Shown here one piece after another: positions 1-34,457 of a DNA stretch of 34,457 nt; position 1 is the first letter of the stretch, and the number at the start of each line of letters is the position of its first letter. The stretch comes from a virus. Lineage: Duplodnaviria > Heunggongvirae > Uroviricota > Caudoviricetes. Where the stretch lies: IMG/VR virus record IMGVR_UViG_2908572912_000001, positions 1 to 34,457 of that record; one strand, written 5' to 3'. The notes under the pieces were generated by a model. The model was not told the origin of the DNA and made no database searches. It saw nothing but the letters and a program-made list of their open reading frames with translations. The translations under genes were made by a program, and so were the position numbers.

Positions 1-267
1 TTACATATCATCAGCTGTGTATCGCAACACGATTTCCAGTGTTTTTCTAATCACATCAGCTTTGAGAATATCACTTGTTGTTTCCAGGGAGTGTATCAGA
101 CTTAAGATAATATTTTTATTATTAACATTATCGCCTGAAAGCATTAAATTGGTGACAGCCTGCCCTAACACTGCTGACTCTTCTTCTAACAAATTACCCG
201 AACTGCGAAAGTAACTTGCTAACGCTTTATCAGTTATTGCATTATGAATTGTAGTATCTTCAAGCAT
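1..267 (-). CDS. ariR: AriR/YmgB-like small regulator (88 aa), complete ORF with stop at bases 1-3
   Basis: 88-aa ORF recognised from memory as YmgB/AriR; lies directly downstream of ymgA on the same strand as in the ycgZ-ymgA-ariR operon. Not database-checked. Confidence 0.7.
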
Positions 268-295
268 GGTAACCTCTCATCTTACTTATGAAATT

Positions 296-568
296 TTAAT
301 GTATTCTGTTTATTTTCTTACCATTGAACATACTTTTATTGTCAGCTGTCGCTGTTCTTCGGTTTGGCCCTCCTGAATCACTATTGCTAAAATCACGAAT
401 TATGCTGTCAATTAAATCGCGTCGGAAAGCATCTTCCTCAGCCGATTTCATTACGAGTAATTGCTTAATAAGAGTCTGCAATGAAAAATTTATCTTCATG
501 CGCAGTATCTGGAGCACCGCCTGGCCAGTAATTTCATATTTTATACGTTCATTATCAGATGTCTTCAT
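296..568 (-). CDS. ymgA: YmgA-like small protein (90 aa)
   Basis: 90-aa ORF, length and sequence as remembered for YmgA; 28-bp spacing to ariR. Confidence 0.7.
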   Translation of the reverse strand: MKTSDNERIKYEITGQAVLQILRMKINFSLQTLIKQLLVMKSAEEDAFRRDLIDSIIRDFSNSDSGGPNRRTATADNKSMFNGKKINRIH

Positions 569-622
569 AACGACTTCATAGCTAACCTGTTAAATAATCA
601 GGCTGTTGCATTATTCAAAAAG

Positions 623-721
623 CAACCCAATTAGTGCATTATAATGTTTCTGTTCCTCTTCCCCAGTCGCGTGTTCCAGTCGGCAAAGAAGTTTGGCACA
701 AAGCGACTTTCGACTCAGATT
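623..721 (-). pseudogene. ycgZ: ycgZ 3' remnant (about 32 codons, ...LSRKSLCAKLLCRLEHATGEEEQKHYNALIGLLFE*), 5' part replaced by IS3
   Basis: Open frame ending just upstream of ymgA; reading frame is cut at the IS3 inverted repeat at 724. Confidence 0.45.
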
Positions 722-753
722 ACTGATCCTACCCACGTAATATGGACACAGGC

Positions 754-1620
754 CTAAGCGAGGTTCTTGTTTTCAAATTGTTCCGGACTGAGGCCGCCAC
801 ACCAACTGTGCCGCCGCCACCGATTGTAATCACATTCGATATAATTAAACACCGTTGCCCGCATTATTTCCCGGCTGATAAAGTGTTCTCCATGGATACA
901 TTCCACTTTCAGCGAATGAAAGAAGCTTTCCACGCAGGCATTATCGTAGCAGCAACCTTTTGCGCTCATACTTCCACGCAGATTATGCCGCTTCAGTTGC
1001 GCCTGATAATCTGCTGAACAGTACTGGCCTCCACGGTCCGTGTGAACGATAACGTTCCGGGGCCTCTTACGCCGCCACAGCGCCATCTGCAGGGCATCGC
1101 AGGCCAGTTGCGCCGTCATGCGTGGCGACATTGACCAGCCAATAACGGCACGTGACCACAGGTCAATGACCACTGCCAGATACAGCCAGCCTTCATCTGT
1201 ACGTAAGTACGTGATGTCTCCTGCCCACTTCTGGTTCGGGCCACTGGCGTAAAAATCCTGCTCCAACAGATTTTCTGACACAGGCAGGCCGTGTGCGCGG
1301 TAGCTGACCGGGCTGAACTTCCGGGAGGCCTTTGCCCTCAGTCCCTGACGGCGCAGGCTTGCCGCCACGGTTTTTACGTTAAAGGGGTAACCCTGAGCAC
1401 GCAGTTCATCCGTCAGGCGTGGGGCACCGTAACGCTGTTTTGACCGGGTAAAAGCCGCGAGGACAACGCTGTCGCAGTGTTGGCGGAACTGCTGACGCGT
1501 GCTTATCCTTGTCCGCCGCTGACACCACGTATACCAGCCGCTGCGGGCCACCCGGAGCACGCGGCACATTGCTTTGATGCTGAACTCAGCCTGATGTTTT
1601 TCAATAAAGACATACTTCAT
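754..1620 (-). CDS. insF: IS3 transposase OrfB (InsF), DDE integrase domain, normally expressed by -1 frameshift with OrfA
   Basis: 288-aa ORF overlapping orfA 3' end; DDE-type motifs ([22 protein letters not shown]). Confidence 0.9.
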
Positions 1621-1916
1621 TTCAGGCGCTTCGCGAAGTATGTCGCGGCCTTTTGGAGGATAGCCAGCTCTTCATCCCGTTCTGCCAGCTGGCGTTTGAG
1701 ACGTGCAATCTCGGTAGACATCTCCAGTTCACGTTCAGAAGACGTCTGCTGATTTTGCTGTTTACTGCGCCAGTTGTAGAGTTGTGATTCATACAGGCTG
1801 AGTTCACGGGCTGCGGCAGTAACACCGATGCGTTCAGCAAGCTTCAGGGCTTCACTGCGAAATTCAGGCGAATGCTGTTTACGGGGTTTTTTACTGGTTG
1901 ATACTGTTTTTGTCAT
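1617..1916 (-). CDS. insE: IS3 transposase OrfA (InsE), HTH
   Basis: [32 protein letters not shown]... ; classic IS3 OrfA. Track ORF extends to 1925 by an upstream alternative start. Confidence 0.9.
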
Positions 1917-2202
1917 GTGAGTCACCTCTGACTGAGAGTTTACTCACTTAGCCGCGTGTCCACTATTGCTGGGTAAGATCAATTTCACCTTTATCCCGCC
2001 CCTTAGACAGAATGTTATAATCTGAACCCACAACAGCGTTTGTACCGGAGCTGGTCCGTTGCAAAATGCTCACCGGGAGAATTCAGATATTCCCTCTATC
2101 ACACTCTGTACATATCACAGCCAAAGGACAGACCAGATTGAAGTGGTAAAACCGATCGTGCACACTACGCAGTCTCACAACTAACAAGAGGTTATTATCC
2201 TG

Positions 2203-2607
2203 ATGGATCAGGTCGTTGTTTTTCAAAAGATGTTTGAGCAAGTGAGAAAAGAGCAAAACTTCTCCTGGTTTTATTCAGAATTAAAACATCACCGTATTGC
2301 ACATTACATTTATTATCTGGCTACGGATAACATCAGAATTATTACTCACGATGATACGGTTTTGTTATTAAGAGGAACCAGGAACCTGTTAAAAGTTAGT
2401 ACGACCAAGAACCCTGCTAAAATAAAAGAGGCCGCATTGCTTCATATTTGCGGAAAATCTACATTTCGGGAATACTGTTCAACACTGGCAGGCGCGGGCG
2501 TTTTCCGGTGGGTTACTGATGTTAATCATAACAAACGCAGTTACTACGCCATTGATAATACGCTTTTATATATTGAAGATGTAGAAAATAATAAACCATT
2601 AATCTAG
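2203..2607 (+). CDS. ycgX: YcgX-like protein (134 aa)
   Basis: 134-aa ORF; assignment from remembered K-12 synteny (ycgX next to iraM) and length. Low certainty on the name. Confidence 0.5.
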   Translation: MDQVVVFQKMFEQVRKEQNFSWFYSELKHHRIAHYIYYLATDNIRIITHDDTVLLLRGTRNLLKVSTTKNPAKIKEAALLHICGKSTFREYCSTLAGAGVFRWVTDVNHNKRSYYAIDNTLLYIEDVENNKPLI

Positions 2608-2809
2608 CTAAAGTTGGATACTTAAGAAATGCTTCATAATTCAGTAAGGCATTAGCATAATGGAAATAAAAGTGCAGAGACTATCTCTATGGATGATTAA
2701 TACTGTCTTTTTATTGTCACCCATAAATAATCACCAGACTAATACTATCAACTTGATATTTGAAATGTGATCACTTGACTTTTGATACGTTATTTTATAA
2801 CGGTTAACA

Positions 2810-2846
2810 TATTTATAAAAACAACGGCCGTGCCACACGTCCGTTT
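2810..2846. terminator. Diverged copy of the icd 3'-flank hairpin/terminator (aaaacaacggccgtgccacacgtccgtttcaatacttaac)
   Basis: About 45 bp alignable with 3681-3725, with compensatory changes in the hairpin stem. Confidence 0.4.
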
Positions 2847-3306
2847 CAATACTTAACGCACATGTATTTTGGTTTAGTCATCATCCGGTTATATGTATTT
2901 TAGCCAGGAACAGGTTAAATCATTCCTATATAACTCAAAAATTGAAACCTTATTCTCATGTCATGCTTATATTCATTATTATCGTTATATAAAAAGGCAA
3001 CCATAATATTTAGCAAATTGGCACAAAGTAGCATAAAGGCTATGTTTTAATTACAGGATGTTCAGTCATTTGAATGTATAACATTATAGCTAAACAAATC
3101 TAAAACGAAGTCAATAATTTATTGCTTTCACAAAATCTCATTTTGTTTAACATCCATTGAGATTCCTTGCTTTAAATTTTATTTTATATAAGCCATCATT
3201 TTAATTAATTTATTTTTTTGAGGGGGGGGTAATATACTCATATGCAAAATCAAGAAATAAACATCCTAATGAACCATATTAAATACCGTGGGATAAGACA
3301 TAACAA

Positions 3307-3630
3307 ATGAAGTGGATAGTAATTGACACGGTAATTCAACCTACATGTGGTATATCTTTTTCAGCCATATGGGGTAATATGAAAATGATCATCTGGTATC
3401 AATCTACTATATTTCTCCCTCCTGGCAGTATATTTACACCGGTTAAGTCTGGTATTATCCTTAAGGATAAAGAATATCCTATTACTATTTATCACATCGC
3501 ACCATTCAACAAGGATTTATGGAGTTTACTCAAAAGCAGTCAAGAGTGTCCTCCAGGAGAAAGCAAAATAACAAATAAATGTTTACATAATAGTTGCATT
3601 ATAAAAATATGCCCATATGGGCTCAAGTAA
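3307..3630 (+). CDS. iraM: IraM-like anti-adaptor protein (107 aa)
   Basis: 107-aa AT-rich ORF adjacent to icdC, as in K-12 (iraM/ycgW next to the icd pseudo-3'-end); sequence recognised from memory. Confidence 0.65.
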
Positions 3631-3671
3631 TGGGCTTCATATAAATATGCTCGATATGCTATTAATAATAT

Positions 3672-3710
3672 CCACATAAATAAAACAACGGGCGTGTTAT
3701 ACGCCCGTTT
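3672..3710 (-). terminator. icd rho-independent terminator (hairpin aacgggcgtataacacgcccgtt followed by a T-run on the minus strand); also placed to stop iraM
   Basis: GC hairpin plus T-run immediately after the icd stop codon. Confidence 0.6.
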
Positions 3711-3732
3711 CAATATTTAACACATGGAGAGA

Positions 3733-3900
3733 TTACATGTTTTCGATGATCGCTTCACCAAACTCTGAACATTTCAGCAGCTTAGCGCCTTCCATCAGAC
3801 GTTCGAAGTCATAAGTTACGGTCTTGGCATTGATTGCGCCTTCCATACCTTTAACAATCAGGTCAGCCGCTTCAGTCCAACCCATATGGCGCAGCAGTAT
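3733..3900 (-). pseudogene. icdC: Displaced 3' end of icd (isocitrate dehydrogenase), last 55 codons only = icdC-type prophage junction
   Basis: Translation [55 protein letters not shown] equals the Icd C-terminus; similarity stops abruptly at 3900. Confidence 0.9.
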
Positions 3901-4596
3901 ATAAAAACATTAAGTTCAAGTCATTGATATTTAATGATAAAAAATATTTTATTGTTTTTTTATTAGCCAAAATCAACTTTATTCAACCGTTTGATTTCAT
4001 TGACGTTCGTTTTTATTTTGGGGAAAGGTTTTCTCTACCATTTATATCCAAATTACAAGTCTACATTTTATTAACACCTCAATACATGTGAGGCCTTGCA
4101 GACCTTTGTGAGACCTTATGTGTCTCTGTTTTGTCCCAACTTATGTTAAGAGGCACATAATTAAAAATAAGATAACGATGCCGCCAATCAGTGCAAAACC
4201 TTGTTTACTCCACGACTGTCTGCCCCATTATCTGCATACATAATTATCTTCCATAACTGAGATAAATGTCGGTTATGAGCGAACAACAGACGTTTAGTTT
4301 ATGATGACTGTATCTATACATTAAACATAACATCCATTACCGGCACCGCTTATTAATTGCTATCTGATATTGTCACTAAAAAATAGGCATTCCCCGATAT
4401 AATAATTACAAAGAAGCTTTTGGTGCTGGCAATCGGTATACCTAATAGTGGACTGCGACTTTCCGGGCTCGACAAGGATATATCAATGTATGAGCAGGAA
4501 AATTAGACCGTGGTGCGTCATATGATGACTAAGCACGGATAACAGCTACTTAATTGAAACTATTGATTATATTACAGCCAGTGCCTTATAGGATGG

Positions 4597-5718
4597 TTAG
4601 TCATCAACCGCGACTCCTGCACAATCATGGGCTATTGCCAGCAATTGTTTTTTAATTGCTTTAGCATCTACCGTCATATCTACTGTAGCAAAATGGATCT
4701 TATGTCCCTGAGTGACAACATACTCATTAAGCATATAGCCAACAGCTGGATGAAGTAGAAGACCAGCGGCATTGAGCGAAAGCGGATCCGTCTTGTTCTC
4801 CTGTGTTCTAAGGTAGGTATATAGCTGATAAATATAGCCATTACGTAGTGATTGCTCCCGATGCCAACCCTTTGTCAGAATCGAATTAAATTTGGTATCG
4901 ATAATAATACGCCGCTGGGCAGTCTTGTGTTCCAGAATAATGTCTGACTTCATTGTCGGGAAAATCTCTGCACTACCTGCACTTTGATCGCTCAACGCCC
5001 ATTTCAGCTCTTTCCCTGCAGAGACCTGCCAAGTTGTTTTGGCAAGGTGTACACGATATAAGCCAGCGATACCTTTTTCAAATAGTCTTCTCATCCAGTA
5101 AAGGTTATTTGAGGGCGCAGGTAAAAGATATTGGCCTTGATCTTCGGTCGGCATCAGCAGTTCAAAAGCTAATCGTGCGGCATCGACCATCGGTTTATCT
5201 GCGGCATCATGGCGTCCAAAACGCCACACTGAGGGTAATTCGTGGGGGGCAGGATATCCTCCATTTATCCCCTCACGGCGAAGTGATATTGCCATAAAAT
5301 GGCAATCTGCCGCCAAAGACGGTTTCACTATGATTGAGGCCAGACGTTCTAACGCACAGCGAACATAGCGATTTCGGGGGGTGTTGAGGGTTATGTCTTG
5401 AAAATGGCAGGCAACCTGTCCCCGTTCCAGTAGTTGATGACTGGCAGTATACAGTATGTCAATGCGCCCTCTCACCCGGTTCAGGGCCGCATGACAAGTT
5501 TGGTATCCCATATTTAAATTGCGACGTCGGCGCAGCGTAATCTCATGAAGGAGGATTGTCGCCACCAGGTCGGGGATTTCTGCTGGGTTATCTTCTACTG
5601 CGATCTGATTGCGCCCTAACTGACGAAACAGATCTGAAGCGTACAGCATCAGCATCCAGATATTTCGCATGGGAATACGTGATGCTGTATGTTGCTCACT
5701 CCCGGTTATTGTCGTCAT
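4597..5718 (-). CDS. mcrC: McrC-like endonuclease subunit (PD-(D/E)xK) of a McrBC-type modification-dependent restriction system
   Basis: N-terminal IPMRNIWMLMLYA resembles McrC IPVRNIYYMLTYAW; C-terminal IIIDTKF...NGYIYQLYTYL matches the McrC nuclease motif (VDAKY...NLYQLMNYL). 4-bp overlap with upstream mcrB-like gene. Confidence 0.8.
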   Translation of the reverse strand: MTTITGSEQHTASRIPMRNIWMLMLYASDLFRQLGRNQIAVEDNPAEIPDLVATILLHEITLRRRRNLNMGYQTCHAALNRVRGRIDILYTASHQLLERGQVACHFQDITLNTPRNRYVRCALERLASIIVKPSLAADCHFMAISLRREGINGGYPAPHELPSVWRFGRHDAADKPMVDAARLAFELLMPTEDQGQYLLPAPSNNLYWMRRLFEKGIAGLYRVHLAKTTWQVSAGKELKWALSDQSAGSAEIFPTMKSDIILEHKTAQRRIIIDTKFNSILTKGWHREQSLRNGYIYQLYTYLRTQENKTDPLSLNAAGLLLHPAVGYMLNEYVVTQGHKIHFATVDMTVDAKAIKKQLLAIAHDCAGVAVDD

Positions 5719-7697
5719 TTTGCTAATAACACTTTTCTGGCTTCATCGACTTTATTTGGAGCATCGAACCAATATTCGGCGAGCAAAGGGCAGATCTCTG
5801 TATCAACGACTTGTTCATACCAAGCCTGGGCATCGTTGATTTTTTGGCCGATAGCTGGGGTGACATAGCTGTGACCGATACAAAACTGTGGTCCTAAGGT
5901 AACATCTTTTGCCAGCATATCGTTAAGTACCGTCAGTCGAGATTTGATGAATGCTAACATGTCAAAATCAATTGCGTAATTATAATTTACCCAGTTTCTC
6001 CACGCGTCATTAAAAGCTGGCTTTAGATCGATAAACGCGAAACGACGGCGCAGCGCTAGGTCAAGTAGTGCGAGTGAGCGGTCTGCAATATTCATCGTAC
6101 CGATGATATATAGATTCTCAGGAATGTATATTTTTTCATCATCATTTTTAGGATAGGAAAGAGATAATGCCTCAGTCGGCGTGCGTTTATCTGCTTCCAT
6201 CAACGTGAGTGTTTCACCGAAGATTTGCGCCGGATTGCCACGATTAATCTCTTCAATTATCACCACATATTTCGAGGTAGGATTATTGACTGCAGTTTTG
6301 ATTGCATTTACAAAAGGTCCATCAATTAGCGTCAATTGCCCTTCTTTACCTGGACGCCAGCCGCGAATAAAGTCTTCGTAAGAGAGGTTCGGGTGAAATT
6401 GCACCGCGCTAATACGCTCAGGTGCTTTTTCTCCCATCAAGCAGTACGCCAGACGTCGCGCTAACCAGGTTTTTCCAGTTCCGGGTGGTCCTTGTAATAT
6501 CAGGTTTTTCTTGTCGATCAGGCGCTGAAGTGTGAGTTGGATCTTAGCCTCTTCCAAGAAACAGCCATCCTGCACCAGATGACTGATGTCATAAGGAACG
6601 TGAGTGAGTTTTGGCAACGGCGCACTCTCTTCGACAGTTTCCTCAGTTATCGTCTGGGATTCGTTTTTCTCAAAATTCAGGTATTCATAATTTCCGGACT
6701 CAAGGGACTTTAACTCATCATCATTGCATAGTTTCTGTAGATAAAAGTAGATTGAGCTTGTAACTGTTTTGCTCTCAGGATGCTCTACCTTGAATACGTC
6801 CAAGTAGTTTTCTTCCAACTCCGAAGCAGTGAAATAAGGGCCATTTTTTTTCAGGCATAACGCCTTAATTTTATTCAGTAAAGAGGCTTTCCACGTTCTA
6901 TTTGCCACCTCATCTTTAGACTGGCTAAGATCTGTATTCCACGCTGATAAAGAAAGTTCTGGGAAAGAATGAACCGGATAGTTTGGTTGGGTAAAGACCT
7001 CGTTCAGCGCCCGCATAAGACTCAGGTAACTTTGTCCACTACAGCGACCTTTTGCCCCGTTTTTAATGATCTTAATGTTTAACACTGTCTGAATGTAATA
7101 CTGCGACTGGCTATCTAAAGTAGGGTAGAACCAAGGACGGGTCCAGTACAACCCCATGGTGAGATTCCAACCGACATTCATTACTGTAGAAGCGATGTCA
7201 TATGCGGCAGTGAAGTCTGCAGAGTTAGTATTCTGGTTATCCGCAAAGGTCATTGCCTGCGAGAACATTTCCCACAAGCATTCAATGTCATTAGGGTCGC
7301 GTGACTTTTCATAACCAAAGAACCAAGATTTTTGGTTATTCAACAGCGGGATTCCGGCAAAGGAGTCAGGAATCGGTTCGTTCACGCCCAACAAATTCGC
7401 TAGCTTGGCAGCAATAATTTTGCGATTGCTGTCGGTCAAGTTACGATTGAACAAGCCCATAGTAGTAAACGGACAAATGTCTTTTAAGGGAAAGATCTCT
7501 CCCATAATAGATTTGTCCTGCAGATGGGACATTCCTTCCACACCTGAGGCAATTAGATGAATACCTTTGACTAATTCATCTCTACGATTTCGCCAAGTCA
7601 GTAACGCGTTGGCAAAAGCCTCATAAAAACTAGCCCAAGCAAATTTGCCATCATGTTCTGCTGTATCCACGGGAACTCCATTATACTTGTTGAGCAA
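5715..7697 (-). CDS. mcrB: McrB-like AAA+ GTPase (C-terminal 270 aa) with a long, unrecognised N-terminal domain of about 390 aa
   Basis: C-terminal LILQGPPGTGKTWLARRLAYCL, VVIIEEINRGN, YIIGTMNIADRSLALLDLALRRRF align with EcoK McrB GTPase motifs; N-terminal region has no similarity I recognise. Confidence 0.8.
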   Translation of the reverse strand: MLNKYNGVPVDTAEHDGKFAWASFYEAFANALLTWRNRRDELVKGIHLIASGVEGMSHLQDKSIMGEIFPLKDICPFTTMGLFNRNLTDSNRKIIAAKLANLLGVNEPIPDSFAGIPLLNNQKSWFFGYEKSRDPNDIECLWEMFSQAMTFADNQNTNSADFTAAYDIASTVMNVGWNLTMGLYWTRPWFYPTLDSQSQYYIQTVLNIKIIKNGAKGRCSGQSYLSLMRALNEVFTQPNYPVHSFPELSLSAWNTDLSQSKDEVANRTWKASLLNKIKALCLKKNGPYFTASELEENYLDVFKVEHPESKTVTSSIYFYLQKLCNDDELKSLESGNYEYLNFEKNESQTITEETVEESAPLPKLTHVPYDISHLVQDGCFLEEAKIQLTLQRLIDKKNLILQGPPGTGKTWLARRLAYCLMGEKAPERISAVQFHPNLSYEDFIRGWRPGKEGQLTLIDGPFVNAIKTAVNNPTSKYVVIIEEINRGNPAQIFGETLTLMEADKRTPTEALSLSYPKNDDEKIYIPENLYIIGTMNIADRSLALLDLALRRRFAFIDLKPAFNDAWRNWVNYNYAIDFDMLAFIKSRLTVLNDMLAKDVTLGPQFCIGHSYVTPAIGQKINDAQAWYEQVVDTEICPLLAEYWFDAPNKVDEARKVLLAK

Positions 7698-8039
7698 TGA
7701 TAATTTATCTGTGTGAGTTTTAACATATTACTATCAGTTATAGAAAAATTTAACTACCCGATACAGAGAGCGGCATGCTGAATTTGACCTGACTTGCTTC
7801 CAACCAATTAAAATCAACTTATTTATCAATTGGTTATTTTGGCGCATAGCGGTCATCAAGGGAATATCGCGTTGTCATAAGGTGTCGAGGCTCGGAGGTT
7901 CAAATCCTCTCATGCAAAAAATAAATAAAATTAATGACGGTTGGAAATTATTCAATACATACACTCTCGAAAGTGCATCAACCAACCGCAGCACGTCTTG
8001 CATACGGCGTGTCTGCAGTTTTATATAATCCTGGCTGGA

Positions 8040-8262
8040 AACCTCTTATACAAAGTCGATACACCAATATCATAGATGATCGCCACCTTCTGACGCGGGA
8101 CTTTTGATGCAATTAATCGCCCGGCCTGCGCCCATTGTTCTGATGTAAGTTTAGGACGACGTCCACCAATTCCTCCCTGTGCGCGAGCATCTTCCAGTCC
8201 AACTTTTGTTCAGTCATCAATCAGTTCACGCTTCATTTCAACCAGGGCTCCATCACATGGAA
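8040..8262 (-). pseudogene. pin: pin-type DNA invertase (serine recombinase) 3' fragment with internal stop
   Basis: Minus-strand translation ...GALVEMKRELIDD* then ...GLEDARAQGGIGGRRPKLTSEQWAQAGRLIA..PRQKVAIIYDIGVSTLYKRFPA matches the Hin/Gin/Pin C-terminal HTH region; N-terminal catalytic domain absent. Confidence 0.6.
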
Positions 8263-8737
8263 AAATAAAAAAAAACCATCGATGTTGACGTGTCAATGTT
8301 ACCTGTCAGGCTACGGAAATCCCCCCCCTTACCCGCAGCTACTCGGTAAGTATAATAAGATGTTTCCTGCTCCTTCCTAACCTGTCCAGTTTCCAGACAA
8401 TTAAAGTATCACCTTATATAAGAGACTGCAGAGCGCACTTTAACCTAGGTCGTTCTGAAATAGTTGCAGATTCGATTAATCAACGATTATACTCCCCGGC
8501 ACTCCAGAGGATCTGGTAAACATAAAGTCAGAGCTTGGGTATACTGGCACACAAATGGCAGATCTTGCAGGTGCAGCCAGTCATAGCCAGTGGCGAAAAT
8601 ACACGAGTGGTTCTGAGCCCCGCGCCATGTCATCACATATCTTGTTTTTTTATTGCTACCAATCTGACTTTGAGTACTAATGAGCTAGATAGAATTGTTT
8701 GTAAAATAAAAAAAATTGGAACAGTGATTATATAAAA

Positions 8738-9826
8738 ATGAAGAAGGTAAAATCAATTCACTATTTGCGAGGTGTAGCAGCATTACTCGTTGTTGCATAT
8801 CACAATAAACAATACCTAAATGAAGTTTACGCACAAAAAGATCTAGGTGATTTATTGTTTATTAGTGGTGGTTTTGGGGTTGATCTGTTTTTTATTATAA
8901 GTGGATTTATAATAATGTTATCGAGTCAAAAAAAAGAAACAAATTCCCCTATTAACTTTATGACCAGGCGTTTTTTCAGGATTTACCCTGTATTTTTCAT
9001 TTGCACAATCTTATTCTTTTTATTGAACCCAGTCTTCACCGAAAGTGAATTATTGCGTTCATTGTTTCTGCTTCACCTGGACTATTATTCAGAAGCGCCA
9101 TTCTTCGGATACAACGTGCTTTATCCAGCATGGACATTAACCTTTGAAGTCTATTTTTATTTCATTTTTATGCTTGCAATATCGCTGAGTCATAAAAACA
9201 GATTATTAATATCAGTTATTGCATTGATAGTCCCGCTACTTCTCATACAGTTGAAATTTTCCAACAGCCTTTCTCTATCAAGTAAGTTTACGATTGGTGA
9301 TACAGGTCATTGGCATATTGGCTTTCTAAACTTAATGTCATCACCCATGCTGTTAGAATTCGTTTATGGGATGTTTCTGTATATAATACACAGAAAATTT
9401 AAATATATAAAAAACGCAAAGGCGATATCATTCCTTTTGGTTTCATTTGGTGTTTGCTCATATTTTTATCAATTCAGATTTGGTCATGGCCCTTTAAACT
9501 TCGGATTGTGGGCAGCCTCCATAATTACGGGAGTTTTACTTTATGAAGTTAACTTCGGATTAAGGGAAAATAAAATACTCAGTAAGCTAGGTGATATCTC
9601 TTACTCTCTGTATTTATCCCATGCGATAGTAATGCTATTTTTAATTAATTTTAAGGATTTCATTCCGCTTTATGAAAAACCTGGGTTCTCTAAGTTTTCA
9701 TTCATTATTGCTCTTAGCTTGTTCTTATCATTCTTTATTTATAAATATATTGAAACTCCATTCATTAATATCGGAAAAACAATATCCAAAAGACTTTCAA
9801 AACCAACATTAACTTATAGCGAATAG
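8738..9826 (+). CDS. Acyltransferase family 3 integral membrane protein (OafA/Oac-like O-acyltransferase), AT-rich cargo gene
   Basis: 362 aa, about 10 hydrophobic segments, N-terminal YLRGVAALLVVAYH and FFIISGF motifs typical of acyltransferase-3; very low GC relative to neighbours. Confidence 0.75.
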   Translation: MKKVKSIHYLRGVAALLVVAYHNKQYLNEVYAQKDLGDLLFISGGFGVDLFFIISGFIIMLSSQKKETNSPINFMTRRFFRIYPVFFICTILFFLLNPVFTESELLRSLFLLHLDYYSEAPFFGYNVLYPAWTLTFEVYFYFIFMLAISLSHKNRLLISVIALIVPLLLIQLKFSNSLSLSSKFTIGDTGHWHIGFLNLMSSPMLLEFVYGMFLYIIHRKFKYIKNAKAISFLLVSFGVCSYFYQFRFGHGPLNFGLWAASIITGVLLYEVNFGLRENKILSKLGDISYSLYLSHAIVMLFLINFKDFIPLYEKPGFSKFSFIIALSLFLSFFIYKYIETPFINIGKTISKRLSKPTLTYSE

Positions 9827-10130
9827 TACTCACAAGAGCAAGTGGCGCAATAGTAAAAATCTGTTGCGCCCACATTATAAATCGCTCTCCAATAGCAAAG
9901 TATCTTAGTGACTAAGCATTACCTAAGTTATCACTATAAACACAAAATACTACGCGGAGCGGAATAGTGCTCTCCTTTTGACCAGCTATTGCATGGTAAA
10001 TAGTGGGGCTGTTTTTCTATTTGACCGAGCTGTATCTGCCCCTCGATATGTTGCCCTCACGCAATATTCCAAATGTCAGTAAAACGGCAGGTGTAGCGGT
10101 ATTATGCGCAGCTATTTAGGAGTTGCTGGG

Positions 10131-10463
10131 CTATCGCTTCGAAGGTGGAGGCCAGACGGGGTTTACTGTATCAACACGGTTCAGCAATACCCGATATGTT
10201 TTCCATGCGGCCAGAAACGCTTTCTCTTCCTCCGTTGCGATCTCCAGCTCAGCAACAGTCTGAACGTACCAGGAACAGCCTCCTTCAGGGCTTGAAGGAT
10301 ATTTCACGTTAATCCCGTTAAGATCATCGCTGCCGGGAACGTTCGTCGAGGCATGAAGATACCCCGCGCTCAGCGTGGACTGATGTTCAGACGCCCATGC
10401 AGGCGCACCGGATACGACCAGACAGATGGCTGCGGACAAAATGGCTGCACAAACTTTACGCAT
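10131..10463 (-). pseudogene. lom: lom outer-membrane protein gene, frameshifted after about 55 codons
   Basis: [55 protein letters not shown] matches lambda Lom N-terminus, then diverges into an unrelated frame. Confidence 0.7.
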
Positions 10464-10486
10464 AATTACCTCTCGCTTTTCTGCAA

Positions 10487-10518
10487 TAAAAAAGGCGTCA
10501 TTCCTGACGCCCTTTATT
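10487..10518. terminator. Bidirectional hairpin terminator between J and lom (ggcgtca ttcc tgacgcc flanked by A-run and T-run)
   Basis: Perfect 7-bp stem with A/T runs on both sides. Confidence 0.5.
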
Positions 10519-10533
10519 GGGGTTATAACAATT

Positions 10534-13310
10534 TCAACGAATACTGATGCCGGAAGCAGCCTTTTTGGTCACAATCACCGTACAGTCGGTGATATTGCCT
10601 GCCCCCTGATTGCCTTTCTGGAAAATCTTAAACTCCAGAGTGACGCTTCCCCTGCCACTCGGCATATCAATAACCGCACTGTAACTACCGGGAATGGCCC
10701 CTTTAGTTTCTCTGGATGCGATTAATACGCCGTTTTTGCGAACTTCAAAACCATACCCCGTGTACCTTGTACCTCCCGGGTTATCACCACTTCCCGGATC
10801 GTCATACGCTATACCGTTAAAGATAATGGGCGGAATAATGATTTGACGGTCAAAGTTATGATCATCGCTGATGGTGACTGTAACCGTCCCGTCTGGTGTT
10901 TCCGTGTTACCCCACGTACCAGCCTTTTTCGGGAATGATTTGGATACTGTTTTAACAAAATCACCTCTGACCTGATTCGCCTCCAGCATACCCTTAATCG
11001 TACAGTTTTCATTTATCGTGACGTTGTTGAGCGTCCCGGCGTTCGCATTCACACTGCCACTGATATCCGCATTTTTAGCGGTCAGCTTTCCGTCCGGTGT
11101 CAGGGAAAATACCGGTGGATTTCCACCACTGGTAATGGTGGGGGCCGTCAGGCGTTTGAGGAACACGTCGTTCATGAATATCTGGTTGCCCTGCGCCACA
11201 AACATCGGCGTTTCATTCCCGTTTGCCGGGTCAATAAACGCGATACGATTGGCGGCAACCAGAAACTGGCTCAGTTTGCCTTCCTCTGTATCCTCCATGC
11301 TGAGGCCAAGCCCCGCGACATAATGCTTACCGTCTTCGGTCTGCTCAATTTTGACGCCCCACATGGCATTCCATTTATCGTTGGCGTCCTTCCACTCTTT
11401 CGAAAACTCCTCCAGTCTGCTGGCGTTATCCTCCGTCAGCTCGACTTTTTCCAGCAGCTCCTTGCCGAGATGGGATTCGGTTATCTTGCCTTTGAAAAAA
11501 TCCAGGTAACCTTCCGCATCATCGCTCGCCCGACCAACGGCTTCCACGAATGCCGATTTGCCAACGGTGTTCACACTGCGGATATAAAAGTAATAATCAT
11601 GGCCCGGTTTGATATTGATACTGGCGGCTATCCAGTACAGCGCCGTACCAAGATAGCGGGCTGTGGTTTCAACCTGCCTGATATCGGTAATCCGCTTTTC
11701 CGAGAACCAGAACTCAAACTGTACCGTCGGGTCATAAACGGCAAGATGCGGCGTGGCGGTTATCTGAAAATAGCCCGGCGTCAGCTCAATCCTCGACGGT
11801 GTTGCCGGTGCGGCAATCCGGAACGATACCGACGCCGGATCGCCCTGCTGTCCCCACGCATTTACCGCCCGGACTGTCAGCGTGTACCGCCCCAGCGCCA
11901 GTTGCGTGAAGCGGTATGTGGTTTCCGTCGTCCGGGCCGTGCTGACCAGCCGCTCACTGCCGTCATCCGCTGCCACGGTCAGGCGAAGCATAAAGCTCAC
12001 CCCCTTCACCACCTTCGGCGTGTCCCAGCGCGCCAGCACCTGATATTCCCCGCTGTCTGCGGTGACTTCGGCAGTCAGGTGCTGCACCGCTGGCGGCGTG
12101 ACACCATTCACCGTGCCGCTCTGGTCGCCGTCAAAGTGCGCCCCGTTATCCACGATGGCCTCTTTTTCCGGTACATGCTGCACGGCGGTGATGGCATACG
12201 TGCCGTCATCGTTCTCACGGATACTCACGCAGCGGAACAGACGCTGGCGCAGCGTCGGCAGCTTCAGCCCCCATACGCTGTATCCGGCAACGCCGTCAGG
12301 AACACGGCTCACTTTTACCTTCACGCCGTCGGTGACGGACTGGACCTCCACGCTGACCGGATTGCCACTTCCGTCAACCAGGCTTATCAGCGTGGTACCG
12401 GAGGATGGCAGCGTGATTTCACGGTCAAGCGTCAGCGTCCGGGTCTGGCTGTTCACCGCCAGCACGCGCCCGCCGATGCTGATCCCCGCATAGTCATCAT
12501 CGCAGATTTCAATAACATCACCCGGCACATGGCGAAGCCCTTCGGCACCCACGCTGAAATCCACGGTCTGCGTCTCCAGCAGCTCCGTTTTAATCAGCCA
12601 CAGCCCGGCGCGGTGTGCCTGCCCCCGGCTGGTACAGCCAAAGGCATCCATCTTCGTGACGTTACGACCGTAACGGGCAATGGCCTGCGTGTCCTCCACA
12701 AGCTCTGTCGCCGTCTCCCAGCCGTTATCCGGGTCAATCCAGTTCACCTCAACGGCATTATGGCGGTCCTTCAGGGCGCTGAAGCTGTAGCGGAACGGCG
12801 CGCCATCATCCGGCATCACCACATTACTGCGGTTATAGGTCCACACCTTATCTGATGGTCGGTCCTGCACGAACGTCAGCGTCTGCCCGTTCCATACCGG
12901 CATACAGCGCATCGCCGAGCAGAAATCACTGAGCACATCCCACGCCTTGCGCTGTGTGGTCAGGTACGCATTACAGGTGATGCGCGGCTCCGTGCCGCCA
13001 AAGCCGTCCGGCACTGACTGGTCGCAGTACTGGCCGATGACATACAGCGCCCATTTATCCACATCCGCCGCACCAAGACGTTTCCCCATGCCGTAGCGCG
13101 GATGGGTCAGCATATCCCACAGACACCAGGCCATGTTGTTGCTGTACGCTGGCCTGAACGTTCCGTCCCAGATACCGCTGTATTGCCGCGTCTGCGGGTT
13201 ATAATTCGACGGCACCTGCAGAATACGCCCGCGCAGATGATAATTACGGCTCACCTGCTGGCTGCCGAACTGCTCCGAGTCCACCTGCACGCCGACCAGT
13301 GCCGTGTTCG
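10534..13310 (-). pseudogene. J: Tail tip/host-specificity protein J, C-terminal ~918 codons only (N-terminal ~200 codons deleted)
   Basis: Translation matches lambda J from ...[19 protein letters not shown] to the C-terminal receptor-binding region; no ATG start, upstream sequence is nu1 in another frame. Confidence 0.9.
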
Positions 13311-13819
13311 GGTATCAGTTCATCCAGCGCGGCTGCTTTGTTCATGGCTTTGATGATATCCCGTTTCAGGAAATCAACATGTCGGTTTTCCAGTTCCGGA
13401 AAACGCCGCTGCACCGACAGGGGGATCCCGTCGAGAATACTGGCAATTTCACCTGCGATCCGCGACAGCACGAAAGTACAGAATGCGGTTTCCACCACTT
13501 CAGCTGAGTCTCTGGCATTCTTCAGTTCCTGTGCGTCGGCCTGCGCACGCGTAAGTCGATGGCGTTCGTACTCAATAGTCCCTGGCTGGAGATCTGCCTC
13601 GCTGGCCTGGCGCAGTTCTTCAACCTCCCGGCGCAGCTTTTCGTTCTCAATTTCAGCATCCCTTTCGGCATACCATTTTATAACGGCGGCAGAGTCATAA
13701 AGCACCTCATTACCCTTGCCACCGCCTCGCAGAACGGGCATTCCCTGTTCCTGCCAGTTCTGAATGGTACGGATACTCGCACCGAAAATGTCAGCCAGCT
13801 GCTTTTTGTTGACTTCCAT
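13311..13819 (-). pseudogene. nu1: Terminase small subunit Nu1, 3'-truncated (about 169 of 181 codons), fused out of frame to J
   Basis: MEVNKKQLADIFGASIRTIQNWQEQGMPVLRGGG... matches lambda Nu1 to ...ALDELIP, then reads into J-derived sequence and stops at 13244. Confidence 0.9.
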
Positions 13820-13839
13820 TGTTCATTCCACGGCCAAAA

Positions 13840-14060
13840 ACAGAGAAAGGAAACGACAAAGGCCCAAAAGTTCGTTTTCAGCACCTGTCGTTTCCTTTCT
13901 TTTCAGGGGGTATTTTAAATAAAAACATTAAGTTACGACGAAGAAGAACGGAAACGCCTTAAACCGGAAAATTTTCATAAATAGCGAAAACCCGCGAGGT
14001 CGCCGCCCCGTAACCTGTCGGATCGCCGGAAAGGACCCGCAAAATGATAATAATTATCAT
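13840..14060. other. cos: Lambda-type cos region: cosN 12-nt cohesive end (AGGTCGCCGCCC at 13997-14008), cosB on the nu1 side, cosQ-like GATAATAATTATCAT on the other
   Basis: Reverse complement reproduces the lambda left-end sequence (GGGCGGCGACCTCGCGGGTTTTCGCTATTTATGAAAATTTTCCGG...) as remembered. Confidence 0.8.
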
Positions 14061-14207
14061 CTGCATGTCACAACGTGCATCTACGCCATCAAACCACGTC
14101 AAATAATCAATTATGACGCAGGTATCGTATTAATTGATCTGCATCAACTTAACGTAAAAACAACTTCAGACAATACAAATCAGCGACACTGAATACGGGG
14201 CAACCTC

Positions 14208-14402
14208 ATGTCAACGAAGAACAGAACCCGCAGAACAACAACCCGCAACATCCGCTTTCCTAACCAAATGATTGAACAAATTAACATCGCTCTTGAGCAA
14301 AAAGGGTCTGGGAATTTCTCAGCCTGGGTCATTGAAGCCTGCCGTCGGAGACTAACGTCAGAAAAGAGAGCATATACATCAATCCAAAGTGATGATGGAT
14401 GA
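14208..14402 (+). CDS. ylcI: YlcI-like small protein (64 aa), possible ribbon-helix-helix fold
   Basis: 64-aa ORF between cos and bor, same place and size as DLP12 ylcI; name assignment from memory. Confidence 0.55.
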   Translation: MSTKNRTRRTTTRNIRFPNQMIEQINIALEQKGSGNFSAWVIEACRRRLTSEKRAYTSIQSDDG

Positions 14403-14764
14403 ACATCCCGGTTTCTTCCACCATCGCACCGGAAAAGCGACTATGAGGGTAACCCTGCGTCTGTCAGCACAGTAAAACCCGGTGTGCATCGTTTTTGATT
14501 ATTCCCGCACACTCACGCAGAAGGAATTCCCCGTCGGGCTACGGTCATGGTTAATGCGGGAATACGGCGACGATACAGCGCAGCTAAAAGGGTAATAGAC
14601 GGATAGACCGGTTTATTTCATTCCACAGGATTCTGAGTGTCCCCAACTTCCTCCAATAGTCTGAGCGTACACCTATATAGTTTTAATTTTCATCAATCCA
14701 TTTAACTATCGTTTAATTGTTGTCACATAGGATTCTGCCGTTTTTAACAATGCAGGATAATAAG

Positions 14765-15058
14765 ATGAAAAAAATGTTGTTTTCTGCCGCTCTGGCAATG
14801 CTTATTACAGGATGTGCTCAACAGACGTTTACTGTTGGAAACAAACCGACAGCAGTAACACCAAAGGAAACCATCACCCATCACTTCTTCGTTTCGGGAA
14901 TTGGACAGGAGAAAACTGTTGATGCAGCCAAAATTTGTGGCGGCGCAGAAAATGTTGTTAAAACAGAAACCCAGCAAACATTCGTAAATGGATTGCTCGG
15001 TTTTATTACTTTAGGCATTTATACTCCGCTGGAAGCGCGTGTGTATTGCTCACAATAA
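14765..15058 (+). CDS. bor: Bor lipoprotein (serum-resistance moron), 97 aa
   Basis: MKKMLFSAALAMLITGCAQQTFTV... lipobox LITGC, near-identical to lambda Bor/DLP12 BorD; track ORF starts at an upstream alternative codon. Confidence 0.9.
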   Translation: MKKMLFSAALAMLITGCAQQTFTVGNKPTAVTPKETITHHFFVSGIGQEKTVDAAKICGGAENVVKTETQQTFVNGLLGFITLGIYTPLEARVYCSQ

Positions 15059-15089
15059 TTGCATGAGTTGCCCATCGATATGGGCAGCT

Positions 15090-15551
15090 CTATCTGCACT
15101 GCTCATTAATATACTTCTGGGTTCCTTCCAGTTGTTTTTGCATAGTGATCAGCCTCTCTCTGAGGGTGAAATAATCCTGTTCAGCGGTGTCTGCCAGTCG
15201 GGGGGAGGCTGCATTATCCACGCCGGAGGCGGTGGTGGCTTCACGCACTGACTGACAGACTGCTTTGATGTGCAACCGACGACGACCAGCGGCAACATCA
15301 TCACGCAGAGCATCATTTTCAGCTTTCGCATTAGCTAACTCCTTCGTGTATTTTTCATCCAGTGCAGCAACATCACGCTGGCGCATCTGCATGTCAGTAA
15401 TTGCCGCGTTCGCCAGCTTCAGTTCTCTGGCATTTTTGTCGCGCTGGGCTTTGTAGGTAATGGCGTTATCACGGTAATGATTAACAGCCCATGACAGGCA
15501 GACGATGATGCAGATAACCAGAGCGGAGATAATCGCGGTTACTCTGTTCAT
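15090..15551 (-). CDS. Rz: Rz spanin (inner-membrane subunit)
   Basis: [49 protein letters not shown]... matches lambda Rz/RzpD. Confidence 0.9.
15149..15331 (-). CDS. Rz1: Rz1 spanin (outer-membrane lipoprotein), embedded in Rz in another frame
   Basis: [51 protein letters not shown]; lipobox VVGC and proline-rich region. Confidence 0.85.
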
Positions 15552-16045
15552 TGCTGACCCCACAAACAGATTTCACGCTCAATCTCACGACGAGTCATGA
15601 GACCTTTCCATTGCTTACCGCCAGCATATGTCCAGCGACGTAACTGATCACATGCGCCTTTGATATCGCCCTGGTTTATTTTGCGAAGAAGCGTCGATGT
15701 TCTGAAATTGCCAGCACCCACGTTGTAAACGAATGAGTAAAGAGCGCCGCGCGTTGTTTCCGGTATATCGACTTCGATGTACGGGTTAATTTGTCTGGCG
15801 ACAGTGGCAAGGTCTTTATTCAAGAGTGCTTTGCATTCTGCTTTGGTATACGTTTTACCGAGCATGATGTCTTTTCCTGTATGCCCGTGACATACAGTCC
15901 ATACACCAACAATATCTTTGTATGGTATGTAGCTGACACCTTCCAGACCATCGTTACCACTTGGGCCAGTGATTAACACTGATGCTATAGCAATTGCTCC
16001 GCCACCAATAGCAGCAGCAACGGCTTTTCGTAATGATGGAGGCAT
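15548..16045 (-). CDS. R: SAR endolysin (lysozyme R, phage 21 / DLP12 RrrD type)
   Basis: 165 aa with N-terminal signal-anchor-release segment [24 protein letters not shown] followed by a T4-lysozyme-like catalytic domain. Confidence 0.9.
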
Positions 16046-16260
16046 TATTCACCTCTCGCAGCCTTGCGCTTATCTTCTTTAATCTTGAAATAAAGGTTTG
16101 TCAGGTACGTCAGCAGGCCAAATACCAGGCTACCCAGCACACCTATTGCTGCCCACTGTGAGGGCGTGACTTTATCGAGCAGCTGTAAAAACCAGTAACC
16201 GGCACTACCTGCTGAGGTGCCATAGGCGACACCCGTTGTTAACTTATCCATGGATTTCAT
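16045..16260 (-). CDS. S: Class II pinholin (S21 / EssD type), 71 aa with dual start MKSM
   Basis: [71 protein letters not shown], two TM segments. Confidence 0.9.
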
Positions 16261-16361
16261 AACCCCACCTCGCAGACAAAGCGGGTGTAAATTGAGGGAA
16301 TACTACGAAACGTAACAGACTCGGAGTCAGTGAATAACTCAGGTATTGGGTTATCAGCTAA

Positions 16362-16405
16362 TATCGAGACTCAAAAAATGGAAAAACCCGCTCGACGGCG
16401 GGTTT
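16362..16405 (-). terminator. Strong rho-independent terminator about 100 nt upstream of S on the late strand (tR'-like)
   Basis: Minus-strand hairpin aaacccgccgtcgagcgggttt followed by tttttccatttttt. Confidence 0.5.
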
Positions 16406-16833
16406 AAGCTGTGTGACGAAGTAACCACTCTTAACAGCATAACCAATTTTTTACGTACGTAAACCACAAAATGATATTTGCGAGAATGCTACCGAGTATT
16501 GAAAACACCACTACAAATACATAAGCAAATCTCAACAAATAACCAGCAAATAATTTCCAGCGTTATTTTTAGCCGATTTAAATTGAACCTTCAAATTACA
16601 GAGCACTTATAAATAACAGCCGTTAATATAAATTGGCTAATAGATTTATTTTTATTCAGCCAAGAGCCATGAATAGGATTCGATAGAAAAAAGTTCAGAT
16701 AAAAATAGAGATCTACTTCACAAATCAAACGAGAAACCAAAACTTACATCTTGAAATAATCACATTGATTAGATGAATATTTATCGCGCAGTGACATCAT
16801 TTTTTAATAATAGTTCAAAAAAAAGGGCTCACG

Positions 16834-17916
16834 ATGAAAAAATTAACAGTGGCAATTTCTGCTGTAGCTGCATCAGTACTGATGGCGATGTCTGCTCAGG
16901 CAGCTGAAATTTATAATAAAGACAGTAACAAGCTGGATCTATATGGGAAAGTTAATGCCAAGCACTACTTCTCCTCTAATGATGCAGATGATGGTGATAC
17001 TACTTATGCCCGTCTTGGCTTCAAAGGTGAAACCCAAATCAACGATCAACTGACTGGTTTCGGTCAGTGGGAATATGAATTCAAAGGCAACCGCGCTGAA
17101 TCTCAAGGCTCCTCCAAAGACAAAACCCGTCTTGCATTTGCAGGCCTGAAATTCGGGGACTACGGCTCAATCGATTACGGCCGTAACTACGGTGTAGCAT
17201 ATGACATCGGTGCGTGGACTGACGTTCTGCCAGAATTCGGTGGCGATACCTGGACCCAAACAGATGTGTTCATGACTGGTCGCACCACTGGTGTTGCAAC
17301 TTATCGTAACAACGACTTCTTTGGTCTGGTTGATGGTCTGAACTTTGCTGCTCAGTATCAGGGTAAAAATGACCGCACTGACGTAACTGAAGCTAATGGT
17401 GATGGTTTCGGTTTCTCCACTACTTATGAGTATGAAGGATTCGGTGTAGGTGCAACCTATGCTAAATCTGACCGCACTAATAATCAGGTTATCTACGGTA
17501 ACAACAGCCTGAATGCATCTGGTCAAAATGCTGAAGTATGGGCAGCTGGTCTGAAATATGATGCGAACAACATCTATCTGGCCACCACCTATTCTGAAAC
17601 CCAGAACATGACTGTTTTTGGTAATAACCATATTGCCAACAAAGCACAAAACTTCGAAGCTGTTGCACAATATCAGTTCGACTTCGGCCTGCGTCCATCC
17701 GTTGCTTACCTGCATTCTAAAGGAAAAGACTTGGGTGTTTGGGGTGATCAGGACCTGGTTGAATATGTTGATGTAGGTGCAACCTATTACTTCAACAAAA
17801 ATATGTCCACTTTTGTTGACTACAAAATCAACCTGATTGATAAGAGCGATTTCACGAAAGCATCTGGCGTTGCTACCGATGATATCGTTGCTGTAGGTAT
17901 GGTTTACCAGTTCTAA
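16834..17916 (+). CDS. nmpC: OmpC/OmpD-family general porin NmpC, apparently intact (signal peptide, C-terminal ...VYQF)
   Basis: 360 aa, signal peptide [23 protein letters not shown], porin beta-barrel signature and terminal Phe; lies between Q and the lysis cassette on the opposite strand, as in DLP12. Confidence 0.9.
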
Positions 17917-18049
17917 TTTGATTACTAAAAGATATGTTGTGGGAGGCTTTGCCTCCCCAACATATAAGTGGCTCCCTCAAGCCACTTCCTTTAGAAGCAC
18001 AACCTTGCTTCTAACTATACAAACCTTCTGTTATATATTACCCTTTATT

Positions 18050-18085
18050 TTTGGGGGCGTTTCAACGCCCCATTTTTAATAACTT
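18050..18085 (+). terminator. Rho-independent terminator downstream of nmpC (ggggcgtttcaacgcccc + atttttaa); a second hairpin at 17938-17962
   Basis: GC stem followed by T-run on the plus strand. Confidence 0.5.
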
Positions 18086-18104
18086 TTAGTAAATAATTGG
18101 CGTA

Positions 18105-18488
18105 TTAATTAGAGTTATTAACAACGATATCCATCTCTAACCGGATATCTAATGCCATTAACATCCCTTCAATTATGCCCTCAGCCTTTTGTAACCTTTT
18201 CCCGATATAACCATCAGAGCAGCAATGCTTACCTGCCAGTGACATGAATGTCATACCGACTACATAATAATCTACTAATAAATCGTGCAAATCGCTGTTG
18301 TTCTTTTTCAGACGGGCCATGCACCCGCAAATGATCATCGCGTCATCGTCACAACATTGCGGGCGAGATTTTACTTTTGAAGGAATTAATCCCTTAAAAC
18401 CGGCGGCAATGGACGACCAGGTCACATCTTCATGATTATTAGCCGCCCACGCTCCCCAACGCTCAAGAACCATCTGAATATCACGCAT
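18105..18488 (-). CDS. Q: Late-gene antiterminator Q (phage 82 / DLP12 QuuD type), Cys-rich zinc-binding
   Basis: [26 protein letters not shown]...[16 protein letters not shown]... as remembered for QuuD; track ORF has a 5-codon upstream extension. Confidence 0.85.
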
Positions 18489-18563
18489 CAACTTACTCCA
18501 CAAAAATCAGACCAGAACGCCAATTACAAGCAAAAATCAATAAAACAGTATTAGTTGATTGTT

Positions 18564-18704
18564 ATCTCTGACTTCATACTCCTGCTCCTGTCAGGGTTTT
18601 GGCGTAATTCTTCAGTATTCGGTAATCGGTCAAAACAGAACCGGGGAAACGATATAAGCGCAGACGCCCCCAGCGGTGGCGAAGAAGTTCTGCCATATAA
18701 AACT
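18564..18704 (-). CDS. ylcG: YlcG-like small protein (46 aa), below the ORF-track size cut-off
   Basis: Hand translation [46 protein letters not shown] in the gap between rusA and Q, where ylcG lies in DLP12. Confidence 0.55.
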
Positions 18705-18710
18705 CAAACA

Positions 18711-19073
18711 TCATTCATTCCCCATTTCGGTGATGGTCAGTTCCAGCCTCCCACCTTTGGTAACAGGCATCTTCACAACGCGGTAATCAACGACCTGAGC
18801 ATCATCCAGCCAGAAACCTGCTTTGGTGAGTGCGTCAAAAGAGGCTTTTTGTAGATTATCCAGGTCACGGCGACGGCGATCCGGCATGTGGCACTCAATG
18901 CGGATTTTCACAGGCATAGCCAGACCGATATCCAGCATTGAGCCTTTAATGATTCGGGCGACGTTATCGCGGTATGCCTGCCCTTCTGCGCTGATGTGCG
19001 TGCGCCCTCGATTATGGCGGTAGTAGCGGTTATTGCTCGGCGGCCAGGGTAGTGTGATGTGGTAAGTATTCAC
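18711..19073 (-). CDS. rusA: RusA Holliday-junction resolvase
   Basis: 120 aa [26 protein letters not shown]...[26 protein letters not shown]; RusA catalytic Asp cluster. Confidence 0.9.
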
Positions 19074-19360
19074 GCCTTAATTACCCCCTCTTTCAGCCAG
19101 ATAACCTGCGTTCTCGCCATACCTTCCAGCGCGCATTCTTTTGCATATCCAGCGTCAACAAAATGCGTGCGGCGGTCGATTTCGTCGTGGCAGGCAGAAC
19201 ATGCAATGGTGGCAATCAGGTCTGGCGGTTTCGTACCGGTGCCGCACAATCCAGTCAGCCGGATATGTGCCAGTACAGACGTTTCAGGGTTGCCATTACA
19301 TACGCCAGGGATTCTTACCTGGCATTCCCGACCACGCGCTGCTTTTCTCAAATCAGCCAT
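19070..19360 (-). CDS. ybcO: YbcO-like (DUF1364) nin-region protein, Cys-rich
   Basis: [62 protein letters not shown]...; start refined to the internal ATG. Confidence 0.8.
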
Positions 19361-19523
19361 GATTCCTCCTTGCTGCCAGTCGCAACCATTTTTTATCAAC
19401 CAGGCTAGCGGTATATCCGAGCAGTGTTGGTATTTCGGATGGCTTCAGCTCAGGTTTACGCTTACGACGATTTGGTACTTTGTAGATGTGTCCGTTCATG
19501 ACACGAATAAGCGGTGTAGCCAT
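19353..19523 (-). CDS. ninE: NinE
   Basis: [56 protein letters not shown] (56 aa) = NinE family. Confidence 0.8.
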   Translation of the reverse strand: MATPLIRVMNGHIYKVPNRRKRKPELKPSEIPTLLGYTASLVDKKWLRLAARRNHG

Positions 19524-19978
19524 TACGCCTCCTGCTTGTCGCGCAGCAGCTGAAACTCGCAGCTCTGTGGAATAGTCAGGTGGCAACCAATATTCATCGC
19601 CCAGGCTTCAACCTTACACAGGAAGACATACATCTCTCCGGTATCAAGATCGGAGGTATGGCGTAACGACTGGATAGTGGTGATATCACCGGTTACGACA
19701 TCAACCAGGTCTTTGGTTTCATAACCGAGATATGTGTGTTTGAGAGCATCTTTTACCCAAGCTGGAGTGGCGAACGTTTTACCCTTGCTGATGAGGTATT
19801 CACTGATTTCGCTGTACCACATGTGGCTGAGTGCATTCTGGGAAAGACTGCGTCTCTCGCGCCACGGTTTAAGCACCATGCGAAAGCATTTGCCGTCCTC
19901 CAGATAAGGCTGGATCTGCCGACCAATAGCGGTGAAGTTACCGCGATGCAGTTTGATGCCATCTTGTGGGAAGTTCAC
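19523..19978 (-). CDS. ybcN: YbcN-like nin-region protein (NinB/Orf-family position)
   Basis: 151 aa, recognised as DLP12 YbcN from memory. Confidence 0.75.
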
Positions 19979-19984
19979 GCTTCA

Positions 19985-20150
19985 CCTCCGCAGAGATCAA
20001 ACGCTGGATGCAAAAAAACGCAGGTGCATTTCTGCATCTGTGGCAAGGCGAGGAGTTCAACTTGTGGTCGCATATAATTTCCCAATCATATGCGCAGAAG
20101 TCACCGCAGGGTGTTCAGGCCAACGGTGACGGTATTATTGCTTATTGATT
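19985..20150. repeat. Copy A of a ~150-bp imperfect direct repeat (blocks AGGTGCATTTCTGCATCTGTG ... GCGCAGAAGTCACCG..GTTCAGGC ... AT-rich)
   Basis: Hand alignment with 21470-21625: 21/21 identical first block, second block with hairpin whose loop contains GTTCAGG in both copies. Confidence 0.6.
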
Positions 20151-20400
20151 ATGATTTTTCAATTTCATCAATAACCTTGTGATAGACAATACCAGAAAGG
20201 CCAACAGACAGTGGATGTTCATGAAATATTGGCTCATTTGCATAAACCCAATGCCCGACAAATTCTTCTGGGCTTGATATGTATAACTCACGAAGAAAAT
20301 GGAGATCCCTCTCTACAACTAATTTCGTATCGTCCAAGAGCGCTGCATTTACGCTAGTTTTATGGCTGTGCATTAATTTACATTTGGTGAAGGACATCAT
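20149..20400 (-). CDS. Hypothetical protein (83 aa)
   Basis: ORF only; AT-rich, no recognisable motif. Confidence 0.4.
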   Translation of the reverse strand: MMSFTKCKLMHSHKTSVNAALLDDTKLVVERDLHFLRELYISSPEEFVGHWVYANEPIFHEHPLSVGLSGIVYHKVIDEIEKS

Positions 20401-20459
20401 GGCAAAAGCTCCTTTTTCTTATGAATCCATATGTTAGCTAAATTGGAGAGACACAGTAG

Positions 20460-21074
20460 CTAACGTTGTTTAATAACATTCTGACGCAAATGTGGCAATA
20501 CTCGACTCCACTTATCATCCTGCCACGGCTGGAATTTTACATGTGCCGTTTCTCTGGCGAGGATTGCTCGCGCTCTGGTGAGTATCTGGGGATATTCTTG
20601 CTCGATGGAAGTGAAGCGACCAGCTTCACGATGCTCCGCAACCTGAAGAAGAGGAGTAACGTTCTGGCAGGCGGTTAACATCGCATCCCCAGCTCGCCAT
20701 AACCAAGCAAGTGTGCAAAGTTCGTTATCAGTGAATTGTTTTGTGATCGGGGATTGTTGAACTTCTCGATCGAGAATATCCAGAACCCAGCGGCGGAACT
20801 CTTTGGCTACAGGAGTTCGTGCAAACATGGCGATCAAATGGGCTCCGCGAAGGCTAAATACTCGAGACTCCTGCATTCCACGAGGGGTGGTCACTTTGAC
20901 CACCCTTGTCATCATATCTGTAAATTCATCTGAGTGACGGGAGTAAATGCGCTGAACTGCTTTATCGTCCGCATATTCCAGAGCTAAACCAACTTCAGTG
21001 GCAGTAAGCCAAATTCTGTTATTGTGGCAAATTGGGGTAAACGTCGTTTTGTGGAATGCTAATTGAGTAGTCAT
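20460..21074 (-). CDS. Bro-N domain DNA-binding protein (Roi/antirepressor-like)
   Basis: N-terminal ...ICHNNRIWLTATEVGLALEYADDKAVQRIYSRHSDEF... fits the Bro-N fold pattern; sits in the nin region like HK022 roi. Confidence 0.65.
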   Translation of the reverse strand: MTTQLAFHKTTFTPICHNNRIWLTATEVGLALEYADDKAVQRIYSRHSDEFTDMMTRVVKVTTPRGMQESRVFSLRGAHLIAMFARTPVAKEFRRWVLDILDREVQQSPITKQFTDNELCTLAWLWRAGDAMLTACQNVTPLLQVAEHREAGRFTSIEQEYPQILTRARAILARETAHVKFQPWQDDKWSRVLPHLRQNVIKQR

Positions 21075-21228
21075 AGTTTCACCTCATCAGGTTAACCATC
21101 ACCACCAACGACGCCAATCGACTGGTGGTGAACTGTGCAAGGTTGGCGTAACCGGCTACTCAAATCCGGCGCTCCCGAAGAAGCCCTCACACAGCCCACC
21201 ATAATTTGGGCGTAGCCGTGCTTAGCGC

Positions 21229-21252
21229 ATAAAAAAACCGCTTAACGCGGTA
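21229..21252 (-). terminator. Rho-independent terminator on the minus strand after the NACHT cassette (accgc gttaa gcggt + T7)
   Basis: 5-bp GC stem with a 7-nt T-run on the minus strand. Confidence 0.4.
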
Positions 21253-21469
21253 TGCGTTGAGTAGTATTCCGGGACGCCAATCCCGTGTGCCGATTTTGCG
21301 GCAACGCACAGAATATATCCCCAGATAAATCATGTCGTCAACCCCAGTAAATGGACACCATGATGATCACAGCCATAGCTGCTACAACAGTTACAACTAC
21401 CTCAGGCCAAAACATAACGATTTCCATATCACCTTTAGCCGCCAGACGAATAGAGACTCCCAATTCTGG

Positions 21470-21625
21470 CTGTCGAAGTAAAACACCGAATGTAAAAAAT
21501 CGTAGGTGCATTTCTGCATCTGTGAATGGAGAAGATAGGTTGGATTGTATGTGCGCATAAACGTCCCCGTTTAGCGCAGAAGTCACCGGAGTTGTTCAGG
21601 CTCCGGCTTATTAATATTGCCTACT
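21470..21625. repeat. Copy B of the ~150-bp direct repeat; includes hairpin ccggag ttgttcagg ctccgg
   Basis: See copy A. Confidence 0.6.
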
Positions 21626-21685
21626 TACAATTAATTTTTCAACTGTTAGAAACTTATAATTAGCTGTCTCTTTGTAACTATCAAT

Positions 21686-23581
21686 TTAATTATTTTTCTT
21701 TAACTTGAAATTTCTTCCCATTGCTAGTGTTCTTCGAAGATTCGAATCATAAGCTGGTTGATAATATCTATCATAAAAATCCTTAATTGTCTGATGGTAA
21801 GTATCCAGCATCAAACCATAAAACCCCATGACCTTAAGATAATCCACCAAGGGAAATAAATAATCATCAGTCTGAACATCAGTATCAATATTATTTTTTT
21901 GTTTTTTAACTTCAAATTTGTATAAGTTTAACTCACCCTTATCCATCGTGCATGAAAAAAGGTCGTCAAAAATCAAATCAATTTTTGTCATAGGAACTCG
22001 TTCTTTTCCAGACATTATAGGTAGAATATCAATACCTAAGAGCGAACCTAATACAAAGTCGTAATGAAGCGAAATCACTGAGTCATTCGATGTCGAGTTG
22101 CCTTTGATAAATACTCTACTTAGTGCCGAGTCAAAAACATTCTCAACTCTCTCTCTCGTCATGTTTGCGACATCTACAACCCCCATATCACGAGAAGCTT
22201 TTATTGTGATTTCATCTATAAATGCTTTGGAATCTAGTGAATGTAAAAACAACATGAAGTTATCTAACTGTTCAGAGCATTTAATAGCCACCATAAGATT
22301 TTCGTATATATCTTTTTTATACTCAATCGGTAAATTTGCTACCGCAAAAGCAGCATAAAATTCTTGCACTGATTTATGCAGAAAAACATACCTATTATTT
22401 CCCTCAGGTTGGATAAGGCAAGTTATCTCAATAAGATCATCTATAAAGTTTGATGCATCTTCTTTAAGATAACCTTCTGTTTCAATAGCATCTTCAGCAT
22501 ATCTAAGCAACTCCTCTCCCCAAAACTCAAATTTCTCCTCAATCAGTGCGTTATAGCAAATAGCTGAAAAACACAATTTAGCTTTTTCACCAATAATGTT
22601 TGATTTTTTCTCGCGCGTATATACTTTTATTTTATCATGCCTTGCATATAAGGTGTCAAAGAGGCTTCGATAAAACTCTATTATATTATTTGGAATATCA
22701 TTCATATAAGGATAACAATAATACAAAAGAGTAACTAAAATTGGATTGCAAATAGTTCCCTCAAGTTCTTCTTTATCACATAGTAAATCCGCCAAGACTT
22801 TAAACGAGGCATCACTACTTGAGAATCTGTCATTTTTCGATAAAGAATGAAGAATACAAATCTTATCAGAAATATTTAGCTTATCTATAAAAATATTATA
22901 CACATCAGTAGTATAACATATATCTGTATTTGGTCTCGTTGTTGCGATAATTGGTGTGTTAAAATGATAATGAATGTTTTTTATTTCATTCATCATCATA
23001 GTTCGCTCTTCATGTTTAACCTCATCAAATCCATCCAACATTAAAACGACTCTTTGGGATTGCAGTAATATTTTCAAGCTATCCTCTGAACACCCCACAC
23101 CAAATGAATTAAGAATGTCTGCCAGATAAGCAATAATATTTGCATTCTTCACCCTTCTTAATTCAATAAAAAAAGGCATCCGTTCTGATTTTTTTATTTC
23201 CTCGCTAAACAACTTGCGTAAAATAGTACTTTTCCCTTGCCCCGCTATACCGACTATATTTACAATACCATGAAATGGTAAAGTGACCCCATCTTTTATA
23301 ACGACCTTGTCTTTATTAGATGCCACCTCAACAGTTAACGGATAATAAATATCATCTAAAAAAATATCATAATCAGCGTTGTGCAAAGTTCTCATTTTCA
23401 GAGATGGTAGCACATGCTTTCTTAAATAATTTTCTCTTCCGAGGGGATCATTTAATTGTTCGAGTATAACCTTGCCTTCATCTAGGTCCCTAGCCCAAGG
23501 TTTAGAGAGCAATACTTCTGTTATTTTTTCCGCAGCTTTTCCTACTGTGCTATTAATAATAGTCGCAAGAAACTCATCCAT
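21686..23581 (-). CDS. NACHT-family STAND NTPase (bacterial NLR-like), candidate antiphage protein; ~110-aa N-terminal region, central NACHT, ~350-aa C-terminal region
   Basis: Walker A GIAGQGKST, NACHT-type Walker B VVLMLDGFDEV, sensor-1-like IIATTRP; GC ~30 percent island. Start placed at ATG (MDEFL...) preceded by GGTGA; track alt-start gives 23638. Confidence 0.8.
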   Translation of the reverse strand: MDEFLATIINSTVGKAAEKITEVLLSKPWARDLDEGKVILEQLNDPLGRENYLRKHVLPSLKMRTLHNADYDIFLDDIYYPLTVEVASNKDKVVIKDGVTLPFHGIVNIVGIAGQGKSTILRKLFSEEIKKSERMPFFIELRRVKNANIIAYLADILNSFGVGCSEDSLKILLQSQRVVLMLDGFDEVKHEERTMMMNEIKNIHYHFNTPIIATTRPNTDICYTTDVYNIFIDKLNISDKICILHSLSKNDRFSSSDASFKVLADLLCDKEELEGTICNPILVTLLYYCYPYMNDIPNNIIEFYRSLFDTLYARHDKIKVYTREKKSNIIGEKAKLCFSAICYNALIEEKFEFWGEELLRYAEDAIETEGYLKEDASNFIDDLIEITCLIQPEGNNRYVFLHKSVQEFYAAFAVANLPIEYKKDIYENLMVAIKCSEQLDNFMLFLHSLDSKAFIDEITIKASRDMGVVDVANMTRERVENVFDSALSRVFIKGNSTSNDSVISLHYDFVLGSLLGIDILPIMSGKERVPMTKIDLIFDDLFSCTMDKGELNLYKFEVKKQKNNIDTDVQTDDYLFPLVDYLKVMGFYGLMLDTYHQTIKDFYDRYYQPAYDSNLRRTLAMGRNFKLKKNN

Positions 23582-23968
23582 TTTTTCACCACATTCATTA
23601 ACCAATACGTGGTGCATTCTTACAAGACTCAGTAACAATTGTCAATCATAGGTTTTCGCATGATTGCAAAACGCCATAAACAATTGTAGCACCATAATTT
23701 TAAACACTATAAATATACAACCTTCCTACAAGCATTCAGTACATCGCTTAATCACAGGGCTTGAATATATAGTAAGGAATCGATATTAATCACCTCATCT
23801 ACTTTAAACATCTTACACACCTATAATTTATAATAGTCAACACGAGGTCATCATATTAAACATGCAATTACAAACATTCATTTTTATATAAATTTTCATG
23901 ATTTAACCGTAGAGCGACGGTAATAAATTTCATATACAAGGATTTAAGCTCCCATACGTTTTCTATTA

Positions 23969-24148
23969 TTAAAAATAACATACCGTTCGCCAGACCTTAC
24001 CATCAATGACCAGGATTCCTGCCCGCGCCATTTTTGCCGCAGCCTGATTTATGCTGGTTAATGTCACACCTGTTGTCGCAGCAACGTCCGGCGCACAGAA
24101 GCTCTTGTGCGTCCCCAGGTAATGAATAATTGCTTCTTTTCCCGTCAT
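23969..24148 (-). pseudogene. ren: ren, 3'-truncated (about 55 Ren-like codons then 4 foreign codons and stop)
   Basis: MTGKEAIIHYLGTHKSFCAPDVAATTGVTLTSINQAAAKMARAGILVIDGKVWRTV matches the lambda Ren N-terminus; ATGA overlap with P stop; homology ends where the AT-rich island begins. Confidence 0.7.
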
Positions 24149-24786
24149 ACACTGGCTCCTTTCAGTCCGAACTTAGCTTTGATTTCTGCAATCTTCGCCA
24201 GAGCCTGTGCACGATTTAGAGGTCTACCGCCCATGACAGGAAGTTGTTTTACTGGTTCAGGTATAGCCTCACCACGGTTAATTCTCGCAGTCATATGGGC
24301 AAGTTCATCGGCAGCCTTGCGCCGTAATTCCGAGTCAGTCAACGCATTAGCCCGCATGTTCTGATACAGGTTGGTAACCAGCCAGTAGTGCGCGTTTGAT
24401 TTCCACGGATAAGACTCTGCGTCCGGATACAGGCCACGCTTCCGGCAATACTCGTAAACCATATCAACCAGCTCGCTGGCGTTTGGCAGTCCGGCGGTAA
24501 CGGATGCTTCTTCCCGGCACCAGGCGACAAACTGCCCGGGTGATGGCAGGAATGGTCGATTCTGCCGACGGGCTACGCGCATTCCTGCGTTAACCTGTTC
24601 CATTGTGGTGATCCCGTTTTCCCGGAAAGCCAGAACCCACTGGCGGCGGATTTCGTTCAGTTCGTTCTGATCCCGGTTAGCCAGGCTCGCAGGGAAAGTT
24701 GCCAGTAACTGTCTGAACACACCGTTGATGATCTGCGCTACCTGCTGTATCTGCTGGTTTAATCTTTCCACCAGTGGCTGAGACAA
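24145..24786 (-). pseudogene. P: Replication protein P with intact C-terminal ~205 residues but disrupted 5' end; no O gene present
   Basis: ...QQVAQIINGVFRQLLATFPASLANRDQNELNEIRRQWVLAFRENGITTMEQ...AKIAEIKAKFGLKGASV matches lambda P; the P-type ATGAAAA start lies 52 nt upstream in a different frame, continuous with the upstream HTH ORF. Confidence 0.8.
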
Positions 24787-24925
24787 TTTTCATTACATAG
24801 CGGGCATCAATTCCGCCACCGTGTAGCCAACGCCAAACTGTGGGTTGGGCTACACCGCATAGATCTGCCAGTCGTTTTTGACTACCTGTAATACTGATTG
24901 CGAGTTGAATGGTTTGATTTGTCAT
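24677..24925 (-). CDS. Cro-like HTH protein; the native C-terminus is uncertain because the frame runs through the P start region
   Basis: MTNQTIQLAISITGSQKRLADLCGVAQPTVWRWLHGG has a Cro/CI-type HTH; divergent from cI across an operator region. Confidence 0.5.
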   Translation of the reverse strand: MTNQTIQLAISITGSQKRLADLCGVAQPTVWRWLHGGGIDARYVMKIVSATGGKIKPADTAGSADHQRCVQTVTGNFPCEPG

Positions 24926-25035
24926 TATCAATTCCTATTGGTATTGCAATGAATAAATAATAGCAATGCGTATTAATCCAAGCAATAGCAAAACGTGTTT
25001 TGACCATCAATACGCAAGCGTATAAATTAAAACTT
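24926..25035. promoter_or_regulatory. Immunity-region divergent promoters and operators: pR candidate on minus strand (-35 TTGCTT 24980-24985, 17-bp spacer, -10 TATTAT 24957-24962); pRM candidate on plus strand (-35 TTGACC 24999-25004, -10 TATAAA 25021-25026) giving near-leaderless cI
   Basis: Consensus-like sigma70 hexamers with 16-17 bp spacing; spacers contain TAGCAAT/GCAATAGCAA and TACGCAAGCGTA motifs. Confidence 0.55.
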
Positions 25036-25728
25036 ATGAAAAAAGAAACTCTTGCTGATCGCTTAAACCTAGCGATGGAACAATCTGGAATGTCTCAAGG
25101 CGCTCTTGCAAAGGCGTCTGGCGTAGCTCAACCCACAATCTGGAGACTGACAAGCGGCAATGCGCGCGGCTCAACAAAAATTGTTGAAATAGCTAATGCA
25201 TTGGGTGTTCGAACAGAATGGCTCTCTTCAGGCATAGGCCCGATGAGAAATGACGGTCAACAATCAGGGAAGCCTGCTGTCAGCCATTCCAAATACTTCA
25301 AAATTGACGTTCTTGATATAGAAGTCAGTGCCGGGCCGGGTGTAATCAACCGTGAGTTTGTAGAAGTTCTACGCTCGGTTGAATACTCGTTTGACGATGC
25401 TCGTCACATGTTCGATGGCAGGAAGGCGGAAAATATCCGCATCATTAACGTGCGTGGTGACAGCATGTCAGGAACGATCGAACCAGGTGATCTGCTGTTC
25501 GTTGATATCACGGTTAAATCTTTCGACGGTGATGGTATCTATGCGTTTCTGTATGACGACACCGCCCATGTAAAACGCCTGCAAATGATGAAGGATAAGC
25601 TGCTGGTTATCTCTGATAACAAGAGCTACTCACCGTGGGACCCGATCGAGAAAGACGAGATGAACCGCGTGTTCATCTTCGGGAAAGTCATCGGGAGCAT
25701 GCCGCAGACATATAGAAAGCATGGGTAG
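25036..25728 (+). CDS. cI: CI-type prophage repressor (N-terminal HTH, C-terminal LexA/S24 autopeptidase-like domain)
   Basis: HTH MSQGALAKASGVAQPTIWRL; C-terminal VRGDSMSGTIEPGDLLFVD and HVKRL (Ser/Lys dyad pattern). Track alt-start at 25000. Confidence 0.85.
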   Translation: MKKETLADRLNLAMEQSGMSQGALAKASGVAQPTIWRLTSGNARGSTKIVEIANALGVRTEWLSSGIGPMRNDGQQSGKPAVSHSKYFKIDVLDIEVSAGPGVINREFVEVLRSVEYSFDDARHMFDGRKAENIRIINVRGDSMSGTIEPGDLLFVDITVKSFDGDGIYAFLYDDTAHVKRLQMMKDKLLVISDNKSYSPWDPIEKDEMNRVFIFGKVIGSMPQTYRKHG

Positions 25729-25857
25729 AAATCAGAACAAAATTATGCACTTCGCTTTTCAGCTTACTGTAGTAAGGCAATAAATTAGGCTTGACGTTAG
25801 CTATCAGGTGCACAACAATAATTGTTGAATAATAGGTTTTTTTAACTAGGTGATAAC

Positions 25858-26997
25858 ATGGCAGCGGTTGAATTTCAATTGTCTAGGAAGATGATTGATT
25901 GGATAGCAAATTCTCAAGGAGTTTCTATCGAAACTCTTGCTGACCAAGTCATGCCCAAAAAGATTAATAAATTTCTTAACGGAGTGGTAAGTAAATCCGC
26001 AGCAGAAAAACTGGCAAAAATTGGAGGAATCCCTTTCGGTTTTTTATTTCTTGAAACGCCACCAACTCCAGCCAAACCCAAGATCCCTGACTTAAGGCAA
26101 GCTATAAATAGCCGTGAGTTAGGAAAAGATTTTTTTGATGTTTACTATGATATAGAATATAAACTTGAGTGGTACAAAGACTATTTAAGAGAAAATGGTA
26201 ATGATGATCCACTCGATTTTATTGGTAAATTTAAATTTAATAGAAAATTAAATTATAAGGTTGTTGCTACAGACATAGCAAACACAATACATTTTGATAT
26301 ACAAAAAGAGATAAAAAATGTCACTTTTGAGAGCTATTTTTCTAAAGTGGCAAAACTAATAGAAGACACTGGCGTATTAGTTTTCAAGAATGGTGTTGTG
26401 GGTAATAATAATAAAAGAAAACTTGACACGCGAGAGTTTCGTGGTTTCTGTATATCTGATAGCGTTGCTCCGATCATTTTTGTAAATAGCTCGGACGCGT
26501 TATCTGCGCAGGTATTTACATTATTTCATGAGGTGGCTCATCTTTGGCTTGGAGTCGATGGAGTCTCTGGGTGGGACACAGAAAAAAACATAGAATCTTT
26601 TTGTAATAAAGTTGCTGCTGAAATCTTAATGCCTGATAATCTCTTCAAATCTTTCTGGCTTAATGCATCCAGCGATAATAATTATTATCGAGTAAAAGAG
26701 GTTTCTAAGTTATTTAAGGTTAGTGATTTCGCTTGTGCAATCAAAGCGTTACAATTAGATTTGATAGAAAGAAACACTTTGGAGATAATTAAAGATCAAG
26801 CTTACAATAAGCCCAAAAAAGAATCCAATGGTGGTTCTTTCTTTAACACATTACCTGTTCGTAACAGTCCAAAACTTACGAATATAATAATTTCCAAAGC
26901 AATGTCTCAACAATTACCATTAAGGGAAGCAGGCGTACTGCTAAATGTAAAAGCAGATACAGTTGTTGAATTTTATAAAAAACGAGAATCTCTATGA
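25858..26997 (+). CDS. HTH domain fused to ImmA/IrrE-family HExxH metallopeptidase (COG2856-like)
   Basis: HEVAHLWLG zinc-binding motif at about residue 215; N-terminal HTH-like segment; GC ~33 percent; located where rexA-rexB sit in lambda. Confidence 0.75.
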   Translation: MAAVEFQLSRKMIDWIANSQGVSIETLADQVMPKKINKFLNGVVSKSAAEKLAKIGGIPFGFLFLETPPTPAKPKIPDLRQAINSRELGKDFFDVYYDIEYKLEWYKDYLRENGNDDPLDFIGKFKFNRKLNYKVVATDIANTIHFDIQKEIKNVTFESYFSKVAKLIEDTGVLVFKNGVVGNNNKRKLDTREFRGFCISDSVAPIIFVNSSDALSAQVFTLFHEVAHLWLGVDGVSGWDTEKNIESFCNKVAAEILMPDNLFKSFWLNASSDNNYYRVKEVSKLFKVSDFACAIKALQLDLIERNTLEIIKDQAYNKPKKESNGGSFFNTLPVRNSPKLTNIIISKAMSQQLPLREAGVLLNVKADTVVEFYKKRESL

Positions 26998-27506
26998 TTC
27001 ATAATGGAAAATTCTTAATTGATAGTAATGTCTTCATAGAGGCAAAAAACTTTGCATATAACTTCAATTATTGCAAAATATTTTGGGATTTTCTTCTCGC
27101 TTTACACATTAATGGTCTGATTTATAGCATTAATGCTGTAAAAAAATAACTATGTGCAAAAGATGATCCATTGTGTAAATGGATTAAAGAAGAGTTACCA
27201 TCATCATTCTTCGAAGATGAGCATAGTTCAATAGAAAATTATGCAAAGTTAATAAATTGGTCAACTAAATTAGATGTTACCGAAAAGGCAAAGTTTGATT
27301 TTGCAAGCCATGAAAAAGCAGATGCTTTTTTAATAGCCCATGCGATGACACATGGATATACTATTATTACCCATGAGAAACCATCCGGTGGCAAACCTAA
27401 AAAAAGAATAATGATCCCGGATGCTGCTGCTTCTCACGGCGTTAAGACATTAACACTATATGAATTTCTTCCAAGATACGCTAGTCATAATTTTTCTTTG
27501 AAATAA
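26994..27506 (+). pseudogene. DUF4411-like PIN-like nuclease gene, translationally coupled (ATGA) to the ImmA gene, interrupted by an in-frame TAA at 27147-27149
   Basis: Codons 1-51 MIHNGKFLIDSNVFIEAKNF... (PIN-like Asp in LIDSN) then TAA, then the same frame continues 118 codons to 27506 (...ADAFLIAHAMTHGYTIITHEKP...). Frame verified codon by codon. Confidence 0.65.
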
Positions 27507-27511
27507 AACGT

Positions 27512-27538
27512 CCCGGCCACCGTGCCGGGTTTTCTTTT
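27512..27538 (+). terminator. Rho-independent terminator closing the cI/rex-position operon (cccggc caccgt gccggg + ttttctttt)
   Basis: Perfect 6-bp GC stem and T-run. Confidence 0.7.
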
Positions 27539-27639
27539 GCCTCCCCTCATCACACACACCGTTCAAAAAACCACCACAACCCCGCTTCAGTTATCGCTAT
27601 GCGATGCAAGTCACAAAATTAATTCTTTTTGCTATCAAA

Positions 27640-27710
27640 TATTTAATATCAAAACACATCTAGCAATAGCAATAAGTATTGATATCATCAATAGCAATAG
27701 CTATTATCAC
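27640..27710 (+). promoter_or_regulatory. pL-like promoter with operator repeats: -35 TTGATA (27679-27684), 17-bp spacer tcatcaatagcaatagc, -10 TATTAT (27702-27707); flanking CTAGCAATAGCAATAAG and CAATAGCAATAGCTATT repeats
   Basis: Near-consensus hexamers with 17-bp spacing; same GCAATAGC motif as at oR. Confidence 0.55.
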
Positions 27711-27780
27711 CATGTCGCAACAACACAACGATACGGCAATCACCTGATTCACCGTTGCGATGACCGCTTAGATCCGCAGC

Positions 27781-28191
27781 TTGAATTTCAGCAGGCTCCG
27801 GGGAGTGCGAGGGGTGAAGCGGACGCGTGAACGTCGGTGTGACCAGCTGAAATCAACTCAACACTTCATACCTCAGTCGCTTCAACGAGGCGGCTTAGTT
27901 ATGACAACCGGCGGCCATCCACCGCCTGAATACGCGCAGAAGTCTTTATATGTTCAGCAGCCCAGCTTACGGGCAGGAGTTTTTATGGTTCATCAACATT
28001 ACGGAACGCAGACCGTTAATCGCGGTGCGGTCATGCCAGGAATGCTGGTCAAACACAAAGATGGTACCTGGACTGCATCAGCTAATTTACGCGGACGGCT
28101 TTATCTGCATCGCGGCATCGAGCGCACTTATACCCGTGATTTGCTCGTAGAAGTTTTTCTCGACGGACGCGGTAACGGCCTGAATCACTAA
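27781..28191 (+). CDS. Hypothetical early-left protein; N-terminal Arg-rich stretch (RLRGVRGVKRTRERR) if the TTG start is used; alternative ATG at 27901
   Basis: First ORF after the pL-like promoter, the place of N in lambda; no similarity to lambda N beyond an Arg-rich motif. Confidence 0.35.
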   Translation: MNFSRLRGVRGVKRTRERRCDQLKSTQHFIPQSLQRGGLVMTTGGHPPPEYAQKSLYVQQPSLRAGVFMVHQHYGTQTVNRGAVMPGMLVKHKDGTWTASANLRGRLYLHRGIERTYTRDLLVEVFLDGRGNGLNH

Positions 28192-28267
28192 CCCCTCTTT
28201 CCTGTTTTCCTAATCAGCCTGGCATTTCGCGGGCGATATTTTCACAGCCATTTTCAGGAGTTCAGCC

Positions 28268-28564
28268 ATGAACGCTTATTACATTCAGGATCGTCTTGAG
28301 GCTCAGAGCTGGGCACGTCACTACCAGCAGATCGCCCGTGAAGAGAAAGAGGCAGAACTGGCAGACAACATGGAAAAAGGTCTTCCACAGCACCTGTTTG
28401 AATCACTCTGTATCGATCATTTGCAACGCTGCGGGGCCAGCAAAAAAGCCATTACCCGTGCGTTTGATGACGATGTTGAGTTTCAGGAGCGCATGGCAGA
28501 ACACATCCGGTACATGGTTGAAACCATTGCTCACCACCAGTTTGATATTGATTCAGAGGTATAA
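28268..28564 (+). CDS. gam: Gam (RecBCD inhibitor), short GamS form
   Basis: [54 protein letters not shown]... matches lambda Gam; the long-form N-terminal extension is in a different frame here. Confidence 0.9.
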
Positions 28565-28569
28565 AACGG

Positions 28570-29355
28570 ATGAGTACAGCACTCGCAACGCTGGCAGGGA
28601 AGCTGGCTGAACGTGTCGGCATGGATTCTGTCGACCCACAGGAACTGATCACCACTCTTCGCCAGACGGCATTTAAAGGTGATGCCAGCGATGCGCAGTT
28701 CATCGCATTGTTGATCGTCGCCAACCAGTACGGCCTTAATCCGTGGACGAAAGAAATTTACGCCTTCCCTGATAAGCAGAACGGCATTGTTCCGGTGGTG
28801 GGCGTTGATGGCTGGTCCCGCATCATCAATGAAAACCAGCAGTTTGATGGCATGGACTTTGAGCAGGACAATGAATCCTGTACATGCCGGATTTACCGCA
28901 AGGACCGTAATCATCCGATCTGCGTTACCGAATGGATGGATGAATGCCGCCGCGAACCATTCAAAACCCGCGAAGGCAGAGAAATCACGGGGCCGTGGCA
29001 GTCGCATCCCAAACGGATGTTACGGCATAAAGCCATGATTCAGTGTGCCCGTCTGGCCTTCGGATTTGCTGGTATCTATGACAAGGATGAAGCCGAGCGC
29101 ATTGTCGAAAATACTGCATACACTGCAGAACGTCAGCCAGAACGCGACATCACTCCGGTTAACGATGAAACCATGCAGGAGATTAACACTCTGCTGATCG
29201 CCCTGGATAAAACATGGGATGACGACTTATTGCCGCTCTGTTCCCAGATATTTCGCCGCGACATTCGCGCATCGTCAGAACTGACACAGGCCGAAGCAGT
29301 GAAAGCTCTTGGATTCCTGAAACAGAAAGCCACTGAGCAGAAGGTGGCAGCATGA
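28570..29355 (+). CDS. bet: Bet (Red-beta single-strand annealing recombinase)
   Basis: 261 aa, matches lambda Bet along its full length from memory. Confidence 0.95.
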
Positions 29356-30032
29356 CACCGGACATTATCCTGCAGCGTACCGGGATCGACGTGAGAGCTG
29401 TCGAACAGGGGGATGATGCATGGCACAAATTACGGCTCGGCGTCATCACCGCTTCAGAAGTTCACAACGTGATAGCAAAGCCCCGATCAGGAAAGAAGTG
29501 GCCTGACATGAAAATGTCCTACTTCCACACCCTGCTGGCTGAGGTTTGCACCGGTGTGGCTCTGGAAGTTAACGCTAAAGCGCTGGCCTGGGGAAAACAG
29601 TACGAGAACGACGCCAGAACCCTGTTTGAGTTCACTTCCGGCGTAAATGTTATTGAATCCCCGATCATCTATCGCGACGAAAGTATGCGCACCGCCTGCT
29701 CTCCCGATGGTTTATGCAGTGACGGCAATGGCCTTGAGCTGAAATGCCCGTTTACCTCCCGGGATTTCATGAAGTTCCGGCTCGGTGGTTTCGAGGCCAT
29801 AAAGTCGGCTTACATGGCCCAGGTGCAGTACAGCATGTGGGTGACGCGAAAAGATGCCTGGTACTTTGCCAACTATGACCCGCGTATGAAGCGTGAAGGC
29901 CTGCATTATGTCGTGGTTGAGCGGGATGAAAAGTACATGGCGAGTTTTGACGAGATGGTGCCGGAGTTCATCGAAAAAATGGACGAGGCACTGGCTGAAA
30001 TTGGTTTTGTATTTGGGGAGCAATGGCGATGA
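29352..30032 (+). CDS. exo: Exo (Red-alpha 5'-3' exonuclease)
   Basis: 226 aa, matches lambda Exo along its full length from memory. Confidence 0.95.
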
Positions 30033-30190
30033 AGCATCCTCACGATAATATCCGGGTAGGCACGATCACTTTCGTCTACTCCGTTACAAAGCGAGGCTGG
30101 ATATTTCCCGGCCTTTCTGTTATCCGAAATCCCCTGAAAGCACAGCGGCTGGCTGAGGAGATAAATAATAAACGGGGGCTGTATGACTGA
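30029..30190 (+). CDS. Small lambda-like ORF downstream of exo (53 aa, [53 protein letters not shown])
   Basis: ATGA overlap with exo stop and with the methyltransferase start; lambda carries a similar ORF here. Confidence 0.5.
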
Positions 30191-30740
30191 TTTCACCGGA
30201 AGCAATACTCCTGCCGAACATCGCGACAGCTGGCGCACACCACCAGAGATTTTTGCTGCGCTTAATGCAGAGTTCGTTTTTCAACTTGATGCTGCCGCCA
30301 GCGAAAAAAACCGACTATGTCGGCTTTTTATCTCACAGGAGCAGAACACATTAACCACTTCATGGCCTGAAGCAATGGGATATGCCTCTGGTTATGTCTG
30401 GTTGAATCCACCATACAGCAATATTTCCCCTTTTGTGAAAAAGGCAGCCACTGAAAACAAATTCAGTAGTGTGGGATGTGTAATGTTATTGCCTGCTGAC
30501 ACATCTGTCGGATGGTTTCATGAAGCGATACAAACCGCCAGTGAGGTCAGATTCATCACGGCAGGACGACTGGCATTTATTAACCCACTCACTGAGAAAC
30601 CCGTCAGTGGAAATAATAAAGGCTCGATGCTCATTATCTGGCACCCATACCCCCGTACACACTGCCACTTTACGACCGTTGATCGTGGAGAGTTGATGGC
30701 GTTCGGCTCAAGGATTCTTGCCCGTCGGGAGGCTGCATGA
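30183..30740 (+). CDS. Phage-type orphan DNA N6-adenine methyltransferase (small Dam-like, NPPY motif)
   Basis: 185 aa with motif YVWLNPPYSN (motif IV of amino-methyltransferases) and an upstream FVFQLDAAAS motif-I-like region. Confidence 0.75.
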   Translation: MTDFTGSNTPAEHRDSWRTPPEIFAALNAEFVFQLDAAASEKNRLCRLFISQEQNTLTTSWPEAMGYASGYVWLNPPYSNISPFVKKAATENKFSSVGCVMLLPADTSVGWFHEAIQTASEVRFITAGRLAFINPLTEKPVSGNNKGSMLIIWHPYPRTHCHFTTVDRGELMAFGSRILARREAA

Positions 30741-30820
30741 CAACCACTGAATGCATTTTTCTGGCAGCGGGCTTCATATTCTGTGTGCTTATGCTTGCCG
30801 ACATGGGACTTGTTCAATGA
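30737..30820 (+). CDS. Possible 27-aa hydrophobic peptide (MTTTECIFLAAGFIFCVLMLADMGLVQ), overlapping neighbours by ATGA at both ends
   Basis: Hand translation; single predicted TM helix; coding status unproven. Confidence 0.3.
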   Translation: MTTTECIFLAAGFIFCVLMLADMGLVQ

Positions 30821-31032
30821 CACCTCAGCAAGAAAACGCCCTTCGCAGTATTGCCCGTCAGGCTAATTCTGAAATCAAAAAAGCCAGACAGCAGTTTCCG
30901 GATAAAAACGTCGATGACATTTGCCGTAGCGTACTGAAGAAGCACCGCGAAACGGTAACGCTGATGGGATTCACACCGACTCACTTAAGTCTGGCAATCG
31001 GCATGTTAAACGGCGTCTTTAAGGAACGGTGA
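30817..31032 (+). CDS. Hypothetical protein (71 aa)
   Basis: ORF with ATGA coupling; track alt-start at 30751. Confidence 0.45.
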   Translation: MTPQQENALRSIARQANSEIKKARQQFPDKNVDDICRSVLKKHRETVTLMGFTPTHLSLAIGMLNGVFKER

Positions 31033-31052
31033 ACATGAAAAGCAAAATCATC

Positions 31053-31078
31053 AGGGAGCTACAGGCTCCTTTTTTATT
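31053..31078 (+). terminator. Rho-independent terminator (ggagc tacag gctcc + ttttttatt)
   Basis: GC stem and T-run. Confidence 0.5.
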
Positions 31079-31130
31079 ATTCGCATTCACCCTCAAGCGT
31101 ATTAACCAACAATTCAGGGATTAATGGAAG

Positions 31131-31349
31131 ATGGCAGACATCATTGATTCAGCATCAGAAATCGAAGAATTACAGCGCAATACAGCAATAAAAATGCGTC
31201 GTCTGAACTACCAGACTGTATCTGCCACTCATTGTTGTGAGTGTGGCGATCCGATAGATGAGCGAAGACGCCTGGTCGTTCAGGGTTGTCGGACTTGTGC
31301 AAGTTGCCAGGAGGAGATCGAACTTAAGAACAAACAATGGGGATTGTGA
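31131..31349 (+). CDS. TraR/DksA-family C4 zinc-finger protein
   Basis: 72 aa with CxxC...(17)...CxxC (CCECGDPIDERRRLVVQGCRTCASC). Confidence 0.75.
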   Translation: MADIIDSASEIEELQRNTAIKMRRLNYQTVSATHCCECGDPIDERRRLVVQGCRTCASCQEEIELKNKQWGL

Positions 31350-31396
31350 TGGCCTCAAAGCAGCAAATTTCAACATCGTCCAACTGAGGTGTAAAA

Positions 31397-31636
31397 ATGT
31401 TCAGAATCATTTTTCCTAACACCTGGTACGTCGACCACCACGGCACTCCCTGCAAAATCCTGCGTTCTACCCACAACAAAGTTCACTACATCCGAAAAGG
31501 CAGAACATGTATCGCCAGCATGTTCCGCTTTAATCATGACTTTGAACCTGTGAATAAAGCTGATGCAGATCGAATAGCAGAAGAGATCGAAACGGCAGAA
31601 CACATTAAGAAGTTACGTGCCATACGCAGAAAATAG
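31397..31636 (+). CDS. Hypothetical phage protein (79 aa)
   Basis: ORF only. Confidence 0.45.
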   Translation: MFRIIFPNTWYVDHHGTPCKILRSTHNKVHYIRKGRTCIASMFRFNHDFEPVNKADADRIAEEIETAEHIKKLRAIRRK

Positions 31637-31713
31637 AAAAATTGATAAATTCAATACTGCATTTCTCAGCATGAACCGCCCCGGGTTTCCTGGAGAGTGT
31701 TTTATCTGTGAAC

Positions 31714-32604
31714 TCAGGCTGCCAGATCATCGTTTCCGATGGAAGCATAATAAGCTTTTTCTGCTTCTGCCGGAGGAGTATGGCCCAGCCTTTCCAGCAA
31801 TCGTCGATTGTTATACCAGTCCACCCACGTGAGTGTGGCCAGTTCCACTTCTGCACGGTTTTTCCAGCTCTTACGGTGTATTACCTCCGCTTTGTAAAGG
31901 CCATTGATGCTCTCCGCCATCGCGTTGTCATACGAGTCGCCTGTACTTCCTGTTGATGCCAGTAATCCGGCTTCCTTAAGCCGCTGTGTGTAGGCCAGCG
32001 ATACATACTGAGAACCTTTATCACTGTGATGGACTGTGCCGGACGGTCGACGGGCCCATAACGCCTGCTCCAGAGCATCCAGCACAAATGTCGTTTCCAT
32101 AGACGATGAGACCCGCCACCCCACGATGTATCCGGCAAACACATCAATGATGAACGCCACATAGACGACCCCCTGCCATGTGCTGACGTAAGTAAAATCA
32201 GCCACCCACAACTGGTCAGGACGTTCTGCCACGAACTGACGGTTTACGCGGTCGCCTGCGACAACGGCTTTCCGGCTGATGGTCGTACGGACCTTTTTAC
32301 CCCGGAGAACACCGGCAAGTCCCATAACCGCCATGAGACGTGCCACAGTGCATCTGGCCACTCTGATACCTTCCCGTAACAACTGACGCCAGACTTTACG
32401 CACACCGTATACCTTGTGATTTTCATCGTATACGCGCTGTATCTCTTTCTTCAGCCAGTCATCGCGCTGCGCACGGGCACTGCGTTTATCCGGATGATGT
32501 CGCTGTTGCTGACAGTGGTAATACGTTGACGGGGCAATATGCAGTTCGCTGCATAGCGGTCCGACCCCGTACTGCTCACGCAGCTTATCCAGCAGTGGCA
32601 TCAT
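31714..32604 (-). CDS. IS629-like transposase OrfB (DDE)
   Basis: 296 aa with DDE integrase-core motifs ([19 protein letters not shown]). Confidence 0.9.
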
Positions 32605-32927
32605 TTTTTCCAGAGGCGGTCGAACTCCGCCTTCGCAAAATAAGCGGAAGCCTGGCGAAGGATATCGTTACTGCGGCGCAGTTCACGATTTTCACGTTCC
32701 AGCTCTTTCAGACGCTGACGTTCAGCGGTGGTGAGCCCGCCATCACCGCCTCCGGTATCCCGCTCATGCTGGCGTACCCAGACACGCAGAGTCTCCGGTG
32801 TACAGCCAATCTTTGGGGCAATGGAACAAATTGCCGCCCACTGTGAGTCATATTCGCCCTGACTTTCCAGAACCATACGAATCGCCCTCTGACGGACTTC
32901 GGGGGAAAAACGAGTATTTTTAGTCAT
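32601..32927 (-). CDS. IS629-like transposase OrfA
   Basis: [57 protein letters not shown]... as remembered for IS629/IS1203 OrfA. Confidence 0.9.
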
Positions 32928-33088
32928 CCTGTTTACCTCTTTCTCAGGGAGTTTAGTCTCCAGGATTCCCGGGGCGGTTCAGCATTAAATTTATCTCTAT
33001 GACCAGTCAAGAGATGTACCTGCCATGAGCTTAATATCATGTCAGATATATCGGTCACAAACTCCCTCAGCAGCTAAGAGGAGGACAA

Positions 33089-33325
33089 ATGTCTCGACTA
33101 ATCACTTTACAGGACTGGGCTAAAGAAGAATTTGGGGACTTAGCACCAAGTGAGCGAGTTCTGAAAAAATACGCGCAAGGGAAAATGATGGCCCCACCCG
33201 CTATAAAAGTTGGTCGCTACTGGATGATTGACCGAAATTCCCGTTTTGTAGGAACGCTTGCAGAACCGCAACTCCCAATAAACGCAAACCCAAAACTCCA
33301 ACGGATAATCGCTGATGGCTGCTAG
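33089..33325 (+). CDS. xis: Excisionase-like protein (Xis) overlapping the integrase start
   Basis: 78-aa ORF immediately upstream of and overlapping int; name from position. Confidence 0.65.
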   Translation: MSRLITLQDWAKEEFGDLAPSERVLKKYAQGKMMAPPAIKVGRYWMIDRNSRFVGTLAEPQLPINANPKLQRIIADGC

Positions 33326-34457
33326 ACCCCGATCTCACAAAATCTCTATACCCAATTTATATTGCAAATTAGATAAGCGAACCGGAAAGGTATATTGGCA
33401 ATACAAACATCCACTATCCGGTCGTTTTCATAGCTTAGGAACTGATGAGAATGAAGCAAAACAAGTTGCTACTGAAGCAAATACCATTATTGCTGAACAA
33501 CGTACCCGACAAATATTAAGCGTCAATGAGCGTCTGGAAAGAATGAAAGGCAGGCGCTCAGACATTACGGTGACAGAATGGCTTGATAAATATATTTCTA
33601 TCCAGGAGGACAGGCTGCAACATAATGAACTAAGACCCAACTCCTATCGGCAAAAAGGCAAACCCATTCGTCTTTTCCGTGAGCATTGTGGAATGCAACA
33701 CCTCAAGGATATTACCGCACTTGATATTGCCGAAATAATTGATGCTGTAAAGGCTGAAGGTCATAACAGGATGGCGCAAGTCGTGAGAATGGTGTTGATC
33801 GACGTCTTCAAAGAAGCACAACACGCAGGACATGTTCCGCCAGGATTTAACCCAGCGCAGGCAACAAAACAACCGCGAAATCGAGTAAACCGCCAAAGAT
33901 TGTCACTGCCCGAATGGCAGGCAATATTTGAAAGCGTAAGCAGACGGCAGCCCTATTTAAAATGCGGCATGCTACTTGCTCTTGTTACTGGACAACGTTT
34001 AGGCGATATCTGCAATTTGAAATTCTCTGATATATGGGACGACATGTTGCACATTACTCAGGAAAAAACCGGTTCAAAACTTGCTATTCCGCTTAACCTG
34101 AAATGCGATGCTCTGAATATTACCCTTCGTGAAGTTATATCTCAGTGCAGGGATGCTGTTGTTAGTAAATATCTGGTCCATTACCGTCACACTACCTCTC
34201 AAGCAAACAGAGGAGACCAGGTTTCTGCAAATACTCTGACAACGGCTTTTAAAAAGGCCCGGGAAAAATGTGGCATAAAATGGGAGCAAGGAACTGCGCC
34301 CACATTTCATGAGCAGCGATCTCTGTCAGAACGGTTATATCGGGAACAGGGTCTGGATACGCAAAAATTGTTAGGCCATAAATCCAGAAAAATGACCGAC
34401 CGATACAATGATGATCGTGGTAAAGACTGGATTATCGTAGATATCAAAACAGCATAG
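33315..34457 (+). CDS. int: Tyrosine integrase (e14 IntE / phage 21 type, icd-site specific family); stop codon is the last three bases of the window
   Basis: 380 aa; C-terminal catalytic region ...HEQRSLSERLYREQGLDTQKLLGHKSRKMTDRY (R..H.R..Y pattern); similarity to IntE recalled from memory. Confidence 0.9.
   Translation: MAARPRSHKISIPNLYCKLDKRTGKVYWQYKHPLSGRFHSLGTDENEAKQVATEANTIIAEQRTRQILSVNERLERMKGRRSDITVTEWLDKYISIQEDRLQHNELRPNSYRQKGKPIRLFREHCGMQHLKDITALDIAEIIDAVKAEGHNRMAQVVRMVLIDVFKEAQHAGHVPPGFNPAQATKQPRNRVNRQRLSLPEWQAIFESVSRRQPYLKCGMLLALVTGQRLGDICNLKFSDIWDDMLHITQEKTGSKLAIPLNLKCDALNITLREVISQCRDAVVSKYLVHYRHTTSQANRGDQVSANTLTTAFKKAREKCGIKWEQGTAPTFHEQRSLSERLYREQGLDTQKLLGHKSRKMTDRYNDDRGKDWIIVDIKTA

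Follow-up and report, generated by a model that had tools for sequence, protein, structure and literature searches.

An intact IS3 element replaces bluR, bluF, the ycgZ promoter and the first half of ycgZ upstream of ymgA-ariR

The window analysed here, i.e., the whole stretch of 34,457 nucleotides of the IMG/VR record IMGVR_UViG_2908572912_000001, begins at the stop codon of ariR and contains a lambdoid prophage at icd that differs from the e14 element of K-12. Its first part carries the following features:

1–267, minus strand: ariR (ymgB), intact from the first base of the window, which lies at its stop codon; translation identical to K-12 AriR
296–568, minus strand: ymgA, intact, the first complete gene now downstream of IS3; translation identical to K-12 YmgA
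611–723, minus strand: 3' remnant of ycgZ, 113 nt, comprising 2 nt of codon 42, codons 43–78 and the stop codon
611–736, minus strand: hybrid ORF of 41 aa, starting with GTG within the IS3 terminus and in frame with the ycgZ remnant
721–723: left flanking triplet TAC, the last ycgZ bases before IS3
724–1981, minus strand: complete IS3, 1,258 bp, with its right end (IRR) at 724 and its left end (IRL) at 1981
754–1620, minus strand: IS3 orfB (InsF), 288 aa, with DDE domain; NCBIfam NF033516
775–805, minus strand: putative outward promoter signature TTGGTG-19 nt-CAATTT in the right end of IS3, a pattern match pointing at 'ycgZ-ymgA-ariR
823–849, minus strand: second putative outward promoter signature TTTAAT-15 nt-TACAAT in the right end of IS3, a sequence match
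1617–1916, minus strand: IS3 orfA (InsE), 99 aa, from the list of open reading frames and a weak NCBIfam match
1982–1984: right flanking triplet ATT, in which base 1982 ends the TAA stop codon of bluR
1982–2202, plus strand: retained bluR-ycgX intergenic region, inside a K-12 alignment of 1,720 bp with a single mismatch
2203–2607, plus strand: ycgX (DUF1398), intact; Pfam PF07166; identical to K-12 YcgX
3307–3630, plus strand: iraM; protein identical to K-12 IraM

The ends of the IS3 element read TGATCCTACC... at 724 and ...GGTAAGATCA at 1981, and comparison of the two ends reveals imperfect terminal inverted repeats that start with TGATC.... Over 1,255 bp, the element matches K-12 IS3A without a difference (100% identity), and its full length of 1,258 bp shares 99.8–99.9% identity with the copies in seven further strains; perfect 3-bp duplications enclose five of these copies, which served to set the boundaries given above. 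It shows 1 mismatch to three other copies, and its sequence bears no chimeric mark. Both orfA and orfB are intact and overlap by 4 nt. For the orfB product, the NCBIfam model NF033516 (IS3 family transposase; cut-off 160) gives 339 bits, orfA alone is short and yields a weak match to the NCBIfam IS3 transposase N-terminal model below the curated cut-off, and RefSeq labels the same IS3 protein 'programmed frameshift'. With regard to ycgZ, the remnant matches positions 8026–7914 of the K-12 locus (L001), and its translation corresponds to residues 43–78 of YcgZ, a regulator reported to act on OmpF.

Escherichia coli K-12 MG1655 (NC_000913) served as the reference for the deletion in blastn comparisons. 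Positions 1–723 of the window correspond to NC_000913 1,216,635–1,215,913 with 2 mismatches (99.7%), and positions 1982–3700 correspond to 1,213,328–1,211,610 with 1 mismatch (99.9%). The 2,584 bp that separate these segments in K-12 (1,213,329–1,215,912) are absent at IS3, precisely between the ends of the element. Of bluR, only the final base of the TAA stop codon has survived; the bluR-bluF spacer and bluF are lost entirely, and so are the 313-bp control region of the divergent bluF and ycgZ and the initial 124 nt of ycgZ. The right junction can be placed with an uncertainty of one base, because IS3 ends in an A and the second base of the bluR TAA is an A as well, and no microhomology exists between the two K-12 breakpoints. 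A preliminary description of this DNA, which relied on the K-12 gene order, had proposed that IS3 replaces the 5' part of ycgZ as well as bluR and bluF, which were expected between ycgX and ycgZ, and had suggested alignment to K-12 as a check. The alignment bears out each of these points: 2,584 bp are missing exactly at IS3, the gene order is correct for K-12, both blu genes are absent from the window, and ycgZ has lost 124 nt (codons 1–41 plus one base) and kept codons 43–78. It is thereby confirmed that IS3 replaces the genes for BluF and BluR, the ycgZ promoter and the first half of ycgZ.

bluR and bluF were to be expected at this locus. The bluR-bluF segment of K-12 was found in 5,010 of 5,426 complete RefSeq E. 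coli genomes (92%), and in 4,921 of the 5,426 at a coverage of at least 80%. Furthermore, bluR, bluF and ycgZ were called next to the gene for McrC in 10/10 sampled genomes whose prophage McrC is identical to that of the window, and likewise next to ycgX in 10/10 sampled genomes with an identical YcgX. The possibility that this lineage normally lacks bluRF is contradicted by their presence in 5,010 of 5,426 genomes and in all 20 sampled McrC/YcgX genomes, and the assumption of the earlier description that both genes belong at this locus therefore holds. The closest of the sampled McrC/YcgX genomes is CP119404.1 (100% identity over 880 bp, 99.76% over 6.2 kb). In that genome, IS1 transposase genes are located between bluR and bluF as well as elsewhere in the locus.

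The arrangement found in the window is private, because neither junction occurs in any of the collections searched. Queries of 140 bp retrieved neither junction when run against the complete genomes (5,426), no exact match to a 34-mer across either junction was obtained from metagenome contigs or GTDB representatives, and a look-up of the hybrid 41-aa ORF by exact sequence in the gene collection gave no entry. Look-ups with the exact McrC and YcgX sequences, with flanks reaching the junctions, returned no sister allele. A precursor, i.e., IS3 with a TAC or an ATT duplication at either of the two sites, was found neither in complete genomes, metagenome contigs and GTDB representatives nor in the gene index, although one may exist among unsampled genomes. 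A sister genome was not found either, so that the strain itself is not among the complete genomes searched.

The triplets flanking IS3 on its two sides, TAC and ATT, are unequal, so that its present context is not that of a simple insertion, a conclusion that leaves the identity of the element unaffected. Re-inspection of the flanks revealed no 3-bp or 4-bp duplication around IS3 and thus ruled out an overlooked offset or 4-bp duplication, in agreement with the earlier observation that the flanking triplets form no duplication. Taken by themselves, unequal triplets are expected by chance in 63/64 of cases and carry no signal. The missing duplication is informative because genuine IS3 insertions carry one and because the loss of DNA starts and stops exactly at the IS ends without microhomology. 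In other strains, five simple insertions of IS3 at this locus each have a perfect 3-bp duplication, namely in bluF of strains GmM062 (GTC), A30 (ATA) and Res13-PEB20 (CTT), in bluR of strain ECCHD184 (TAC) and in ariR of strain MS20654 (GTG). A second IS3-family element within the window (positions 31672–32981, 1,310 bp) is flanked by GCA on both sides, and in strain A29 an IS3 located at a deletion junction at the same locus likewise lacks a duplication. The window thus constitutes a clean and well-controlled case in which an absent target duplication flags an IS-linked deletion.

As to the origin of this arrangement, the intact IS3 at the exact junction, the lack of a duplication and the lack of microhomology support the suggestion of the preliminary description that the deletion was mediated by IS3. 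This mediation is read from the anatomy of the locus, and we consider it highly probable (roughly 0.9) when adjacent deletion, recombination between two IS3 copies and IS3 capture are taken jointly. Within this framework, a route involving a single copy of the element receives about even odds. IS3 would first have inserted at one of two sites, ycgZ (with duplication of TAC) or the bluR stop codon (with duplication of ATT), and its transposase would then have deleted adjacent DNA, one IS end transposing intramolecularly into a nearby site. Such an event would eliminate the 2,584 bp and one of the two duplicated triplets, leaving a single intact IS3 between unrelated flanks. A missing duplication is characteristic of IS3-family elements that lie at deletion junctions (PMC11708052). 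Deletion of adjacent DNA in dependence on the IS3 transposase has been shown experimentally (Kanai et al., NAR 2022, PMC8860574), and in three LTEE populations all 14 of 14 deletion events associated with IS150, a member of the IS3 family, lacked a duplication and occurred where the IS had previously resided at the same position (PMC11708052). The same final product, one intact IS3 with each flank stemming from a different insertion, would be obtained from two direct copies, one in ycgZ with TAC and one at the bluR stop codon with ATT, if RecA-dependent recombination looped out 2.58 kb and one IS3. Missing duplications have been ascribed to adjacent deletion or to recombination between identical IS elements, the latter being a frequent cause (PMC11708052), and the independent IS3 insertions in bluF, bluR and ariR of other strains indicate that IS3 does land at this locus. 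However, this second route requires two independent insertions of the same orientation within 2.6 kb, neither of which was found on its own among the 5,426 complete genomes, and the IS3 sequence, with its 1 mismatch to three other copies, carries nothing that marks it as a chimera. Adjacent deletion and recombination between IS3 copies give an identical end product, and the single-copy route is favoured solely on grounds of parsimony, because it needs one insertion fewer; recombination between two copies is accordingly the less probable of the two, though still a serious candidate.

The remaining explanations carry far less weight. IS3 could have arrived in the same event that caused the deletion if a copy or circle of the element had been captured at a double-strand break, without a staggered cut of the target. 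Such break capture, which has been proposed for IS5 and IS481 (PMC11708052), would likewise place an IS in the middle of a deletion with no duplication, but the hypothesis is itself unproven, the IS3-family (IS150) cases in the same study are all explained by insertion plus adjacent deletion, and both ends of IS3 are precise to the base in the window, as is typical of junctions made by a transposase. We therefore regard it as unlikely. A deletion mediated by microhomology and followed by insertion of the IS was rejected, as the breakpoints share no microhomology and a later insertion should have left a duplication. Least probable of all is an artefact of assembly, in which two IS3 copies would surround an intact bluR-bluF-'ycgZ segment and the repeat would have been collapsed by the assembler. 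IS3 is indeed a multi-copy repeat with a median of ~4–5 matches per genome. Even a collapse, however, would require two IS3 insertions at these sites, present in none of the other genomes (5,426 searched); moreover, repeats usually break short-read contigs instead of collapsing, the 34-kb window passes cleanly through two IS elements, and similar real deletions are known from finished genomes. Returning to the deletion mediated by IS3, the allele in the window is previously unrecorded, but it is an ordinary deletion of the kind mediated by IS3-family elements and reveals no new mechanism.

With respect to the regulatory consequences, ycgZ, ymgA, ymgB and ymgC are transcribed as a single polycistronic mRNA with a transcription start site 36 nt upstream of ycgZ, and the ycgZ promoter, which is sigma-S-dependent and carries the BluR operator, is the only mapped promoter of the operon (Tschowri et al., 2012, PMC3509220). 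Upon exposure to blue light, BluF releases BluR, and YmgB and YmgA then activate the Rcs system, with the effect that colanic acid increases and curli decrease (PMC3509220). Of this BluF/BluR-Ymg module (Tschowri et al., 2009, 2012), the window has lost bluF, encoding the BLUF-EAL sensor, bluR, encoding the MerR-like repressor, the promoter with the BluR operator and codons 1–41 of ycgZ, and it has kept the output genes ymgA and ariR intact. The proposal that the blue-light/cold input and the native promoter of ycgZ-ymgA-ariR were removed is thus sustained, since all of these elements lie inside the deleted interval. We infer that ymgA-ariR can respond neither to blue light and cold via BluF/BluR nor to other regulators acting at the deleted ycgZ promoter. 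At the genetic level, the strain has lost the only known input of blue light and low temperature into the Rcs/biofilm network of E. coli (BluF to BluR to ycgZ-ymgAB), and the way in which its colanic acid, its curli and its OmpF respond to light, to cold and to stress signals that act at the deleted ycgZ promoter should therefore differ from K-12.

Our best guess for ymgA-ariR is either silence or weak, unregulated transcription driven by IS3. The transposase gene of IS3 is co-directional with ymgA, the orfB stop codon precedes the start codon of ymgA by 185 nt, and a scan of the minus strand between orfB and ymgA detected no terminator-like site. Transcription of ymgA-ariR by read-through from IS3 or from a weak outward promoter is therefore conceivable, albeit speculative. 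The hexamers TTGGTG/CAATTT are those of the 'mobile promoter' of Charlier et al. (1982), as quoted in PMC12095673. In a reporter study from 2025 the right end of IS3 was weakly active; the '3R(+)' fragment of that study bears the TTTAAT-TACAAT signature, and a pause site within its last 50 bp approximately halves reporter output (PMC12095673). In the window, the motifs in the right end of IS3 are weak matches to the consensus; a generic sigma-70 scan did not flag these outward motifs and detected no convincing hybrid promoter at the IS3/'ycgZ junction. The hybrid ORF of 41 aa was considered as a functional truncated YcgZ and judged unlikely to be one, as no ribosome-binding site was seen and its product is not on record; inspection by eye, as opposed to a formal scan, found no Shine-Dalgarno-like sequence upstream of it. 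As judged from these sequence features, the ORF is probably not expressed.

In order to map IS-linked deletions at this locus, other genomes were placed on K-12 coordinates. IS1A replaces ycgZ-bluF-bluR in strain FCI56 and, with a different right end, in the 12 genomes of the EC-107 clade; IS1 replaces the same three genes in strain PM4; and in strain E203449 another IS3-family element replaces ycgZ-bluF. These four cases resemble the window in that ycgZ and bluF are lost (together with bluR in three of the four) while ymgA-ariR and ycgX are kept, and their left breakpoints all fall into the 3' part of ycgZ (K12rc 3993–4088). They differ from the window in their IS elements, breakpoints and lineages, and no junction is shared with it. 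Losses linked to IS1 or IS3-family elements have thus arisen independently in at least four other lineages, and the allele in the window joins the few independent cases in which this module was lost in connection with an IS. Other deletions at the locus have different extents: in strain A29, IS3 stands in place of a stretch that runs from ymgC into bluF, whose 5' part is lost, and in strains M159-1 and ECCHD184 IS1 removes the DNA from within pdeG through bluF.

It is tempting to view such losses as adaptive, i.e., to assume that removal of the BluR/BluF/YcgZ input by IS elements has been selected repeatedly, with ymgA-ariR kept behind an IS promoter. This idea concerns the persistence of the allele and not its origin, and it is compatible with any mechanism of deletion. 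If it were true, the connectors activating Rcs would be constitutive and no longer depend on light or cold, a state that might be of advantage in host-restricted lineages. At least four other events indeed drop ycgZ and bluF, keep ymgA-ariR and place the IS transposase on the ymgA strand, and IS3 has been described as able to act as a mobile promoter (Charlier, 1982, as cited in later work). Nevertheless, ymgA-ariR were found in 4,944 genomes, i.e., in fewer than bluRF (5,010), which indicates no net preference for keeping ymgA-ariR, and the deletions in strains A29, M159-1 and ECCHD184 take ymgA-ariR as well. Where the orientation of IS1 and other IS elements could be assessed without bias, it was the same in 4/4 cases (p = 0.125), two of which may share one ancestral insertion. 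The uniform orientation of IS3 itself was likewise considered as a sign of selection for IS3-driven ymgA-ariR and was rejected as an artefact of ascertainment, as only pieces on the same strand were joined and the query contained IS3. A hot spot for IS3 at the locus is not supported: a rough baseline of ~22,500 copies in the collection multiplied by 4 kb/4.9 Mb predicts ~18 copies by chance, compared with ~8–13 seen, so that no enrichment is apparent. Selected rewiring is tempting, yet the evidence speaks against it, and we consider it improbable.

In comparison with known systems, the element in the window conforms to the IS3 of K-12 (IS3A-E; insE/insF) in its sequence, its orfA/orfB DDE transposase and its imperfect terminal repeats, and differs from that type in lacking the 3-bp duplication seen at five simple insertions at the same locus. 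The LTEE deletions formed by IS150 differ from the window in that a time series demonstrated the prior insertion there, whereas here one natural genome is available and no precursor is on record; they correspond to it in having an IS3-family element exactly at the junction and no duplication, and the 2,584 bp fall within the reported range of 14 bp to 49 kb. In the case of argE, for which IS3 serves as a mobile promoter (Charlier, Piette and Glansdorff, 1982, as quoted in PMC12095673), the same hexamers of the right end face promoterless genes, while at the junction in the window the promoter is a putative one, identified as a motif match. The process termed 'insertion-deletion-excision' for IS3 (PMC8860574) was observed with a plasmid reporter under selection and ended with excision of the element, whereas IS3 is not excised here; in both cases, however, DNA next to a resident IS3 is lost and downstream genes are brought to promoters of the IS.

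With regard to simple insertion, a second IS3-family element in the same window serves as a control:

31672-32981: IS3-family element of 1,310 bp with orfA (108 aa) and orfB (296 aa)

Its terminal inverted repeats are 25 nt long (TGAACCGCCCCGGG...), and a perfect 3-bp duplication, GCA, is present on both sides. The element presumably resembles IS629/IS1203.

In other E. coli strains (loci L002-L012), the interval from pdeG to ycgX has been subject to numerous independent IS events. Simple IS3 insertions were found at three different sites in bluF and once each in bluR and ariR, at least five different deletion junctions carry IS1 or IS3, and ycgZ holds or adjoins IS1 in a number of additional strains, one of them being XL10-Gold (H118), a derivative of K-12. 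By rough estimate, the IS events at pdeG-ycgX do not appear to exceed the genome-wide rate. The closest relative found, L014 (GCA_029223645.1, CP119404.1), has the right flank in common with the window at 99.8-100%, and bluR, bluF and ycgZ were all called in this genome. IS1 transposase genes are located there in the bluR/bluF interval, in the ymgK/ymgL interval and beyond the acyltransferase gene. The background of L014 appears to be one of much IS activity at the locus.

A duplicate of the 3' end of icd is followed by a partly degraded lambdoid prophage of about 30 kb. The features noted in this prophage and next to it are as follows:

3222-3229: G8 run upstream of iraM, inside a block aligned gap-free to K-12
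3733-3885: icd 3' duplicate, an icdC-like remnant
4597-7697, minus strand: McrBC-like pair borne by the prophage, McrC (373 aa, Pfam PF10117) and an AAA_5 GTPase-like partner (660 aa)
8321-8328: C8 run of the prophage, preceding the acyltransferase gene
8738-9826, plus strand: Acyl_transf_3 acyltransferase, prophage cargo
10534-13290: tail-tip protein J ORF of only 918 aa
16834-17916, plus strand: OmpC/NmpC-type porin, prophage cargo (Porin_1, 509 bits)
21686-23638, minus strand: NACHT-domain NTPase (650 aa) inside the prophage
25000-26997, plus strand: 242-aa ORF, then a 379-aa M78 (IrrE-like) peptidase protein
33315-34457: lambda-type integrase, cut by the window end

PADLOC returned no match for the McrC protein of the window, which is widespread in identical form (6,923 index blocks in an exact-sequence look-up), and none for the NACHT-domain NTPase, which may be a defence gene of the Avs/STAND type. 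The M78 peptidase protein matched PADLOC capP (E = 1e-14) as well as RmrA models, while RmrA-like matches of the preceding ORF were weak only; together, within the immunity region of the prophage, the two may constitute either a regulator pair or a defence-associated module. Among the remaining genes, the acyltransferase may act in O-antigen modification and the tail-tip protein J ORF may be truncated, and both homopolymer runs are potential slippage sites. Compared with e14, the K-12 prophage at icd, the prophage of the window occupies the same attachment site but is a different element.

Follow-up and report, generated by a model that had tools for sequence, protein, structure and literature searches.

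iraM of Escherichia coli lies between two copies of the icd terminator, possibly the relic of an older lambdoid integration

An icd 3′ replacement module carried in attP keeps icd intact in lysogens of the phage 21/e14 type. Lambdoid phages also carry morons, accessory genes that occur singly, among them stx, bor and genes for nmpC-type porins, and deletions between short direct repeats can arise by RecA-independent slipped misalignment. IraM couples PhoPQ signalling to RpoS stability. According to the summary of Hill et al. 1989 given in PMC6379469, integration of e14 and phage 21 duplicates the 3′ end of icd at attL and attR, with icd/icdC as the resulting pseudogene. A 163-bp pseudo-icd has been described for e14, and the grounded prophage DLP12 has a 47-bp duplication of argU (PMC6379469); duplication of the icd 3′ end and the existence of grounded prophages are thus known already. 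Also known are the patchy, variable presence of iraM among E. coli strains and its paralogue iraL of UPEC, and iraM itself has been stated to be a gene that "is found on the e14 prophage" (PMC4045071).

We analyzed a stretch of 34,457 nucleotides (the window), which is E. coli chromosome read opposite to the direction of icd. In this window, iraM is bracketed by a sequence that follows icd (copy B) and by a diverged version of it (copy A). The window also shows a present-day example of the e14/phage 21 duplication, a displaced icd fragment (3733-3896) with its terminator. This fragment is the same as intact icd up to 3896 and divergent beyond, and it is annotated as partial isocitrate dehydrogenase in matching genomes. 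The junction of the present prophage (3896/3897) lies about 165 nt inside icd from the copy B side, corresponding to a 21/e14-type crossover. The resident prophage, of about 30 kb, is defective and mosaic, with its integrase gene at the window edge. It also carries Nu1, Rz, R and Q; its late genes are on the - strand, an accessory porin gene is on the + strand, and int adjoins icd. Beyond ycgX, an IS3-family element replaces bluF-bluR: positions 326-723 run into ycgZ-side sequence, and the bluR end resumes from 1981. The features are as follows.

724-1980: IS3-family element replacing bluF-bluR, with orfA (1617-1925, - strand) and orfB (754-1620, - strand)
2203-2607, + strand: ycgX (DUF1398), flanking copy A on its outer side and resembling a lambdoid single accessory gene
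2660-2770 (approximate), + strand: ymgL, a small ORF annotated in RefSeq relatives, in the flank common to iraM+ and iraM-less strains
2815-2865: copy A, a diverged duplicate of the terminal ~51 bp of the icd 3′ module, with spacer, hairpin (2823-2845) and T-run side at left; stem broken here
2866-3306, + strand: iraM upstream/regulatory region, 27% G+C, including ymgK
~3006-3050: ymgK, 15 codons, annotated in RefSeq relatives
3307-3630, + strand: iraM, 107 aa, RssB anti-adaptor, convergent with icd (annotation of matching genomes)
3679-3731: copy B, putative terminator of the icd module, hairpin at 3687-3709, terminator-like on both strands, between the convergent iraM and icd
3733-3896, - strand: displaced icd 3′ fragment (icdC-like), last 54 codons and stop, at the far end of the resident prophage
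3897-34457: resident defective lambdoid prophage at icd, a present-day integration with a phage 21-type junction, outside the proposed relic
4016-4027: phage 21-type arm dodecamer in the resident prophage
4597-7697: McrBC-like pair in the resident prophage
8738-9826: acyltransferase gene in the resident prophage
10534-13819: truncated J tail-tip gene in the resident prophage, abutting Nu1
16834-17916, + strand: porin gene in the resident prophage, between the lysis genes and Q
21686-23638: NACHT NTPase gene in the resident prophage
31714-32927: second IS3-type transposase gene, in the resident prophage
33315-34457: int, reading towards icd

An earlier note had proposed that the sequence after the icd stop codon recurs upstream of iraM, and a repeat search of the window bore this out. 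The ungapped core of the repeat (2818-2860 and 3682-3724) is identical at 36 of 43 positions with a start-to-start distance of 864 bp; when one 2-nt gap is allowed, the copies extend to about 51 nt (2815-2865 and 3679-3731). Comparison of the post-icd 61-mer with the 1.6 kb upstream gave a best ungapped score of 25.5, against 9.5 ± 1.1 (maximum 15) in 300 dinucleotide-preserving shuffles, an excess of about 14 standard deviations. The similarity was also significant on formal alignment, both by blastn within the window (E = 1e-7) and by nhmmer with a profile of 13 distinct icd 3′ modules, which matched 2865-2815 at E = 1.8e-8. Counted from the icd stop, copy A aligns to positions +6 to +55 of the module, and the similarity reaches 20 nt past the stem. 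Across 5,426 complete E. coli genomes, the repeat 57-mer was found at 1-6 places per genome (median 2), all explicable as icd modules plus copy A; no third copy of the module was detected elsewhere in the window or in eight related loci, and an Rfam scan of 2000-4400 returned no family near threshold. Because both copies are short GC-rich hairpins in AT-rich DNA, a chance likeness or a dispersed terminator- or REP-like family might be suspected, but the shuffles, the E-values, the similarity beyond the stem, the few places per genome and the Rfam result rule this out to the point where its probability is negligible.

The 821 bp enclosed by the two copies have a G+C content of 30%, compared with 44.6% for the whole window, in agreement with the earlier note, which had called this interval AT-rich. 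The further statement that it contains only iraM holds except for the tiny ymgK, the sole other annotated feature. No terminal inverted repeats at 2866/3681 and no transposase were found, and the duplication, at about 51 bp and imperfect, is unlike the exact 2-14 bp duplications of transposon or IS targets.

We then compared the hairpins of the two copies. Copy B folds strongly on both strands (-18.4 and -17.3 kcal/mol, z = -4.0 and -4.5), and its 9-bp GC-rich stem, followed by the tail GTTTTATTTA on the icd strand, has the form of an intrinsic (rho-independent) terminator, making it a putative terminator of this kind. This hairpin is invariant in 14/14 B-type icd modules (13 distinct sequences), which came from Escherichia and Citrobacter loci and one contig titled Sutterella in its record. 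In this window, copy A folds poorly (z = -0.3 and -1.1), and both partners of its stem pair 6 have changed, from G-C to C/T, giving a mismatch. By contrast, the stem of copy B recurs unchanged in copy-A alleles of other lineages (AACGGGCGTGCCATACGCCCGTT), which fold well and differ from copy B only in the loop (CC vs TT), at two flank positions and by a 2-nt indel. Terminator features are accordingly present in ST69/ST648-type alleles of copy A and absent from the allele of this window. An intermediate allele (...CCATACGTCC) was also found, and four stem variants of copy A were recognized, including this one. Since the alleles of other lineages share the stem of copy B, the changes in the K-12-type allele of this window are later decay from an intact stem and not covariation, contrary to the earlier description of them as compensatory.

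The intact hairpin of ancestral copy A, its terminator-like context on both strands and its location exactly between two transcription units could also be understood if copy A had arisen locally from the icd terminator, through gene conversion or unequal exchange and without any link to integration, and had been kept to insulate iraM from ycgX/ymgL read-through or ycgX from antisense transcription. However, the four stem variants show that copy A's hairpin is breaking down separately in several lineages, which argues against a selected function, and the presence of an AT-rich, phage-related cassette exactly between the copies would be left unexplained. We consider this explanation very doubtful. 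In a separate observation, each of the two copies in strain CFSAN061763 has IS200C at its outer (T-run) edge, inserted at an identical position and in one orientation (locus positions 1737-2499 and 3315-4075), and the loop of copy B in this strain is flipped, reading ATAAC instead of GTTAT on the + strand.

To place the repeat within the phage attachment system, we compared it with lambdoid phages. Window positions 3890-3680 are matched by the free lambdoid phages 21, 4A7, ev017 and others (about 25 records, 211-nt match). The match takes in the last 54 icd codons with their stop, then spacer, hairpin and T-run, and stops no more than 2 nt from copy B's outer edge. In the phage 21 record OL657228.1, this block is annotated as an ICDH-like pseudogene and a terminator, and is followed by three YYTTCCCCAAAA arm sites and then int. 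Free phages thus carry the same block next to attP, indicating that copy B forms the distal end of this known icd 3′ replacement module. Copy A in turn is a diverged copy of that end alone. Among the matches listed, the B-type module is joined to phage-like DNA in S. flexneri and Citrobacter braakii, and also in E. albertii and two Escherichia sp., which all have prophage DNA at icd; in E. albertii, an integrase pseudogene follows the module.

A different icd terminator was found in Salmonella, Pseudescherichia and several Citrobacter, among the matches listed. In Citrobacter werkmanii and C. meridianamericanus, TTCCCCAAAA repeats resembling the arm sites of phage 21 come just after the Citrobacter-type icd terminator, so that some native-looking icd terminators in other genera may be phage-supplied modules too. 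In the B2 strain E. coli XYEH3783, the iron/manganese transporter genes sitABC (sitA, sitB, sitC) adjoin the displaced icd fragment (locus positions 4950-7288). The phage 21 record has sitA beside attP (1-577), and the sit genes at icd therefore appear to be phage 21-type cargo.

On balance, we lean towards the view that the two copies bracketing iraM are the relic of an old lambdoid integration at icd in which iraM was retained. The earlier note had likewise suggested a relic duplication of an attachment site, and its proposal stood in part: the copies do correspond to the tail of a phage module and enclose phage-related cargo, but icd coding sequence, an integrase gene and arm sites, as found at an icd attL/attR scar, were missing. 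The iraM pair resembles the e14/phage 21 duplication in locus and in block, copy B being the terminator end of the ~210-bp segment common to phage and host, and the copies are direct repeats homologous to the attP/attB common sequence. The pair departs from the e14/phage 21 duplication in three ways: the sequence common to its copies is confined to the ~51 bp at the end of the module, past the stop codon; the crossover region is missing, as are int/xis and arm sites; and the enclosed DNA is 0.82 kb with one gene and no prophage. No icd coding remnant was detected beside copy A past position +6 after the stop, either by blastn with word size 7 or by maximum-sensitivity nhmmer with the 13-module profile. 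The crossover of 21/e14-type phages lies ~165 nt inside icd and copy A has no icd coding sequence, indicating that copy A is not an att core.

Searches of 2600-3730 yielded no YYTTCCCCAAAA arm dodecamer, the only matches in the window being at 4016 and 22514, and no integrase or excisionase gene; tblastx against prophage loci matched iraM and ycgX alone in this interval. In IMG/VR, every match to the A-type hairpin, the A-type spacer or the iraM 3′ flank had the same chromosomal context inside prophage-at-icd predictions, and neither an independent element with the A-type hairpin nor an A-type module joined to icd was found there. These absences count against the relic. So does the junction of the iraM 3′ flank with copy B, which lies within ~2 nt of the module edge; a deletion would not be expected to stop exactly there at random.

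We next examined the phage affinity of the enclosed DNA. Diverged IraM homologues (54-73% aa identity) were encoded, in all cases with retrievable context, in lambdoid prophages between the Q antiterminator and holin genes and on the opposite strand, one of them directly beside stx. Together with the 30% G+C content, this points to a phage origin of the enclosed DNA. In the phage collection, 45/46 IraM-matching records were 60-80% identical at the amino acid level (65% in every listed record), and by organism name 32/46 were Stx2-, Stx2a- or Stx2c-converting phages. Stx2/Stx2c-converting phages are known to integrate at sites other than icd. Among the records listed from the phage collection, in which the phage-borne homologues are at most 65% identical, none combined an icd module with a close iraM; this too counts against the relic, as does the lack of any A-type module on icd coding sequence. 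DNA similarity between iraM and the phage-borne loci is limited to the coding region, and the non-coding parts of the cassette had no DNA homology to these loci.

A homologue of the neighbouring gene ycgX (Pfam DUF1398, E = 1e-47), with 70% aa identity, occurs in E. albertii prophages; it is located between Nu1 and Rz and runs against the late genes, and 2131-2608 of the window has DNA homology to the prophage carrying it. The order expected for a prophage at icd, namely ycgX position (+), iraM position (+), int and icd, is the order and orientation found on the chromosome. This match gives mild support for a prophage origin, its chance expectation being about 1 in 8. Like lambdoid morons, the IraM homologues are AT-rich single genes in the Q-lysis interval, placed between late genes and transcribed against them. 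Chromosomal iraM fits in its orientation and its order relative to icd and in nothing more: unlike a moron, it has no phage neighbours and its upstream region is unrelated to that of the phage-borne copies. A promoter of its own is known from the literature, and iraM is inherited vertically, with deep allelic divergence. As a side observation, O157:H7 ATCC 43888 has a prophage with int/xis directly at icd, and by megablast the ycgX-iraM segment is absent from its chromosome. Stx2/Stx2c-converting phages from O157:H7 hosts carry the 65%-identical iraM homologue.

The distribution of the cassette was surveyed in the same 5,426 genomes. It was present in about 3,860, and 1,036/5,426 had a single-copy junction from which exactly 864 bp are missing. 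In these iraM-less strains, the outer flank of copy A is fused to one B-type copy, followed by icd. Two such loci were examined, one with intact icd (L001) and one with a sit-carrying element at icd (L002, from XYEH3783); both contain the flank 2600-2817. Single-copy examples include Nissle 1917, NU14, ATCC 11775, LF82, ATCC 25922, APEC O18 and ST131 strains, all of phylogroup B2, and every recognized iraM-less (864-bp) genome belongs to B2. An A-type single-copy query gave a best match of 96.9%, indicating that all single-copy alleles are B-type; no A-type or hybrid single-copy allele was found among full-length matches in the 5,426 genomes. Copy A and iraM were also present at three loci with intact icd and no prophage there (L003, L150, L152). 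The cassette is therefore separate from today's prophage, a result that leaves an older event at icd standing, and its placement on e14 (PMC4045071) is imprecise.

Comparison of allele depths bears on the direction of this change. The iraM upstream region differs by 7-8.5% between K-12-like, ST69-like and ST648-like alleles, and by up to 10.6% among iraM+ E. coli, compared with 1-2% for ycgX, bluR, icd and rluE over the same K-12-like, ST69-like and ST648-like strains. The ST69 and ST648 alleles were labelled from the names of strains sharing them; ST69 belongs to phylogroup D and ST648 to phylogroup F, sister to B2. L175 (GCA_009898965.1) represents a divergent Escherichia lineage whose flanks are 94.5% identical to E. 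coli. Its positions 6001-7700 contain ycgX, the iraM upstream region, an extra YmgB-family gene and then iraM at 80% nucleotide identity; window positions 2926-3184 are 74% identical there. This lineage is also missing the flank 2600-2817; within 4.7 kb of the cassette, ymgL, copy A and an icd module are all absent. The deep divergence of the alleles and the presence of iraM beside ycgX in L175 indicate that the cassette predates the diversification of E. coli.

One-copy genomes might be taken for unoccupied sites. The comparison with iraM-less strains proposed in the earlier note did reveal exactly one repeat period missing, but the distribution and allele depth suggest secondary loss rather than a naive site, and the B2 single-copy state is most simply, and probably, a precise secondary deletion. 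Ancestral copy A shares blocks of 15 and 17 identical nucleotides with copy B, including its first 15 nt, so that a crossover in these first bases gives the observed all-B product. As in slipped misalignment, B2 strains lose exactly one period and keep a single copy, and the ancestral copies share these blocks and the hairpin. Among about 1,036 genomes there is one deletion allele only (all B-type), with no recurrence seen, and slipped misalignment is a putative mechanism for the B2 loss.

A second way to account for the clean junctions is that the iraM cassette inserted directly into the icd terminator, either with the hairpin as attachment site or by staggered or illegitimate recombination, duplicating ~51 bp without any integration in the coding core. 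The duplication indeed spans the intergenic terminator alone, from +6 after the stop to the T-run; the two junctions are clean, and phage genes are gone. Were the empty allele attB, its A flank, its all-B bases and a crossover in the first 10-15 nt would match a site-specific exchange in which attP had diverged. However, no recombinase, terminal inverted repeats or second such element was found, a 51-bp duplication far exceeds those made by transposases, and the empty allele is probably derived, not ancestral. The cassette of L175 lies beside ycgX without either copy; it can thus exist apart from the repeats, which counts against direct insertion and against the relic alike. We judge direct insertion unlikely, though it deserves more weight than the other alternatives.

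The exactness of the boundary has also to be considered. At least five unrelated sequences, including phage arms, ycgX/ymgL DNA, the iraM cassette and IS200C, join the module at one and the same boundary, to within 3 nt. A hot spot for recombination or insertion might accordingly lie at the outer edge of the hairpin in the icd terminator, with the duplication produced by putative hairpin-mediated template switching instead of an integrase; IS200C beside both copies in CFSAN061763, the flipped loop there and the precise loss in B2 strains would fit. On the other hand, attP must carry the whole terminator and nothing more, which in itself explains a shared boundary. IS200C at both sites shows shared sequence only, since a second IS copy could have spread by recombination. 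This makes a hot spot an improbable explanation. By extension, the hairpin edge might be a reusable docking or excision site for cassettes such as iraM, for IS200C and for phage arms, the pair of copies acting as a crude cassette exchange through which an RpoS regulator would be turned on or off across a population; we regard this idea as highly speculative and very unlikely.

If the two copies are the relic of an old lambdoid integration, the following history would account for the locus. Each integration at icd displaces the module already there to the prophage's far end, which the window shows today at 3679-3896. An ancient lambdoid prophage, or two in series, would have occupied icd before E. 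coli diversified and decayed later, leaving the opposite-strand accessory gene iraM and possibly ycgX. The module supplied by the phage would have stayed on icd as copy B, refreshed by later phages, while internal deletions trimmed the older, displaced module to its last ~51 bp, which is copy A. The copies would then have acted as direct repeats, and in B2 strains recombination or replication slippage within the first 15 identical bases would have removed 864 bp together with iraM. Such a history resembles that of grounded prophages such as DLP12, in which foreign DNA lies between imperfect direct repeats that derive from the 3′ end of the transcription unit targeted. It differs in that the iraM locus has lost almost everything except one accessory gene and in that its repeat is not an att core.

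A full-text search of open-access papers and preprints retrieved no paper that connected iraM with the icd terminator or with an earlier integration at this gene, and no description of the exact 864-bp polymorphism or of the phage slot of the IraM family. The arrangement of iraM and the icd terminator thus apparently has not been described before. The locus reveals no new mechanism. It places iraM outside e14-type prophages, in an ancient cassette of its own bracketed by two copies of the icd terminator, with relatives that are lambdoid accessory genes, and it relates the absence of iraM from B2 strains to what is probably a clean 864-bp deletion between the copies. The 864-bp polymorphism provides a simple marker that can be scored by PCR. 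Taken together, these findings would offer a concrete history for how a phage accessory gene may become a core stress regulator at a hot spot of phage integration.

Follow-up and report, generated by a model that had tools for sequence, protein, structure and literature searches.

The window, by which we mean the whole 34,457-nt stretch of viral DNA analysed here, very probably carries at 3900–34457 a defective ('grounded') lambdoid prophage of the phage 21 integrase lineage, inserted at the 3' end of icd. The original prediction had placed such an element at these coordinates, and both the element and its boundary were borne out. As defective lambda-type prophages go it is ordinary, being a shortened version of a phage lineage that is common and still alive. 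Long stretches of 100% identity to an almost complete prophage indicated that its decay consisted of a few recent events, and below we present the comparisons behind this conclusion. Features are collected in Table 1.

Site, boundary and remaining genes

Positions 1981–3899 matched the K-12 ycgX-iraM-icdC' flank with 99.9% identity, and the similarity ended at the very base where e14 ends in K-12. Comparison of boundary sequences set the attR-side prophage boundary at 3899/3900, marked by icdC'. The first phage bases (GTATATAAAAA...) matched the phage 21 sequence that immediately flanks its icd-like fragment on the int-distal side. Directly abutting phage 21-like DNA, icdC' is the displaced icd fragment that insertion into the 3' end of icd leaves at the distal end of a prophage. 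Because the window stops at the int stop codon, attL and icd itself lie outside it.

Table 1. Features of the icd prophage and its boundary, in window positions
Feature	Position	Strand	Evidence or remark
icdC', displaced native icd 3' end	3733..3897	-	99.9% to K-12 icdC flank, 87% to icd
Phage DNA flanking icd-like fragment, int-distal	3900..4284	.	84–86%; homologous to phage 21 26950–27332 and Perceval
mcrC, intact	4597..5670	-	NCBIfam equivalog NF007277, 355.6 bits (cut-off 338); Pfam McrBC; 100% to CV839
McrB-like AAA+ GTPase, intact	5715..7670	-	AAA_5 match
pin-type serine recombinase pseudogene	8033..8470	-	66% aa to e14 PinE residues 36–181
O-acetyltransferase (Acyl_transf_3), intact	8738..9826	+	~34% GC
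lom'::tfa' fusion ORF	10131..10463	-	Lom residues 1–55 only
J', tail-tip gene lacking codons 1–211	10534..13314	-	
nu1' (residues 1–170), out-of-frame fusion into J	13244..13819	-	junction 13311–13317
cosN cohesive-end sequence	13997..14008	-	exact GGGCGGCGACCT
bor/iss lipoprotein gene, intact	14765..15058	+	100% to CV839
Lysis cassette: S21-type pinholin, R21-type SAR endolysin, Rz, all intact	15090..16260	-	
nmpC-type porin gene between Q and S, intact	16834..17916	+	
Q (QuuD type), ylcG, rusA, ybcO, ninE, ybcN, all intact	18105..19978	-	QuuD type, 99%
Antirepressor module	20149..21303	-	isrK RNA, C4 antisense RNA, Ant, 83-aa ORF
83-aa ORF in antirepressor module	20149–20400	-	
Bro-N/P22AR_C Ant gene	20460–21074	-	Pfam and PHROGs Ant matches
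C4 antisense RNA	21121–21206	-	RF01695, 72.4 bits (GA 45)
isrK RNA	21231–21303	-	RF01394, 60.7 bits (GA 50)
NACHT-domain NTPase, 631 aa, intact	21686..23581	-	~33% GC
ren' (residues 1–58) and lambda-type P' (residues 32–233)	23975..24753	-	lambda comparison
cro-like gene, cut after codon 59	24749..24925	-	cro'::P' junction
cI-type repressor (HTH and S24 peptidase), intact	25036..25728	+	domain content
ImmA/M78 peptidase gene (intact) and DUF4411 PIN-like gene	25858..27506	+	TAA stop in DUF4411 at 27147–27149
Early-left operon, all intact	27985..31636	+	kil, gam, bet, exo, DUF1317, Dam, orf61-like, TraR, DUF4222
Dam methyltransferase gene, intact	30183–30740	+	within early-left operon
IS629/IS1203-like, IS3-family element between DUF4222 and xis	31674..32981	-	3-bp target duplication (GCA)
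xis and int, phage 21 type, intact	33089..34457	+	34457 is the end of the int stop codon

Int shared 99.5% amino acid identity with phage 21 Int (M61865/OL657228) and 60% with e14 IntE, Xis was 36% identical to XisE, and the xis-int DNA was 99.5% identical to that of phage 21. The integrase and site had been described as 'e14/phage 21-like'; the module is phage 21's own, and the e14 part of the description held only for the shared site and the 60% integrase. This xis-int module is widespread: of 5426 complete E. coli genomes, 1590 (~29%) have it.

Lambdoid phages follow the order int-xis, early-left recombination genes, cI/cro, O/P, nin, Q, lysis, cos, and head/tail. The element preserved the lambda gene order wherever genes remained, and was colinear with lambda, phage 21 and Perceval. 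A full replication and morphogenesis set was absent from it: A through I, the J N-terminus, stf, the O-like gene, ydaT and the P N-terminus were missing, which renders the element defective and, in a gene-by-gene status table, bore out the loss claimed earlier. We infer that it can neither replicate nor build particles. Its predicted remaining functions are probably repressor immunity and the expression of autonomous cargo genes; those still expressed probably comprise McrBC-like restriction, the NACHT protein, the porin, Bor, the O-acetyltransferase and Dam.

The genes that remain could be matched module by module. Positions 14711–20150 were 93–96% identical to K-12 DLP12 at the nucleotide level, confirming the DLP12-like label given to nin-Q-nmpC-lysis-bor; the nmpC-type gene of the window was uninterrupted, whereas K-12 nmpC carries an IS5 interruption. 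The lysis proteins shared 86% (S21) and 98.8% (R21) amino acid identity with those of phage 21. The left and right lambda ends meet at 14008/14009. The gam-bet-exo, cos, nu1, J, P and ren sequences were present as the lambda-like parts that had been predicted, with an identity reported overall as 93–98%. Individually, Nu1 residues 1–170 were 99.4% identical to lambda, J residues 212–1131 were 86% identical to lambda J and 97% to Perceval J, P residues 32–233 were 97% and ren residues 1–58 were 88% identical, and gam-bet-exo shared 97% of nucleotides. The stretch from the cI-downstream slot to kil yielded no N-type antiterminator gene; its sole ORF (102 aa) belongs to no family. An ALIL pseudoknot was detected in the IS629-like element.

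An inherited mosaic

Coverage of the element at at least 90% identity was 81.5% for the CV839-06 prophage, 29% for phage 21, 25% for lambda and 0% for e14. The CV839-06 prophage was 100% identical over 3900–10900, most of 13900–17400, 24900–31700 and 32900–34457, and together with Res13 it covered 100% of the element. Perceval covered 52–54%, and all of the sequence it left uncovered was cargo or IS. The original prediction described a mosaic of several phage lineages, and measured against the type phages the element was one: lambda, DLP12, phage 21 and e14 jointly covered only 47%. It also named colinearity with a single known phage as evidence against a mosaic, and this was found in part, the backbone being strictly colinear with Perceval and with the CV839-06 icd prophage. 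Because the backbone is colinear with single live phages and with CV839-06, the mixture of lineages was not made here but was inherited from an existing phage lineage.

The icd prophage of CV839-06 (NZ_CP025753, ~4,012,008–4,061,436; ETEC1731 and ETEC1747 are of the same type) shared with the window the icd site and 100% identical int-xis, early-left operon, cI, ImmA-DUF4411 region, Dam, lysis genes, bor, acyltransferase, pin' and McrBC. It differed in keeping nu1 through J, lom, stf, the O-like gene and ydaT, in its P (55% identical), in having an intact DUF4411 gene and no IS629 before xis, and in its nin slot, which held IS1 and a hypothetical gene in place of the window's ant module and NACHT gene. 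The immediate ancestor would resemble this ~50-kb prophage.

The live phages Perceval (OV696612, Bievrevirus), 4A7, 1W and ev207 resembled the window in Int (99.5–99.7%) and in gene order throughout, and shared its DLP12-type nin-Q-porin region, lambda-type cos/nu1/J and Red genes. They differ from the window in being complete, infectious phages that lack the McrBC, NACHT and ImmA/DUF4411 cassettes and carry sitABCD, emrE-ybcK-hydrolase and other post-cI genes in their cargo slots. Phage 21 (OL657228) had in common with the window Int (99.5%), xis, the icd attachment with its icd-like fragment, the S21/R21 lysis genes, bor, Red genes and lambda-type P/ren, but differed in Nu1 (55%), Q (30%), cI/cro and the nin region, and has no porin gene.

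DLP12 of K-12 and E. coli B matched at 93–98% over nin-Q-nmpC-S-R-Rz-bor-ylcI-cos-nu1 and had the same ren-to-ybcN slot, and in E. coli B its nu1'::J' junction was identical to that of the window. In contrast to the window, DLP12 is at argU with intD, carries emrE, ybcK, ybcL, ybcM, appY and ompT as cargo, and has no immunity region. Membership of DLP12 was rejected, as the element is at icd with a phage 21 int and only its late and nin modules are DLP12-like. Lambda shared cos, nu1, J, P, ren, gam-bet-exo and overall gene order with the window, but not int/att, the immunity region, the nin region, Q or S/R; no N gene was found in the window. The e14 gene set comprises intE, lit, ymfD-ymfT, pinE and mcrA. 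The window resembled e14 in its icd attB, its integrase and, near attR, the pairing of a pin gene with a type IV restriction gene; it lacked lit, ymfD/E and the e14 regulatory and tail genes. Kinship with e14 at the DNA level was rejected, the only match being 406 bp of pin at 75%.

Deletions and their junctions

Relative to CV839-06 the element had three deletions, nu1'::J' (15.4 kb), lom'::tfa' (3.85 kb) and cro'::P' (1.7 kb), as well as the IS629-like insertion, a swapped nin-region cassette (antirepressor and NACHT) and the DUF4411 nonsense mutation. The nu1'::J' deletion is equivalent to lambda 700–16134 and its junction shows a 4-bp microhomology (TACC). By running from the end of nu1 into J, it would have removed the terminase large subunit, the head genes and most tail genes. 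The lom-tfa deletion would have removed most of lom, the side tail fibre gene and part of tfa, and the cro-P deletion the O-like gene (replication initiator), ydaT and the start of P. The IS629-like insertion upstream of xis would also be among the disabling events. Only 8 substitutions in 6.9 kb separated the element from the nearly complete prophage.

We searched 5426 complete E. coli genomes for these junctions. Neither the lom'::tfa' nor the cro'::P' junction occurred in any of them; the cro'::P' junction 40-mer was likewise absent among GTDB species-representative genomes, and the Lom-Tfa fusion protein was not on record as a called gene. The exact combination in the window was carried by 0 of the 5426, and none covered at least 80% of either window half. 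Because of this absence, the order of events given here is reconstructed rather than observed.

A combination absent from complete genomes could be taken to mean that an icd prophage was joined in assembly to a DLP12- or Qin-type prophage across common lambdoid sequence, and outside the window both the J'/nu1' deletion allele and this nin cassette were seen at argU or Qin sites. However, Logan contigs from SRR6799402 covered 10273–13640 and 24720–28281 at 100% identity and spanned all three deletion junctions. One contig of 3368 bp (100%) joined the lom'::tfa' junction, J' and the nu1'::J' junction in a single piece. Another carried the illegitimate cro'::P' junction, linking the Res13-type block to the CV839-type immunity-to-int block; this junction is in non-homologous sequence, and so collapse of a repeat cannot produce it. 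SRR6799402 is possibly the same strain as the window source, in which case the contigs are read-level confirmation and not an independent lineage. They contradict the misassembly raised earlier as a possibility, and we regard an assembly chimera as barely credible.

Two stretches, J'/nu1' and the nin cassette, were unlike the CV839 type and matched prophages at argU (DLP12) or Qin sites. Both, the first together with its deletion allele and the second up to the cro'::P' junction, would have come from other lambdoid prophages; from the sequence comparison we infer that inter-prophage recombination exchanged them. The nu1'::J' junction was base-identical at three sites: icd (the window), argU/DLP12 (REL606 and Ec-RL2-1X; E. 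coli B, C and others) and Qin (FDAARGOS_1337). In all, 64 genomes carried it. Finding the same junction at three sites suggests that grounding deletions are perhaps not solely vertical in inheritance.

Cargo slots and what they imply

That defective lambdoid prophages carry variable cargo slots is textbook knowledge. In the element the slots were discrete, variable and low in GC (islands 32–37% versus ~50% for the backbone), flanked by conserved phage sequence, and the same slots carry other genes in relatives. They were the att-proximal b region, downstream of cI, ren to ybcN, exo to xis, Q to S, and Rz to cos.

Towards the attR end, only residues 366–643 of the McrB-like protein matched McrB structures (PDB 6hz4/6ut6, 262–263 bits). 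Its residues 1–365 matched neither McrB nor any Pfam family, and the EcoKMcrB N-terminal 5-methylcytosine-binding domain was not found among them; these ~365 amino acids are unrelated to the DNA-binding domain whose place they take. The neighbouring pin gene is annotated as frameshifted in E94 and CV839.

The NACHT module (PF05729, E = 3e-11) spanned residues 126–237 of a protein that also matched phrog_18297 and was 99.7% identical to the protein of the Res13 argU-site prophage. Of the 5426 complete E. coli genomes, only 6 had the whole NACHT island. Searches of PADLOC 2.0, NCBIfam and PDB gave no match to the NACHT protein, which matched only phage families of uncharacterised function; on its domain content it is a candidate NLR-like defence gene. 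In the same island the C4 and isrK RNAs lie immediately upstream of ant and on its strand, as in P1/P7 ImmI and the Gifsy-1 isrK type. A direct repeat of the ylcH linker brackets the module: 44 nt by the repeat finder (19999–20042 / 21481–21524), and ~117 nt by DLP12 homology (second copy 21490–21606). The antirepressor module is regulatory, not defensive.

In the slot held by rexAB in lambda, an M78/ImmA gene (PF06114) is directly upstream of the DUF4411 gene (PF14367), with weak RmrA matches (~30 bits). Three-component toxin-antitoxin systems of HTH/ImmA (M78) and PIN-like DUF4411 proteins have been described (PMC5499597), and the pair is also RosmerTA-like. The nuclease/toxin partner gene is not intact, as Glu52 has changed from GAA to TAA at 27147, and the same change was present in the SRR6799402 reads. 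PADLOC made no call for McrC, NACHT or DUF4411; because of this, the defence labels for NACHT and ImmA/DUF4411 are drawn wholly from domain content and literature context.

The claim that cargo is retained stood for McrBC, NACHT, ImmA, nmpC, bor and the acyltransferase, and failed for DUF4411 (nonsense codon) and lom (truncated); for the antirepressor part of the NACHT island it was the defence-type label that failed. It had been coupled to selection for cargo functions, by which a domesticated carrier would keep defence and surface-modifying genes while dispensable phage functions decay. The intact McrC, McrB-like, acyltransferase, nmpC, bor, NACHT, ImmA and Dam genes, in recognisable slots with different genes in relatives, fit this idea. 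However, all 19 non-structural backbone genes outside the three deletions were also intact (int, xis, kil, gam, bet, exo, cI, five nin genes, Q, S, R, Rz and others), whereas three cargo genes, lom, DUF4411 and the pin pseudogene, were inactivated. The structural loss was essentially a single 15.4-kb event, and decay with as few substitutions as reported above is too young for a difference in retention to tell us anything. Selection for cargo thus found no specific support, and we consider a domesticated carrier unlikely.

An intact cosN with the nu1-side cos region, intact int and xis, and a retained repressor might also suggest a satellite-like element that excises and is packaged by a helper lambdoid phage. 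Lambda-type cos packaging has a lower limit of roughly 38 kb, and the element, at ~30.8 kb, falls below it. In addition, the replication initiator is absent, IS629 lies between xis-int and the early-left operon, and no genes for capsid-size redirection or helper sensing were present; the architecture is simply that of a deleted prophage. The satellite/PICI reading was rejected on size and gene content, and is very improbable.

For the defective prophage itself, homologous recombination may let one such element disable another, and the McrB-like 365-aa reader domain or the NACHT protein could, judging from sequence, bring new specificities. Taken jointly, that grounding deletions are copied between resident lambdoid prophages and that the McrB/NACHT specificities are possibly new is a tentative reading, to which we give slightly less than an even chance. 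Alone, the element matters little. Because a near-identical and almost complete relative allows each step of its decay to be placed with single-base precision, it is a clean worked example, and it illustrates a deletion allele common to prophages at different chromosomal sites. For icd-site prophages in general, its map of slots could serve as a guide to surveying cargo and defence genes systematically.

Boundaries and module affinities

The element was originally predicted to be a prophage at the icd site occupying window 3900–34457, and these coordinates were correct. Similarity to K-12 stopped at 3899, which is the exact end of e14 in K-12, and the bases that follow (GTATATAAAAA...) matched phage 21 DNA adjoining the int-distal side of its icd-like fragment. 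The window ends with the integrase stop codon (34457), and attL and icd lie outside it; in the closest relative, icd is 114 bp beyond the matching point. The first 3.9 kb is a K-12-type ariR-ycgZ ... ycgX-iraM-icdC' chromosomal flank. Between ycgZ and ycgX, an IS3 copy (724–1981) that is 100% identical to K-12 IS3C and has no target duplication replaces bluF and bluR; the 2.6 kb carrying these genes in K-12 is absent, indicating an IS-associated deletion of the blue-light regulatory genes. We also observed that ycgX (DUF1398; 2125–2333) has 71–73% DNA identity to DLP12 ybcV and to the ORF in the lambda right arm; the iraM-ycgX flank may thus be the relic of an earlier prophage.

All modules named in the original prediction proved to be real. 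The Int protein was 99.5% identical to that of phage 21 (M61865, OL657228) versus only 60% to IntE of e14, Xis and XisE shared 36% identity, and no DNA was shared with e14 at ≥90% nucleotide identity. Lambda-like sequence comprised Nu1 residues 1–170 (99.4% identity), J residues 212–1131 (86%), P residues 32–233 (97%), ren residues 1–58 (88%) and gam-bet-exo (97% at the nucleotide level), and the lambda left and right ends meet at 14008/14009. The DLP12-like region (see table) includes an intact nmpC, and the holin and endolysin are of the phage 21 type (S21 86%, R21 98.8%). The C-terminal part of J (approximately the last 150 residues; 10534–10978) diverges from lambda J and matches the live phage Perceval and the prophage of strain CV839-06, which would suggest that the parent phage used a receptor other than LamB. 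No N-type antiterminator gene was recognisable at 27506–27985, from the slot downstream of cI to kil, and the annotations of CV839-06 and Perceval also lack one.

Features of the element and its flank, with cargo slots and their contents in relatives
Feature	Window position	Content in the window	Counterpart in relatives
icdC'	3733–3897	displaced icd 3' fragment	
lom'::tfa' junction	~10300	lom codon 55 joined to tfa end; 110-aa fusion ORF left	
nu1'::J' junction	13311–13317	nu1 end joined to J codon 212; TACC microhomology	
cosN	13997–14008		
DLP12-like region	14711–20150	bor, Rz, R, S, nmpC, Q, ylcG, rusA, ybcO, ninE, ybcN	K-12 DLP12 (93–96% identity)
cro'::P' junction	24749–24753	cro-like gene codon 59 joined to P codon 32	
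Att-proximal b region		McrC, McrB-like protein, pin', O-acetyltransferase	sitABCD (phage 21, Perceval); pin-mcrA (e14)
Downstream of cI (lambda rexAB position)		ImmA/M78 and DUF4411	two hypothetical genes (Perceval; E94)
ren to ybcN		isrK/C4-regulated antirepressor module, 83-aa ORF, then 631-aa NACHT gene	emrE-ybcK-ybcL-ybcM (DLP12); NADAR-family protein, phosphoribosyltransferase-like protein, MT-A70 methyltransferase pseudogene (E94)
exo to TraR		Dam methyltransferase	DGQHR protein (E94)
Q to S		nmpC	
Rz to cos		bor	

A shared backbone and probable exchange between prophages

A phage genome search revealed five live temperate phages (Perceval, 4A7, 1W, D2 and ev207) with the same combination and order of modules: a phage 21 int, lambda-type Red genes and P/ren, a DLP12-type nin-Q-porin region, and lambda-type cos/nu1/J. 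Perceval aligned with 52–54% of the element, strictly following the prophage order; each unaligned stretch was a cargo cassette or an IS. Closer still was the nearly complete icd prophage (~50 kb) of the porcine E. coli strain CV839-06, which covered 81.5% of the element. Identity to it was 100% across 3900–10900, most of 13900–17400, 24900–31700 and 32900–34457, with 8 substitutions in 6,928 bp at 24900–31700. Together with the argU-site prophage of strain Res13-Lact-PEA14-20 (Res13) it covered 100% of the element; joint coverage by lambda, DLP12, phage 21 and e14 was 47%. Of 5426 complete E. coli genomes, 1590 carried the xis-int module, and a published example of this icd-site family is NC-SV of strain NC101 (PMC12803456). 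Thus, the predicted mosaic structure is real but is not private to the element: most of it came down from a known phage lineage, as the colinearity with Perceval and CV839-06 showed. We concluded that the element is a defective lambdoid prophage of an ordinary kind, from an icd-site lineage that is very common.

Two stretches were not of CV839 type. The first (~10900–13400), containing J' and the nu1' junction, was 94–98% identical to every reference. Its nu1'::J' junction was present in 64/5426 complete genomes and was base-identical in the argU-site DLP12 of E. coli B REL606 and Ec-RL2-1X and in Qin of FDAARGOS_1337, placing it at three prophage sites (icd, argU, Qin); it also occurred in many metagenome contigs adjoining cusS, some with a further internal J deletion. 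Separate origins at three sites are improbable because the microhomology is only 4 bp, and it is likelier that the deletion allele moved between prophages by homologous recombination. The second stretch (19400–24750) was 98–100% identical to the Res13 prophage. It terminates at cro'::P', an illegitimate junction where CV839-type cro is joined to lambda/Res13-type P (24145–24925). The P of CV839 itself is just 55% identical; therefore, the junction arose either by deletion within a prophage that had become recombinant beforehand or by illegitimate joining of two different prophages.

Deletions, cargo and selection

Relative to the CV839 type, we counted three deletions. The one at nu1'::J' spans the equivalent of lambda 700–16134 (A through I plus the N-terminus of J); structural loss was in essence one event of 15.4 kb. 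At lom'::tfa', 3.85 kb is gone (the side tail fibre gene together with most of lom), and at cro'::P', 1.7 kb (the O-like initiator and ydaT). Other lesions were an IS629-like insertion between DUF4222 and xis, flanked by a 3-bp target duplication, a truncated ren, and pin as a pseudogene. The lom'::tfa' and cro'::P' junctions were found in 0/5426 complete genomes. Misassembly of the element is very unlikely, because two independently assembled contigs from run SRR6799402 were 100% identical to 10273–13640 and 24720–28281, across all three junctions.

The variable cassettes were all rare among the 5426 genomes: the McrBC-acyltransferase block in 34, ImmA/DUF4411 in 32 and the NACHT island in 6. 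GC content of the acyltransferase, NACHT and ImmA/DUF4411 cassettes was 32–37% versus ~50% for the backbone. The proposal of three defence-type islands needs qualifying: McrBC is well supported, but the NACHT protein, for which PADLOC, NCBIfam and PDB gave no match, is only a candidate, the DUF4411 gene is broken, and the NACHT island consists in part of a phage regulatory module rather than a defence system. Residues 1–365 of the McrB-like GTPase (5715–7670) had no sequence match in Pfam, NCBIfam or PDB; this region stands where EcoKMcrB has its DNA-binding domain, and may be a different modified-DNA reader. The ImmA/DUF4411 pair fits a predicted three-component toxin-antitoxin type (PMC5499597). 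Glu52 of the DUF4411 PIN-like protein, the nuclease of the pair, is changed from GAA to TAA (G-to-T at 27147), a stop shared by an SRR6799402 contig; the gene is intact in CV839-06.

C4 antisense and isrK RNAs (Rfam, above gathering scores) lie at 21121–21303, directly upstream of a Bro-N/P22AR_C antirepressor gene, forming a P1/P7- or Gifsy-1-type control module inside the nin-region cargo slot. A ylcH-containing linker is directly repeated on either side (19999–20126 and 21481–21606). A repeat finder gave 44 nt at 86% identity (19999–20042 and 21481–21524); DLP12 homology gave ~117 nt, with the second copy at 21490–21606 and the position of the first inferred. From this arrangement, the module looks like a cassette inserted by recombination at a conserved boundary sequence.

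The original prediction also held that cargo was retained by selection while replication and morphogenesis were lost. Our data permitted this reading but lent it no support. In the gene-status table, the 19 non-structural backbone genes that the three deletions had spared were all intact (among them int, xis, kil, gam, bet, exo, cI, five nin genes, Q, S, R and Rz), and 3 of 14 cargo genes counted were broken (lom, DUF4411 and pin). The near-identity to a nearly complete prophage and the loss of structural genes in essentially one event argued likewise, and recent, largely neutral decay fits the data at least as well as selective retention. Further interest in the element is modest, and lies in the occurrence of nu1'::J' at three prophage sites and in the putative McrB reader domain and the NACHT protein, both uncharacterised.

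What the first reader, a model, noticed from the sequence alone, without database searches (positions are those of the whole stretch)
4597..7697. McrBC-like type IV restriction pair with a ~390-aa unrecognised N-terminal domain on the McrB GTPase
The GTPase and McrC parts are clearly homologous to EcoKMcrBC, but the McrB N-terminal DNA-reader domain is more than twice the size of the EcoK m5C-binding domain and unrelated to it by eye. Specificity of McrB-family enzymes is set by this domain, so this may recognise a different modification. The pair occupies the place next to icdC where e14 carries mcrA.
Basis: partly seen in the sequence, partly recalled or inferred. Interest (0 to 1): 0.65.

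Follow-up and report, generated by a model that had tools for sequence, protein, structure and literature searches.

The report
McrBC-type restriction pair, unusual sensor
A prophage in E. coli carries an intact two-gene McrBC-type DNA restriction system whose DNA-sensing end is not the usual methylcytosine reader but two other modules (a domain of unknown function that looks faintly like a DNA-repair glycosylase, plus a DpnI-like winged helix), so it probably attacks DNA carrying some other base modification; the design has been noted in two papers but never tested.

Summary
Window 5715-7670(-) encodes a 651-aa McrB-type GTPase and 4597-5718(-) a 373-aa McrC nuclease, translationally coupled by an ATGA overlap, with all catalytic motifs intact. 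They lie between a decayed pin gene and icdC, where e14 of K-12 carries mcrA.

The "~390-aa unrecognised domain" is two modules plus a disordered linker.
- **Residues 1-245** are Pfam DUF8425 (PF28527, absent from the local Pfam copy). The fold is confidently predicted and helical. Its only structural neighbours are Ogg/OGG1/MutY HhH-GPD glycosylases, at non-significant scores.
- **Residues ~255-335** are a winged helix homologous to the DpnI C-terminal domain. Four of DpnI's five methyl-pocket residues are replaced.

DUF8425 is a large family (2319 clusters at 50% identity). It is nearly always fused to McrB and followed by the same McrC subtype, and occasionally fused to other effectors. It therefore behaves as a portable DNA sensor.

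The architecture was already flagged as "NTD-wH-NTPase + McrC" (PMC11037411), and "iEndoIII-McrB" fusions were mentioned in PMC12191111. Neither was characterised.

Most likely this is a GTP-dependent, modification-dependent restriction system aimed at something other than host Dam or Dcm marks. It is a new variant of a known kind, of moderate interest.

The parts
5715..7670 (-). mcrB-like gene (651 aa from GTG 7670; the longest ORF starts at TTG 7697; stop codon at 5715-5717)
   Evidence: ORF list. RefSeq CDS 'AAA family ATPase' WP_000379042.1. GGAG at 7679-7676 precedes the GTG. Orthologues are 650-651 aa.
6936..7670 (-). N-terminal module, residues 1-245: Pfam DUF8425 (PF28527), an all-helical domain with a weak Ogg/EndoIII-like (HhH-GPD) resemblance. 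Conserved motif V166-G-W-N169...L185-D186.
6666..6908 (-). Winged-helix module, residues ~255-335, homologous to the DpnI C-terminal (DpnI_C, PF17726) domain. Recognition helix is residues 303-316.
6576..6665 (-). Acidic, disordered linker (residues ~336-365) between the sensor modules and the motor
   Evidence: pLDDT <50 for residues 337-357. Relatives have variable acidic linkers in the same place.
5718..6575 (-). McrB AAA+ GTPase plus lid (residues 366-651). Walker A G394-T401 (GPPGTGKT), Walker B E473-E474, NxxD N527-D530, arginines R541-R543.
   Evidence: 47% identity to EcoK McrB 178-457. Pfam AAA_5 E 3.5e-27. PF28529 McrB_lid. PDB 6hz4/6ut6 E ~1e-77.
4597..5718 (-). mcrC-like gene (373 aa; the ATG at 5718 overlaps the mcrB stop as ATGA; RefSeq in one strain starts at 5670). 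PD-(D/E)xK residues D259, D274, K276.
   Evidence: NCBIfam McrC equivalog passed. Pfam McrBC. 24% identity to EcoK McrC over the full length, with D244/D257/K259 aligned. The 373-aa form is called in MRE162 RefSeq and in a Logan contig.
3733..3900 (-). icd' pseudogene (icdC-type duplicate) marking the prophage end next to the pair
   Evidence: RefSeq annotation of the identical locus in CV839-06, compared with K-12 icdC.
8021..8470 (-). Decayed pin-type recombinase gene upstream of the pair (the e14 pinE position)
   Evidence: RefSeq: 'recombinase family protein, frameshifted; internal stop; incomplete'. K-12 order is pinE-mcrA-icdC.

Best explanation
This is a functional, prophage-borne McrBC-family type IV (modification-dependent) restriction system with a non-canonical sensor end.

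Proposed mechanism:
- The McrB-like subunit should form GTP-bound AAA+ hexamers, and McrC should insert into the ring and stimulate GTP hydrolysis.
- DNA-bound complexes translocate, and the McrC PD-(D/E)xK site cuts the DNA.
- Target choice is made by the N-terminal 335 residues. These comprise DUF8425, most likely a glycosylase-derived (Ogg/EndoIII-like) module that probes bases, and a DpnI-type winged helix that contacts the major groove.
- The host is Dam+ (and usually Dcm+) and tolerates the system, and the winged helix has lost DpnI's G6mATC pocket residues. The target is therefore probably some other, phage-type base modification rather than G6mATC or CmCWGG.

Shown here: domain composition, intact motifs, gene coupling, family-wide linkage to McrC, and conservation.
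Inferred: GTP dependence, cleavage, the sensor role of DUF8425 and the nature of the target.
For: Motor and nuclease:
- Intact motifs and homology: Walker A, Walker B, NxxD and RRR in McrB; D259/D274/K276 in McrC aligned to EcoK D244/D257/K259.
- The McrC equivalog cut-off is passed.
- ATGA start/stop overlap.

Conservation:
- The pair is intact at >=99% identity in 288 of 5426 complete E. coli genomes, even where the surrounding prophage is decayed.
- Orthologues at 69-89% identity occur in seven other enterobacterial genera.

Family-wide behaviour of DUF8425:
- The profile finds 2319 clusters; 50 of 54 sampled carry AAA_5.
- In 70 of the 80 species loci fetched, an McrC of this same subtype lies downstream on the same strand (phmmer E 1e-89 to 1e-228 for full-length copies). 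In 65 of them it overlaps or follows the gene within 8 nt. The 10 loci without it end at or within about 1.2 kb of the gene.
- DUF8425 also occurs fused to an McrC-like nuclease, a KAP NTPase and an FRG domain. It occurs in tandem, and next to HARE-HTH, Mrr_N, HTH_24 or DpnI_C winged helices. This is the behaviour of a portable DNA sensor.

Fold evidence:
- Structural neighbours are only HhH-GPD glycosylases.
- The winged helix is homologous to DpnI_C.
- DpnI pocket residues E228/K229/R231/Q232/Q235 correspond here to S305/S306/Y308/F309/Q312 (DpnI residues from PMC3424567).

Precedent:
- An inactivated EndoIII/Ogg1-like domain acts as a broad sensor of hypermodified bases in END nucleases and is reported fused to McrB-like GTPases (PMC12191111).
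Against: - There is no experimental datum for this system or for any DUF8425 protein. No paper mentions DUF8425 or WP_000379042.
- Sequence and profile searches found no HhH-GPD match: hmmsearch against PDB, Pfam on 27 family members, and hhalign against E. coli Nth.
- Homology to the END-nuclease sensor could not be tested, because no END sequence was obtainable.
- No convincing promoter was found upstream, so expression is unproven.
- Walker B has E473 where EcoK has D279.
Confidence: 0.7

Rival explanations
1. DUF8425 is a catalytically active monofunctional DNA glycosylase. It excises the modified base, and McrBC then acts on, or is recruited to, the abasic or nicked DNA. This would make the system a glycosylase-coupled restriction system rather than a pure reader-plus-nuclease.
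For: - The only structural neighbours are HhH-GPD glycosylases.
- The predicted topology is helix 150-160, hairpin, helix 169-177, Pro/aromatic loop, then D186 capping helix 187-196. This matches the helix-hairpin-helix / loop / Asp layout.
- That column is Asp or Glu in 93 of 96 members. The column at the EndoIII-Lys position is Asn in 69 and Lys in 16.
- Stand-alone anti-phage glycosylases exist (Brig1 and Brig3, cited in PMC13160076).
Against: - The equivalence of D186 with the catalytic Asp rests on pattern and spacing only. No superposition was possible.
- hhalign paired the GVGW..GLY motif with a different Nth segment, at a non-significant score.
- The related sensor in END nucleases is reported to be catalytically dead.
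- A conserved Asp can simply be a helix cap.
- The presence of an intact McrC nuclease makes excision unnecessary.
Confidence: 0.12
2. The system reads N6-methyladenine in the Dam (G6mATC) context through its DpnI-type winged helix, as proposed generically for wH fusion enzymes.
For: - The winged helix is homologous to the DpnI 6mA-reading domain.
- NTD-wH-NTPase/McrC pairs were listed among putative 6mA-dependent type IV systems (PMC11037411).
Against: - Only 1 of the 5 DpnI methyl-pocket and sequence-reading residues is kept.
- Only about 10% of wH fusions carry that motif.
- The pair is stably carried by Dam+ hosts: E. coli, Citrobacter, Enterobacter, Serratia and Erwinia (Dam status is from general knowledge).
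- Most DUF8425-McrB proteins have no winged helix at all, so it cannot be the core sensor.
Confidence: 0.07
3. The system is a sequence-specific, modification-independent McrBC relative of the LlaJI/LlaI/BsuMI type, which cuts unmodified sites and needs a cognate methyltransferase.
For: Non-canonical McrBC homologues of this kind exist (bioRxiv 10.64898/2026.08.31.748284, abstract). Winged helices can read sequence.
Against: - No methyltransferase is annotated within 15 kb of the pair on either side in CV839-06 or MRE162.
- The organisation is two genes, not three.
- Without a protecting methylase, such a system would be lethal to the 288 genomes that carry it.
Confidence: 0.04
4. The pair is silent or decaying prophage cargo with no current function.
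For: - The neighbouring pin gene, tail fibre genes and much of the prophage are pseudogenised.
- No clear sigma-70 promoter was found upstream.
Against: - Both ORFs are intact with all catalytic motifs.
- They are identical or nearly identical in 288 genomes, while the flanking prophage genes decay differently in different strains.
- Only one IS-disrupted copy appears among the 30 records sampled across the ranking.
- Orthologues are intact across genera.
Confidence: 0.05

Closest known systems
EcoKMcrBC (E. coli K-12 mcrB/mcrC, type IV restriction)
   Same: - Two overlapping genes in the order B then C.
- AAA+ GTPase with Walker A, Walker B, NxxD and Arg motifs, 47% identical.
- McrC with the DUF2357-type N-terminal part and a PD-D-x-K nuclease.
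   Different: - The N-terminal DNA reader is unrelated. It has no DUF3578/ADAM domain and carries DUF8425 plus a winged helix instead.
- McrC is only 24% identical.
- The location is a prophage end at icd, not the immigration control region.
- No internal Met that could give an McrB-S-like short form is visible by eye in the linker (residues ~337-376); this was not examined further.
'NTD-wH-NTPase' fusions paired with McrC (Helbrecht et al. 2024, PMC11037411)
   Same: [quoted passage not shown]
   Different: - That class was only listed; one purification attempt failed and no activity data exist.
- Whether the E. coli protein was in their set could not be checked.
- The present work identifies the NTD as DUF8425 and shows that most family members lack the winged helix.
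END nucleases and 'iEndoIII' sensor fusions (Yee et al. 2025 preprint, PMC12191111)
   Same: - A sensor with an Ogg1/EndoIII-like fold is coupled to a restriction effector.
- The authors state the sensor also occurs fused to an McrB-like GTPase.
- The systems are stand-alone, with no methyltransferase.
   Different: - END nucleases are single-chain PLD nucleases with the sensor at the C-terminus.
- Their sensor is detected by HHpred, whereas DUF8425 gave no profile hit here.
- Their sensor lacks the catalytic residues, whereas DUF8425 keeps an acidic residue at the putative Asp position.
- Direct homology was not testable.
R.DpnI C-terminal winged helix (PDB 4esj/4kyw)
   Different: - Pocket residues E228, K229, R231 and Q232 are replaced by S305, S306, Y308 and F309.
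- These recognition-helix positions vary even among close enterobacterial orthologues.
- The host is Dam+.
EcoKMcrA of e14
   Same: Same genomic slot (between pin and icdC at the end of an icd-integrated prophage) and the same general role as a type IV restriction cargo gene.
   Different: Unrelated proteins. McrA is a single-chain HNH enzyme.

Membership tests
McrBC type IV restriction system | McrB-type AAA+ GTPase with Walker A, Walker B, the NxxD signature and arginine fingers | tested here: met
   GPPGTGKT at 394-401, EE at 473-474 (EcoK has DE), NIAD at 527-530, RRR at 541-543. 47% identity to EcoK McrB, E 4e-83. AAA_5 plus McrB_lid. The NCBIfam McrB equivalog cut-off is not reached (265 < 637 bits), because the N-terminus differs.
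McrBC type IV restriction system | Partner McrC with a PD-(D/E)xK nuclease, encoded immediately downstream | tested here: met
   NCBIfam McrC equivalog 355.6 > 338 bits. D259/D274/K276 align with EcoK D244/D257/K259. ATGA overlap. The same linkage holds in 70 of the 80 species loci examined; the other 10 are cut at or close to the gene's end.
McrBC type IV restriction system | GTP-dependent cleavage of modified DNA only | not testable with these tools
   This needs biochemistry or phage and plasmid challenge. The absence of a nearby methyltransferase is consistent with it.
EcoK-type McrB N-terminal 5mC reader (DUF3578/ADAM, PF12102) | Sequence similarity of the N-terminal domain | tested here: not met
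   No Pfam hit in residues 1-377 at E <= 10 other than weak DpnI_C. BLASTP against EcoK McrB gives only noise outside the GTPase.
Pfam DUF8425 (PF28527) | Match to the family model | tested here: met
   Precomputed Pfam hits for the 99%-identical cluster representative P0001 and for all homologues. The model is not in the local Pfam copy, so there was no independent rescoring.
DpnI_C winged helix (PF17726) | Winged-helix fold and sequence homology to DpnI residues ~185-254 | tested here: met
DpnI_C winged helix (PF17726) | DpnI methyl-pocket / G6mATC-reading residues (E228, K229, R231, Q232, Q235) | tested here: not met
   The equivalents are S305, S306, Y308, F309 and Q312, so only the last is kept.
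HhH-GPD DNA glycosylase superfamily (EndoIII/Ogg/MutY) | Two-lobed helical fold | tested here: inconclusive
HhH-GPD DNA glycosylase superfamily (EndoIII/Ogg/MutY) | Helix-hairpin-helix followed by a Gly/Pro-rich loop and the catalytic Asp | tested here: inconclusive
   A pattern with compatible spacing and a conserved acidic residue is present (V166-G-W-N169 ... D186). There is no superposition and no significant profile alignment.
END nucleases (PLD nuclease + iEndoIII sensor) | N-terminal PLD (HxK) nuclease domain | tested here: not met
   No PLD domain. The effector is McrB GTPase plus McrC.
END nucleases (PLD nuclease + iEndoIII sensor) | Sensor domain homologous to the END C-terminal iEndoIII domain | not tested
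   No END sequence could be obtained (no supplementary text held). tblastn of the N-terminus against plasmids and phages found no PLD fusion.

The most novel reading that the evidence does not exclude
[quoted passage not shown] In the enterobacterial proteins it works together with the diverged DpnI-type winged helix as a two-reader gate. McrBC would then fire only on DNA that carries a phage-type hypermodification, even against a Dam-methylated background. That would make this the founding characterised member of a very large, phylum-spanning McrBC subfamily (2319 clusters) with a new recognition principle.
Probability: 0.12. Interest if true: 0.8.

Novelty: new variant of a known kind. Interest (0 to 1): 0.5.

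Why it matters
McrBC systems differ mainly in which modification they read. Here a very large, uncharacterised branch has a representative in about 5% of complete E. coli genomes (288 of 5426), in a genetically tractable host and in a well-known prophage cargo slot. The branch is defined by DUF8425 and spans at least 355 species (a lower bound from a two-pattern scan) and many phyla.

If DUF8425 is a glycosylase-derived sensor, three things follow:
- It would extend the recently proposed use of repair-enzyme folds as sensors of hypermodified phage DNA to motor-driven restriction.
- It would give a function to a Pfam DUF.
- It could yield new reagents for mapping modified bases.

It also poses a concrete question: how does a DpnI-type winged helix coexist with Dam?

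Tried and rejected
**Searches on the N-terminus that found nothing**
- Local Pfam, NCBIfam, PADLOC and PHROGs on the whole protein and on residues 1-240 and 241-377 found only a sub-threshold DpnI_C hit.
- phmmer and hmmsearch against PDB sequences with the N-terminus and with a 17-sequence DUF8425 profile gave no hit.
- Pfam on 17 close and 10 divergent DUF8425 sequences at E <= 10 gave no HhH-GPD or OGG family. There were only stray hits. DUF6932 appeared in 3 members. DUF6308 reached E 4e-9 on one double-domain protein, over the motif region.
- hhalign of the DUF8425 profile (Neff 2.1 and 4.95) against E. coli Nth was not significant. It paired the motif with a different Nth segment.

**Resources that were unavailable**
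- The AlphaFold-database fold libraries were not available.
- I tried to obtain END nuclease sequences for a direct comparison. No supplementary text is held.
- tblastn against phage records gave no match, and tblastn against plasmids gave no PLD fusion.

**Other negative results**
- The ~165-aa extra N-terminal domain of non-enteric relatives has no Pfam or PDB hit.
- The promoter and terminator scan was no better than shuffles.
- tRNA and Rfam scans of the region found nothing relevant.

**Readings rejected**
- EcoK-type 5mC reader: no similarity.
- PADLOC-listed defence system other than generic REase/AAA hits: none, and McrC had no PADLOC hit at all.
Full report
**What is there**

The window is E. 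coli chromosome. The segment 4400-8000 is 100% identical to strain CV839-06 and is present in 317 of 5426 complete E. coli genomes, in 288 of them at >=99% identity and full length. Two minus-strand ORFs occupy the stated interval.

- The upstream ORF most likely starts at GTG 7670. This codon lies 5 nt after GGAG and gives 651 aa, as annotated in RefSeq ('AAA family ATPase') and as in its orthologues.
- The downstream ORF starts at ATG 5718, which overlaps the upstream stop as ATGA, and gives 373 aa. This form is annotated in strain MRE162 and called on an independent contig. The alignment to EcoK McrC begins two residues before the alternative RefSeq start.

**The motor and the nuclease are canonical**

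- Residues 371-650 are 47% identical to EcoK McrB 178-457 (E 4e-83). They match the solved EcoK McrB structures at E ~1e-77.
- Walker A (G394-T401), Walker B (E473-E474; EcoK has D-E), the McrB-specific NxxD motif (N527-D530) and the arginine cluster (R541-R543) are all present.
- The second protein passes NCBI's McrC equivalog cut-off. It is 24% identical to EcoK McrC end to end, and D259, D274 and K276 align with the catalytic D244, D257 and K259.

**The N-terminal region is two modules, not one**

An AlphaFold2 model of residues 1-377, built on 60 homologues, has pLDDT 86. It shows a helical domain, a long helix leading into a winged helix, and a disordered stretch at 337-357.

DpnI's methyl-pocket and GATC-reading residues are E228, K229, R231, Q232 and Q235 (PMC3424567). 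They correspond here to S305, S306, Y308, F309 and Q312, so the G6mATC-reading motif is not conserved. These positions differ even among close enterobacterial orthologues.

**Residues 1-245 are Pfam DUF8425**

The local Pfam copy lacks this model, but precomputed annotations name it PF28527:DUF8425. They name the C-terminal piece PF28529:McrB_lid.

Modelled alone on 100 homologues, the domain is very confident (pLDDT 93.6, pTM 0.92). Even so, it has no close structural relative.

- Foldseek against the PDB finds nothing significant (best E 0.26). All but two of the 50 hits listed are Ogg/OGG1/MutY chains, from five distinct proteins.

The sequence has a motif, V166-G-W-N169 ... L185-D186. In the model it lies as helix, hairpin, helix, Pro/aromatic loop, then an acidic residue capping the next helix. 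That is the layout of the helix-hairpin-helix/GPD element. Across 96 diverse family members the D186 column is Asp in 83 and Glu in 10. The column at the EndoIII lysine position is Asn in 69 and Lys in 16.

I could not superpose structures. No sequence or profile method supported the relationship. The glycosylase-like assignment is therefore tentative.

**Family behaviour**

- A DUF8425 profile finds 2319 clusters (50% identity) at E <= 1e-3 and 751 at E <= 1e-30. Of 54 sampled, 50 carry AAA_5.
- A scan of one genome per species found 355 species across many phyla.
- In 70 of the 80 loci fetched, an McrC of this same subtype lies downstream on the same strand (E 1e-89 to 1e-228 to ours for full-length copies, versus E 1e-13 for EcoK McrC). 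In 65 of them it overlaps or directly follows the DUF8425-McrB gene. The 10 loci without it end at or near that gene.
- Enterobacterial proteins are DUF8425-wH-GTPase. Most others carry an extra ~165-aa N-terminal domain of unknown type and no winged helix. Some have both.
- Rarer arrangements are: DUF8425 fused to an McrC-like nuclease, to a KAP NTPase or to an FRG domain; tandem DUF8425 copies; and neighbours such as HARE-HTH, Mrr_N or HTH_24.
- One member sits beside a type I R-M system in the ICE R997.

This is how a portable DNA or modification sensor of restriction systems behaves.

**Context**

In K-12 the e14 end reads pinE-mcrA-icdC-iraM. Here it reads pin pseudogene, mcrB-like, mcrC, icd' pseudogene, iraM. 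The pair therefore occupies the mcrA slot of an icd-integrated lambdoid prophage.

In other strains the prophage is decayed in different ways while the pair stays intact. No methyltransferase is annotated within 15 kb. The N-terminal region has no match in the phage genome collection.

**Literature**

- Helbrecht et al. 2024 (PMC11037411) list 'NTD-wH-NTPase' fusions paired with McrC as putative type IV systems. They report one failed purification attempt and no activity data. They also note that only about 10% of wH fusions keep the DpnI motif.
- Yee et al. 2025 (PMC12191111) show that an inactivated EndoIII/Ogg1-like domain is the sensor of PLD 'END' nucleases, which restrict phages with many different hypermodified bases. 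They mention the same sensor fused to an McrB-like GTPase, untested.
- Nothing mentions DUF8425 or this protein's accession.

**Interpretation**

The best-supported reading is a working, GTP-dependent, modification-dependent restriction system. Its specificity is set by DUF8425, probably a repair-glycosylase-derived base probe, and is assisted in enterobacteria by a diverged DpnI-type winged helix.

The hosts are Dam+ (general knowledge) and the DpnI pocket is lost. The target is therefore unlikely to be G6mATC. A phage-type modification is more likely, but which one cannot be inferred.

Rivals are, in order of weight:
- an active glycosylase;
- Dam-6mA reading;
- a sequence-specific LlaJI-like enzyme;
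- dead cargo.

All four are less likely, for the reasons given under each.

**Verdict**

The finding is a new variant of a known kind. It has been noticed in outline by others and never characterised, and it is directly testable in E. coli.

Noticed in passing
window 724-1981: An IS3-family insertion sequence (ORFs 1617-1925 and 754-1620, minus strand) lies in the bluF-bluR region. It is 99.8% identical to IS3 copies on E. coli plasmids. The reference strains CV839-06 and K-12 lack it at this site.
   Followed up: partly
window 8021-8470 (-): A pin-type invertase gene is reduced to a frameshifted fragment with an internal stop, with homopolymer runs (G8, T9) in the sequence. It marks the e14-like pinE position just upstream of the pair.
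   Followed up: partly
window 8738-9826 (+): A low-GC (~34%) acyltransferase-family gene lies between the pin remnant and the tail-fibre genes. It is another likely prophage cargo gene (an O-antigen-modifying type?).
   Followed up: no
window ~7881-7911 (+): The sequence GGTGTCGAGGCTCGGAGGTTCAAATCCTCTC looks like the T-arm and 3' part of a tRNA. It lies in the non-coding stretch upstream of the mcrB-like gene. ARAGORN and Rfam report nothing, so it may be an old attachment-site remnant.
   Followed up: partly
L014-L027 and others (e.g. P0028 residues 1-165): Most non-enterobacterial DUF8425-McrB proteins carry an extra ~165-aa N-terminal domain (WFVGATYGG..DQ..F..G.WENGY...VGDRIAIK...). It has no Pfam or PDB sequence match. 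It may be a second, uncharacterised reader.
   Followed up: partly
P0239, P0264, P0139, P0253, P0126/P0236/P0121/P0123; L004 4998-6482: DUF8425 also occurs fused to an McrC-like nuclease, a KAP P-loop NTPase, HARE-HTH repeats, Mrr_N and an FRG domain, and as tandem copies. In one tandem protein the motif region hits Pfam DUF6308 at E 4e-9, which suggests that DUF is related.
   Followed up: partly
L005 (Proteus mirabilis ICE R997, 5527-8852): A DUF8425-McrB/McrC pair sits in a cluster with a type I R-M system, a BstXI-family endonuclease and another restriction endonuclease, next to the MobH relaxase. This is a defence hotspot of an SXT/R391-type element.
   Followed up: no
NZ_CP183338.1 (hit H76): One E. 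coli strain (EC6030) has an IS2 inserted within the mcrB-like/mcrC segment. It is the only disrupted copy among the 30 records sampled across the ranking.
   Followed up: no

Follow-up and report, generated by a model that had tools for sequence, protein, structure and literature searches.

The window, the whole 34,457-nucleotide stretch of viral DNA analysed here, carries an intact gene for a predicted stand-alone inner-membrane O-acyltransferase of family 3 (AT3), which a lambdoid prophage at icd bears as cargo at its tail-fibre end. By analogy with the settings in which its relatives are found, the product is probably an O-antigen O-acetyltransferase that the prophage carried for lysogenic conversion with superinfection exclusion. 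The original prediction had named the gene as a candidate for lysogenic conversion or exclusion, and the genomic context of the relatives fits that role. The interval to which it drew attention (8040-10530) correctly brackets a pin remnant, the acyltransferase gene and a lom fragment.

An intact, AT-rich acyltransferase gene

The open reading frame at 8738-9826 (plus strand) encodes 362 amino acids and matches the Pfam profile Acyl_transf_3 (PF01757) over positions 2-325 of 326 (E 2.6e-34; score 119.2 bits, cut-off 31 bits). This full-length match bears out the earlier assignment to the family-3 membrane acyltransferases. AT3 is the sole Pfam domain found in the protein, and phrog_3333 ('O-acetyltransferase') matches the same frame (E 2e-71). 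The R-X10-H motif is present as R11 and H22, invariant in 37 relatives, and the RXXR motif as R78-F-F-R81, with both arginines invariant in the same 37; D49, S55, G56, W132, E137, Y292 and H295 are further invariant residues. In OafB the first motif corresponds to Arg14/His25 in transmembrane helix 1, the RXXR site of AT3 proteins lies in helix 3 at the cytoplasmic face, and both motifs are essential in OafB, OafA and Oac (PMC9833829). Judged by its sequence, the window protein is a bona fide member of the AT3 family with all the defining motifs kept.

An AlphaFold2 model of the protein (pLDDT 90.4, pTM 0.89) contains 10 long helices, placed at residues 5-22, 44-62, 71-96, 129-150, 155-175, 203-218, 227-244, 255-273, 288-304 and 317-354, so that the ten-transmembrane-helix AT3 fold is predicted for it. 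The sole high-probability match of this model in a PDB fold search is a remote one, 8jkv_A (probability 0.98, E 0.02), which we take to be human HGSNAT, a membrane acetyl-CoA transferase. Bacterial AT3 structures were absent among the PDB fold matches, a search of the PDB by sequence gave no match, and a BFVD fold search gave one. No PADLOC defence-system model fits the protein. In the literature, we found no paper that mentions the RefSeq protein WP_000756238 and none that ties the e14/icd site to an acyltransferase.

The gene was originally described as AT-rich, and it is: its GC content is 32.2% (32.0% at third positions) against 44.6% for the window, and a low-GC tract extends from about 8640 to about 9950. 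By base composition the gene is foreign-looking. A gene of 32% GC may be subject to H-NS silencing in E. coli.

The 268-bp spacer 5' of the gene (8471-8737, plus strand) is lineage-specific, occurring in only 239 of 5426 genomes and at least 99% identical in 238 of the 239 records, and it presumably holds the acyltransferase promoter. One weak promoter-like match is seen on the plus strand at 8517-8545, with no excess over shuffled sequences, and neither a convincing promoter nor a convincing Shine-Dalgarno sequence was found upstream of the gene. Phase variation of the Dam/OxyR type was considered and rejected, the upstream 268 bp holding only two GATC sites (8510 and 8561), close to the chance number. 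Downstream, a hairpin at 9842-9873 (plus strand) starts 16 nt past the stop codon and may be a transcription terminator, though it has no U-run. The region 9820-9900 folds at -20.6 kcal/mol (z -4.5), with none of 200 shuffles as stable; the terminator scan left the hairpin uncalled.

A non-coding spacer at 9827-10160 travels with the gene and is covered only by the 30 gene-carrying genomes. The remaining genome matches begin at query positions 335-341, that is, at window positions 10161-10167 inside tfa-like sequence, which puts the right-hand end of the cargo at about 10160. Direct or inverted repeats of a mobile cassette were sought around the gene and yielded only short, low-identity chance pairs; neither a target-site duplication nor IS ends were found flanking it.

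Of 5426 complete genomes, only about 30-34 have an intact copy of the acyltransferase gene. It is interrupted by an IS or truncated in several related genomes, and about 200 genomes of the same lineage have lost it by IS1-mediated deletion, with IS1 at about 8704. These roughly 200 genomes share only 8600-8704, and they were rejected as examples of an empty site, their junctions being those of the IS1-mediated deletions. Given how rarely the gene is intact and how often it is disrupted or deleted, it is dispensable. In the assembly collection, 1713 blocks carry this same allele, and nine copies of the gene vary at three sites, all synonymous.

A defective prophage at icd

The locus is a defective lambdoid prophage of E. 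coli at icd, the e14 site. Positions 1981-3899 match K-12 at 99.9% identity as far as the last base before icdC/e14, and the boundary between chromosome and prophage (attR side, about 3899/3900) is marked by the icdC pseudogene (3733-3897, minus strand), a duplicated 3' end of icd, at whose position relatives carry an annotated isocitrate dehydrogenase fragment. Within the prophage, an McrC-like gene (4597-5718, minus strand; NCBIfam McrC, E 2.9e-106) and an McrB-like AAA gene (5715-7697, minus strand; GTPase half of NCBIfam McrB, E 7.6e-79; Pfam AAA_5) occupy the slot of mcrA in K-12 e14. Precomputed Pfam matches on the called genes of relatives in this restriction region are McrBC, DUF8425 and McrB_lid. 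A GGTTCAAATCC-type stretch near 7880-7915 resembles the 3' half of a tRNA; as a tRNA or att remnant it was rejected, ARAGORN finding no tRNA and Rfam nothing there.

Beyond the acyltransferase, a lambda J-like tail-tip gene is reduced by N-terminal truncation to its C-terminal 918 codons (10534-13290, minus strand), which run collinear with the relatives' gpJ (95-97% identity). The truncated J abuts Nu1 (13244-13819; Pfam, E 1.1e-100), so the prophage is without its head genes and most of its tail genes. The acyltransferase sits at the tail-fibre end. Its place next to a receptor-binding gene is visible in the relatives: in all six that were compared, 476 bp separate the acyltransferase from where an S74-chaperone tail-fibre gene ends, and that fibre gene is deleted in the window. 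Prophage bodies are deleted differently in each relative genome. The window prophage is defective and has lost its tail-fibre gene; exclusion, if there is any, would by now benefit the host only.

The deletion that removed the fibre gene also explains the state of lom. By blastn, the window up to 10302 ends at position 10603 of a related locus (L001), and the window from 10300 resumes at L001 position 14379, inside lom; the junction (10300-10302) has 3 nt common to both sides, and 3,775 bp are missing relative to L001. The deletion took the S74-type side tail-fibre gene in its entirety, and lom from about codon 55 to its end. What is left is a chimeric ORF of 110 aa (10131-10463, minus strand) with matches to Pfam Ail_Lom and Caudo_TAP. 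The lom part consists of codons 1-54 including the signal peptide (10302-10463, minus strand; phrog_108 Lom), and Ail_Lom matches the ORF at profile positions 1-55 of 199 only (E 3.8e-29). The remainder holds what is left of a tail-fibre-assembly gene, tfa, namely its final ~40 codons (10131-10253, minus strand), with Caudo_TAP matching residues 68-105 of the ORF (E 1.1e-10); the region gives tfaQ/tfaR-like DNA matches, and RefSeq annotates the collinear position in L001 and L002 as 'tail fiber assembly protein, missing N-terminus'. Thus lom is truncated by the deletion and joined in frame via a spacer to the tfa remnant. It had been reported as frameshifted, and of that description the breakage stands but the frameshift does not.

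A decayed pin remnant

A decayed remnant of the serine invertase gene pin, recognised as such in the original prediction, lies upstream of the acyltransferase at 8033-8470 (minus strand). With K-12 PinE as query, tblastn aligns residues 36-181 to positions 8470-8033 (66% identity, E 4e-54), with four in-frame stops plus gaps; identity to K-12 pinE at the nucleotide level is 75%, and in relatives RefSeq annotates the corresponding piece as a recombinase with a frameshift and a truncated N-terminus. The remnant is without the first 35 PinE residues and without the promoter side. Serine recombinases have their catalytic serine within these first 35 residues, and the remnant is not an intact serine invertase with an N-terminal catalytic region.

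Crossover sites were scanned for with the consensus TTNNNNAAACCNNGGTTTNNNNAA, allowing up to 3 mismatches. The scan gave 7 matches in total against 2.95 expected; the best of them (2 mismatches) sits inside the AT3 reading frame, and the matches were rejected as chance. Hix/gix-like sites, which it had been proposed to look for near 7800-8060, did not turn up: the consensus scan found no hix/gix/pix-like site in 7700-8700. Nor were paired inverted crossover sites found flanking alternative fibre or tfa genes, and a single tfa fragment is left in the window locus.

That an e14-like invertible tail-fibre segment has been lost here, as the presence of pin had been taken to imply, is a reasonable inference, because the remnant lies at the prophage end and is oriented from the tail-fibre genes toward the restriction cargo and icdC, as is pinE in e14; because a tfa remnant stands on the opposite side of the acyltransferase; and because a related locus (L025) has an intact pinE plus an inverted pair of tfa genes. 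The acyltransferase gene may then have taken the place of the former pin-controlled segment, and the prophage would later have lost its tail-fibre, head and tail genes, leaving the host-serving acyltransferase and McrBC-like cargo.

Genomic context of the relatives and probable function

We examined the surroundings of 11 relatives with 40-54% identity to the window protein; the matches listed by a profile search of genome contigs with the family alignment are distant (25-37% identity) and were left out of this census. Seven of the 11 relatives adjoin a phage tail-fibre or tailspike gene. Two adjoin myovirus baseplate and tail-fibre genes; three are flanked by a lysis cassette on one side and a tailspike-sized gene on the other (the latter with beta-helix tail domains in one case, no Pfam match in another, and cut off at the contig edge in the third); two lie between tailspike and integrase in P22-like prophages, which is the Sf6 oac slot. 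Two relatives are found inside Salmonella O-antigen clusters beside gnd, one beside a gtrA-gtrB-gtrC-like cassette, and one in an island between flagellar operons, where a second AT3 gene and one for a GDSL/SGNH lipase accompany it. The idea that a receptor-binding domain moved together with the AT3 gene was considered and rejected: the S74 fibre of L001 and an S74 tailspike beside a 42% relative share the chaperone domain only.

By analogy with studied AT3 proteins, acetyl-CoA would bind on the cytoplasmic side at R11, R78 and R81, the acetyl group would pass through the ten-helix pore to the catalytic H22 near the periplasmic face, and a surface polysaccharide, most likely the O-antigen of the LPS, would then receive it on a sugar hydroxyl. 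Such a modification of the O-antigen would be expected to alter a serotype epitope and to mask the receptor of O-antigen-binding phages, and the S74-type side tail fibre of the original phage itself may have been among the receptor users shut out.

The acceptor might instead be another surface or periplasmic glycan (ECA, the LPS core, colanic acid or another capsule, or OPG), with an effect on phages optional. Acceptors of AT3-only proteins are diverse, including ECA for WecH, OPG for OpgC and succinoglycan for ExoZ (PMC9558356). Some sources label relatives of the window protein 'ExoZ' or 'peptidoglycan/LPS O-acetylase', the relative accompanied by a GDSL lipase lies in a non-phage island, and a conserved acceptor would explain an identical allele in 1713 blocks more easily. 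A narrowly O-unit-specific acceptor would become less obvious if the carriers were of many O-types. We consider another glycan a possibility, though an unlikely one: 10 of the 11 relatives stand by receptor-binding genes, in O-antigen clusters or by the gtr cassette, and none of the 11 is in an ECA, colanic-acid or opg locus. In addition, the protein matches no NCBIfam equivalog, and alignments indicate that it is no orthologue of WecH (33% over 61 aa, E 1e-4) or of OpgC (no significant alignment). A very doubtful extension would have a conserved surface structure as acceptor and a serotype-independent anti-adsorption effect, forming a two-layer defence module with the neighbouring McrBC-like restriction genes. 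The acceptor could then be ECA, the LPS core or the reducing-end GlcNAc that is common to numerous O-units of E. coli, and surface masking and DNA restriction would be kept at the icd prophage end while the phage decays, which would account for a near-invariant allele, present in 1713 blocks, beside differently deleted prophage bodies.

It is distinctly unlikely that the gene merely rides along, silent or without function, as a frame that looks intact in a decaying prophage but is unexpressed or has no acceptor in its host. No clear promoter or Shine-Dalgarno sequence precedes it, all its neighbours have decayed (the tail-fibre gene, lom, tfa and pin being broken or deleted), and it is often lost or interrupted in related genomes; yet the frame is full-length with every invariant family residue kept, the nine copies differ synonymously only, the gene persists while its flanks decay independently across genomes, and the strong hairpin right after the stop is as in a self-contained transcription unit. 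A need for a separate SGNH/GDSL partner, which would leave the enzyme inactive at the partner-less window locus, appears highly improbable. Two relatives do have a GDSL-domain protein as neighbour, and whether AT3-only proteins need a partner has been raised as a question, but Oac is a well-studied AT3-only protein that acetylates O-antigen in its own right (PMC9558356). Most relatives, moreover, are without an SGNH neighbour, and one of the two GDSL proteins (L019) is tailspike-sized, at 624 aa, and for that reason more likely a receptor-destroying esterase. As the relative between flagellar operons shows, the clade includes members linked neither to O-antigen nor to phage, and a partner missing from the window locus may be required by some.

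If the gene is active, some E. coli strains, commensal, ETEC and others, would gain an O-acetyl epitope on their surface, and O-serotyping, antibody recognition and O-antigen-dependent phage sensitivity could change, with a bearing on host range in phage therapy. The locus is a clear example of prophage ends that retain host-serving cargo, here a surface modifier and a restriction system, while structural genes go. It offers no new mechanism, prophage AT3 acetyltransferases beside receptor-binding genes being textbook lysogenic conversion; the sole novelty is a clade without a characterised member.

Comparison with known systems

The window shares with e14 of K-12 its integration site and the order of tail-fibre genes, pin, restriction cargo and icdC. 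Whereas e14 comprises pinE, an invertible stf/tfa segment, mcrA and icdC, the window prophage has a lambda-like body (J, lom, Nu1, P, Bet/Exo), an McrBC-like pair in place of mcrA and a dead pin, and the acyltransferase stands where e14 has its invertible segment.

The Salmonella O-antigen acetyltransferases OafA and OafB (GtrC family II) resemble the window protein in their AT3 motifs and predicted pore-type fold. They are AT3-SGNH fusions of about 640 aa, whereas the window protein, at 362 aa, has no fused SGNH domain. OafB is prophage-borne and guards against the phage's own tailspike (PMC9558356). The two Salmonella relatives (44% and 43% identity) are bounded by the last glycosyltransferase or epimerase genes of an O-antigen cluster on one side and by gnd on the other, with an IS element beside one of them; the window gene, in contrast, is prophage-borne. 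WbaK has been described as likewise inserted at the end of its cluster (PMC9558356); the two Salmonella clusters are without rml and man and are therefore not the serogroup E1 cluster of WbaK, the likeness being one of arrangement.

Sf6 Oac (OacA) is, like the window protein, a single-domain member of the same Pfam family with roughly 10 helices. The gene had been placed in the class that includes the phage O-antigen acetylases; its family membership holds, but Oac itself is distant, aligning over the N-terminal 186 aa, about half of the window protein's length, at 29% identity, including R-X10-H and RXXR. As this is the nearest characterised protein, acceptor specificity is not transferable by homology. 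We found no close relation to the characterised OacA, OacB, OacC or OacD or to ΦV10 Oac: a tblastn search through 50,697 phage records (threshold E 1e-5) matched 19 of them, with no Shigella phage or ΦV10 among them, and OacB or OacD carriers, if the collection includes them, did not surface. In setting, both genes are AT-rich prophage cargo adjoining a receptor-binding protein gene, and the slot of oac between tailspike and integrase is also held by relatives of the window protein. The Sf6 prophage is of the P22-like podovirus type, whereas that of the window gene is a lambda-like siphovirus remnant at icd. Sf6 Oac is an AT3-only O-antigen acetylase that brings about serotype conversion and the exclusion of Sf6.

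An acyltransferase of the AT3 family at the tail-fibre end of the prophage

The open reading frame at 8738-9826 (+) encodes a 362-aa protein matching Pfam Acyl_transf_3 along its full length (E 2.6e-34; 119 bits, cut-off 31) as well as the phage family phrog_3333, 'O-acetyltransferase' (E 2e-71). The gene has a GC content of 32.2%, compared with 44.6% for the window, and lies in a low-GC tract running from ~8640 to ~9950. As originally predicted, this is an AT-rich acyltransferase gene, and its predicted product is, judged by sequence, a clear member of the AT3 family.

The protein carries the R-X10-H (R11, H22) and RXXR (R78, R81) motifs, both invariant among 37 aligned relatives and both found to be indispensable in OafB, OafA and Oac (PMC9833829). 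It also keeps D49, S55, G56, W132, E137, Y292 and H295, which are likewise invariant in this alignment. The AlphaFold2 model is confident (pLDDT 90.4, pTM 0.89) and contains ten long helices. Searching the PDB by sequence returned no relative, and searching it by fold gave 8jkv_A as the sole high-probability match (prob 0.98, E 0.02), which we take to be human HGSNAT, a membrane acetyl-CoA transferase. A strong hairpin (dG -20.6, z -4.5) is found 3' of the stop codon.

The locus is a decayed prophage at the e14 site

Positions 1981-3899 match K-12 at 99.9% identity, starting at bluR and ending immediately before icdC, which places the element at the icd (e14) attachment site. Some 30 complete E. 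coli genomes are collinear with the window between 3900 and 10302, in the order icdC remnant, McrC-like gene, McrB-like gene, pin remnant, acyltransferase and tfa remnant; in these relatives the series continues with an S74-chaperone side tail-fibre gene, an intact lom and J. The McrC-like gene and the gene for a 660-aa McrB-like AAA protein (4597-7697, -) stand in place of the mcrA of K-12 e14. The N-terminal half of the McrB-like protein differs from K-12 McrB and corresponds to Pfam DUF8425 in relatives.

The remainder of the prophage is lambda-like and defective. An N-terminally truncated J (10534-13290, -) abuts the terminase small subunit gene Nu1 (13244-13819, -), indicating that all head genes and most tail genes have been deleted. 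Elsewhere in the prophage are a full-length OmpC/NmpC-type porin gene near the lysis genes (16834-17916, +; Pfam Porin_1, E 1e-152), an AT-rich gene (21686-23638, -; ~30-36% GC) for a 650-aa NACHT-domain NTPase, possibly a bacterial NLR-type antiphage gene, and an AT-rich gene (25858-26997, +) for a 379-aa protein with an M78/IrrE peptidase domain, directly downstream of a 242-aa open reading frame (25000-25728). At 724-1980, an IS3-family element (orfA 1617-1925 and orfB 754-1620, both -) replaces the bluF-bluR segment of relatives, so that the blue-light regulator genes are deleted in the window strain.

The acyltransferase probably occupies the site of a lost invertible segment

Upstream of the acyltransferase and on the opposite strand, 8470-8033 (-) aligns to residues 36-181 of K-12 PinE at 66% identity, with four in-frame stops, gaps and the first 35 residues missing. 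RefSeq labels the equivalent stretch of relatives a recombinase that is frameshifted and truncated, and the predicted decayed pin is thus confirmed. The remnant is placed as pinE is in e14, at the prophage end, pointing away from the fibre genes and towards the restriction cargo and icdC. An intact version of the arrangement is found in comparison locus L025 (baseplate, fibre, tfa, inverted tfa, fibre fragment, pinE, cargo). The acyltransferase segment, whose left limit falls within 8471-8640 and whose right limit is at ~10160, is edged by two remnants that have both lost their 5' ends, pin on one side and tfa on the other. Together, the e14-like placement and the L025 arrangement suggest that this segment sits where an invertible segment once was, supporting the proposed loss of an e14-like invertible tail-fibre segment.

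No hix/gix-like crossover site survives by consensus scan. A lone 24-bp site (9670-9693, +) that departs from the Hin/Gin/Pin crossover consensus at two positions lies inside the acyltransferase reading frame and is at chance level. We found no direct or inverted repeats bordering the segment. In comparison locus L024 the same McrBC-like module is followed directly by an intact tfa, with neither pin remnant nor acyltransferase; this part of the prophage is evidently a cargo spot prone to recombination. A stretch at 7863-7915 (GGAGGTTCAAATCCTCTC...), which separates the McrB-like gene from the pin remnant, resembles the T-arm and acceptor 3' half of a tRNA; neither ARAGORN nor Rfam calls anything there, and other genomes have this sequence 3' of an intact pinE.

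On the tfa side, lom had been described as frameshifted, which is not borne out. The alignment with relatives jumps at 10300-10302, three nucleotides common to both sides of the junction, to lom codon ~55, showing that lom was truncated by a deletion and fused in frame to spacer and the tfa remnant. Relative to locus L001, which retains the fibre gene, an intact lom and J, 3,775 bp are absent, comprising the whole fibre gene and the remainder of lom. This junction is in no complete E. coli genome of the collection. The resulting intact 110-aa reading frame (10131-10463, -) has three parts: the signal peptide and first ~54 residues of Lom (Ail/Lom, profile 1-55 of 199, matches residues 1-55), a 13-residue linker translated from what was intergenic DNA, and the final ~40 residues of a tail-fibre-assembly protein, whose C-terminus matches residues 68-105. 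Rfam also matches 10162-10345 (-) to IS009 below threshold (63.9 bits, gathering score 117, E 1.7e-13), a stretch that takes in the deletion junction and part of the tfa remnant.

Among 5426 complete E. coli genomes, ~30-34 carry the acyltransferase; in each it sits at this locus and is at least 99.5% identical. The exact protein is recorded in 1713 blocks of a larger assembly collection. The adjacent prophage body carries different deletions from one genome to the next, with the McrBC-like module and the acyltransferase retained. Loss also occurs: in ~200 complete E. coli genomes of this prophage lineage an IS1 lies at ~8704 and the acyltransferase is gone. In these genomes (L003 6116-6813 and L004 6199-6896; junctions at ~8704 and ~8783) the IS1 either shortly precedes the start of the acyltransferase or falls shortly after it, and the deletion has taken many kilobases of prophage along with the gene.

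Genomic context points to the O-antigen

The closest non-identical proteins are 50-54% identical and have generic names or none; the best phage-encoded relative, from a Pseudomonas phage, is 36% identical. Sf6 Oac aligns over the N-terminal 186 residues at 29% identity, WecH and OpgC are not orthologues, and no NCBIfam equivalog matches. Since homology alone is silent on the acceptor, we turned to the genomic context of 11 relatives (40-54% identity). Two, from Serratia, adjoin myovirus baseplate and tail-fibre genes. Three, from E. coli and Citrobacter, have a lysis cassette on one side and a tailspike-sized gene on the other (one with tail beta-helix domains, one without a Pfam match, one cut by the contig end). 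Two occupy the tailspike/integrase interval of P22-like prophages, the oac slot in Sf6, two lie beside gnd within Salmonella O-antigen clusters, and one, from Erwinia, is beside a gtrA-gtrB-gtrC-like O-antigen glucosylation cassette. The last is in an island between flagellar operons that also contains a GDSL lipase and another AT3. At the window locus itself, all six relatives compared carry the gene 476 bp from the S74-chaperone fibre gene, a class that often binds polysaccharides.

Two AT3 relatives have a GDSL/SGNH-domain neighbour: in locus L019 (3749-5623) a tailspike-sized 624-aa protein of a Mu-like prophage, possibly a receptor-deacetylating spike, and in L020 (5136-5831) a 231-aa lipase, which has two AT3 genes beside it and lies between flagellar operons.

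Predicted function and alternatives

Family membership, motifs, fold, prophage position and context are results of this analysis; the mechanism is extrapolated from studied AT3 proteins. Acetyl-CoA would bind at the arginine cluster, and the acetyl group would pass through the pore via H22 to a sugar hydroxyl of the O-unit on the periplasmic face. The altered O epitope would make it harder for O-antigen-binding phages to adsorb, among them, originally, phages of the prophage's own kind.

Ten of the 11 contexts suggest a link to the O-antigen or to the carrying phage's receptor, and we regard this full O-antigen reading as probable; that the protein O-acylates some surface glycan is a weaker claim, which we hold with greater confidence. 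Another glycan as acceptor is, in our judgement, unlikely. A silent passenger gene seems somewhat less likely again: no convincing promoter or Shine-Dalgarno sequence was found upstream, which counts against a functional gene, and several copies are truncated or broken by IS elements. On the side of function, nine copies taken from separate genomes vary at three positions, each of them synonymous. Dependence on an SGNH partner, missing here, is very improbable.

The suggested role in lysogenic conversion or superinfection exclusion is accordingly plausible and strengthened by the context of relatives, though not demonstrated. Our literature search found no paper naming this protein or an acyltransferase at the e14 site. 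A close member of none of the characterised Oac lineages, the acyltransferase is an uncharacterised addition to a well-known class, and its predicted function likens it to the Oac-type lysogenic-conversion acetylases.

Follow-up and report, generated by a model that had tools for sequence, protein, structure and literature searches.

The window, as we call the 34,457 nucleotides of IMG/VR virus record IMGVR_UViG_2908572912_000001 analysed here, carries a lambdoid prophage in which nu1 is joined directly to J and the head and tail genes between them are gone. This join is a real, ordinary decay scar of a defective lambdoid prophage, which cannot make virions. The scar itself is already known, as an identical scar is present and annotated in E. 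coli B, C and Crooks strains. The whole account, in which a single microhomology deletion, shared descent with the scar of DLP12 and homologous exchange into a prophage at icd led to what is now a passive relic, is very probably correct.

Alignments to lambda showed that residues 1-170 of lambda Nu1 (13311-13819) were fused straight to gpJ from codon 213 (13314 down to 10534), with all the genes concerned on the minus strand. The junction read GATGAACTGATACC followed directly by CGAACACGG. The parts of the fusion were located as follows.

13311 to 13314, minus strand: deletion junction with the 4-bp microhomology TACC (alignments to lambda, REL606 and CV839-06)
13315 to 13317, minus strand: TGA in nu1 sequence, which closes the J frame directly upstream of the join (sequence)
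13311 to 13819, minus strand: nu1-derived part of the fusion ORF, Nu1 residues 1-170 (tblastn, DNA alignment, PF07471)
13244 to 13819, minus strand: Nu1' ORF of 191 aa, made of Nu1 residues 1-170 and 21 out-of-frame residues from J DNA (stop at 13244-13246)
10534 to 13314, minus strand: J' relic, from gpJ codon 212/213 to the natural stop, with the N-terminal 212 residues absent (ORF list, alignment, Pfam)
13288 to 13290, minus strand: first possible start of J', a GTG equal to J codon 220, with the Shine-Dalgarno sequence absent

In the alignments to lambda, the last base of nu1 homology was lambda 699 (second position of codon P170), and the J homology was unambiguous from lambda 16142, within codon P213. 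The original prediction had described a fusion of nu1 at about codon 169 to J at about codon 208 with a 2-bp microhomology (cc) at the join. The fusion itself stood, but the codons were corrected to 170 and 213 by the alignment to lambda, and the microhomology was actually the 4-bp TACC. The TACC was present in both parents, at 696-699 in nu1 and 16138-16141 in J (lambda numbering), and CV839-06, like lambda, had it in both genes; together with the preceding TG, nu1 and J matched at 6 of 7 bases. One TACC was kept at the join with no filler; of the short direct repeat found at each of the two parental breakpoints a single copy was thus retained, the mark of a microhomology-mediated illegitimate deletion. 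By our own calculation, about 1.5% of random joins would carry a microhomology of at least 4 bp by chance. The junction sequence showed no IS end, att-like site or long repeat at the join. The nu1 and J segments were contiguous homologues of lambda genes, as had been supposed, and both flanks of the join aligned to contiguous nu1 and J sequence in intact relatives. One RecA-independent, microhomology-mediated illegitimate deletion between the two TACC copies would have brought codon 170 of nu1 next to codon 213 of J.

The deleted block was equivalent to lambda 700-16141 (15,442 bp), or to 15,457 bp when compared with the closer relative CV839-06. It ran from the 3' end of nu1 through the genes A, W, B, C, Nu3, D, E, FI, FII, Z, U, V, G, T, H, M, L, K and I to codon 212 of J. 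The predicted loss of roughly 15 kb of head and tail genes was thus confirmed: about 15.4 kb was absent, from A to I and including the 5' end of J, and the missing genes did not lie elsewhere in the window, where tblastn found no match to the other lambda head or tail proteins. The prophage retains cos, the lysis cassette, bor/iss, an intact NmpC-type porin and Q.

A second scar was found in the same late operon.

10131 to 10463, minus strand: Lom residues 1-55 fused to a C-terminal remnant of Tfa, with the join at 10300-10302

This scar removed the 3' part of lom and all of stf, 3,775 bp relative to CV839-06. The Lom'-Tfa' chimera contained PF06316 (Ail_Lom) at positions 1-55 and PF02413 (Caudo_TAP) at positions 87-127, and an exact-match look-up of it gave no match.

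The same nu1-J junction was present in 63 of 5,426 complete E. coli genomes (B/REL606/BL21, C and ATCC 8739, which is Crooks). All of the three copies checked (REL606, GF4, F1022) were in DLP12, adjoining appY/ompT, and in these the scar was annotated as a 191-aa terminase small subunit beside a J pseudogene. All other database copies found were REL606-type DLP12, among them the two IMG/VR contigs and the one metagenome contig with the scar. The scar had no match outside E. coli in one genome per GTDB species, no phage record spanned the join, and the 1.2 kb surrounding the join were at most 98.0% identical to any complete E. coli genome. The literature search on DLP12 in B strains returned a report on ECB_00512 and no open-access description of the nu1-J join.

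Comparison with DLP12 (qsr') of E. coli B (REL606/BL21), C and ATCC 8739 showed the same join, the same 21-residue out-of-frame tail, and a 191-aa Nu1' (WP_000453609.1) beside the J relic ECB_00512. The late-gene set of quuD, NmpC-type porin, essD, rrrD, rzpD, bor/iss, ylcI and cos was also shared, the gene names of the late region being carried over from annotated relatives. Over 11450-20130, the window was collinear with the DLP12-type late region of REL606 (quuD, porin, essD, rrrD, rzpD, bor, ylcI, cos, nohD) at 93-96.5% identity. However, the DLP12 copies with this scar are located at argU by appY/ompT, and their DNA was 96.5% identical over 11450-17412. The window lacked the DLP12-type integration at argU, which is bounded by intD on one side and by appY/ompT on the opposite side. 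DLP12 of REL606 also differs in the C-terminal receptor-binding region of J, which is of a different type, in stf, which it keeps and which is deleted here, and in the porin, which is split by IS1 there and intact here.

Unlike the argU-located DLP12, the prophage in the window is integrated at icd. Its left flank carries ariR...iraM, an icd fragment and a McrBC-like gene pair, as in E94, and its integrase (33315-34457) was 100% identical to the integrase of CV839-06, which adjoins icd. The original prediction could not have seen that the scar is common to DLP12 of E. coli B, C and Crooks, or that the prophage here is at another attachment site. The near-intact lambdoid prophage of CV839-06 (NZ_CP025753, 4,012,122-4,057,315), located at the same site, best represents the parent as it was before the deletion. 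The early region was 99.9-100% identical between the two, the attR-side cargo 100% and the segment from cos to the porin nearly 100%. The CV839-06 prophage has the whole nohD-A...I-J-lom-stf block, with internal stops in H and J and an IS3-family insertion in rrrD. It differs from the window in the nin region, and also by about 3% in the tract that carries the scar.

11050 to 14063, unstranded: divergent tract of about 3 kb carrying the scar, with 99 mismatches to CV839-06

The backbone around this tract was nearly identical to CV839-06, with 100% identity over 5336-10302, 1 mismatch in 10300-11049 and 3 mismatches in 14050-17549. The right boundary of the tract lay between 13936 and 14216, a segment spanning cosN. 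The alleles at 13682, 13834, 13865, 13907 and 13936 were seen only in scar-bearing copies and were absent from lambda, CV839-06, E94 and K-12; some scarred metagenomic copies were without several of the five. Since the sequence immediately beside the join (13318-13504) was invariant in all copies, scarred or intact, shared descent rests on the identity of the join and on the five linked alleles 370-620 bp away. No donor of the 3-kb tract was found, REL606-type DLP12 being only about 96.5% identical over 11450-17412. The location of the join in a divergent tract on a CV839-06-like backbone indicates that the scar was exchanged by homologous recombination. The deletion would have occurred once, and the identical join would have been inherited by DLP12 of E. 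coli B, C and Crooks-type strains. Scarred and intact alleles would then have been swapped through one crossover in J and one beside cos. As to direction, a scar-bearing relative may have converted an intact icd prophage, or a scarred icd prophage may have undergone repair in the lineage of CV839-06.

An independent origin of the same nu1-170::J-213 deletion within the icd prophage itself, as at a recurrent hotspot, is quite improbable. The 4-bp microhomology, with its 6 of 7 matching bases when the flanking TG is included, could favour repeated slippage, and the attachment site here is unlike that of every other copy examined. However, repeats of 4 bp are much too frequent in 15 kb for one pair of sites to be targeted again and again, and relatives lost the same block via other joins. 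DLP12 of K-12 MG1655 (nohD, aaaD, tfaD) has the same late region and an intact cos, and its head and tail block is likewise deleted, but its full-length nohD (546 bp) is followed by the A' pseudogene aaaD and then by tfaD, with no J left; the different scar points to an independent deletion. The defective icd prophage of E94 (NZ_CP119740), with the same chromosomal site, flanking cargo and late region, has a third, independent scar, in which nohD is full length, a 264-bp A' is fused to an N-terminally truncated lom, and stf is kept. Moreover, a deletion in place would leave flanks identical to CV839-06, whereas the join lies in a 3%-divergent tract with alleles seen only in scarred copies. These differences argue for a deletion that occurred once and was then exchanged by homologous recombination.

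The J' frame was open for 925 codons from P213, 918 of them from the GTG, in agreement with the prediction of a C-terminal J fragment that has no ATG and is open for 918 codons. The ORF at 10534-13290 (918 aa, GTG start) matched lambda J residues 212-1131 with 86% identity over 931 aa, and at the DNA level the identity was about 95% up to about 10980. The last approximately 150 residues of J' were of a type unlike the lambda end, and it is the end of lambda J that binds LamB. The Pfam domains in J' were Phage-tail_3, Ig_J, Ig_J_second, Phage_Tail_Tip and Ig_GpJ_C. The domain series of gpJ, which runs from the N-terminal hub-forming part to the receptor-binding domain, was incomplete with the first 212 residues deleted.

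J' is very unlikely to be a working gene that produces, by initiation at GTG 13290 or further downstream, a tail-less receptor-binding protein, for example one masking the receptor after lysis. Its 918-925 open codons, its full set of C-terminal gpJ domains including the receptor-binding domain, its low dN/dS and a frame that is also open in REL606, F1022 and L020 would suit such a gene. However, expression from GTG 13290, which had been raised with the original prediction, was unsupported. J' has no ATG, no Shine-Dalgarno sequence was seen upstream of the GTG (sequence ...CACTGGTCGGCGTG), the TGA at 13315-13317 closes the frame at the join, and gene I is absent. The promoter search within nu1', upstream of J', gave no promoter-like site and matches at chance level only; with the Shine-Dalgarno sequence lacking as well, independent expression of J' was rejected. 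A programmed frameshift from nu1' into J, which is in the -1 frame, was also rejected, as no X XXY YYZ slippery heptamer was seen in the 21-codon overlap of nu1' and J. No signal peptide for export was seen when the sequence was judged by eye. Among the other copies with the same scar, the J' frame was broken 58 codons past the join in the BL21-type copies and truncated in GF4, a loss which indicates that there is no selection to keep J' open.

The substitution pattern was no sign of function either. Between J' here and J' of REL606, dS was 0.15 and dN/dS was 0.11, in the same range as between functional J genes. The closest J sequences (98.6%) were full-length gpJ genes of other prophages and not other scarred copies. 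Because dS was 0.15 and the pattern was mosaic, the low dN/dS reflects import from functional J genes rather than selection in place, and purifying selection on J' was rejected as evidence of function, the signal being inherited from those genes. We read the mosaic pattern, the dS and the 98.6% match to full-length gpJ as traces of ongoing recombination with functional phages. Since it lacks a usable start, and there is no tail into which its product could be built, J' appears from its sequence to be an untranslated relic. It is likely a passive one, whose sole probable role is that of a homologous reservoir with which infecting lambdoid phages may recombine; the mosaic pattern, the dS of 0.15 and the dN/dS of 0.11 would be the footprints of such a reservoir in this copy.

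The nu1 side of the fusion was highly conserved. Residues 1-170 were 99.4% identical to lambda Nu1 (tblastn, E = 2e-113), the DNA was 98.1% identical to lambda 1-699, and PF07471 (Phage_Nu1) was recorded for the identical protein. The REL606 homologue, the terminase small subunit WP_000453609.1, had two residue differences, K48R and A75T, and the length of the Nu1' ORF was unchanged in 15 of the 15 other scar-bearing copies examined. The N-terminal part of Nu1 holds the winged-helix DNA-binding and self-assembly regions, while its C-terminus is the region that binds gpA and is needed in lambda terminase. In Nu1', the last 11 residues (171-181) were swapped for 21 unrelated residues, the large-subunit gene that should be adjacent was missing, and tblastn found no gpA homologue in the window. 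Nu1' keeps the N-terminal 170 residues but lacks the 11 terminal residues of the gpA-binding region and, in this prophage, a gpA partner.

The cos region beside the scar was intact, as predicted, and of the same type as that of lambda.

13997 to 14008, minus strand: the 12-nt cohesive-end sequence of cosN, GGGCGGCGACCT, with lambda right-end homology abutting at 14009
13830 to 14040, minus strand: the complete cos region (cosQ, cosN, cosB), which is collinear with the ends of lambda when joined and has only scattered substitutions

The cosQ heptamer GGGTCCT and the 12-nt cosN were identical to lambda, as were the sequences of the R3, R2 and R1 sites at the positions that we take them to occupy. 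Nu1' and the intact cos could be imagined as a domesticated anti-phage decoy that binds cosB but not gpA and hinders packaging by superinfecting phages with a lambda-type cos, given the 191-aa ORF that was intact, and differed at only 2 amino acids, among all 16 scarred copies examined, the N-terminal 170 residues kept and the unchanged cos. We consider such a decoy highly improbable. The ORF is short, so its intactness weighs little, and its late-operon position, deduced from the lambda gene order, would require Q-dependent transcription. Furthermore, REL606, which has the same Nu1', is a routine host for growing and evolving lambda, and this argues against any strong exclusion of lambda; no experimental report of such an activity was found.

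Lambdoid repeats often break or mis-join assemblies, but an assembly or chimera artefact can practically be dismissed, as the identical join was present in the 63 complete genomes and contig 427 of Logan SRR6799402, an independent read-set assembly, was 100% identical to the window over 10273-13640, across both scars.

For the biology of lambdoid prophages the scar brings little that is new: it documents how one of them lost virion formation, through a scar that is also found in the widely used E. coli strains B, C and Crooks. Recombination between lambda and DLP12 in the cos-nu1 region of K-12 occurred at high frequency, and 10 of the 19 crossovers sequenced on that side were directly beside cos (PMC3945230). 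The segregation of scarred and intact forms as a cos-bounded patch of about 3 kb on one backbone would be the trace left in nature by the cos-stimulated recombination that laboratory work has measured. We suggest only tentatively that the scar allele moves among lambdoid prophages at different sites by cos-stimulated homologous recombination, so that a defective DLP12-type prophage at argU might disarm an intact co-resident prophage at icd by gene conversion. If true, the inactivation of prophages would spread by gene conversion, without a fresh deletion each time. When lambda J recombined with the J relic ECB_00512 of REL606, phage fitness doubled (bioRxiv 10.1101/2020.11.02.365361). The C-terminal portion of J in this prophage, which includes the receptor-binding domain, is the type of relic that infecting lambdoid phages may copy, with altered or better host recognition as the outcome, and it is of relevance to phage-training work.

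The lambda nu1 gene was joined to the interior of J in the window, and the features on either side of this join are listed below.

13244-13819, minus strand: nu1', a truncated nu1 ORF of 191 aa (Nu1 residues 1-170 plus 21 residues)
10534-13290, minus strand: J', an N-terminally truncated J ORF of 918 aa with a GTG start
13315-13317, minus strand: TGA shutting the J frame, right at the join
13997-14008, minus strand: cosN, 12 nt, identical to lambda

Residues 1-170 of Nu1' shared 99.4% identity with lambda Nu1 (tblastn, E = 2e-113), and the final 21 residues were an out-of-frame reading of J DNA. The J' ORF corresponded to gpJ residues 212-1131 (tblastn, 86% identity) and carried the Pfam domains Phage-tail_3, Ig_J, Ig_J_second, Phage_Tail_Tip and Ig_GpJ_C, the last being the C-terminal receptor-binding domain. 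Alignments with lambda, with the same-scar DLP12 prophage of the E. coli B strain REL606 and with the near-intact icd prophage of E. coli CV839-06 bore out the nu1-into-J deletion join of the original prediction, both as observed and as interpreted, and the join reads GATGAACTGATACC/CGAACACGG. The last nu1-homologous base was lambda 699 (codon P170), and the first unambiguous J-homologous base was lambda 16142 (codon P213), so that the breakpoints move from the predicted codons ~169 and ~208 to 170 and 213, and the microhomology is TACC in place of CC. Since TACC is common to both parental sites (nu1 696-699 and J 16138-16141), the crossover is placed inside 13311-13314; with the TG two bases upstream included, 6 of 7 bases match. 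The deletion removed lambda 700-16141, or 15,442 bp, in agreement with the ~15 kb expected, and 15,457 bp when measured against CV839-06. At least 4 bp of microhomology would occur at a random join with a chance of ~1.5% by our own calculation, and the join fits a short-homology illegitimate deletion. The arrangement is real, since contig 427 of SRR6799402, an independent assembly, was 100% identical to 10273-13640.

As predicted, cos was intact beside the join: 13311-14008 aligned to lambda 699-1 (98.1%) and 14009-14419 to lambda 48502-48092 (95.9%), and the cosQ heptamer, cosN, R3, R2 and R1 were unchanged, at what we take to be their positions in cos. A tblastn comparison of the window with the full set of lambda proteins from Nu1 through Tfa gave matches only to Nu1 1-170, J 212-1131 and a Tfa remnant of 33 residues, and none of the other head and tail genes was present elsewhere in the window in an alternative arrangement.

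The same scar was already present in other genomes. When 200 bp with the join at their midpoint were used as the query, 63 of the 5,426 complete E. coli genomes covered them, namely derivatives of B (REL606, BL21 and relatives), strain C, ATCC 8739 and a small number of natural isolates. The scar lay inside DLP12 in REL606, GF4 and F1022, with the lysis and cos genes on one side and appY/ompT on the other; RefSeq annotates there a 191-aa terminase small subunit adjoining a J pseudogene "missing N-terminus", and the end of the REL606 pseudogene coincided exactly with TACC. The join 30-mer had no match in a one-genome-per-GTDB-species set and was found in three contigs, two from IMG/VR and one from a metagenome, each of REL606-type DLP12.

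The window prophage was not at argU. Its left flank contained ariR, ymgA, an IS, ycgX, iraM, an icd fragment and an McrBC-like gene pair, as in the defective icd prophage of E94, and its right-end integrase was 100% identical to the CV839-06 integrase adjoining icd. CV839-06 carries a near-intact version of this prophage, with nohD, A to I, J, lom and stf all kept. Internal stops in its tape-measure gene and J (31631-34210 and 36612-40025 in coordinates of the CV839-06 sequence) and an IS3-family insertion in rrrD were also observed, and it is probably defective too despite the full gene set. Identity with CV839-06 was 100% at 5336-10302 and 99.9-100% at 24748-34457, with 3 mismatches across 14050-17549, while the scar-holding tract at ~11050-14063 had 99 mismatches. 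A deletion in place in a CV839-type prophage would leave identical flanks and is unlikely given these mismatches. Informative sites placed the right edge of the divergent tract between 13936 and 14216, an interval that includes cosN, and the alleles at 13682, 13834, 13865, 13907 and 13936 were confined to scarred copies, being absent in lambda, CV839-06, E94 and K-12. This pattern indicates that scarred and intact forms were exchanged as a homologous patch, with crossovers in J and beside cos. In that exchange, either an intact prophage would have acquired the deletion or a scarred prophage would have been repaired. A patch with a crossover beside cos agrees with the laboratory result for lambda and DLP12, in which recombination across cos-nu1 was frequent and 10 of the 19 crossovers sequenced on the cos-nu1 side were directly beside cos (De Paepe et al., PMC3945230).

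An identical nu1-170::J-213 join could also reflect a deletion hotspot, which is argued against by the different joins used in separate losses. In the DLP12 of K-12, the A' pseudogene aaaD stands between a full-length nohD and tfaD, and in E94 a full-length nohD is retained and a truncated lom is joined to a 264-bp A' fragment. This family of prophages has thus lost its head and tail block on three or more separate occasions. The three deletions start within ~320 bp of the nu1/A boundary (~lambda 699-1020), and each destroys A but leaves cos in place together with nu1, whole or for the greater part.

13311-13314: the deletion in the window
5355-5663, in coordinates of the K-12 sequence: the deletion in K-12 DLP12
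19858-20121, in coordinates of the E94 sequence: the deletion in E94

This clustering could mean that an active terminase next to a cos in the chromosome is selected against, or it could simply stem from how the examples were found.

Over the first 1,749 nt of J', the window and REL606 gave dS = 0.15 and dN/dS = 0.11, similar to the comparison values for J (0.10 for lambda and REL606, 0.08 for lambda and CV839-06). Acquisition of sequence from functional J genes, and not selection on the relic, accounts for this low ratio: the differences were patchy along the alignment and the nearest sequences to the window J' were full-length gpJ genes of other prophages (98.6%). The J' frame was open to the natural stop in REL606, F1022, L020 (another scarred copy) and the window, broken 58 codons past the join in BL21-type copies and truncated in GF4. 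The BL21-type copies had an extra internal J' deletion of ~0.87 kb, equivalent to ~12279-13156 of the window, and Nu1' in eight metagenome contigs of this form was that of the window, not of REL606. Nu1' was 191 aa in 16 of 16 scarred copies, with 2 substitutions between the window and REL606, and this uniform intactness weighs little because the ORF is too short.

The GTG at 13290 was preceded by ...CACTGGTCGGC, with no Shine-Dalgarno sequence upstream. Promoter-like and terminator-like matches were at chance level across 12900-14300, and none fell inside nu1'. The J frame is -1 relative to nu1', and no slippery heptamer was seen in their 21-codon overlap.

Further features of the window were as follows.

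10131-10463 (join at 10300-10302): second deletion scar in the same late operon, a 110-aa chimeric ORF
724-1980: IS3-family element of ~1,257 bp, ORFs of 102 and 288 aa
~31676-32978: second IS3-family element between the excisionase and DUF4222 genes, ORFs of 108 and 296 aa
16834-17916: intact NmpC-type porin gene, 360 aa
4597-7697, 20460-21074 and 21686-23638: defence-like cargo

At the second scar, Lom residues 1-55 were joined in frame to the Tfa C-terminal remnant via 49 nt of former intergenic DNA, with loss of the 3' part of lom and the whole of stf (3,775 bp against CV839-06). The first IS3-family element stands in place of part of ycgZ and of bluF and bluR (~2.6 kb against E94), so the blue-light regulator genes are absent in the strain; the second has the size of IS629/IS1203. 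The porin gene is intact here, whereas its DLP12 counterpart is split by IS1 in REL606 and annotated as a two-piece pseudogene in K-12. The cargo comprised an AAA ATPase of McrBC type together with McrC at the attR end, a NACHT-domain protein of 650 aa, and a Bro-N/P22 antirepressor-type protein between P and nin.

The scar is an ordinary feature of prophage decay, and strains in wide use already carry it in annotated form. The role of the J relic as a recombination donor is likewise already published: Borin et al. (bioRxiv 10.1101/2020.11.02.365361) reported that lambda J acquired ~1.3 kb of ECB_00512, a J homologue of REL606 termed "a genetic relict", by recombination, and that this doubled the fitness of the phage; ECB_00512 is the counterpart of the window's J'. 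What is new is modest, namely the same scar at a second attachment site, within a recombination patch bounded by cos.

Follow-up and report, generated by a model that had tools for sequence, protein, structure and literature searches.

The window, by which we mean the whole 34,457-nt stretch of viral DNA analyzed (IMG/VR record IMGVR_UViG_2908572912_000001), contains a prophage without head and tail genes. Its late-gene antiterminator Q is encoded on the minus strand (18488-18105) by an ORF with an ATG start preceded by GGAG. The 127-aa product belongs to the 933W/H-19B/DLP12 QuuD type of the Q21 superfamily: It matches the Pfam family PF06530 (Phage_antitermQ, E=8.5e-54), is 79% identical to the Q protein of 933W and shows a distant match to the Q21 structures 6P18/6JNX (E=8e-8). 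At the nucleotide level, the gene is 75-80% identical to the Q genes of Stx phages across nt 1-333, where this similarity stops. The first late gene, S (16260-16045, minus strand), encodes an S21-type pinholin (PF04971, P21 holin, E=2e-35) with a dual-start MKSM in its sequence, and is followed downstream by a SAR endolysin (R) and Rz. Between Q and S, and antisense to Q as well as to S, R, and Rz, lies a plus-strand ORF for an NmpC/Lc/OmpD-type porin (16834-17916; 360 aa; PF00267, E=1e-152), whose homologs in related phages are annotated as OmpD, NmpC, or OmpC. The positions of Q and of the antisense porin between Q and the lysis genes, both proposed in a first-pass annotation of the same DNA, are thus borne out by the ORFs and their Pfam matches. 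The sequence evidence thus shows a late control region that is indeed split by the antisense porin: In this defective lambda-like prophage, an NmpC/Lc-type porin gene separates Q from its most likely target cassette.

The porin unit is closed by an intrinsic plus-strand terminator in the convergent spacer between the 3' ends of Q and the porin gene (18054-18077; GGGGCGTTTCAACGCCCC and then ATTTTT). Read on the minus strand, the same hairpin is followed by CAAAAATAAAGGG, that is, without a T-run. Visual inspection suggests a further terminator, possible but weak, on the minus strand at ~17937-17965, with four T after the stem. K-12 RefSeq lists no RNA gene in the nmpC-quuD spacer, where IpeX might have been expected. 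At the other end of the porin gene, PnmpC is expected within 16635-16833 (plus strand), because in K-12 its activity is lost upon deletion of -199 to -1 relative to the nmpC ATG (PMC11677980).

The remaining interval between the porin gene and S holds a compact series of minus-strand elements. A homolog of the late promoter pR' (16463-16436) consists of the -35 hexamer TTTACG (16463-16458), a 16-nt spacer, and the -10 hexamer TATGCT (16441-16436). Overlapping the -35 is a perfect 14-bp dyad, TTTACGTACGTAAA (16463-16450), which is a candidate Q-binding element (QBE). It is followed by a conserved leader, TAAGAGTGGTTACTTCGTCAC (16433-16413), that comprises the predicted start and the presumed pause and Q-loading region, by the intrinsic terminator tR' (16405-16373, +25 to +57; hairpin 16405-16384, T-tract 16383-16373), and by the leader of S with the RBS GAGGTGG (16372-16261). 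The scanner matches tR' with the stem AAACCCGCCGTCGAGCGGGTTT (8 pairs, 5 of them G-C) and the subsequent TTCCATTTTTT down to 16373, and the hairpin folds with ~ -12 kcal/mol. The first-pass annotation had anticipated this promoter and a minus-strand terminator ~100 nt upstream of S: Its hexamers TTTACG and TATGCT are correct, its range of 16440-16475 is slightly off, and the T-tract does end 113 nt before the S ATG. Its wider claim of a Q-responsive promoter and terminator next to S, with the porin between them and Q, gains support from the homology to the 933W and VT1-Sakai cassettes described below.

Taken individually, these elements carry different weight. The pR' hexamers agree with the consensus in 8 of 12 positions, fall under the scanner cut-off and remain uncalled; taken alone they are a chance-level match, and it is solely homology and conservation that give them significance. 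The region has no excess of terminator-like sites over shuffled sequences (4 versus 2.4 +/- 1.6), so that the terminator pattern alone does not exceed chance, and palindromes as long as or longer than the dyad TTTACGTACGTAAA arose in 67 of 20000 shuffles. Compared with Rfam at E<=1, positions 15900-18700 gave a single hit, Trp_leader over the terminator, which at 20.8 bits stays below the gathering score (41) and was dismissed as a generic terminator match. The fold of the leader is unremarkable (z-score -1.1). For 12 diverse leaders, RNAalifold returned only a 5-pair GUGGU/GCCAC stem without covariation; in this run the terminators were misaligned by indels and the stem was partly forced by the search pattern, and the variants were then folded singly. 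A relic of the Q 3' end upstream of the dyad was ruled out, the frame being full of stop codons.

Homology, in contrast to the hexamers alone, supports the assignment of these elements. Window positions 16464-16382 are 77-78% identical to 933W and VT1-Sakai over 83 nt, a stretch that covers the annotated pR', the putative 'qut', and the first terminator; the same 83 nt match sequence annotated with promoter, terminator, and Q in 933W, VT1-Sakai, and phi24B, and the window pR' aligns with that of 933W (L002 902-929). For the Sakai phages, dRNA-seq places the start of pR' at a distance of 258 nt from the transcript 3' end at tR' (PMC7547250). Transferred via the position of the tR' U-tract in the 933W sequence, this distance puts +1 at A16429 or G16428, 6-7 nt past the -10. 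In the initial transcribed region of the window no clear sigma-dependent pause element was found: The best hexamer is TACTTC (+7 to +12), which lacks the conserved final T, where 933W has TACATT. The window, 933W, VT1-Sakai, and SfII share an identical 13-nt core of the leader. At least 120 viral contigs have it too, having been found with a pattern that includes this core; likewise, the conservation of GAGTGGTTAC refers to four independently aligned sequences, the other loci having been retrieved by a pattern containing the leader. In the whole window, the conserved leader is present as a single copy. Among porin-type loci (35 distinct sequences from 42 loci), the fewest variable intergenic columns fall at 16473-16394, within which 16433-16413 is fixed by the search pattern.

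A survey of related loci extends this comparison to the partner protein. The 108 loci with an upstream Q form 18 Q clusters, and every cluster has a single type of dyad at -34 to -21, for instance GCGTACGC, a further dyad type with its own cognate Q, and this pairing holds for gaps between Q and cassette from 5 nt to 2885 nt, whatever the cargo. The half-sites are related among related Q clades, the dyad center occupies an identical position in 7 of 9 promoter types, and all promoter types have a TAnnnT or CAnnnT hexamer at the -10 position, with A as its second and T as its sixth base. The pairing of Q clade and dyad is consistent with a function as QBE, to which co-inheritance rather than selection could contribute. 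Where a porin gene is present, it lies upstream of the late cassette and antisense in 42 of 42 loci and downstream in none.

We therefore consider it very probable, on homology and conservation, that 16463-16373 on the minus strand constitutes the late cassette pR'-QBE-leader-tR' belonging to Q at 18488-18105, displaced from it by a porin moron of ~2 kb that comprises the antisense porin and its flanks. This assignment depends on homology since the experiments concern relatives only, and we infer for the present locus the start position, the binding of Q to the dyad, the pause site, and the efficiency of the terminator. The textbook adjacency of Q and pR' is not found here, as 1671 nt separate the Q stop codon from the leader motif; it is also missing in most loci of the 933W/DLP12-type Q family, and it is dispensable for the mechanism because Q acts in trans.

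The mechanism is likely the standard one of the Q21 family, in which Q loads at a compact promoter and the polymerase reads through a terminator ~50 nt on. Sigma70 RNA polymerase would initiate constitutively near A16429 and, without Q, would stop at the hairpin and T-tract (+25 to +57), yielding an RNA of ~50-57 nt and leaving the lysis genes silent. Q produced from the early rightward operon would bind the dyad at -34 to -21 and load on polymerase that pauses within the conserved initial transcribed region, and the Q-modified polymerase would then pass tR' and transcribe S, R, Rz, and the late genes that follow. Cargo upstream of pR' stays outside the late transcription unit. The porin gene would be read from its own promoter, which diverges from pR', and being outside the late unit it should consequently be expressible in the lysogen without collision with late transcription. 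Although the first-pass annotation had placed pR' beside the promoter of nmpC and suspected interference between late transcription and porin expression, the layout does not support this: The PnmpC region is at least 170 bp away from the pR' -35 and pR' points away from nmpC. Interference is unlikely because the two promoters diverge, and a porin moron seemingly inside the late control region would escape antisense transcription in lytic growth by its position upstream rather than downstream of pR'.

Other placements of the Q-responsive promoter have to be weighed against this assignment. The sigmaE consensus has a GGAACTT-N16-TCAAA-like form, and the window contains a good match, TGAACTA-N16-TCACT (16817-16790, minus strand), with a start near 16785. 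This, the putative site of the published DLP12 'essDp' (16817-16785), overlaps the nmpC 5' region, its +1 maps ~355 nt upstream of the pR' homolog, and the sigmaE-like region is identical to K-12 bar one T fewer in a T-run. We place its +1 at ~16785 because the primer Pdlp12Fw (PMC7918800 supplement) maps to 16906-16887 and PMC7918800 states the DLP12 reporter amplicon as -121 to +650; the placement relies on these two data, and Pdlp12Rv as printed has no ungapped match and was placed by eye at ~16136-16157. A full-text literature search for 'essDp' returned unrelated papers only. That this promoter is the Q-responsive one, and 16463-16436 not the Q-loading promoter, appears improbable to us. 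Such a reading would accommodate both the control of the DLP12 lysis operon by a Q-type antiterminator and RpoE, which PMC7918800 attributes to work it cites, and the conserved motif at the primer-mapped start; the reporter fragment (16906 to ~16136), however, also includes the 933W-type cassette, so that its Q dependence cannot tell essDp from pR'. Moreover, the essDp motif is part of the porin cargo, and phages of the same Q family with other or no cargo lack it, yet keep dyad, -10, leader, and terminator. Known Q proteins, finally, load at a QBE near a sigma70 promoter with a promoter-proximal pause (bioRxiv 10.1101/651190; phage 21 annotation). We see hardly any chance for a pR' directly after Q (~18050-18100), from which transcription would read through the porin in antisense and for which 16405-16373 would be one of several overridden terminators. 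Lambda, phage 21, 933W, and many relatives do have pR' abutting Q (gaps of 5-40 nt), but the 188-nt spacer after Q (17917-18104) contains nothing similar to the conserved leader and no scanner-called promoter, its sole canonical hairpin with a T-run is the plus-strand terminator, the similarity to Stx-phage Q ends already at nt 333 of the gene, and the cassette is on the S side in every porin-carrying locus.

It is also conceivable, if unlikely, that the promoter is right while the hairpin at 16405-16373 is inefficient and serves as a pause, stability, or processing element, with Q control being weak or vestigial. The term 'strong' that the first-pass annotation gave this terminator is unproven: The 258-nt Stx pR' RNA of Sakai runs past the homologous first hairpin (PMC7547250), which must be at least partly read through because the transcript reaches the second terminator at 258 nt. 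In the window, the G-C stem has only 5 pairs (~ -8.5 kcal/mol), a stem-weakening GAGCTGG variant occurs in 16 porin-type loci, and the prophage is defective, its head and tail genes having been lost. Against inefficiency stands the finding that a G+C-rich hairpin with a T-run is kept in place in nearly all leader variants, several of them with unrelated stems. The terminator of phage 21, moreover, is equally promoter-proximal, the scanner calls no other terminator between 16373 and S, and RNAs of ~50 nt may be captured poorly by standard RNA-seq and Term-seq libraries.

With 16463-16373 read as the displaced late cassette of Q, three more general propositions arise. The whole 933W/DLP12-type Q family may have a general hotspot of insertion where the Q stop codon meets pR', and the cargo that this junction seems to take up, antisense and expressed in the lysogen, includes porins, lipoproteins, Kiwa, a KAP-NTPase (PDC-S20), and HNH-type defense genes. 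If so, the split layout would be the rule and not the exception. As its QBE, this Q family may use a clade-specific dyad that overlaps the -35, where Q21 has a direct repeat, and in K-12 DLP12 Q may load at the 933W-type pR' and not at the published essDp of the sigmaE type ~355 nt upstream. That all three hold together we regard as possible, just short of an even prospect. Our literature search found no specific description of a defense hotspot at Q/pR' in lambdoid phages. Antisense cargo at this junction, together with the Q-clade dyads, may help to find prophage-borne defense genes, and the clade-specific dyads may help to predict which Q suits which promoter; the current understanding of the Q antitermination mechanism is unchanged by these considerations.

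Among known systems, the DLP12/qsr' module of K-12 (quuD-nmpC-essD-rrrD-rzpD), which is also found in phage 434B, has the same gene order as the window, with a porin of the same family antisense between Q and S. Over the 265 bp that precede essD in K-12, the window is 99% identical, and promoter, leader, and terminator are 100% identical; in line with the assignment to Q, work cited in PMC7918800 describes the DLP12 lysis operon as Q-controlled. The porin gene is intact in the window, whereas K-12 nmpC is interrupted by IS5, and the deletion also differs from that of DLP12, as Nu1 here abuts the 3' part of J. The layout of Q, porin, and cassette is thus an ordinary one and widespread in E. coli: Of 5426 complete genomes of this species, 3750 have a match to the module, and in 2463 the match spans at least 80% of the module length. 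The analysis predicts the start of lysis transcription for one of the commonest E. coli prophage modules, which bears on the reading of DLP12 lysis-gene phenotypes (biofilm, vesicles) and on prophage annotation.

With the Stx phages, the window shares the cassette itself. The annotated pR' of 933W and VT1-Sakai has the same -35, TTTACG, and a -10, TATCAT, of the same TATNNT form; the 14-bp dyad differs in its two central bases only, the 13-nt leader core TAAGAGTGGTTAC is the same, and the CCCGCC...GCGGG hairpin with its T-tract is homologous. The surroundings differ: In the Stx phages the stop codon of Q falls within the cassette, with 17 nt from stop to leader motif instead of the 1671 nt including the antisense porin, and the Q protein of 933W has a C-terminal tail that is ~17 aa longer and reaches into the promoter. 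A second terminator at +258, tRNA genes, and stx precede S in the Stx phages, whereas here S follows 113 nt after a single terminator.

Phage 21, a Q-loading system with known structures whose Q belongs to the same Pfam family PF06530 as that of the window, has an equally compact cassette according to its curated annotation, in which the QBE occupies the interval from -35 to -10 and the terminator falls within +3 to +50. Its pause element TAAGCTG (+2 to +8) has no clear counterpart in the window, and its QBE is a direct repeat (ATTGAGCA/AATGAGCA), whereas the candidate in the window is an inverted repeat overlapping the -35. Common to both are a QBE upstream of the start, promoter-close loading, a terminator within ~50 nt, and lysis genes of the S21 and SAR-endolysin type; in phage 21, however, Q adjoins pR', from which it is separated here.

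A lambdoid nin/late segment on the minus strand of the window comprises, in order, NinB-like, YbcO, RusA, Q, S, SAR endolysin and Rz. Within it, Q (18488..18105) and the S21-type pinholin gene S (16260..16045), the first lysis gene, flank a plus-strand gene for a 360-aa porin (16834-17916; PF00267, E=1e-152); ORFs and domain searches bear out the coordinates of Q and porin in the first-pass annotation. The hexamers and hairpin proposed there beside S are present: TTTACG (16463-16458) and TATGCT (16441-16436) are separated by a 16-nt spacer, and a terminator scan finds a minus-strand hairpin with T-tract at 16405..16373 (fold ~-12 kcal/mol). By pattern alone, however, neither rises above chance: the hexamers match the consensus at 8 of 12 positions and were not called by the promoter scanner, and terminator-like sites are not enriched in the region scanned.

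The main proposal, a Q-responsive promoter and terminator beside S that the porin splits from Q, is supported by homology. A sensitive search with the 573-nt porin-S spacer matched it in full length solely in phages that share this porin module; an 83-nt piece (16464..16382) matched ~300 Stx and other lambdoid phages. This match falls on the stretch annotated as promoter, terminator and Q in 933W, VT1-Sakai and phi24B, and in the 933W and VT1-Sakai records it spans the annotated pR' (-35 TTTACG, -10 TATCAT), a putative qut and the first rho-independent terminator. By dRNA-seq, the pR' start in two Sakai Stx phages was placed 258 nt from the transcript 3' end at tR' (Sy et al., PMC7547250), which together with the 933W sequence puts +1 at the A/G matching 16429/16428, 6-7 nt past the -10. 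At 258 nt, these transcripts extend past the homologous first hairpin, which must therefore be at least partly read through in Stx phages; a stem-weakening variant occurs in 16 porin-type loci. The leader core TAAGAGTGGTTAC is present in a single copy in the window, with no leader-like sequence downstream of Q. The window Q gene is 75-80% identical to Stx-phage Q genes over nt 1-333, and the proteins are 79% identical. Whereas the window Q is separated from pR' by the porin, the Q stop codon in 933W and VT1-Sakai sits inside the -35/spacer region of pR'. The C-terminal tail of 933W Q (L002 914) is ~17 aa longer, with 22 residues after the shared LEMDR versus 7 after LEMD in the window Q, and reads into the pR' dyad, its TAA stop forming part of the palindrome; Qs parted from pR' by cargo (e.g. 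1905 of the related locus L006) end soon past the shared ...LEMD motif. The longer tail may be a by-product of adjacency to pR'.

The split cassette (pR' homolog, dyad, conserved leader and tR'; 16463-16373) is known biology and an ordinary, very common prophage module: it shares 100% identity with the essD-upstream cassette of K-12 prophage DLP12, and the module recurs in phage 434B, a qsr'-type recombinant. Of 5426 complete E. coli genomes, 3750 match the module, 2463 of these across 80% or more of the query. That Q controls the DLP12 lysis genes is published (cited in PMC7918800). The forward primer given in that paper maps to 16906..16887 and, with the stated -121/+650 numbering, implies a +1 at ~16785 for essDp, the published sigmaE-type promoter. 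This position lies beside a minus-strand sigmaE-like TGAACTA-N16-TCACT motif (16785-16817); the porin ATG is 49 nt away, and the 933W-type pR' follows ~355 nt downstream. A promoter at 16785-16817 would sit back-to-back with the porin 5' region or overlap it. The reporter fragment of that paper also takes in the pR' homolog, and the sigmaE-like motif is missing from porin-free relatives, which retain the cassette; the 933W-type element, rather than essDp, is therefore favoured by sequence comparison as the Q-loading promoter.

Scanning viral contigs for the leader gave at least 120 loci; with phage records, 108 loci have an upstream PF06530 Q. Q adjoins the cassette (gap 5-40 nt) in some alleles only, among them the 933W and 1720a-02 types; most of the rest have 600-2900 nt in between. 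The split layout is general for the 933W/DLP12-type Q family. A TAnnnT or CAnnnT hexamer occupies a fixed position upstream of the leader, as read from the sequences, and the -35 region carries one of ~9 dyad elements (e.g. TTTACGTACGTAAA, TTTACGATCGTAAA, GCGTACGC, GCGGTCCGC, TGTTATAACA, TGGAATTCCA, ATTCGTTACGAAT); in 7 of the 9 types the centre falls at one shared position. Each of 18 Q clusters has one dyad type, independent of gap or cargo, and related Q clades have related half-sites. This is how a candidate Q-binding element would look, and co-inheritance could contribute. A G+C-rich hairpin with T-run is kept 46-61 nt past the leader-motif start, even in variants with a substituted stem sequence. 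The invariant leader start GAGTGGTTAC...(G/C)(C/T)CAC (16406-16429 and homologs) can form a 4-5 bp GUGG/CCAC stem; the window-type leader start holds no clear -10-like pause hexamer, and no convincing sigma-dependent one was found in that leader.

The cargo between Q stop and cassette is almost always antisense: a porin in 36 loci and between one and three other genes in the rest. Each of the 42 porin homologs is antisense and upstream of the cassette, with none downstream. In L018/L096, L027/L067/L106/L112, L055, L014/L116, L006/L068 and L008 (SfII), the cargo includes KwaB with a membrane partner (Kiwa; PADLOC E=2e-150), a KAP NTPase (PDC-S20, E=3e-176), an HNH PDC-M68A-like protein, NA37-like pairs and lipoproteins. 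The junction looks like a moron/defence hotspot of related phages, and our literature search found no paper describing one. Hotspot, dyad/Q pairing and essDp discrepancy are modest side leads.

Elsewhere in the window, a minus-strand 650-aa NACHT-domain P-loop NTPase (21686-23638; PF05729, E=3e-11) upstream of the nin region has no PADLOC match; it is possibly a STAND-type defence gene that has yet to be characterised. A Bor/Iss-type lipoprotein moron downstream of Rz (14717-15058, plus; PF06291) and a Bro-N/P22_AR_C antirepressor-like gene identified by domain search (20460-21074, minus) are ordinary lambdoid accessory genes. The minus-strand Nu1 terminase small-subunit gene (13244-13819; PF07471, E=1e-100) runs straight into a minus-strand ORF (10534-13290) resembling by eye the C-terminal part of lambda tail J. 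This implies that the prophage has lost the large terminase gene, the head genes and most of those for the tail, and is defective. The porin 3' flank (17917-18078, plus) forms four consecutive hairpins, the last part being the terminator that closes the porin unit (18054-18077; scanner stem 18054-18071). Presumably this is where the DLP12 small RNA IpeX has been described; K-12 RefSeq has no RNA gene there, and an Rfam search of the region gave no match.

The suggestion that porin and late transcription interfere finds no support in the layout: the porin promoter, located no more than 199 bp from the porin ATG (PMC11677980), diverges from pR' at a distance of at least 170 bp, and the sole convergent transcription is that of the early operon, through Q, towards the porin 3' end. 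By this layout the porin moron stays outside the late transcript. By analogy, Q control here is most likely the standard Q-type antitermination mechanism: Transcription would start constitutively at ~16429 and terminate at +50-57 without Q, while Q would bind the promoter dyad, load onto the paused polymerase and allow read-through into S, R and Rz. Since Q acts in trans, distance from its site would cost nothing. An equally compact cassette is found in the curated record of phage 21, whose Q belongs to the same superfamily, with the QBE between -35 and -10, the start at 1374, a pause element at +2..+8 and the terminator within +3..+50.

Follow-up and report, generated by a model that had tools for sequence, protein, structure and literature searches.

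Two copies of a probable promoter-leader cassette with four covarying hairpins flank an antirepressor module in a lambdoid phage genome

Genes at the Locus

The window analyzed in this study is the whole 34,457-nt stretch of phage DNA. The repeats function on the minus strand, which is the direction of the early-right operon in this phage-82/DLP12-like prophage. The genes and RNAs beside and between the two repeat copies are as follows.

19523..19978, minus strand: ninB/ybcN, 151 aa (phrog_72, NinB/Orf), the first gene of the copy 1 operon
20149..20400, minus strand: 83-aa ORF (phrog_9613), the last gene of the bracketed module
20460..21074, minus strand: antirepressor of 204 aa with Bro-N and P22AR C-terminal domain (PHROG anti-repressor Ant families)
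21121..21303, minus strand: C4 antisense RNA (21121-21206) and isrK (21231-21303), both in the bracketed module (Rfam)
21338..21427, minus strand: 29-aa hydrophobic ORF MEIVMFWPEVVVTVVAAMAVIIMVSIYWG (phrog_4612), the gene directly served by copy 2

The operon under copy 1 comprises ninB, ninE, ybcO, rusA, ylcG, and Q. Copy 2 heads a small peptide (the 29-aa ORF), isrK, C4, and the antirepressor. An earlier note on this DNA had placed the 83-aa ORF and the Bro-N protein between the copies and the NACHT gene next to copy 2, and this arrangement was confirmed; the bracketed module also contains the isrK and C4 RNA genes and the 29-aa ORF. The note was right that a Bro-N module is bracketed, but the module it called Roi-like is better named a P1 immI-like isrK-C4-antirepressor unit.

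The cmscan scores were 60.7 bits for isrK and 72.4 bits for C4, both exceeding the gathering scores, and the isrK match overlaps the c4-a1b1 family. At the gathering threshold, cmscan reported only isrK, C4, and ALIL in the window, all outside the repeats. Neither repeat matched any of the 4227 Rfam models, including isrK (RF01394) and C4 (RF01695), and a permissive Rfam scan of 19900-21700 up to E = 10 also gave nothing in either of them.

The Repeat Pair

The repeat search of the window showed a direct repeat of 44 nt (19999-20042 and 21481-21524, 86% identical) and another of 18 nt (20092-20109 and 21574-21591, 94% identical), and the two share an offset of 1482 bp. The window contains exactly two instances of the 17-mer core CAGATGCAGAAATGCAC, compared with an expectation of 0.12 matches when up to 3 mismatches are allowed. 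Both copies were also matched by a homologue-derived profile (E = 5.6e-53 and 4.1e-39). Local alignment of copy 1 (20162-19999) with copy 2 (21642-21481) gave 128 identical columns out of 175 and spanned from the -35 hexamer to beyond the U tract. These results confirm that the repeat is real and far exceeds chance. Two copies had been claimed before, and this stands, but the element is slightly longer on the promoter side than first stated.

An identical 21-bp block (plus strand AGGTGCATTTCTGCATCTGTG) is located at 20022-20042 and 21504-21524. A hairpin whose loop is conserved (GTTCAGG on the plus strand, CCUGAAC when transcribed) and whose stems differ is located at 20100-20130 and 21585-21607. 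Both had been noticed from the letters and were found as described. Each copy is a promoter-leader cassette of approximately 190 bp, and a small ORF (ylcH/orf33) passes through the 21-bp block. The parts of the cassettes, with H1 to H4 denoting the hairpins in the order of transcription, are as follows.

Copy 1:
20134..20162, minus strand: promoter-like site, TTGAAA (20162-20157), 17-nt spacer, AATAAT (20139-20134); 10/12 consensus matches
20100..20130, minus strand: H1, the 5′-terminal hairpin, GUCACCGUUGG / CCUGAACAC / CCUGCGGUGAC; from covariation
20069..20094, minus strand: H2, CGCAUAUGAUU-GGGA-AAUUAUAUGCG; predicted at -12.9 kcal/mol
20012..20043, minus strand: H3, core CAGAUGCA-GAAA-UGCACCUG (20040-20021), outer pairs, and UUUUUUU (20018-20012); from covariation
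19977..20004, minus strand: H4, GCGUUUGAUCUC-UGCG-GAGGUGAAGCGU; from folding and covariation
19975..20073, minus strand: leader ORF of 32 codons, orf33/YlcH homologue; from the sequence and from PGAP in an identical genome

Copy 2:
21613..21642, minus strand: promoter-like site, TTGAAA (21642-21637), 17/18-nt spacer, CAATAT/AATATT; 9/12 consensus matches
21585..21607, minus strand: H1, GCCGGAG / CCUGAACAA / CUCCGGU, with a shorter stem; from folding
21553..21577, minus strand: H2, GCGCUAAACG-GGGA-CGUUUA(U)GCGC, with the leader AUG at 21558-21556; from folding
21494..21525, minus strand: H3, CAGAUGCA-GAAA-UGCACCUA (21522-21503), and UUUUUU (21499-21494); from model R2
21397..21558, minus strand: leader ORF of 53 codons; from ORF analysis

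Distribution of the Element

Homology showed that the element is orf33 of phage 82 and ylcH of E. coli K-12. It was detected in 3,027 of 5,426 complete E. coli genomes (56%) and also in Klebsiella, Enterobacter, and Salmonella phages; phages of at least four genera carry it. A single copy is the rule, always at one functional position: in HK639, phi80, HK225, and the Klebsiella and Enterobacter phages, the element always lies immediately upstream of the gene at the ninB position. Most loci were retrieved by an exact 17-mer match, which in part guarantees that the block does not vary among them; unbiased support for its invariance comes only from the second copies (0–1 mismatch), the phages retrieved by BLAST, and the Klebsiella clade.

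In some Klebsiella and Salmonella leaders, the AUG of H2 is fused directly to a DUF1367 gene. The 5′ half can evidently do without H3, H4, and the leader ORF. Scanning genome contigs with GACTTCTGCGCN{5,9}GGGA gave only chance matches in unrelated phyla among the matches listed.

Uniqueness to one genome, absence of covariation, and trivial duplication of coding sequence were each checked as grounds for setting the repeat aside, and none of them holds.

Promoter

The conserved region begins at a near-consensus -35/-10 pair, and homology between the copies ends just upstream of the -35. The upstream flanks are unrelated between copies and often end in a terminator. At the 5′ edge of the element stand hexamers of sigma-70 type at a spacing of 16–18 bp. 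Approximately 100 other copies have the canonical TTGATT-17-CATAAT, and the copy 1 site is at the same relative position. The copy 1 promoter overlaps the end of the 83-aa ORF, and its predicted start (approximately 20127-20130) is at the base of H1. The promoter region of copy 2 is homologous to that of copy 1 in the local alignment; the idea that the NACHT island had replaced the copy 2 promoter was rejected on this ground.

In the Gifsy-1 homologue, the predicted start lies 1606 nt upstream of antQ. This agrees with the mapped start of the antQ operon, which has been placed "1,600 bases upstream of antQ" (PMC4825925, citing Kroger 2012). The support for the promoter comes from homology with Gifsy-1; the leader there contains H1 and H2 but neither orf33 nor H3. 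Sequence and comparison together point to a sigma-70 promoter with a predicted transcription start at the foot of H1. A separate dyad, TGATT-N6-AATCA, covers the -35 and the spacer. An FNR site at this promoter dyad was considered and rejected: TTGAT-N8-ATCAA has the wrong spacing compared with the N4 of the FNR consensus.

Hairpins of the Leader

H1 has a variable stem and a conserved loop, YYUGRRC (YUNR-type). It is helix 1 of alignment A6, in which 9 of its 10 pairs changed on both sides and 95% of the cells are paired. H2 is helix 2 of the same alignment; it has at least 8 stem haplotypes around a GGGA loop, double changes in 8 of 10 pairs, and 99% of the cells paired. In copy 1, the Shine-Dalgarno sequence is within the tetraloop of H2 and the leader AUG (20073-20071) is within its 3′ arm. 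Model R1 matched copy 2 at 21546-21609 (E = 1.1e-09).

H3 of copy 1 is the 21-bp block (20022-20042). It has a GAAA tetraloop and two conserved A.C mismatches, and a U-rich tract follows. Copy 2 has lost the outer C-G pair of H3, and model R2 matched this copy at 21463-21528 (E = 1.3e-07). The Klebsiella clade has three compensatory pairs in H3 (CCGAUGGC-GAAA-GCCACCGG), so that the pairing is kept though 4 of 7 encoded residues differ; as all of this covariation was seen in a single clade, the number of independent events behind it is small. H4 is helix 2 of alignment A7 and has double changes in 10 of 12 pairs. The predicted pairing of H4 in copy 1 sequesters the ninB Shine-Dalgarno sequence (GGAGG, 19989-19985) and start codon. 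With a stability of -10 to -19 kcal/mol, H4 covers the downstream Shine-Dalgarno sequence and start in all three sequence types.

For H1 and H2, 97.1% of the cells are paired, compared with 79.1% in shuffles and 24–52% in slid controls, and 17 of 20 pairs changed on both sides. For H3 and H4, 94.0% are paired, compared with 84.4% in shuffles, and 13 of 21 pairs changed on both sides. A caveat on these pairing figures is that Infernal had fitted the alignments to the structure. None of 500 shuffles reached the observed covariation score, either for H1 and H2 or for H3 and H4. On the evidence of the alignments, the element appears to be a structured leader in which all four hairpins covary. The earlier proposal of a regulatory RNA element is strongly supported, as H1 and three more hairpins show compensatory changes over dozens of haplotypes.

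The MAFFT alignments A1 (whole leaders) and A2 (H2 alone) had misaligned the variable stems, and RNAalifold missed H2; they were replaced by two Infernal models built from ungapped seeds. The R1 search used a threshold of 0.001, and at E ≤ 0.01 approximately ten opposite-strand matches came in. The Klebsiella-type 5′ halves were missed by R1 and were analyzed by eye and with RNAfold. A substitution in L254 does not convert the A.C mismatch into an A-U pair but disrupts the U-A pair next to it, and it was dropped as support. In E. coli-type copies, the alternative fold H3′ (AUGCAGAAA with UUUCUGCAU), which pairs the U tract with GCAGAAA, has greater stability than H3. It was rejected as a conserved structure: it is uncompensated in the Klebsiella clade and broken by several single changes.

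H3 and its U tract may form a terminator. The hairpin is weak (-7 to -12 kcal/mol, with the two A.C mismatches). Every one of the 109 copies has at least 4 U in the 6 nt after H3, and 93% have 5 or more in 8 nt. A simple terminator scan flagged only copy 1, with a stem other than H3. The HK639 record annotates several terminators, none of them at this element, and the U run of the K-12 copy is broken.

The promoter and the terminator-like hairpin together would bound an RNA of approximately 115 nt. The element could accordingly be read as chiefly the gene of a trans-acting sRNA, running from the promoter to H3 and the U tract and having an IsrK-like dual function. On this reading, the repeat pair would consist of paralogous sRNA genes, with the H1 loop or the single-stranded ACAAUCNRAAC as the seed. 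The UG of the H1 loop never varies, and the loop conforms to the YUNR U-turn motif, which is typical of RNA–RNA recognition loops. In addition, the adjacent IsrK acts both as a short trans RNA and as the 5′ part of an mRNA (PMC4825925). However, no complementary target was seen, as the complement of the H1 loop (TGTTCAGG) gives scattered and unremarkable matches in the window. H2, H4, and the overlap of the leader stop with the next start are built around ribosome sites, which only a cis role explains. The DUF1367-type leaders have no terminator altogether, and neither an Rfam family nor a published sRNA was found at the position of the element. We consider an sRNA gene, with either choice of seed, unlikely.

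Leader ORF

The leader ORF has 31–33 codons and is open in all full copies. Its stop overlaps the start of the next gene as AUGA or GUGA in 121 of 129 copies; in copy 1, the UGA stop overlaps the GUG start of ninB (GUGA). In copy 2, approximately 24 codons match orf33, after which the sequence is divergent, and the ORF overlaps the start of the 29-aa ORF by 28 nt. Some upstream (ant-type) copies have an in-frame stop or have lost the start codon, which indicates that leader translation is not always maintained in copies of this type.

The conserved feature might be the small protein YlcH/Orf33 itself, with the block conserved as the code for QMQKCTC. The ORF is annotated by PGAP as well as in K-12 and phage 82, virtually every copy keeps it open, and the M, K, and T of the block are retained in the Klebsiella clade. 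The pattern of variation argues against this. Variable sites are evenly spread over the codon positions (9/11/8, 7/8/7, and 11/10/10), with no excess at the third position, and non-synonymous alternatives exceed synonymous ones, with no signature of purifying selection. The nucleotide motif ACAAUCNRAAC is retained in three different reading frames. The N-terminal and C-terminal thirds each exist in at least three unrelated versions, and YlcH has no family in Pfam, NCBIfam, or PHROGs. The changes within the block compensate RNA pairing yet alter four of the seven residues. A conserved YlcH protein is therefore very unlikely, and the codon comparison suggests a leader ORF that is kept open without amino acid constraint. 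The same result rules out a trivial coding duplication: the block is within an ORF, but this ORF evolves without amino acid constraint.

Duplication and Recombination

The 5′ types v1–v4 and K and the 3′ types a, b, and c occur around the block in combinations that violate the four-gamete rule. The E. coli strains ANT and DAM have one hybrid copy and are exactly 1482 bp shorter, with the crossover inside the block. The locus thus has a conserved patch, assorting flanks, and natural recombinants, as a mosaic boundary does. Eight other loci have two copies, and at seven of them isrK, C4, and ant or a Rha-type gene follow the upstream copy. The duplication probably arose via modular recombination, with the invariant H3 block as the crossover point; if so, recombination between the copies could also remove the antirepressor module.

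A module boundary that promotes cassette exchange had been suggested for the repeats. This stands as an evolutionary consequence, seen in the reassortment of the halves and the hybrid strains, but the repeats are not primarily a boundary signal. Mere recombination linkers, that is, mosaic-boundary homology with no function of its own, would fit the reassortment, the single hybrid copy of ANT and DAM, and the decay of some upstream copies. They would not explain why the pairing of four hairpins is preserved through compensatory changes, why the promoter hexamers, GGGA loop, reading frame, and stop/start overlap are preserved across genera, or why single copies are the rule and always take one functional position. 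We regard bare linkers as extremely unlikely.

There is also hardly any likelihood that H1 is a DNA operator or that H1, H2, or H3 form a nut- or put-like antitermination site. In favor of these readings, the -10 is closely followed by an inverted repeat, which the phage 82 record calls a "possible regulator-binding site"; the loop of H3 is of the GNRA type and the boxB loop fold is GNRA-like; and the element is carried by HK639, which uses put RNA and not an N protein. Against an operator, the arms of H1 vary while its loop is conserved, the opposite of a dimeric operator, and the dyad over the -35 and spacer is a better candidate. Against a nut or put site, no boxA (CGCUCUUA-like) is visible in the alignments, the H3 loop is a tetraloop and not a pentaloop, and phages carry this block whether or not they have N. 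The element is approximately 5 kb from the cro region, while a nut site would be expected just downstream of PL or PR. A ribosome site is the center of H2, and put RNAs have none.

Proposed Mechanism

The repeats are probably cis-acting promoter-leader cassettes of lambdoid phages (the ylcH/orf33 cassette), in which the downstream operon depends on translation of the leader. A ribosome would open H2, follow the RNA polymerase, and keep H3 unformed, with the result that no attenuation would occur at the U tract. It would next melt H4 and reinitiate at the overlapping start. When the leader is not translated, the transcript would end at or after H3, as an RNA of approximately 115 nt, or would stay translationally locked by H4. 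Copy 1 would in this way gate ninB-ninE-ybcO-rusA-ylcG-Q, and copy 2 would gate the 29-aa peptide ORF leading into isrK-C4-antirepressor.

The antirepressor unit and the nin-Q operon begin with the same cassette, so one factor would gate both outputs. We speculate that a single trans-acting factor (a host or phage RNA-binding protein or a small RNA) recognizes shared parts of the cassette and gates the antirepressor and nin-Q co-ordinately. Candidate targets would be two loops, YYUGRRC in H1 and GGGA in H2 (the latter a CsrA-like GGA-in-loop site), together with H3 and its conserved A.C mismatches. This idea, targets included, is quite unlikely to be correct.

Comparison with Known Systems

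The closest known system is isrK-orf45-anrP of Gifsy-1, which was experimentally shown to act via a leader ORF with conserved nucleotides and variable amino acids (PMC4825925, Hershko-Shalev et al. 2016). It has AUGA coupling, helices that sequester ribosome-binding sites, and a short terminated as well as a long read-through RNA (PMC4825925). Like this system, the cassette is located in a prophage early region and has a structured promoter-proximal RNA, which in Gifsy-1 ends in an intrinsic terminator. Both have a leader ORF with an unconstrained peptide, an AUGA overlap with the next gene, and ribosome sites in helices (predicted for the cassette), and the cassette would likewise give short terminated and long read-through transcripts. 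A homologue of the Gifsy-1 unit, isrK-C4-ant, lies between the two repeats in the window. However, the two have no sequence or Rfam relationship, their hairpin layouts differ, and the terminator-like hairpin of the cassette is inside the leader ORF. In Gifsy-1 the short RNA also acts in trans, whereas a cis role is proposed for the cassette, and the cassette serves ninB to Q, or the 29-aa peptide.

The proposed attenuation resembles that of pyrBI. In the E. coli pyrBI operon, a ribosome translating the leader ORF through the attenuator prevents formation of the terminator. The cassette also has a short leader ORF that crosses a hairpin and U tract, a coupled ribosome would suppress termination, and the peptide is irrelevant. 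Unlike pyrBI, it has no evident nucleotide-sensing pause tract, it adds H2 and H4, and its H3 terminator is putative.

In mok/hok of plasmid R1, the downstream ribosome site is inaccessible and an overlapping upstream frame must be translated. In the cassette, the ribosome site of the next gene would similarly be locked, and the point of regulation would be the initiation region of the overlapping upstream frame. Unlike mok/hok, the cassette has no toxin, no identified antisense RNA, and no long-range 5′–3′ pairing, and it serves recombination and antitermination genes.

The cassette is at the same map position as lambda tR2, which lies immediately upstream of ninB, between the replication genes and Q, and which has no promoter, leader ORF, or coupling hairpin. 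Lambda was absent from the BLAST matches to the element, and no sequence similarity to tR2 was found. As in PR′-6S RNA-tR′, a terminator-like signal comes soon after a promoter, and the product would be a short RNA wherever this signal is not overridden. Unlike in PR′/tR′, no Q or N site was identified in the cassette.

The phage 82 record (Mahdi et al. 1996; GenBank X92588) describes the same element and already marks a putative promoter (-35 and -10), the inverted repeat of H1, and orf33, which overlaps orf151. There, orf33 is entered as a gene for a protein and H1 as a site on the DNA, and H2–H4 are undescribed. The element was not found described in the literature on ylcH, ninB with sRNA, the ybcN start site, AgvB, AsxR, the Pas sRNAs, or HusR. 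We found no published description of H2–H4, the covariation, the unconstrained peptide, the duplication, or the role as a recombination joint.

Significance

In current annotation, the element appears only as a hypothetical protein of 33 residues and is missing from Rfam. The four covarying helices make it a well-supported candidate RNA family, and the reading of ylcH as a protein gene is corrected. The natural recombinant documents that a constrained RNA hairpin can double as a homology patch for gain and loss of the antirepressor module, and this exchange site adjoins a defence-gene hotspot. The model of attenuation and coupling is specific and can be tested with simple reporter constructs.

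The cassette stands directly before the operon that ends in Q and, in this genome, also before the antirepressor module. Control of the cassette would therefore be control of leaky or alternative routes by which the prophage is induced and its late genes are expressed. Expression of AntQ, the last gene of the homologous operon, leads to growth arrest and cell death in Salmonella. If a single factor does act on both cassettes, it would gate the two outputs through which a lambdoid prophage becomes committed to induction and to expression of its late genes. Prophage induction would then be subject to a post-transcriptional checkpoint that acts independently of CI and LexA and is present in more than half of E. 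coli genomes.

Two Copies of a Promoter-Leader Element in the Window

The two copies of the repeat, copy 1 (20162-19999, minus strand) and copy 2 (21642-21481, minus strand), aligned with 73% identity from a -35-like hexamer to past a U tract. The earlier note had described copies of about 150 bp bracketing an 83-aa ORF and a Bro-N gene, and this repeat is real. Direct repeats of 44 nt (86%) and 18 nt (94%) are both spaced 1482 bp, the 17-mer core of the shared 21-bp block occurred exactly twice in the window against 0.12 expected, and a profile built from homologues matched both copies (E = 5.6e-53 and 4.1e-39). The hairpin with a conserved loop and differing stems was also found, at 20100-20130 and 21585-21607. 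The prophage is lambdoid, of the phage-82/DLP12 type, with its early-right operon on the minus strand, and the annotated gene order of an E. coli chromosome at 99.9% identity is identical. The features are as follows:

25000-25728, plus strand: cI-like repressor gene, followed in gene order by the cro-like and O-like genes
21686-23638, minus strand: NACHT gene, adjoining copy 2
21121-21341, minus strand: region of the isrK (RF01394) and C4 (RF01695) RNAs, between copy 2 and the antirepressor gene and upstream of the latter
20460-21074, minus strand: Bro-N/P22AR antirepressor gene
20149-20400, minus strand: 83-aa ORF, between the antirepressor gene and copy 1
19523-19978, minus strand: ninB/ybcN, after copy 1 and followed by rus and Q
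16834-17916, plus strand: OmpC/NmpC-like porin gene, just downstream of Q

The porin, a lysogenic-conversion-type cargo gene, lies past Q in DLP12 likewise. An ALIL pseudoknot (RF01497, 120 bits, 32530-32646, minus strand), the frameshift signal of IS3-family transposases, places an IS3-like element near that end of the window.

The element is not unique to this genome. BLAST hits lay in Enterobacter and Klebsiella phages, in several lambda-like hybrids and in phages 82, HK639, phi80 and HK225, and every time the gene in the ninB position came directly after the element. Of 5,426 complete E. coli genomes, 3,027 carry the element, each at 1-3 sites, and its K-12 counterpart is ylcH, which overlaps ybcN. 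A scan of IMG/VR with the 17-mer gave 120 loci, from which 107 distinct copies were aligned. The phage 82 record (1996) marks a putative -35 and -10, labels an inverted repeat 'possible regulator-binding site', and annotates orf33, the stop of which overlaps orf151.

Promoter

Conservation between copies starts exactly at a near-consensus promoter, TTGATT-17-CATAAT; the sequence upstream is unrelated between copies and often ends in a terminator hairpin. Gifsy-1 and four Klebsiella phages (L257-L260) have the promoter and the first two hairpins, H1 and H2, and Gifsy-1 has an identical H1 loop (CCUGAACAA). In these phages the H2 AUG starts a DUF1367 gene in the ninB position, and the leader ORF and hairpins H3 and H4 are absent. 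The cassette is therefore modular: the promoter, H1 and H2 make up its 5′ half, and the body of the leader ORF with H3 and H4 its 3′ half. The transcription start predicted in Gifsy-1 is 1606 nt upstream of antQ, and the published start of the antQ operon is '1,600 bases upstream of antQ' (PMC4825925). This gives indirect but specific support for a promoter that initiates at the base of H1 and transcribes the operon with Q as its last gene. A DNA-damage-related unit, a DinI homologue with a small ORF (1952-2518 of the Gifsy-1 locus L261), adjoins this antQ-operon promoter in Gifsy-1, directly upstream.

A dyad, TGATT-N6-AATCA, covers the -35 and spacer of the cassette promoter. The perfect dyad TTGAT-N8-ATCAA (TTGATTTGTCATTATCAA) occurs once in the window (24914-24931), over the start of the cro-like ORF, and a dyad of this type covers the -35 and spacer in 97 canonical cassette promoters of other phages (chance, about 1 per 1.2 Mb). 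These sites hint at one common DNA-binding regulator. Klebsiella-type cassettes (L252-L255, L257-L259) have a different promoter, TTGCTT-17-GATAAT, about 40 nt upstream of H1, whose own dyad between the hexamers (TATCCCC-N6-GGCGATA) is reminiscent of lambda-type repressor operators. In L256 and L260, an E. coli-type promoter is joined to Klebsiella-type hairpins.

Varying defence-like genes, often on the opposite strand, occupy the slot between ren and the cassette across phages: the NACHT gene in the window, PD-lambda-1/DUF4041 in PhiR26_1 and an examined E. coli genome (L263), and further, different genes in Klebsiella phages. The slot lies at 1191-2693 in L006, 690-2192 in L263, 1081-1875 in L248 and 1016-2044 in L252. 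It looks like a defence-gene hotspot with the cassette promoter as one border.

Conserved Hairpins

H1 begins at the predicted +1. Its stem has 49 haplotypes, almost all of which fold into 10-13 bp, and its loop is YYUGRRC(A) with invariant UG. The H2 stem, of 10-11 bp (-13 to -17 kcal/mol), occurs in 8 or more haplotypes; the invariant GGGA loop is the Shine-Dalgarno sequence, and the start codon of the small ORF (AUG or GUG) lies in the 3′ arm. H3, inside the leader ORF, is the 21-bp block itself, a weak hairpin (UCA)CAGAUGCA-GAAA-UGCACCUG(CGA) with two conserved A.C mismatches and then a U-rich tract. H4 is a hairpin of 10-13 bp (-10 to -19 kcal/mol) whose 3′ arm holds the GGAGG Shine-Dalgarno sequence and start codon of the next gene; three unrelated sequence versions share this one architecture.

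Covariation was tested with two covariance models made from ungapped seeds, with which the remaining copies were aligned. In these alignments, which are fitted to the structure model, 97.1% of cells in H1 and H2 (50 distinct rows) were standard pairs against 79.1% in shuffles (0/500); both sides had changed in 17 of 20 pairs, and slid controls gave 24-52%. For H3 and H4 (74 distinct rows), the values were 94.0% and 84.4% (0/500), with both sides changed in 13 of 21 pairs. Most loci had been retrieved through the 17-mer; the second copies in two-copy loci, which were not so selected, differed from it by 0-1 bases. The H3 covariation came from the Klebsiella clade, in which CCGAUGGC-GAAA-GCCACCGG replaces the E. 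coli-type arms: three compensatory pairs retain the loop and both A.C mismatches while the peptide stretch QMQKCTC becomes PMAKATG. An alternative fold of the E. coli-type block, GCAGAAA with the U tract, is more stable, yet it is uncompensated in the Klebsiella clade and is also broken by several single substitutions, and it was not taken as a conserved structure. The U run is broken in the K-12 copy, the HK639 record annotates no terminator at the cassette, and Rfam gave no match to the element, even with the limit relaxed to E = 10.

Leader ORF

The leader ORF has 31-33 codons, and in 121 of 129 copies its stop codon shares bases with the start of the next gene (ATGA or GTGA). The frame stays open and the peptide is unconserved. 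The N-terminal third exists in several versions (MRTYNPNSLL, MRPQSELLTL, VQTTIRTPFN and others), as does the C-terminal third (for example ALPLGGGV), and the nucleotide motif ACAAUCNRAAC is kept across three different reading frames. In three homogeneous groups, the variable sites at codon positions 1/2/3 numbered 9/11/8, 7/8/7 and 11/10/10, and non-synonymous to synonymous alternative codons were 21:14, 18:7 and 23:11. Pfam, NCBIfam and PHROGs contained no family for the peptide. From these sequence patterns we conclude that orf33/ylcH is a leader ORF whose translation, rather than its product, is probably maintained.

Exchange at the Block and the Antirepressor Module

The 5′ types (H2 and the N-terminal coding part) and 3′ types (H4) violate the four-gamete rule: type a was found with v1, v2, v3 and v4, type b with v1, v2 and v3, and type c with v2 and v4. 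This indicates exchanges in the block or close to it. In strains ANT and DAM, one element and then ybcN come after the same NACHT gene, in a region of 2819 bp against 4301 bp, exactly 1482 bp shorter. The 5′ half of their element is identical to copy 2 and the 3′ half is of the copy-1 type, with the switch within the block. This hybrid is what recombination between the repeats would be expected to produce, or the state preceding the reverse event. A few differences separate its 3′ half from copy 1; it therefore derived from a related prophage and not from that of the window. The proposal that the repeats are module boundaries promoting exchange is supported in part, by the reassortment and the hybrid, but the element is in the first place a promoter-leader cassette.

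A profile search of 128 lambdoid loci gave nine further two-copy cases, including the near-identical E. coli chromosome (L004). An Rfam scan covered the eight distinct loci. Seven of them have the downstream copy ahead of ybcN, and isrK and C4 no more than about 150 nt past the upstream copy, with an ant or Rha-type gene next. The upstream copies have a distinctive common 3′ end, diverging after the block with a leader frame that extends to 53 codons, and serve a conserved 29-aa hydrophobic ORF (window 21338-21427, minus strand) ending at isrK's own promoter. This promoter-like site is TTGACG-18-TATATT (21341-21312), with its -35 overlapping the ORF stop. The isrK match overlaps a match to the c4-a1b1 target family (37.8 bits, below the family threshold), a layout resembling P1 immI. 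Given this context and the upstream copies' own 3′ end, the unit between the repeats is an antirepressor module of the P1 immI kind, equipped with a cassette version of its own. Some of the upstream copies show decay (in-frame stop or lost start); both window copies are intact. The 29-aa ORF (MEIVMFWPEVVVTVVAAMAVIIMVSIYWG, Shine-Dalgarno AAAGGUGA), between copy 2 and isrK, matches phrog_4612 (function not assigned), occurs in all ant-type two-copy loci, with an in-frame stop in L115, and could encode a small membrane peptide or a toxin-like product.

Proposed Mechanism

The cassette combines promoter-like signals, four covarying hairpins, both ribosome sites within hairpins, an open and unconstrained leader frame, the stop/start overlap, and an in-frame hairpin with a U tract. 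The suggestion of a regulatory RNA is likewise supported in part, and strongly so by the covarying hairpins; how it acts is our inference. The controlled step would be initiation at H2. A ribosome that translates the leader and closely trails the polymerase would block H3 formation, so that no attenuation would occur at the U tract; it would next melt H4 and reinitiate at the overlapping start. If the leader is not translated, the outcome would be either a short transcript of about 115 nt or an mRNA locked against translation. During lytic growth, antiterminated PR transcription would bypass H3, and coupling would still be needed. Against the H3 model, the 5′ half works without H3 in the DUF1367-type leaders. 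H1 may stabilise the 5′ end and use its loop for recognition, and the GGA in the H2 loop is a candidate CsrA binding site. That one common trans-acting factor gates the antirepressor and Q operons jointly seems to us improbable.

The cassette has the same map position as lambda tR2. It belongs to none of the curated RNA and protein families tested (Rfam, Pfam, NCBIfam, PHROGs). Orf33, the putative promoter and the inverted repeat have been known since 1996. The structured-leader reading, the covariation and the lack of peptide constraint appear not to be described in the literature found, and likewise the duplication ahead of the antirepressor module and H3 as a crossover point. The cassette is widespread and structurally well supported. 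We infer that it would act in a manner resembling known leader-ORF devices: pyrBI-type attenuation, in that the leader-translating ribosome would stop the attenuator hairpin from forming, and mok/hok and orf45/anrP coupling, in that H4 would open and translation reinitiate at the overlapping start.
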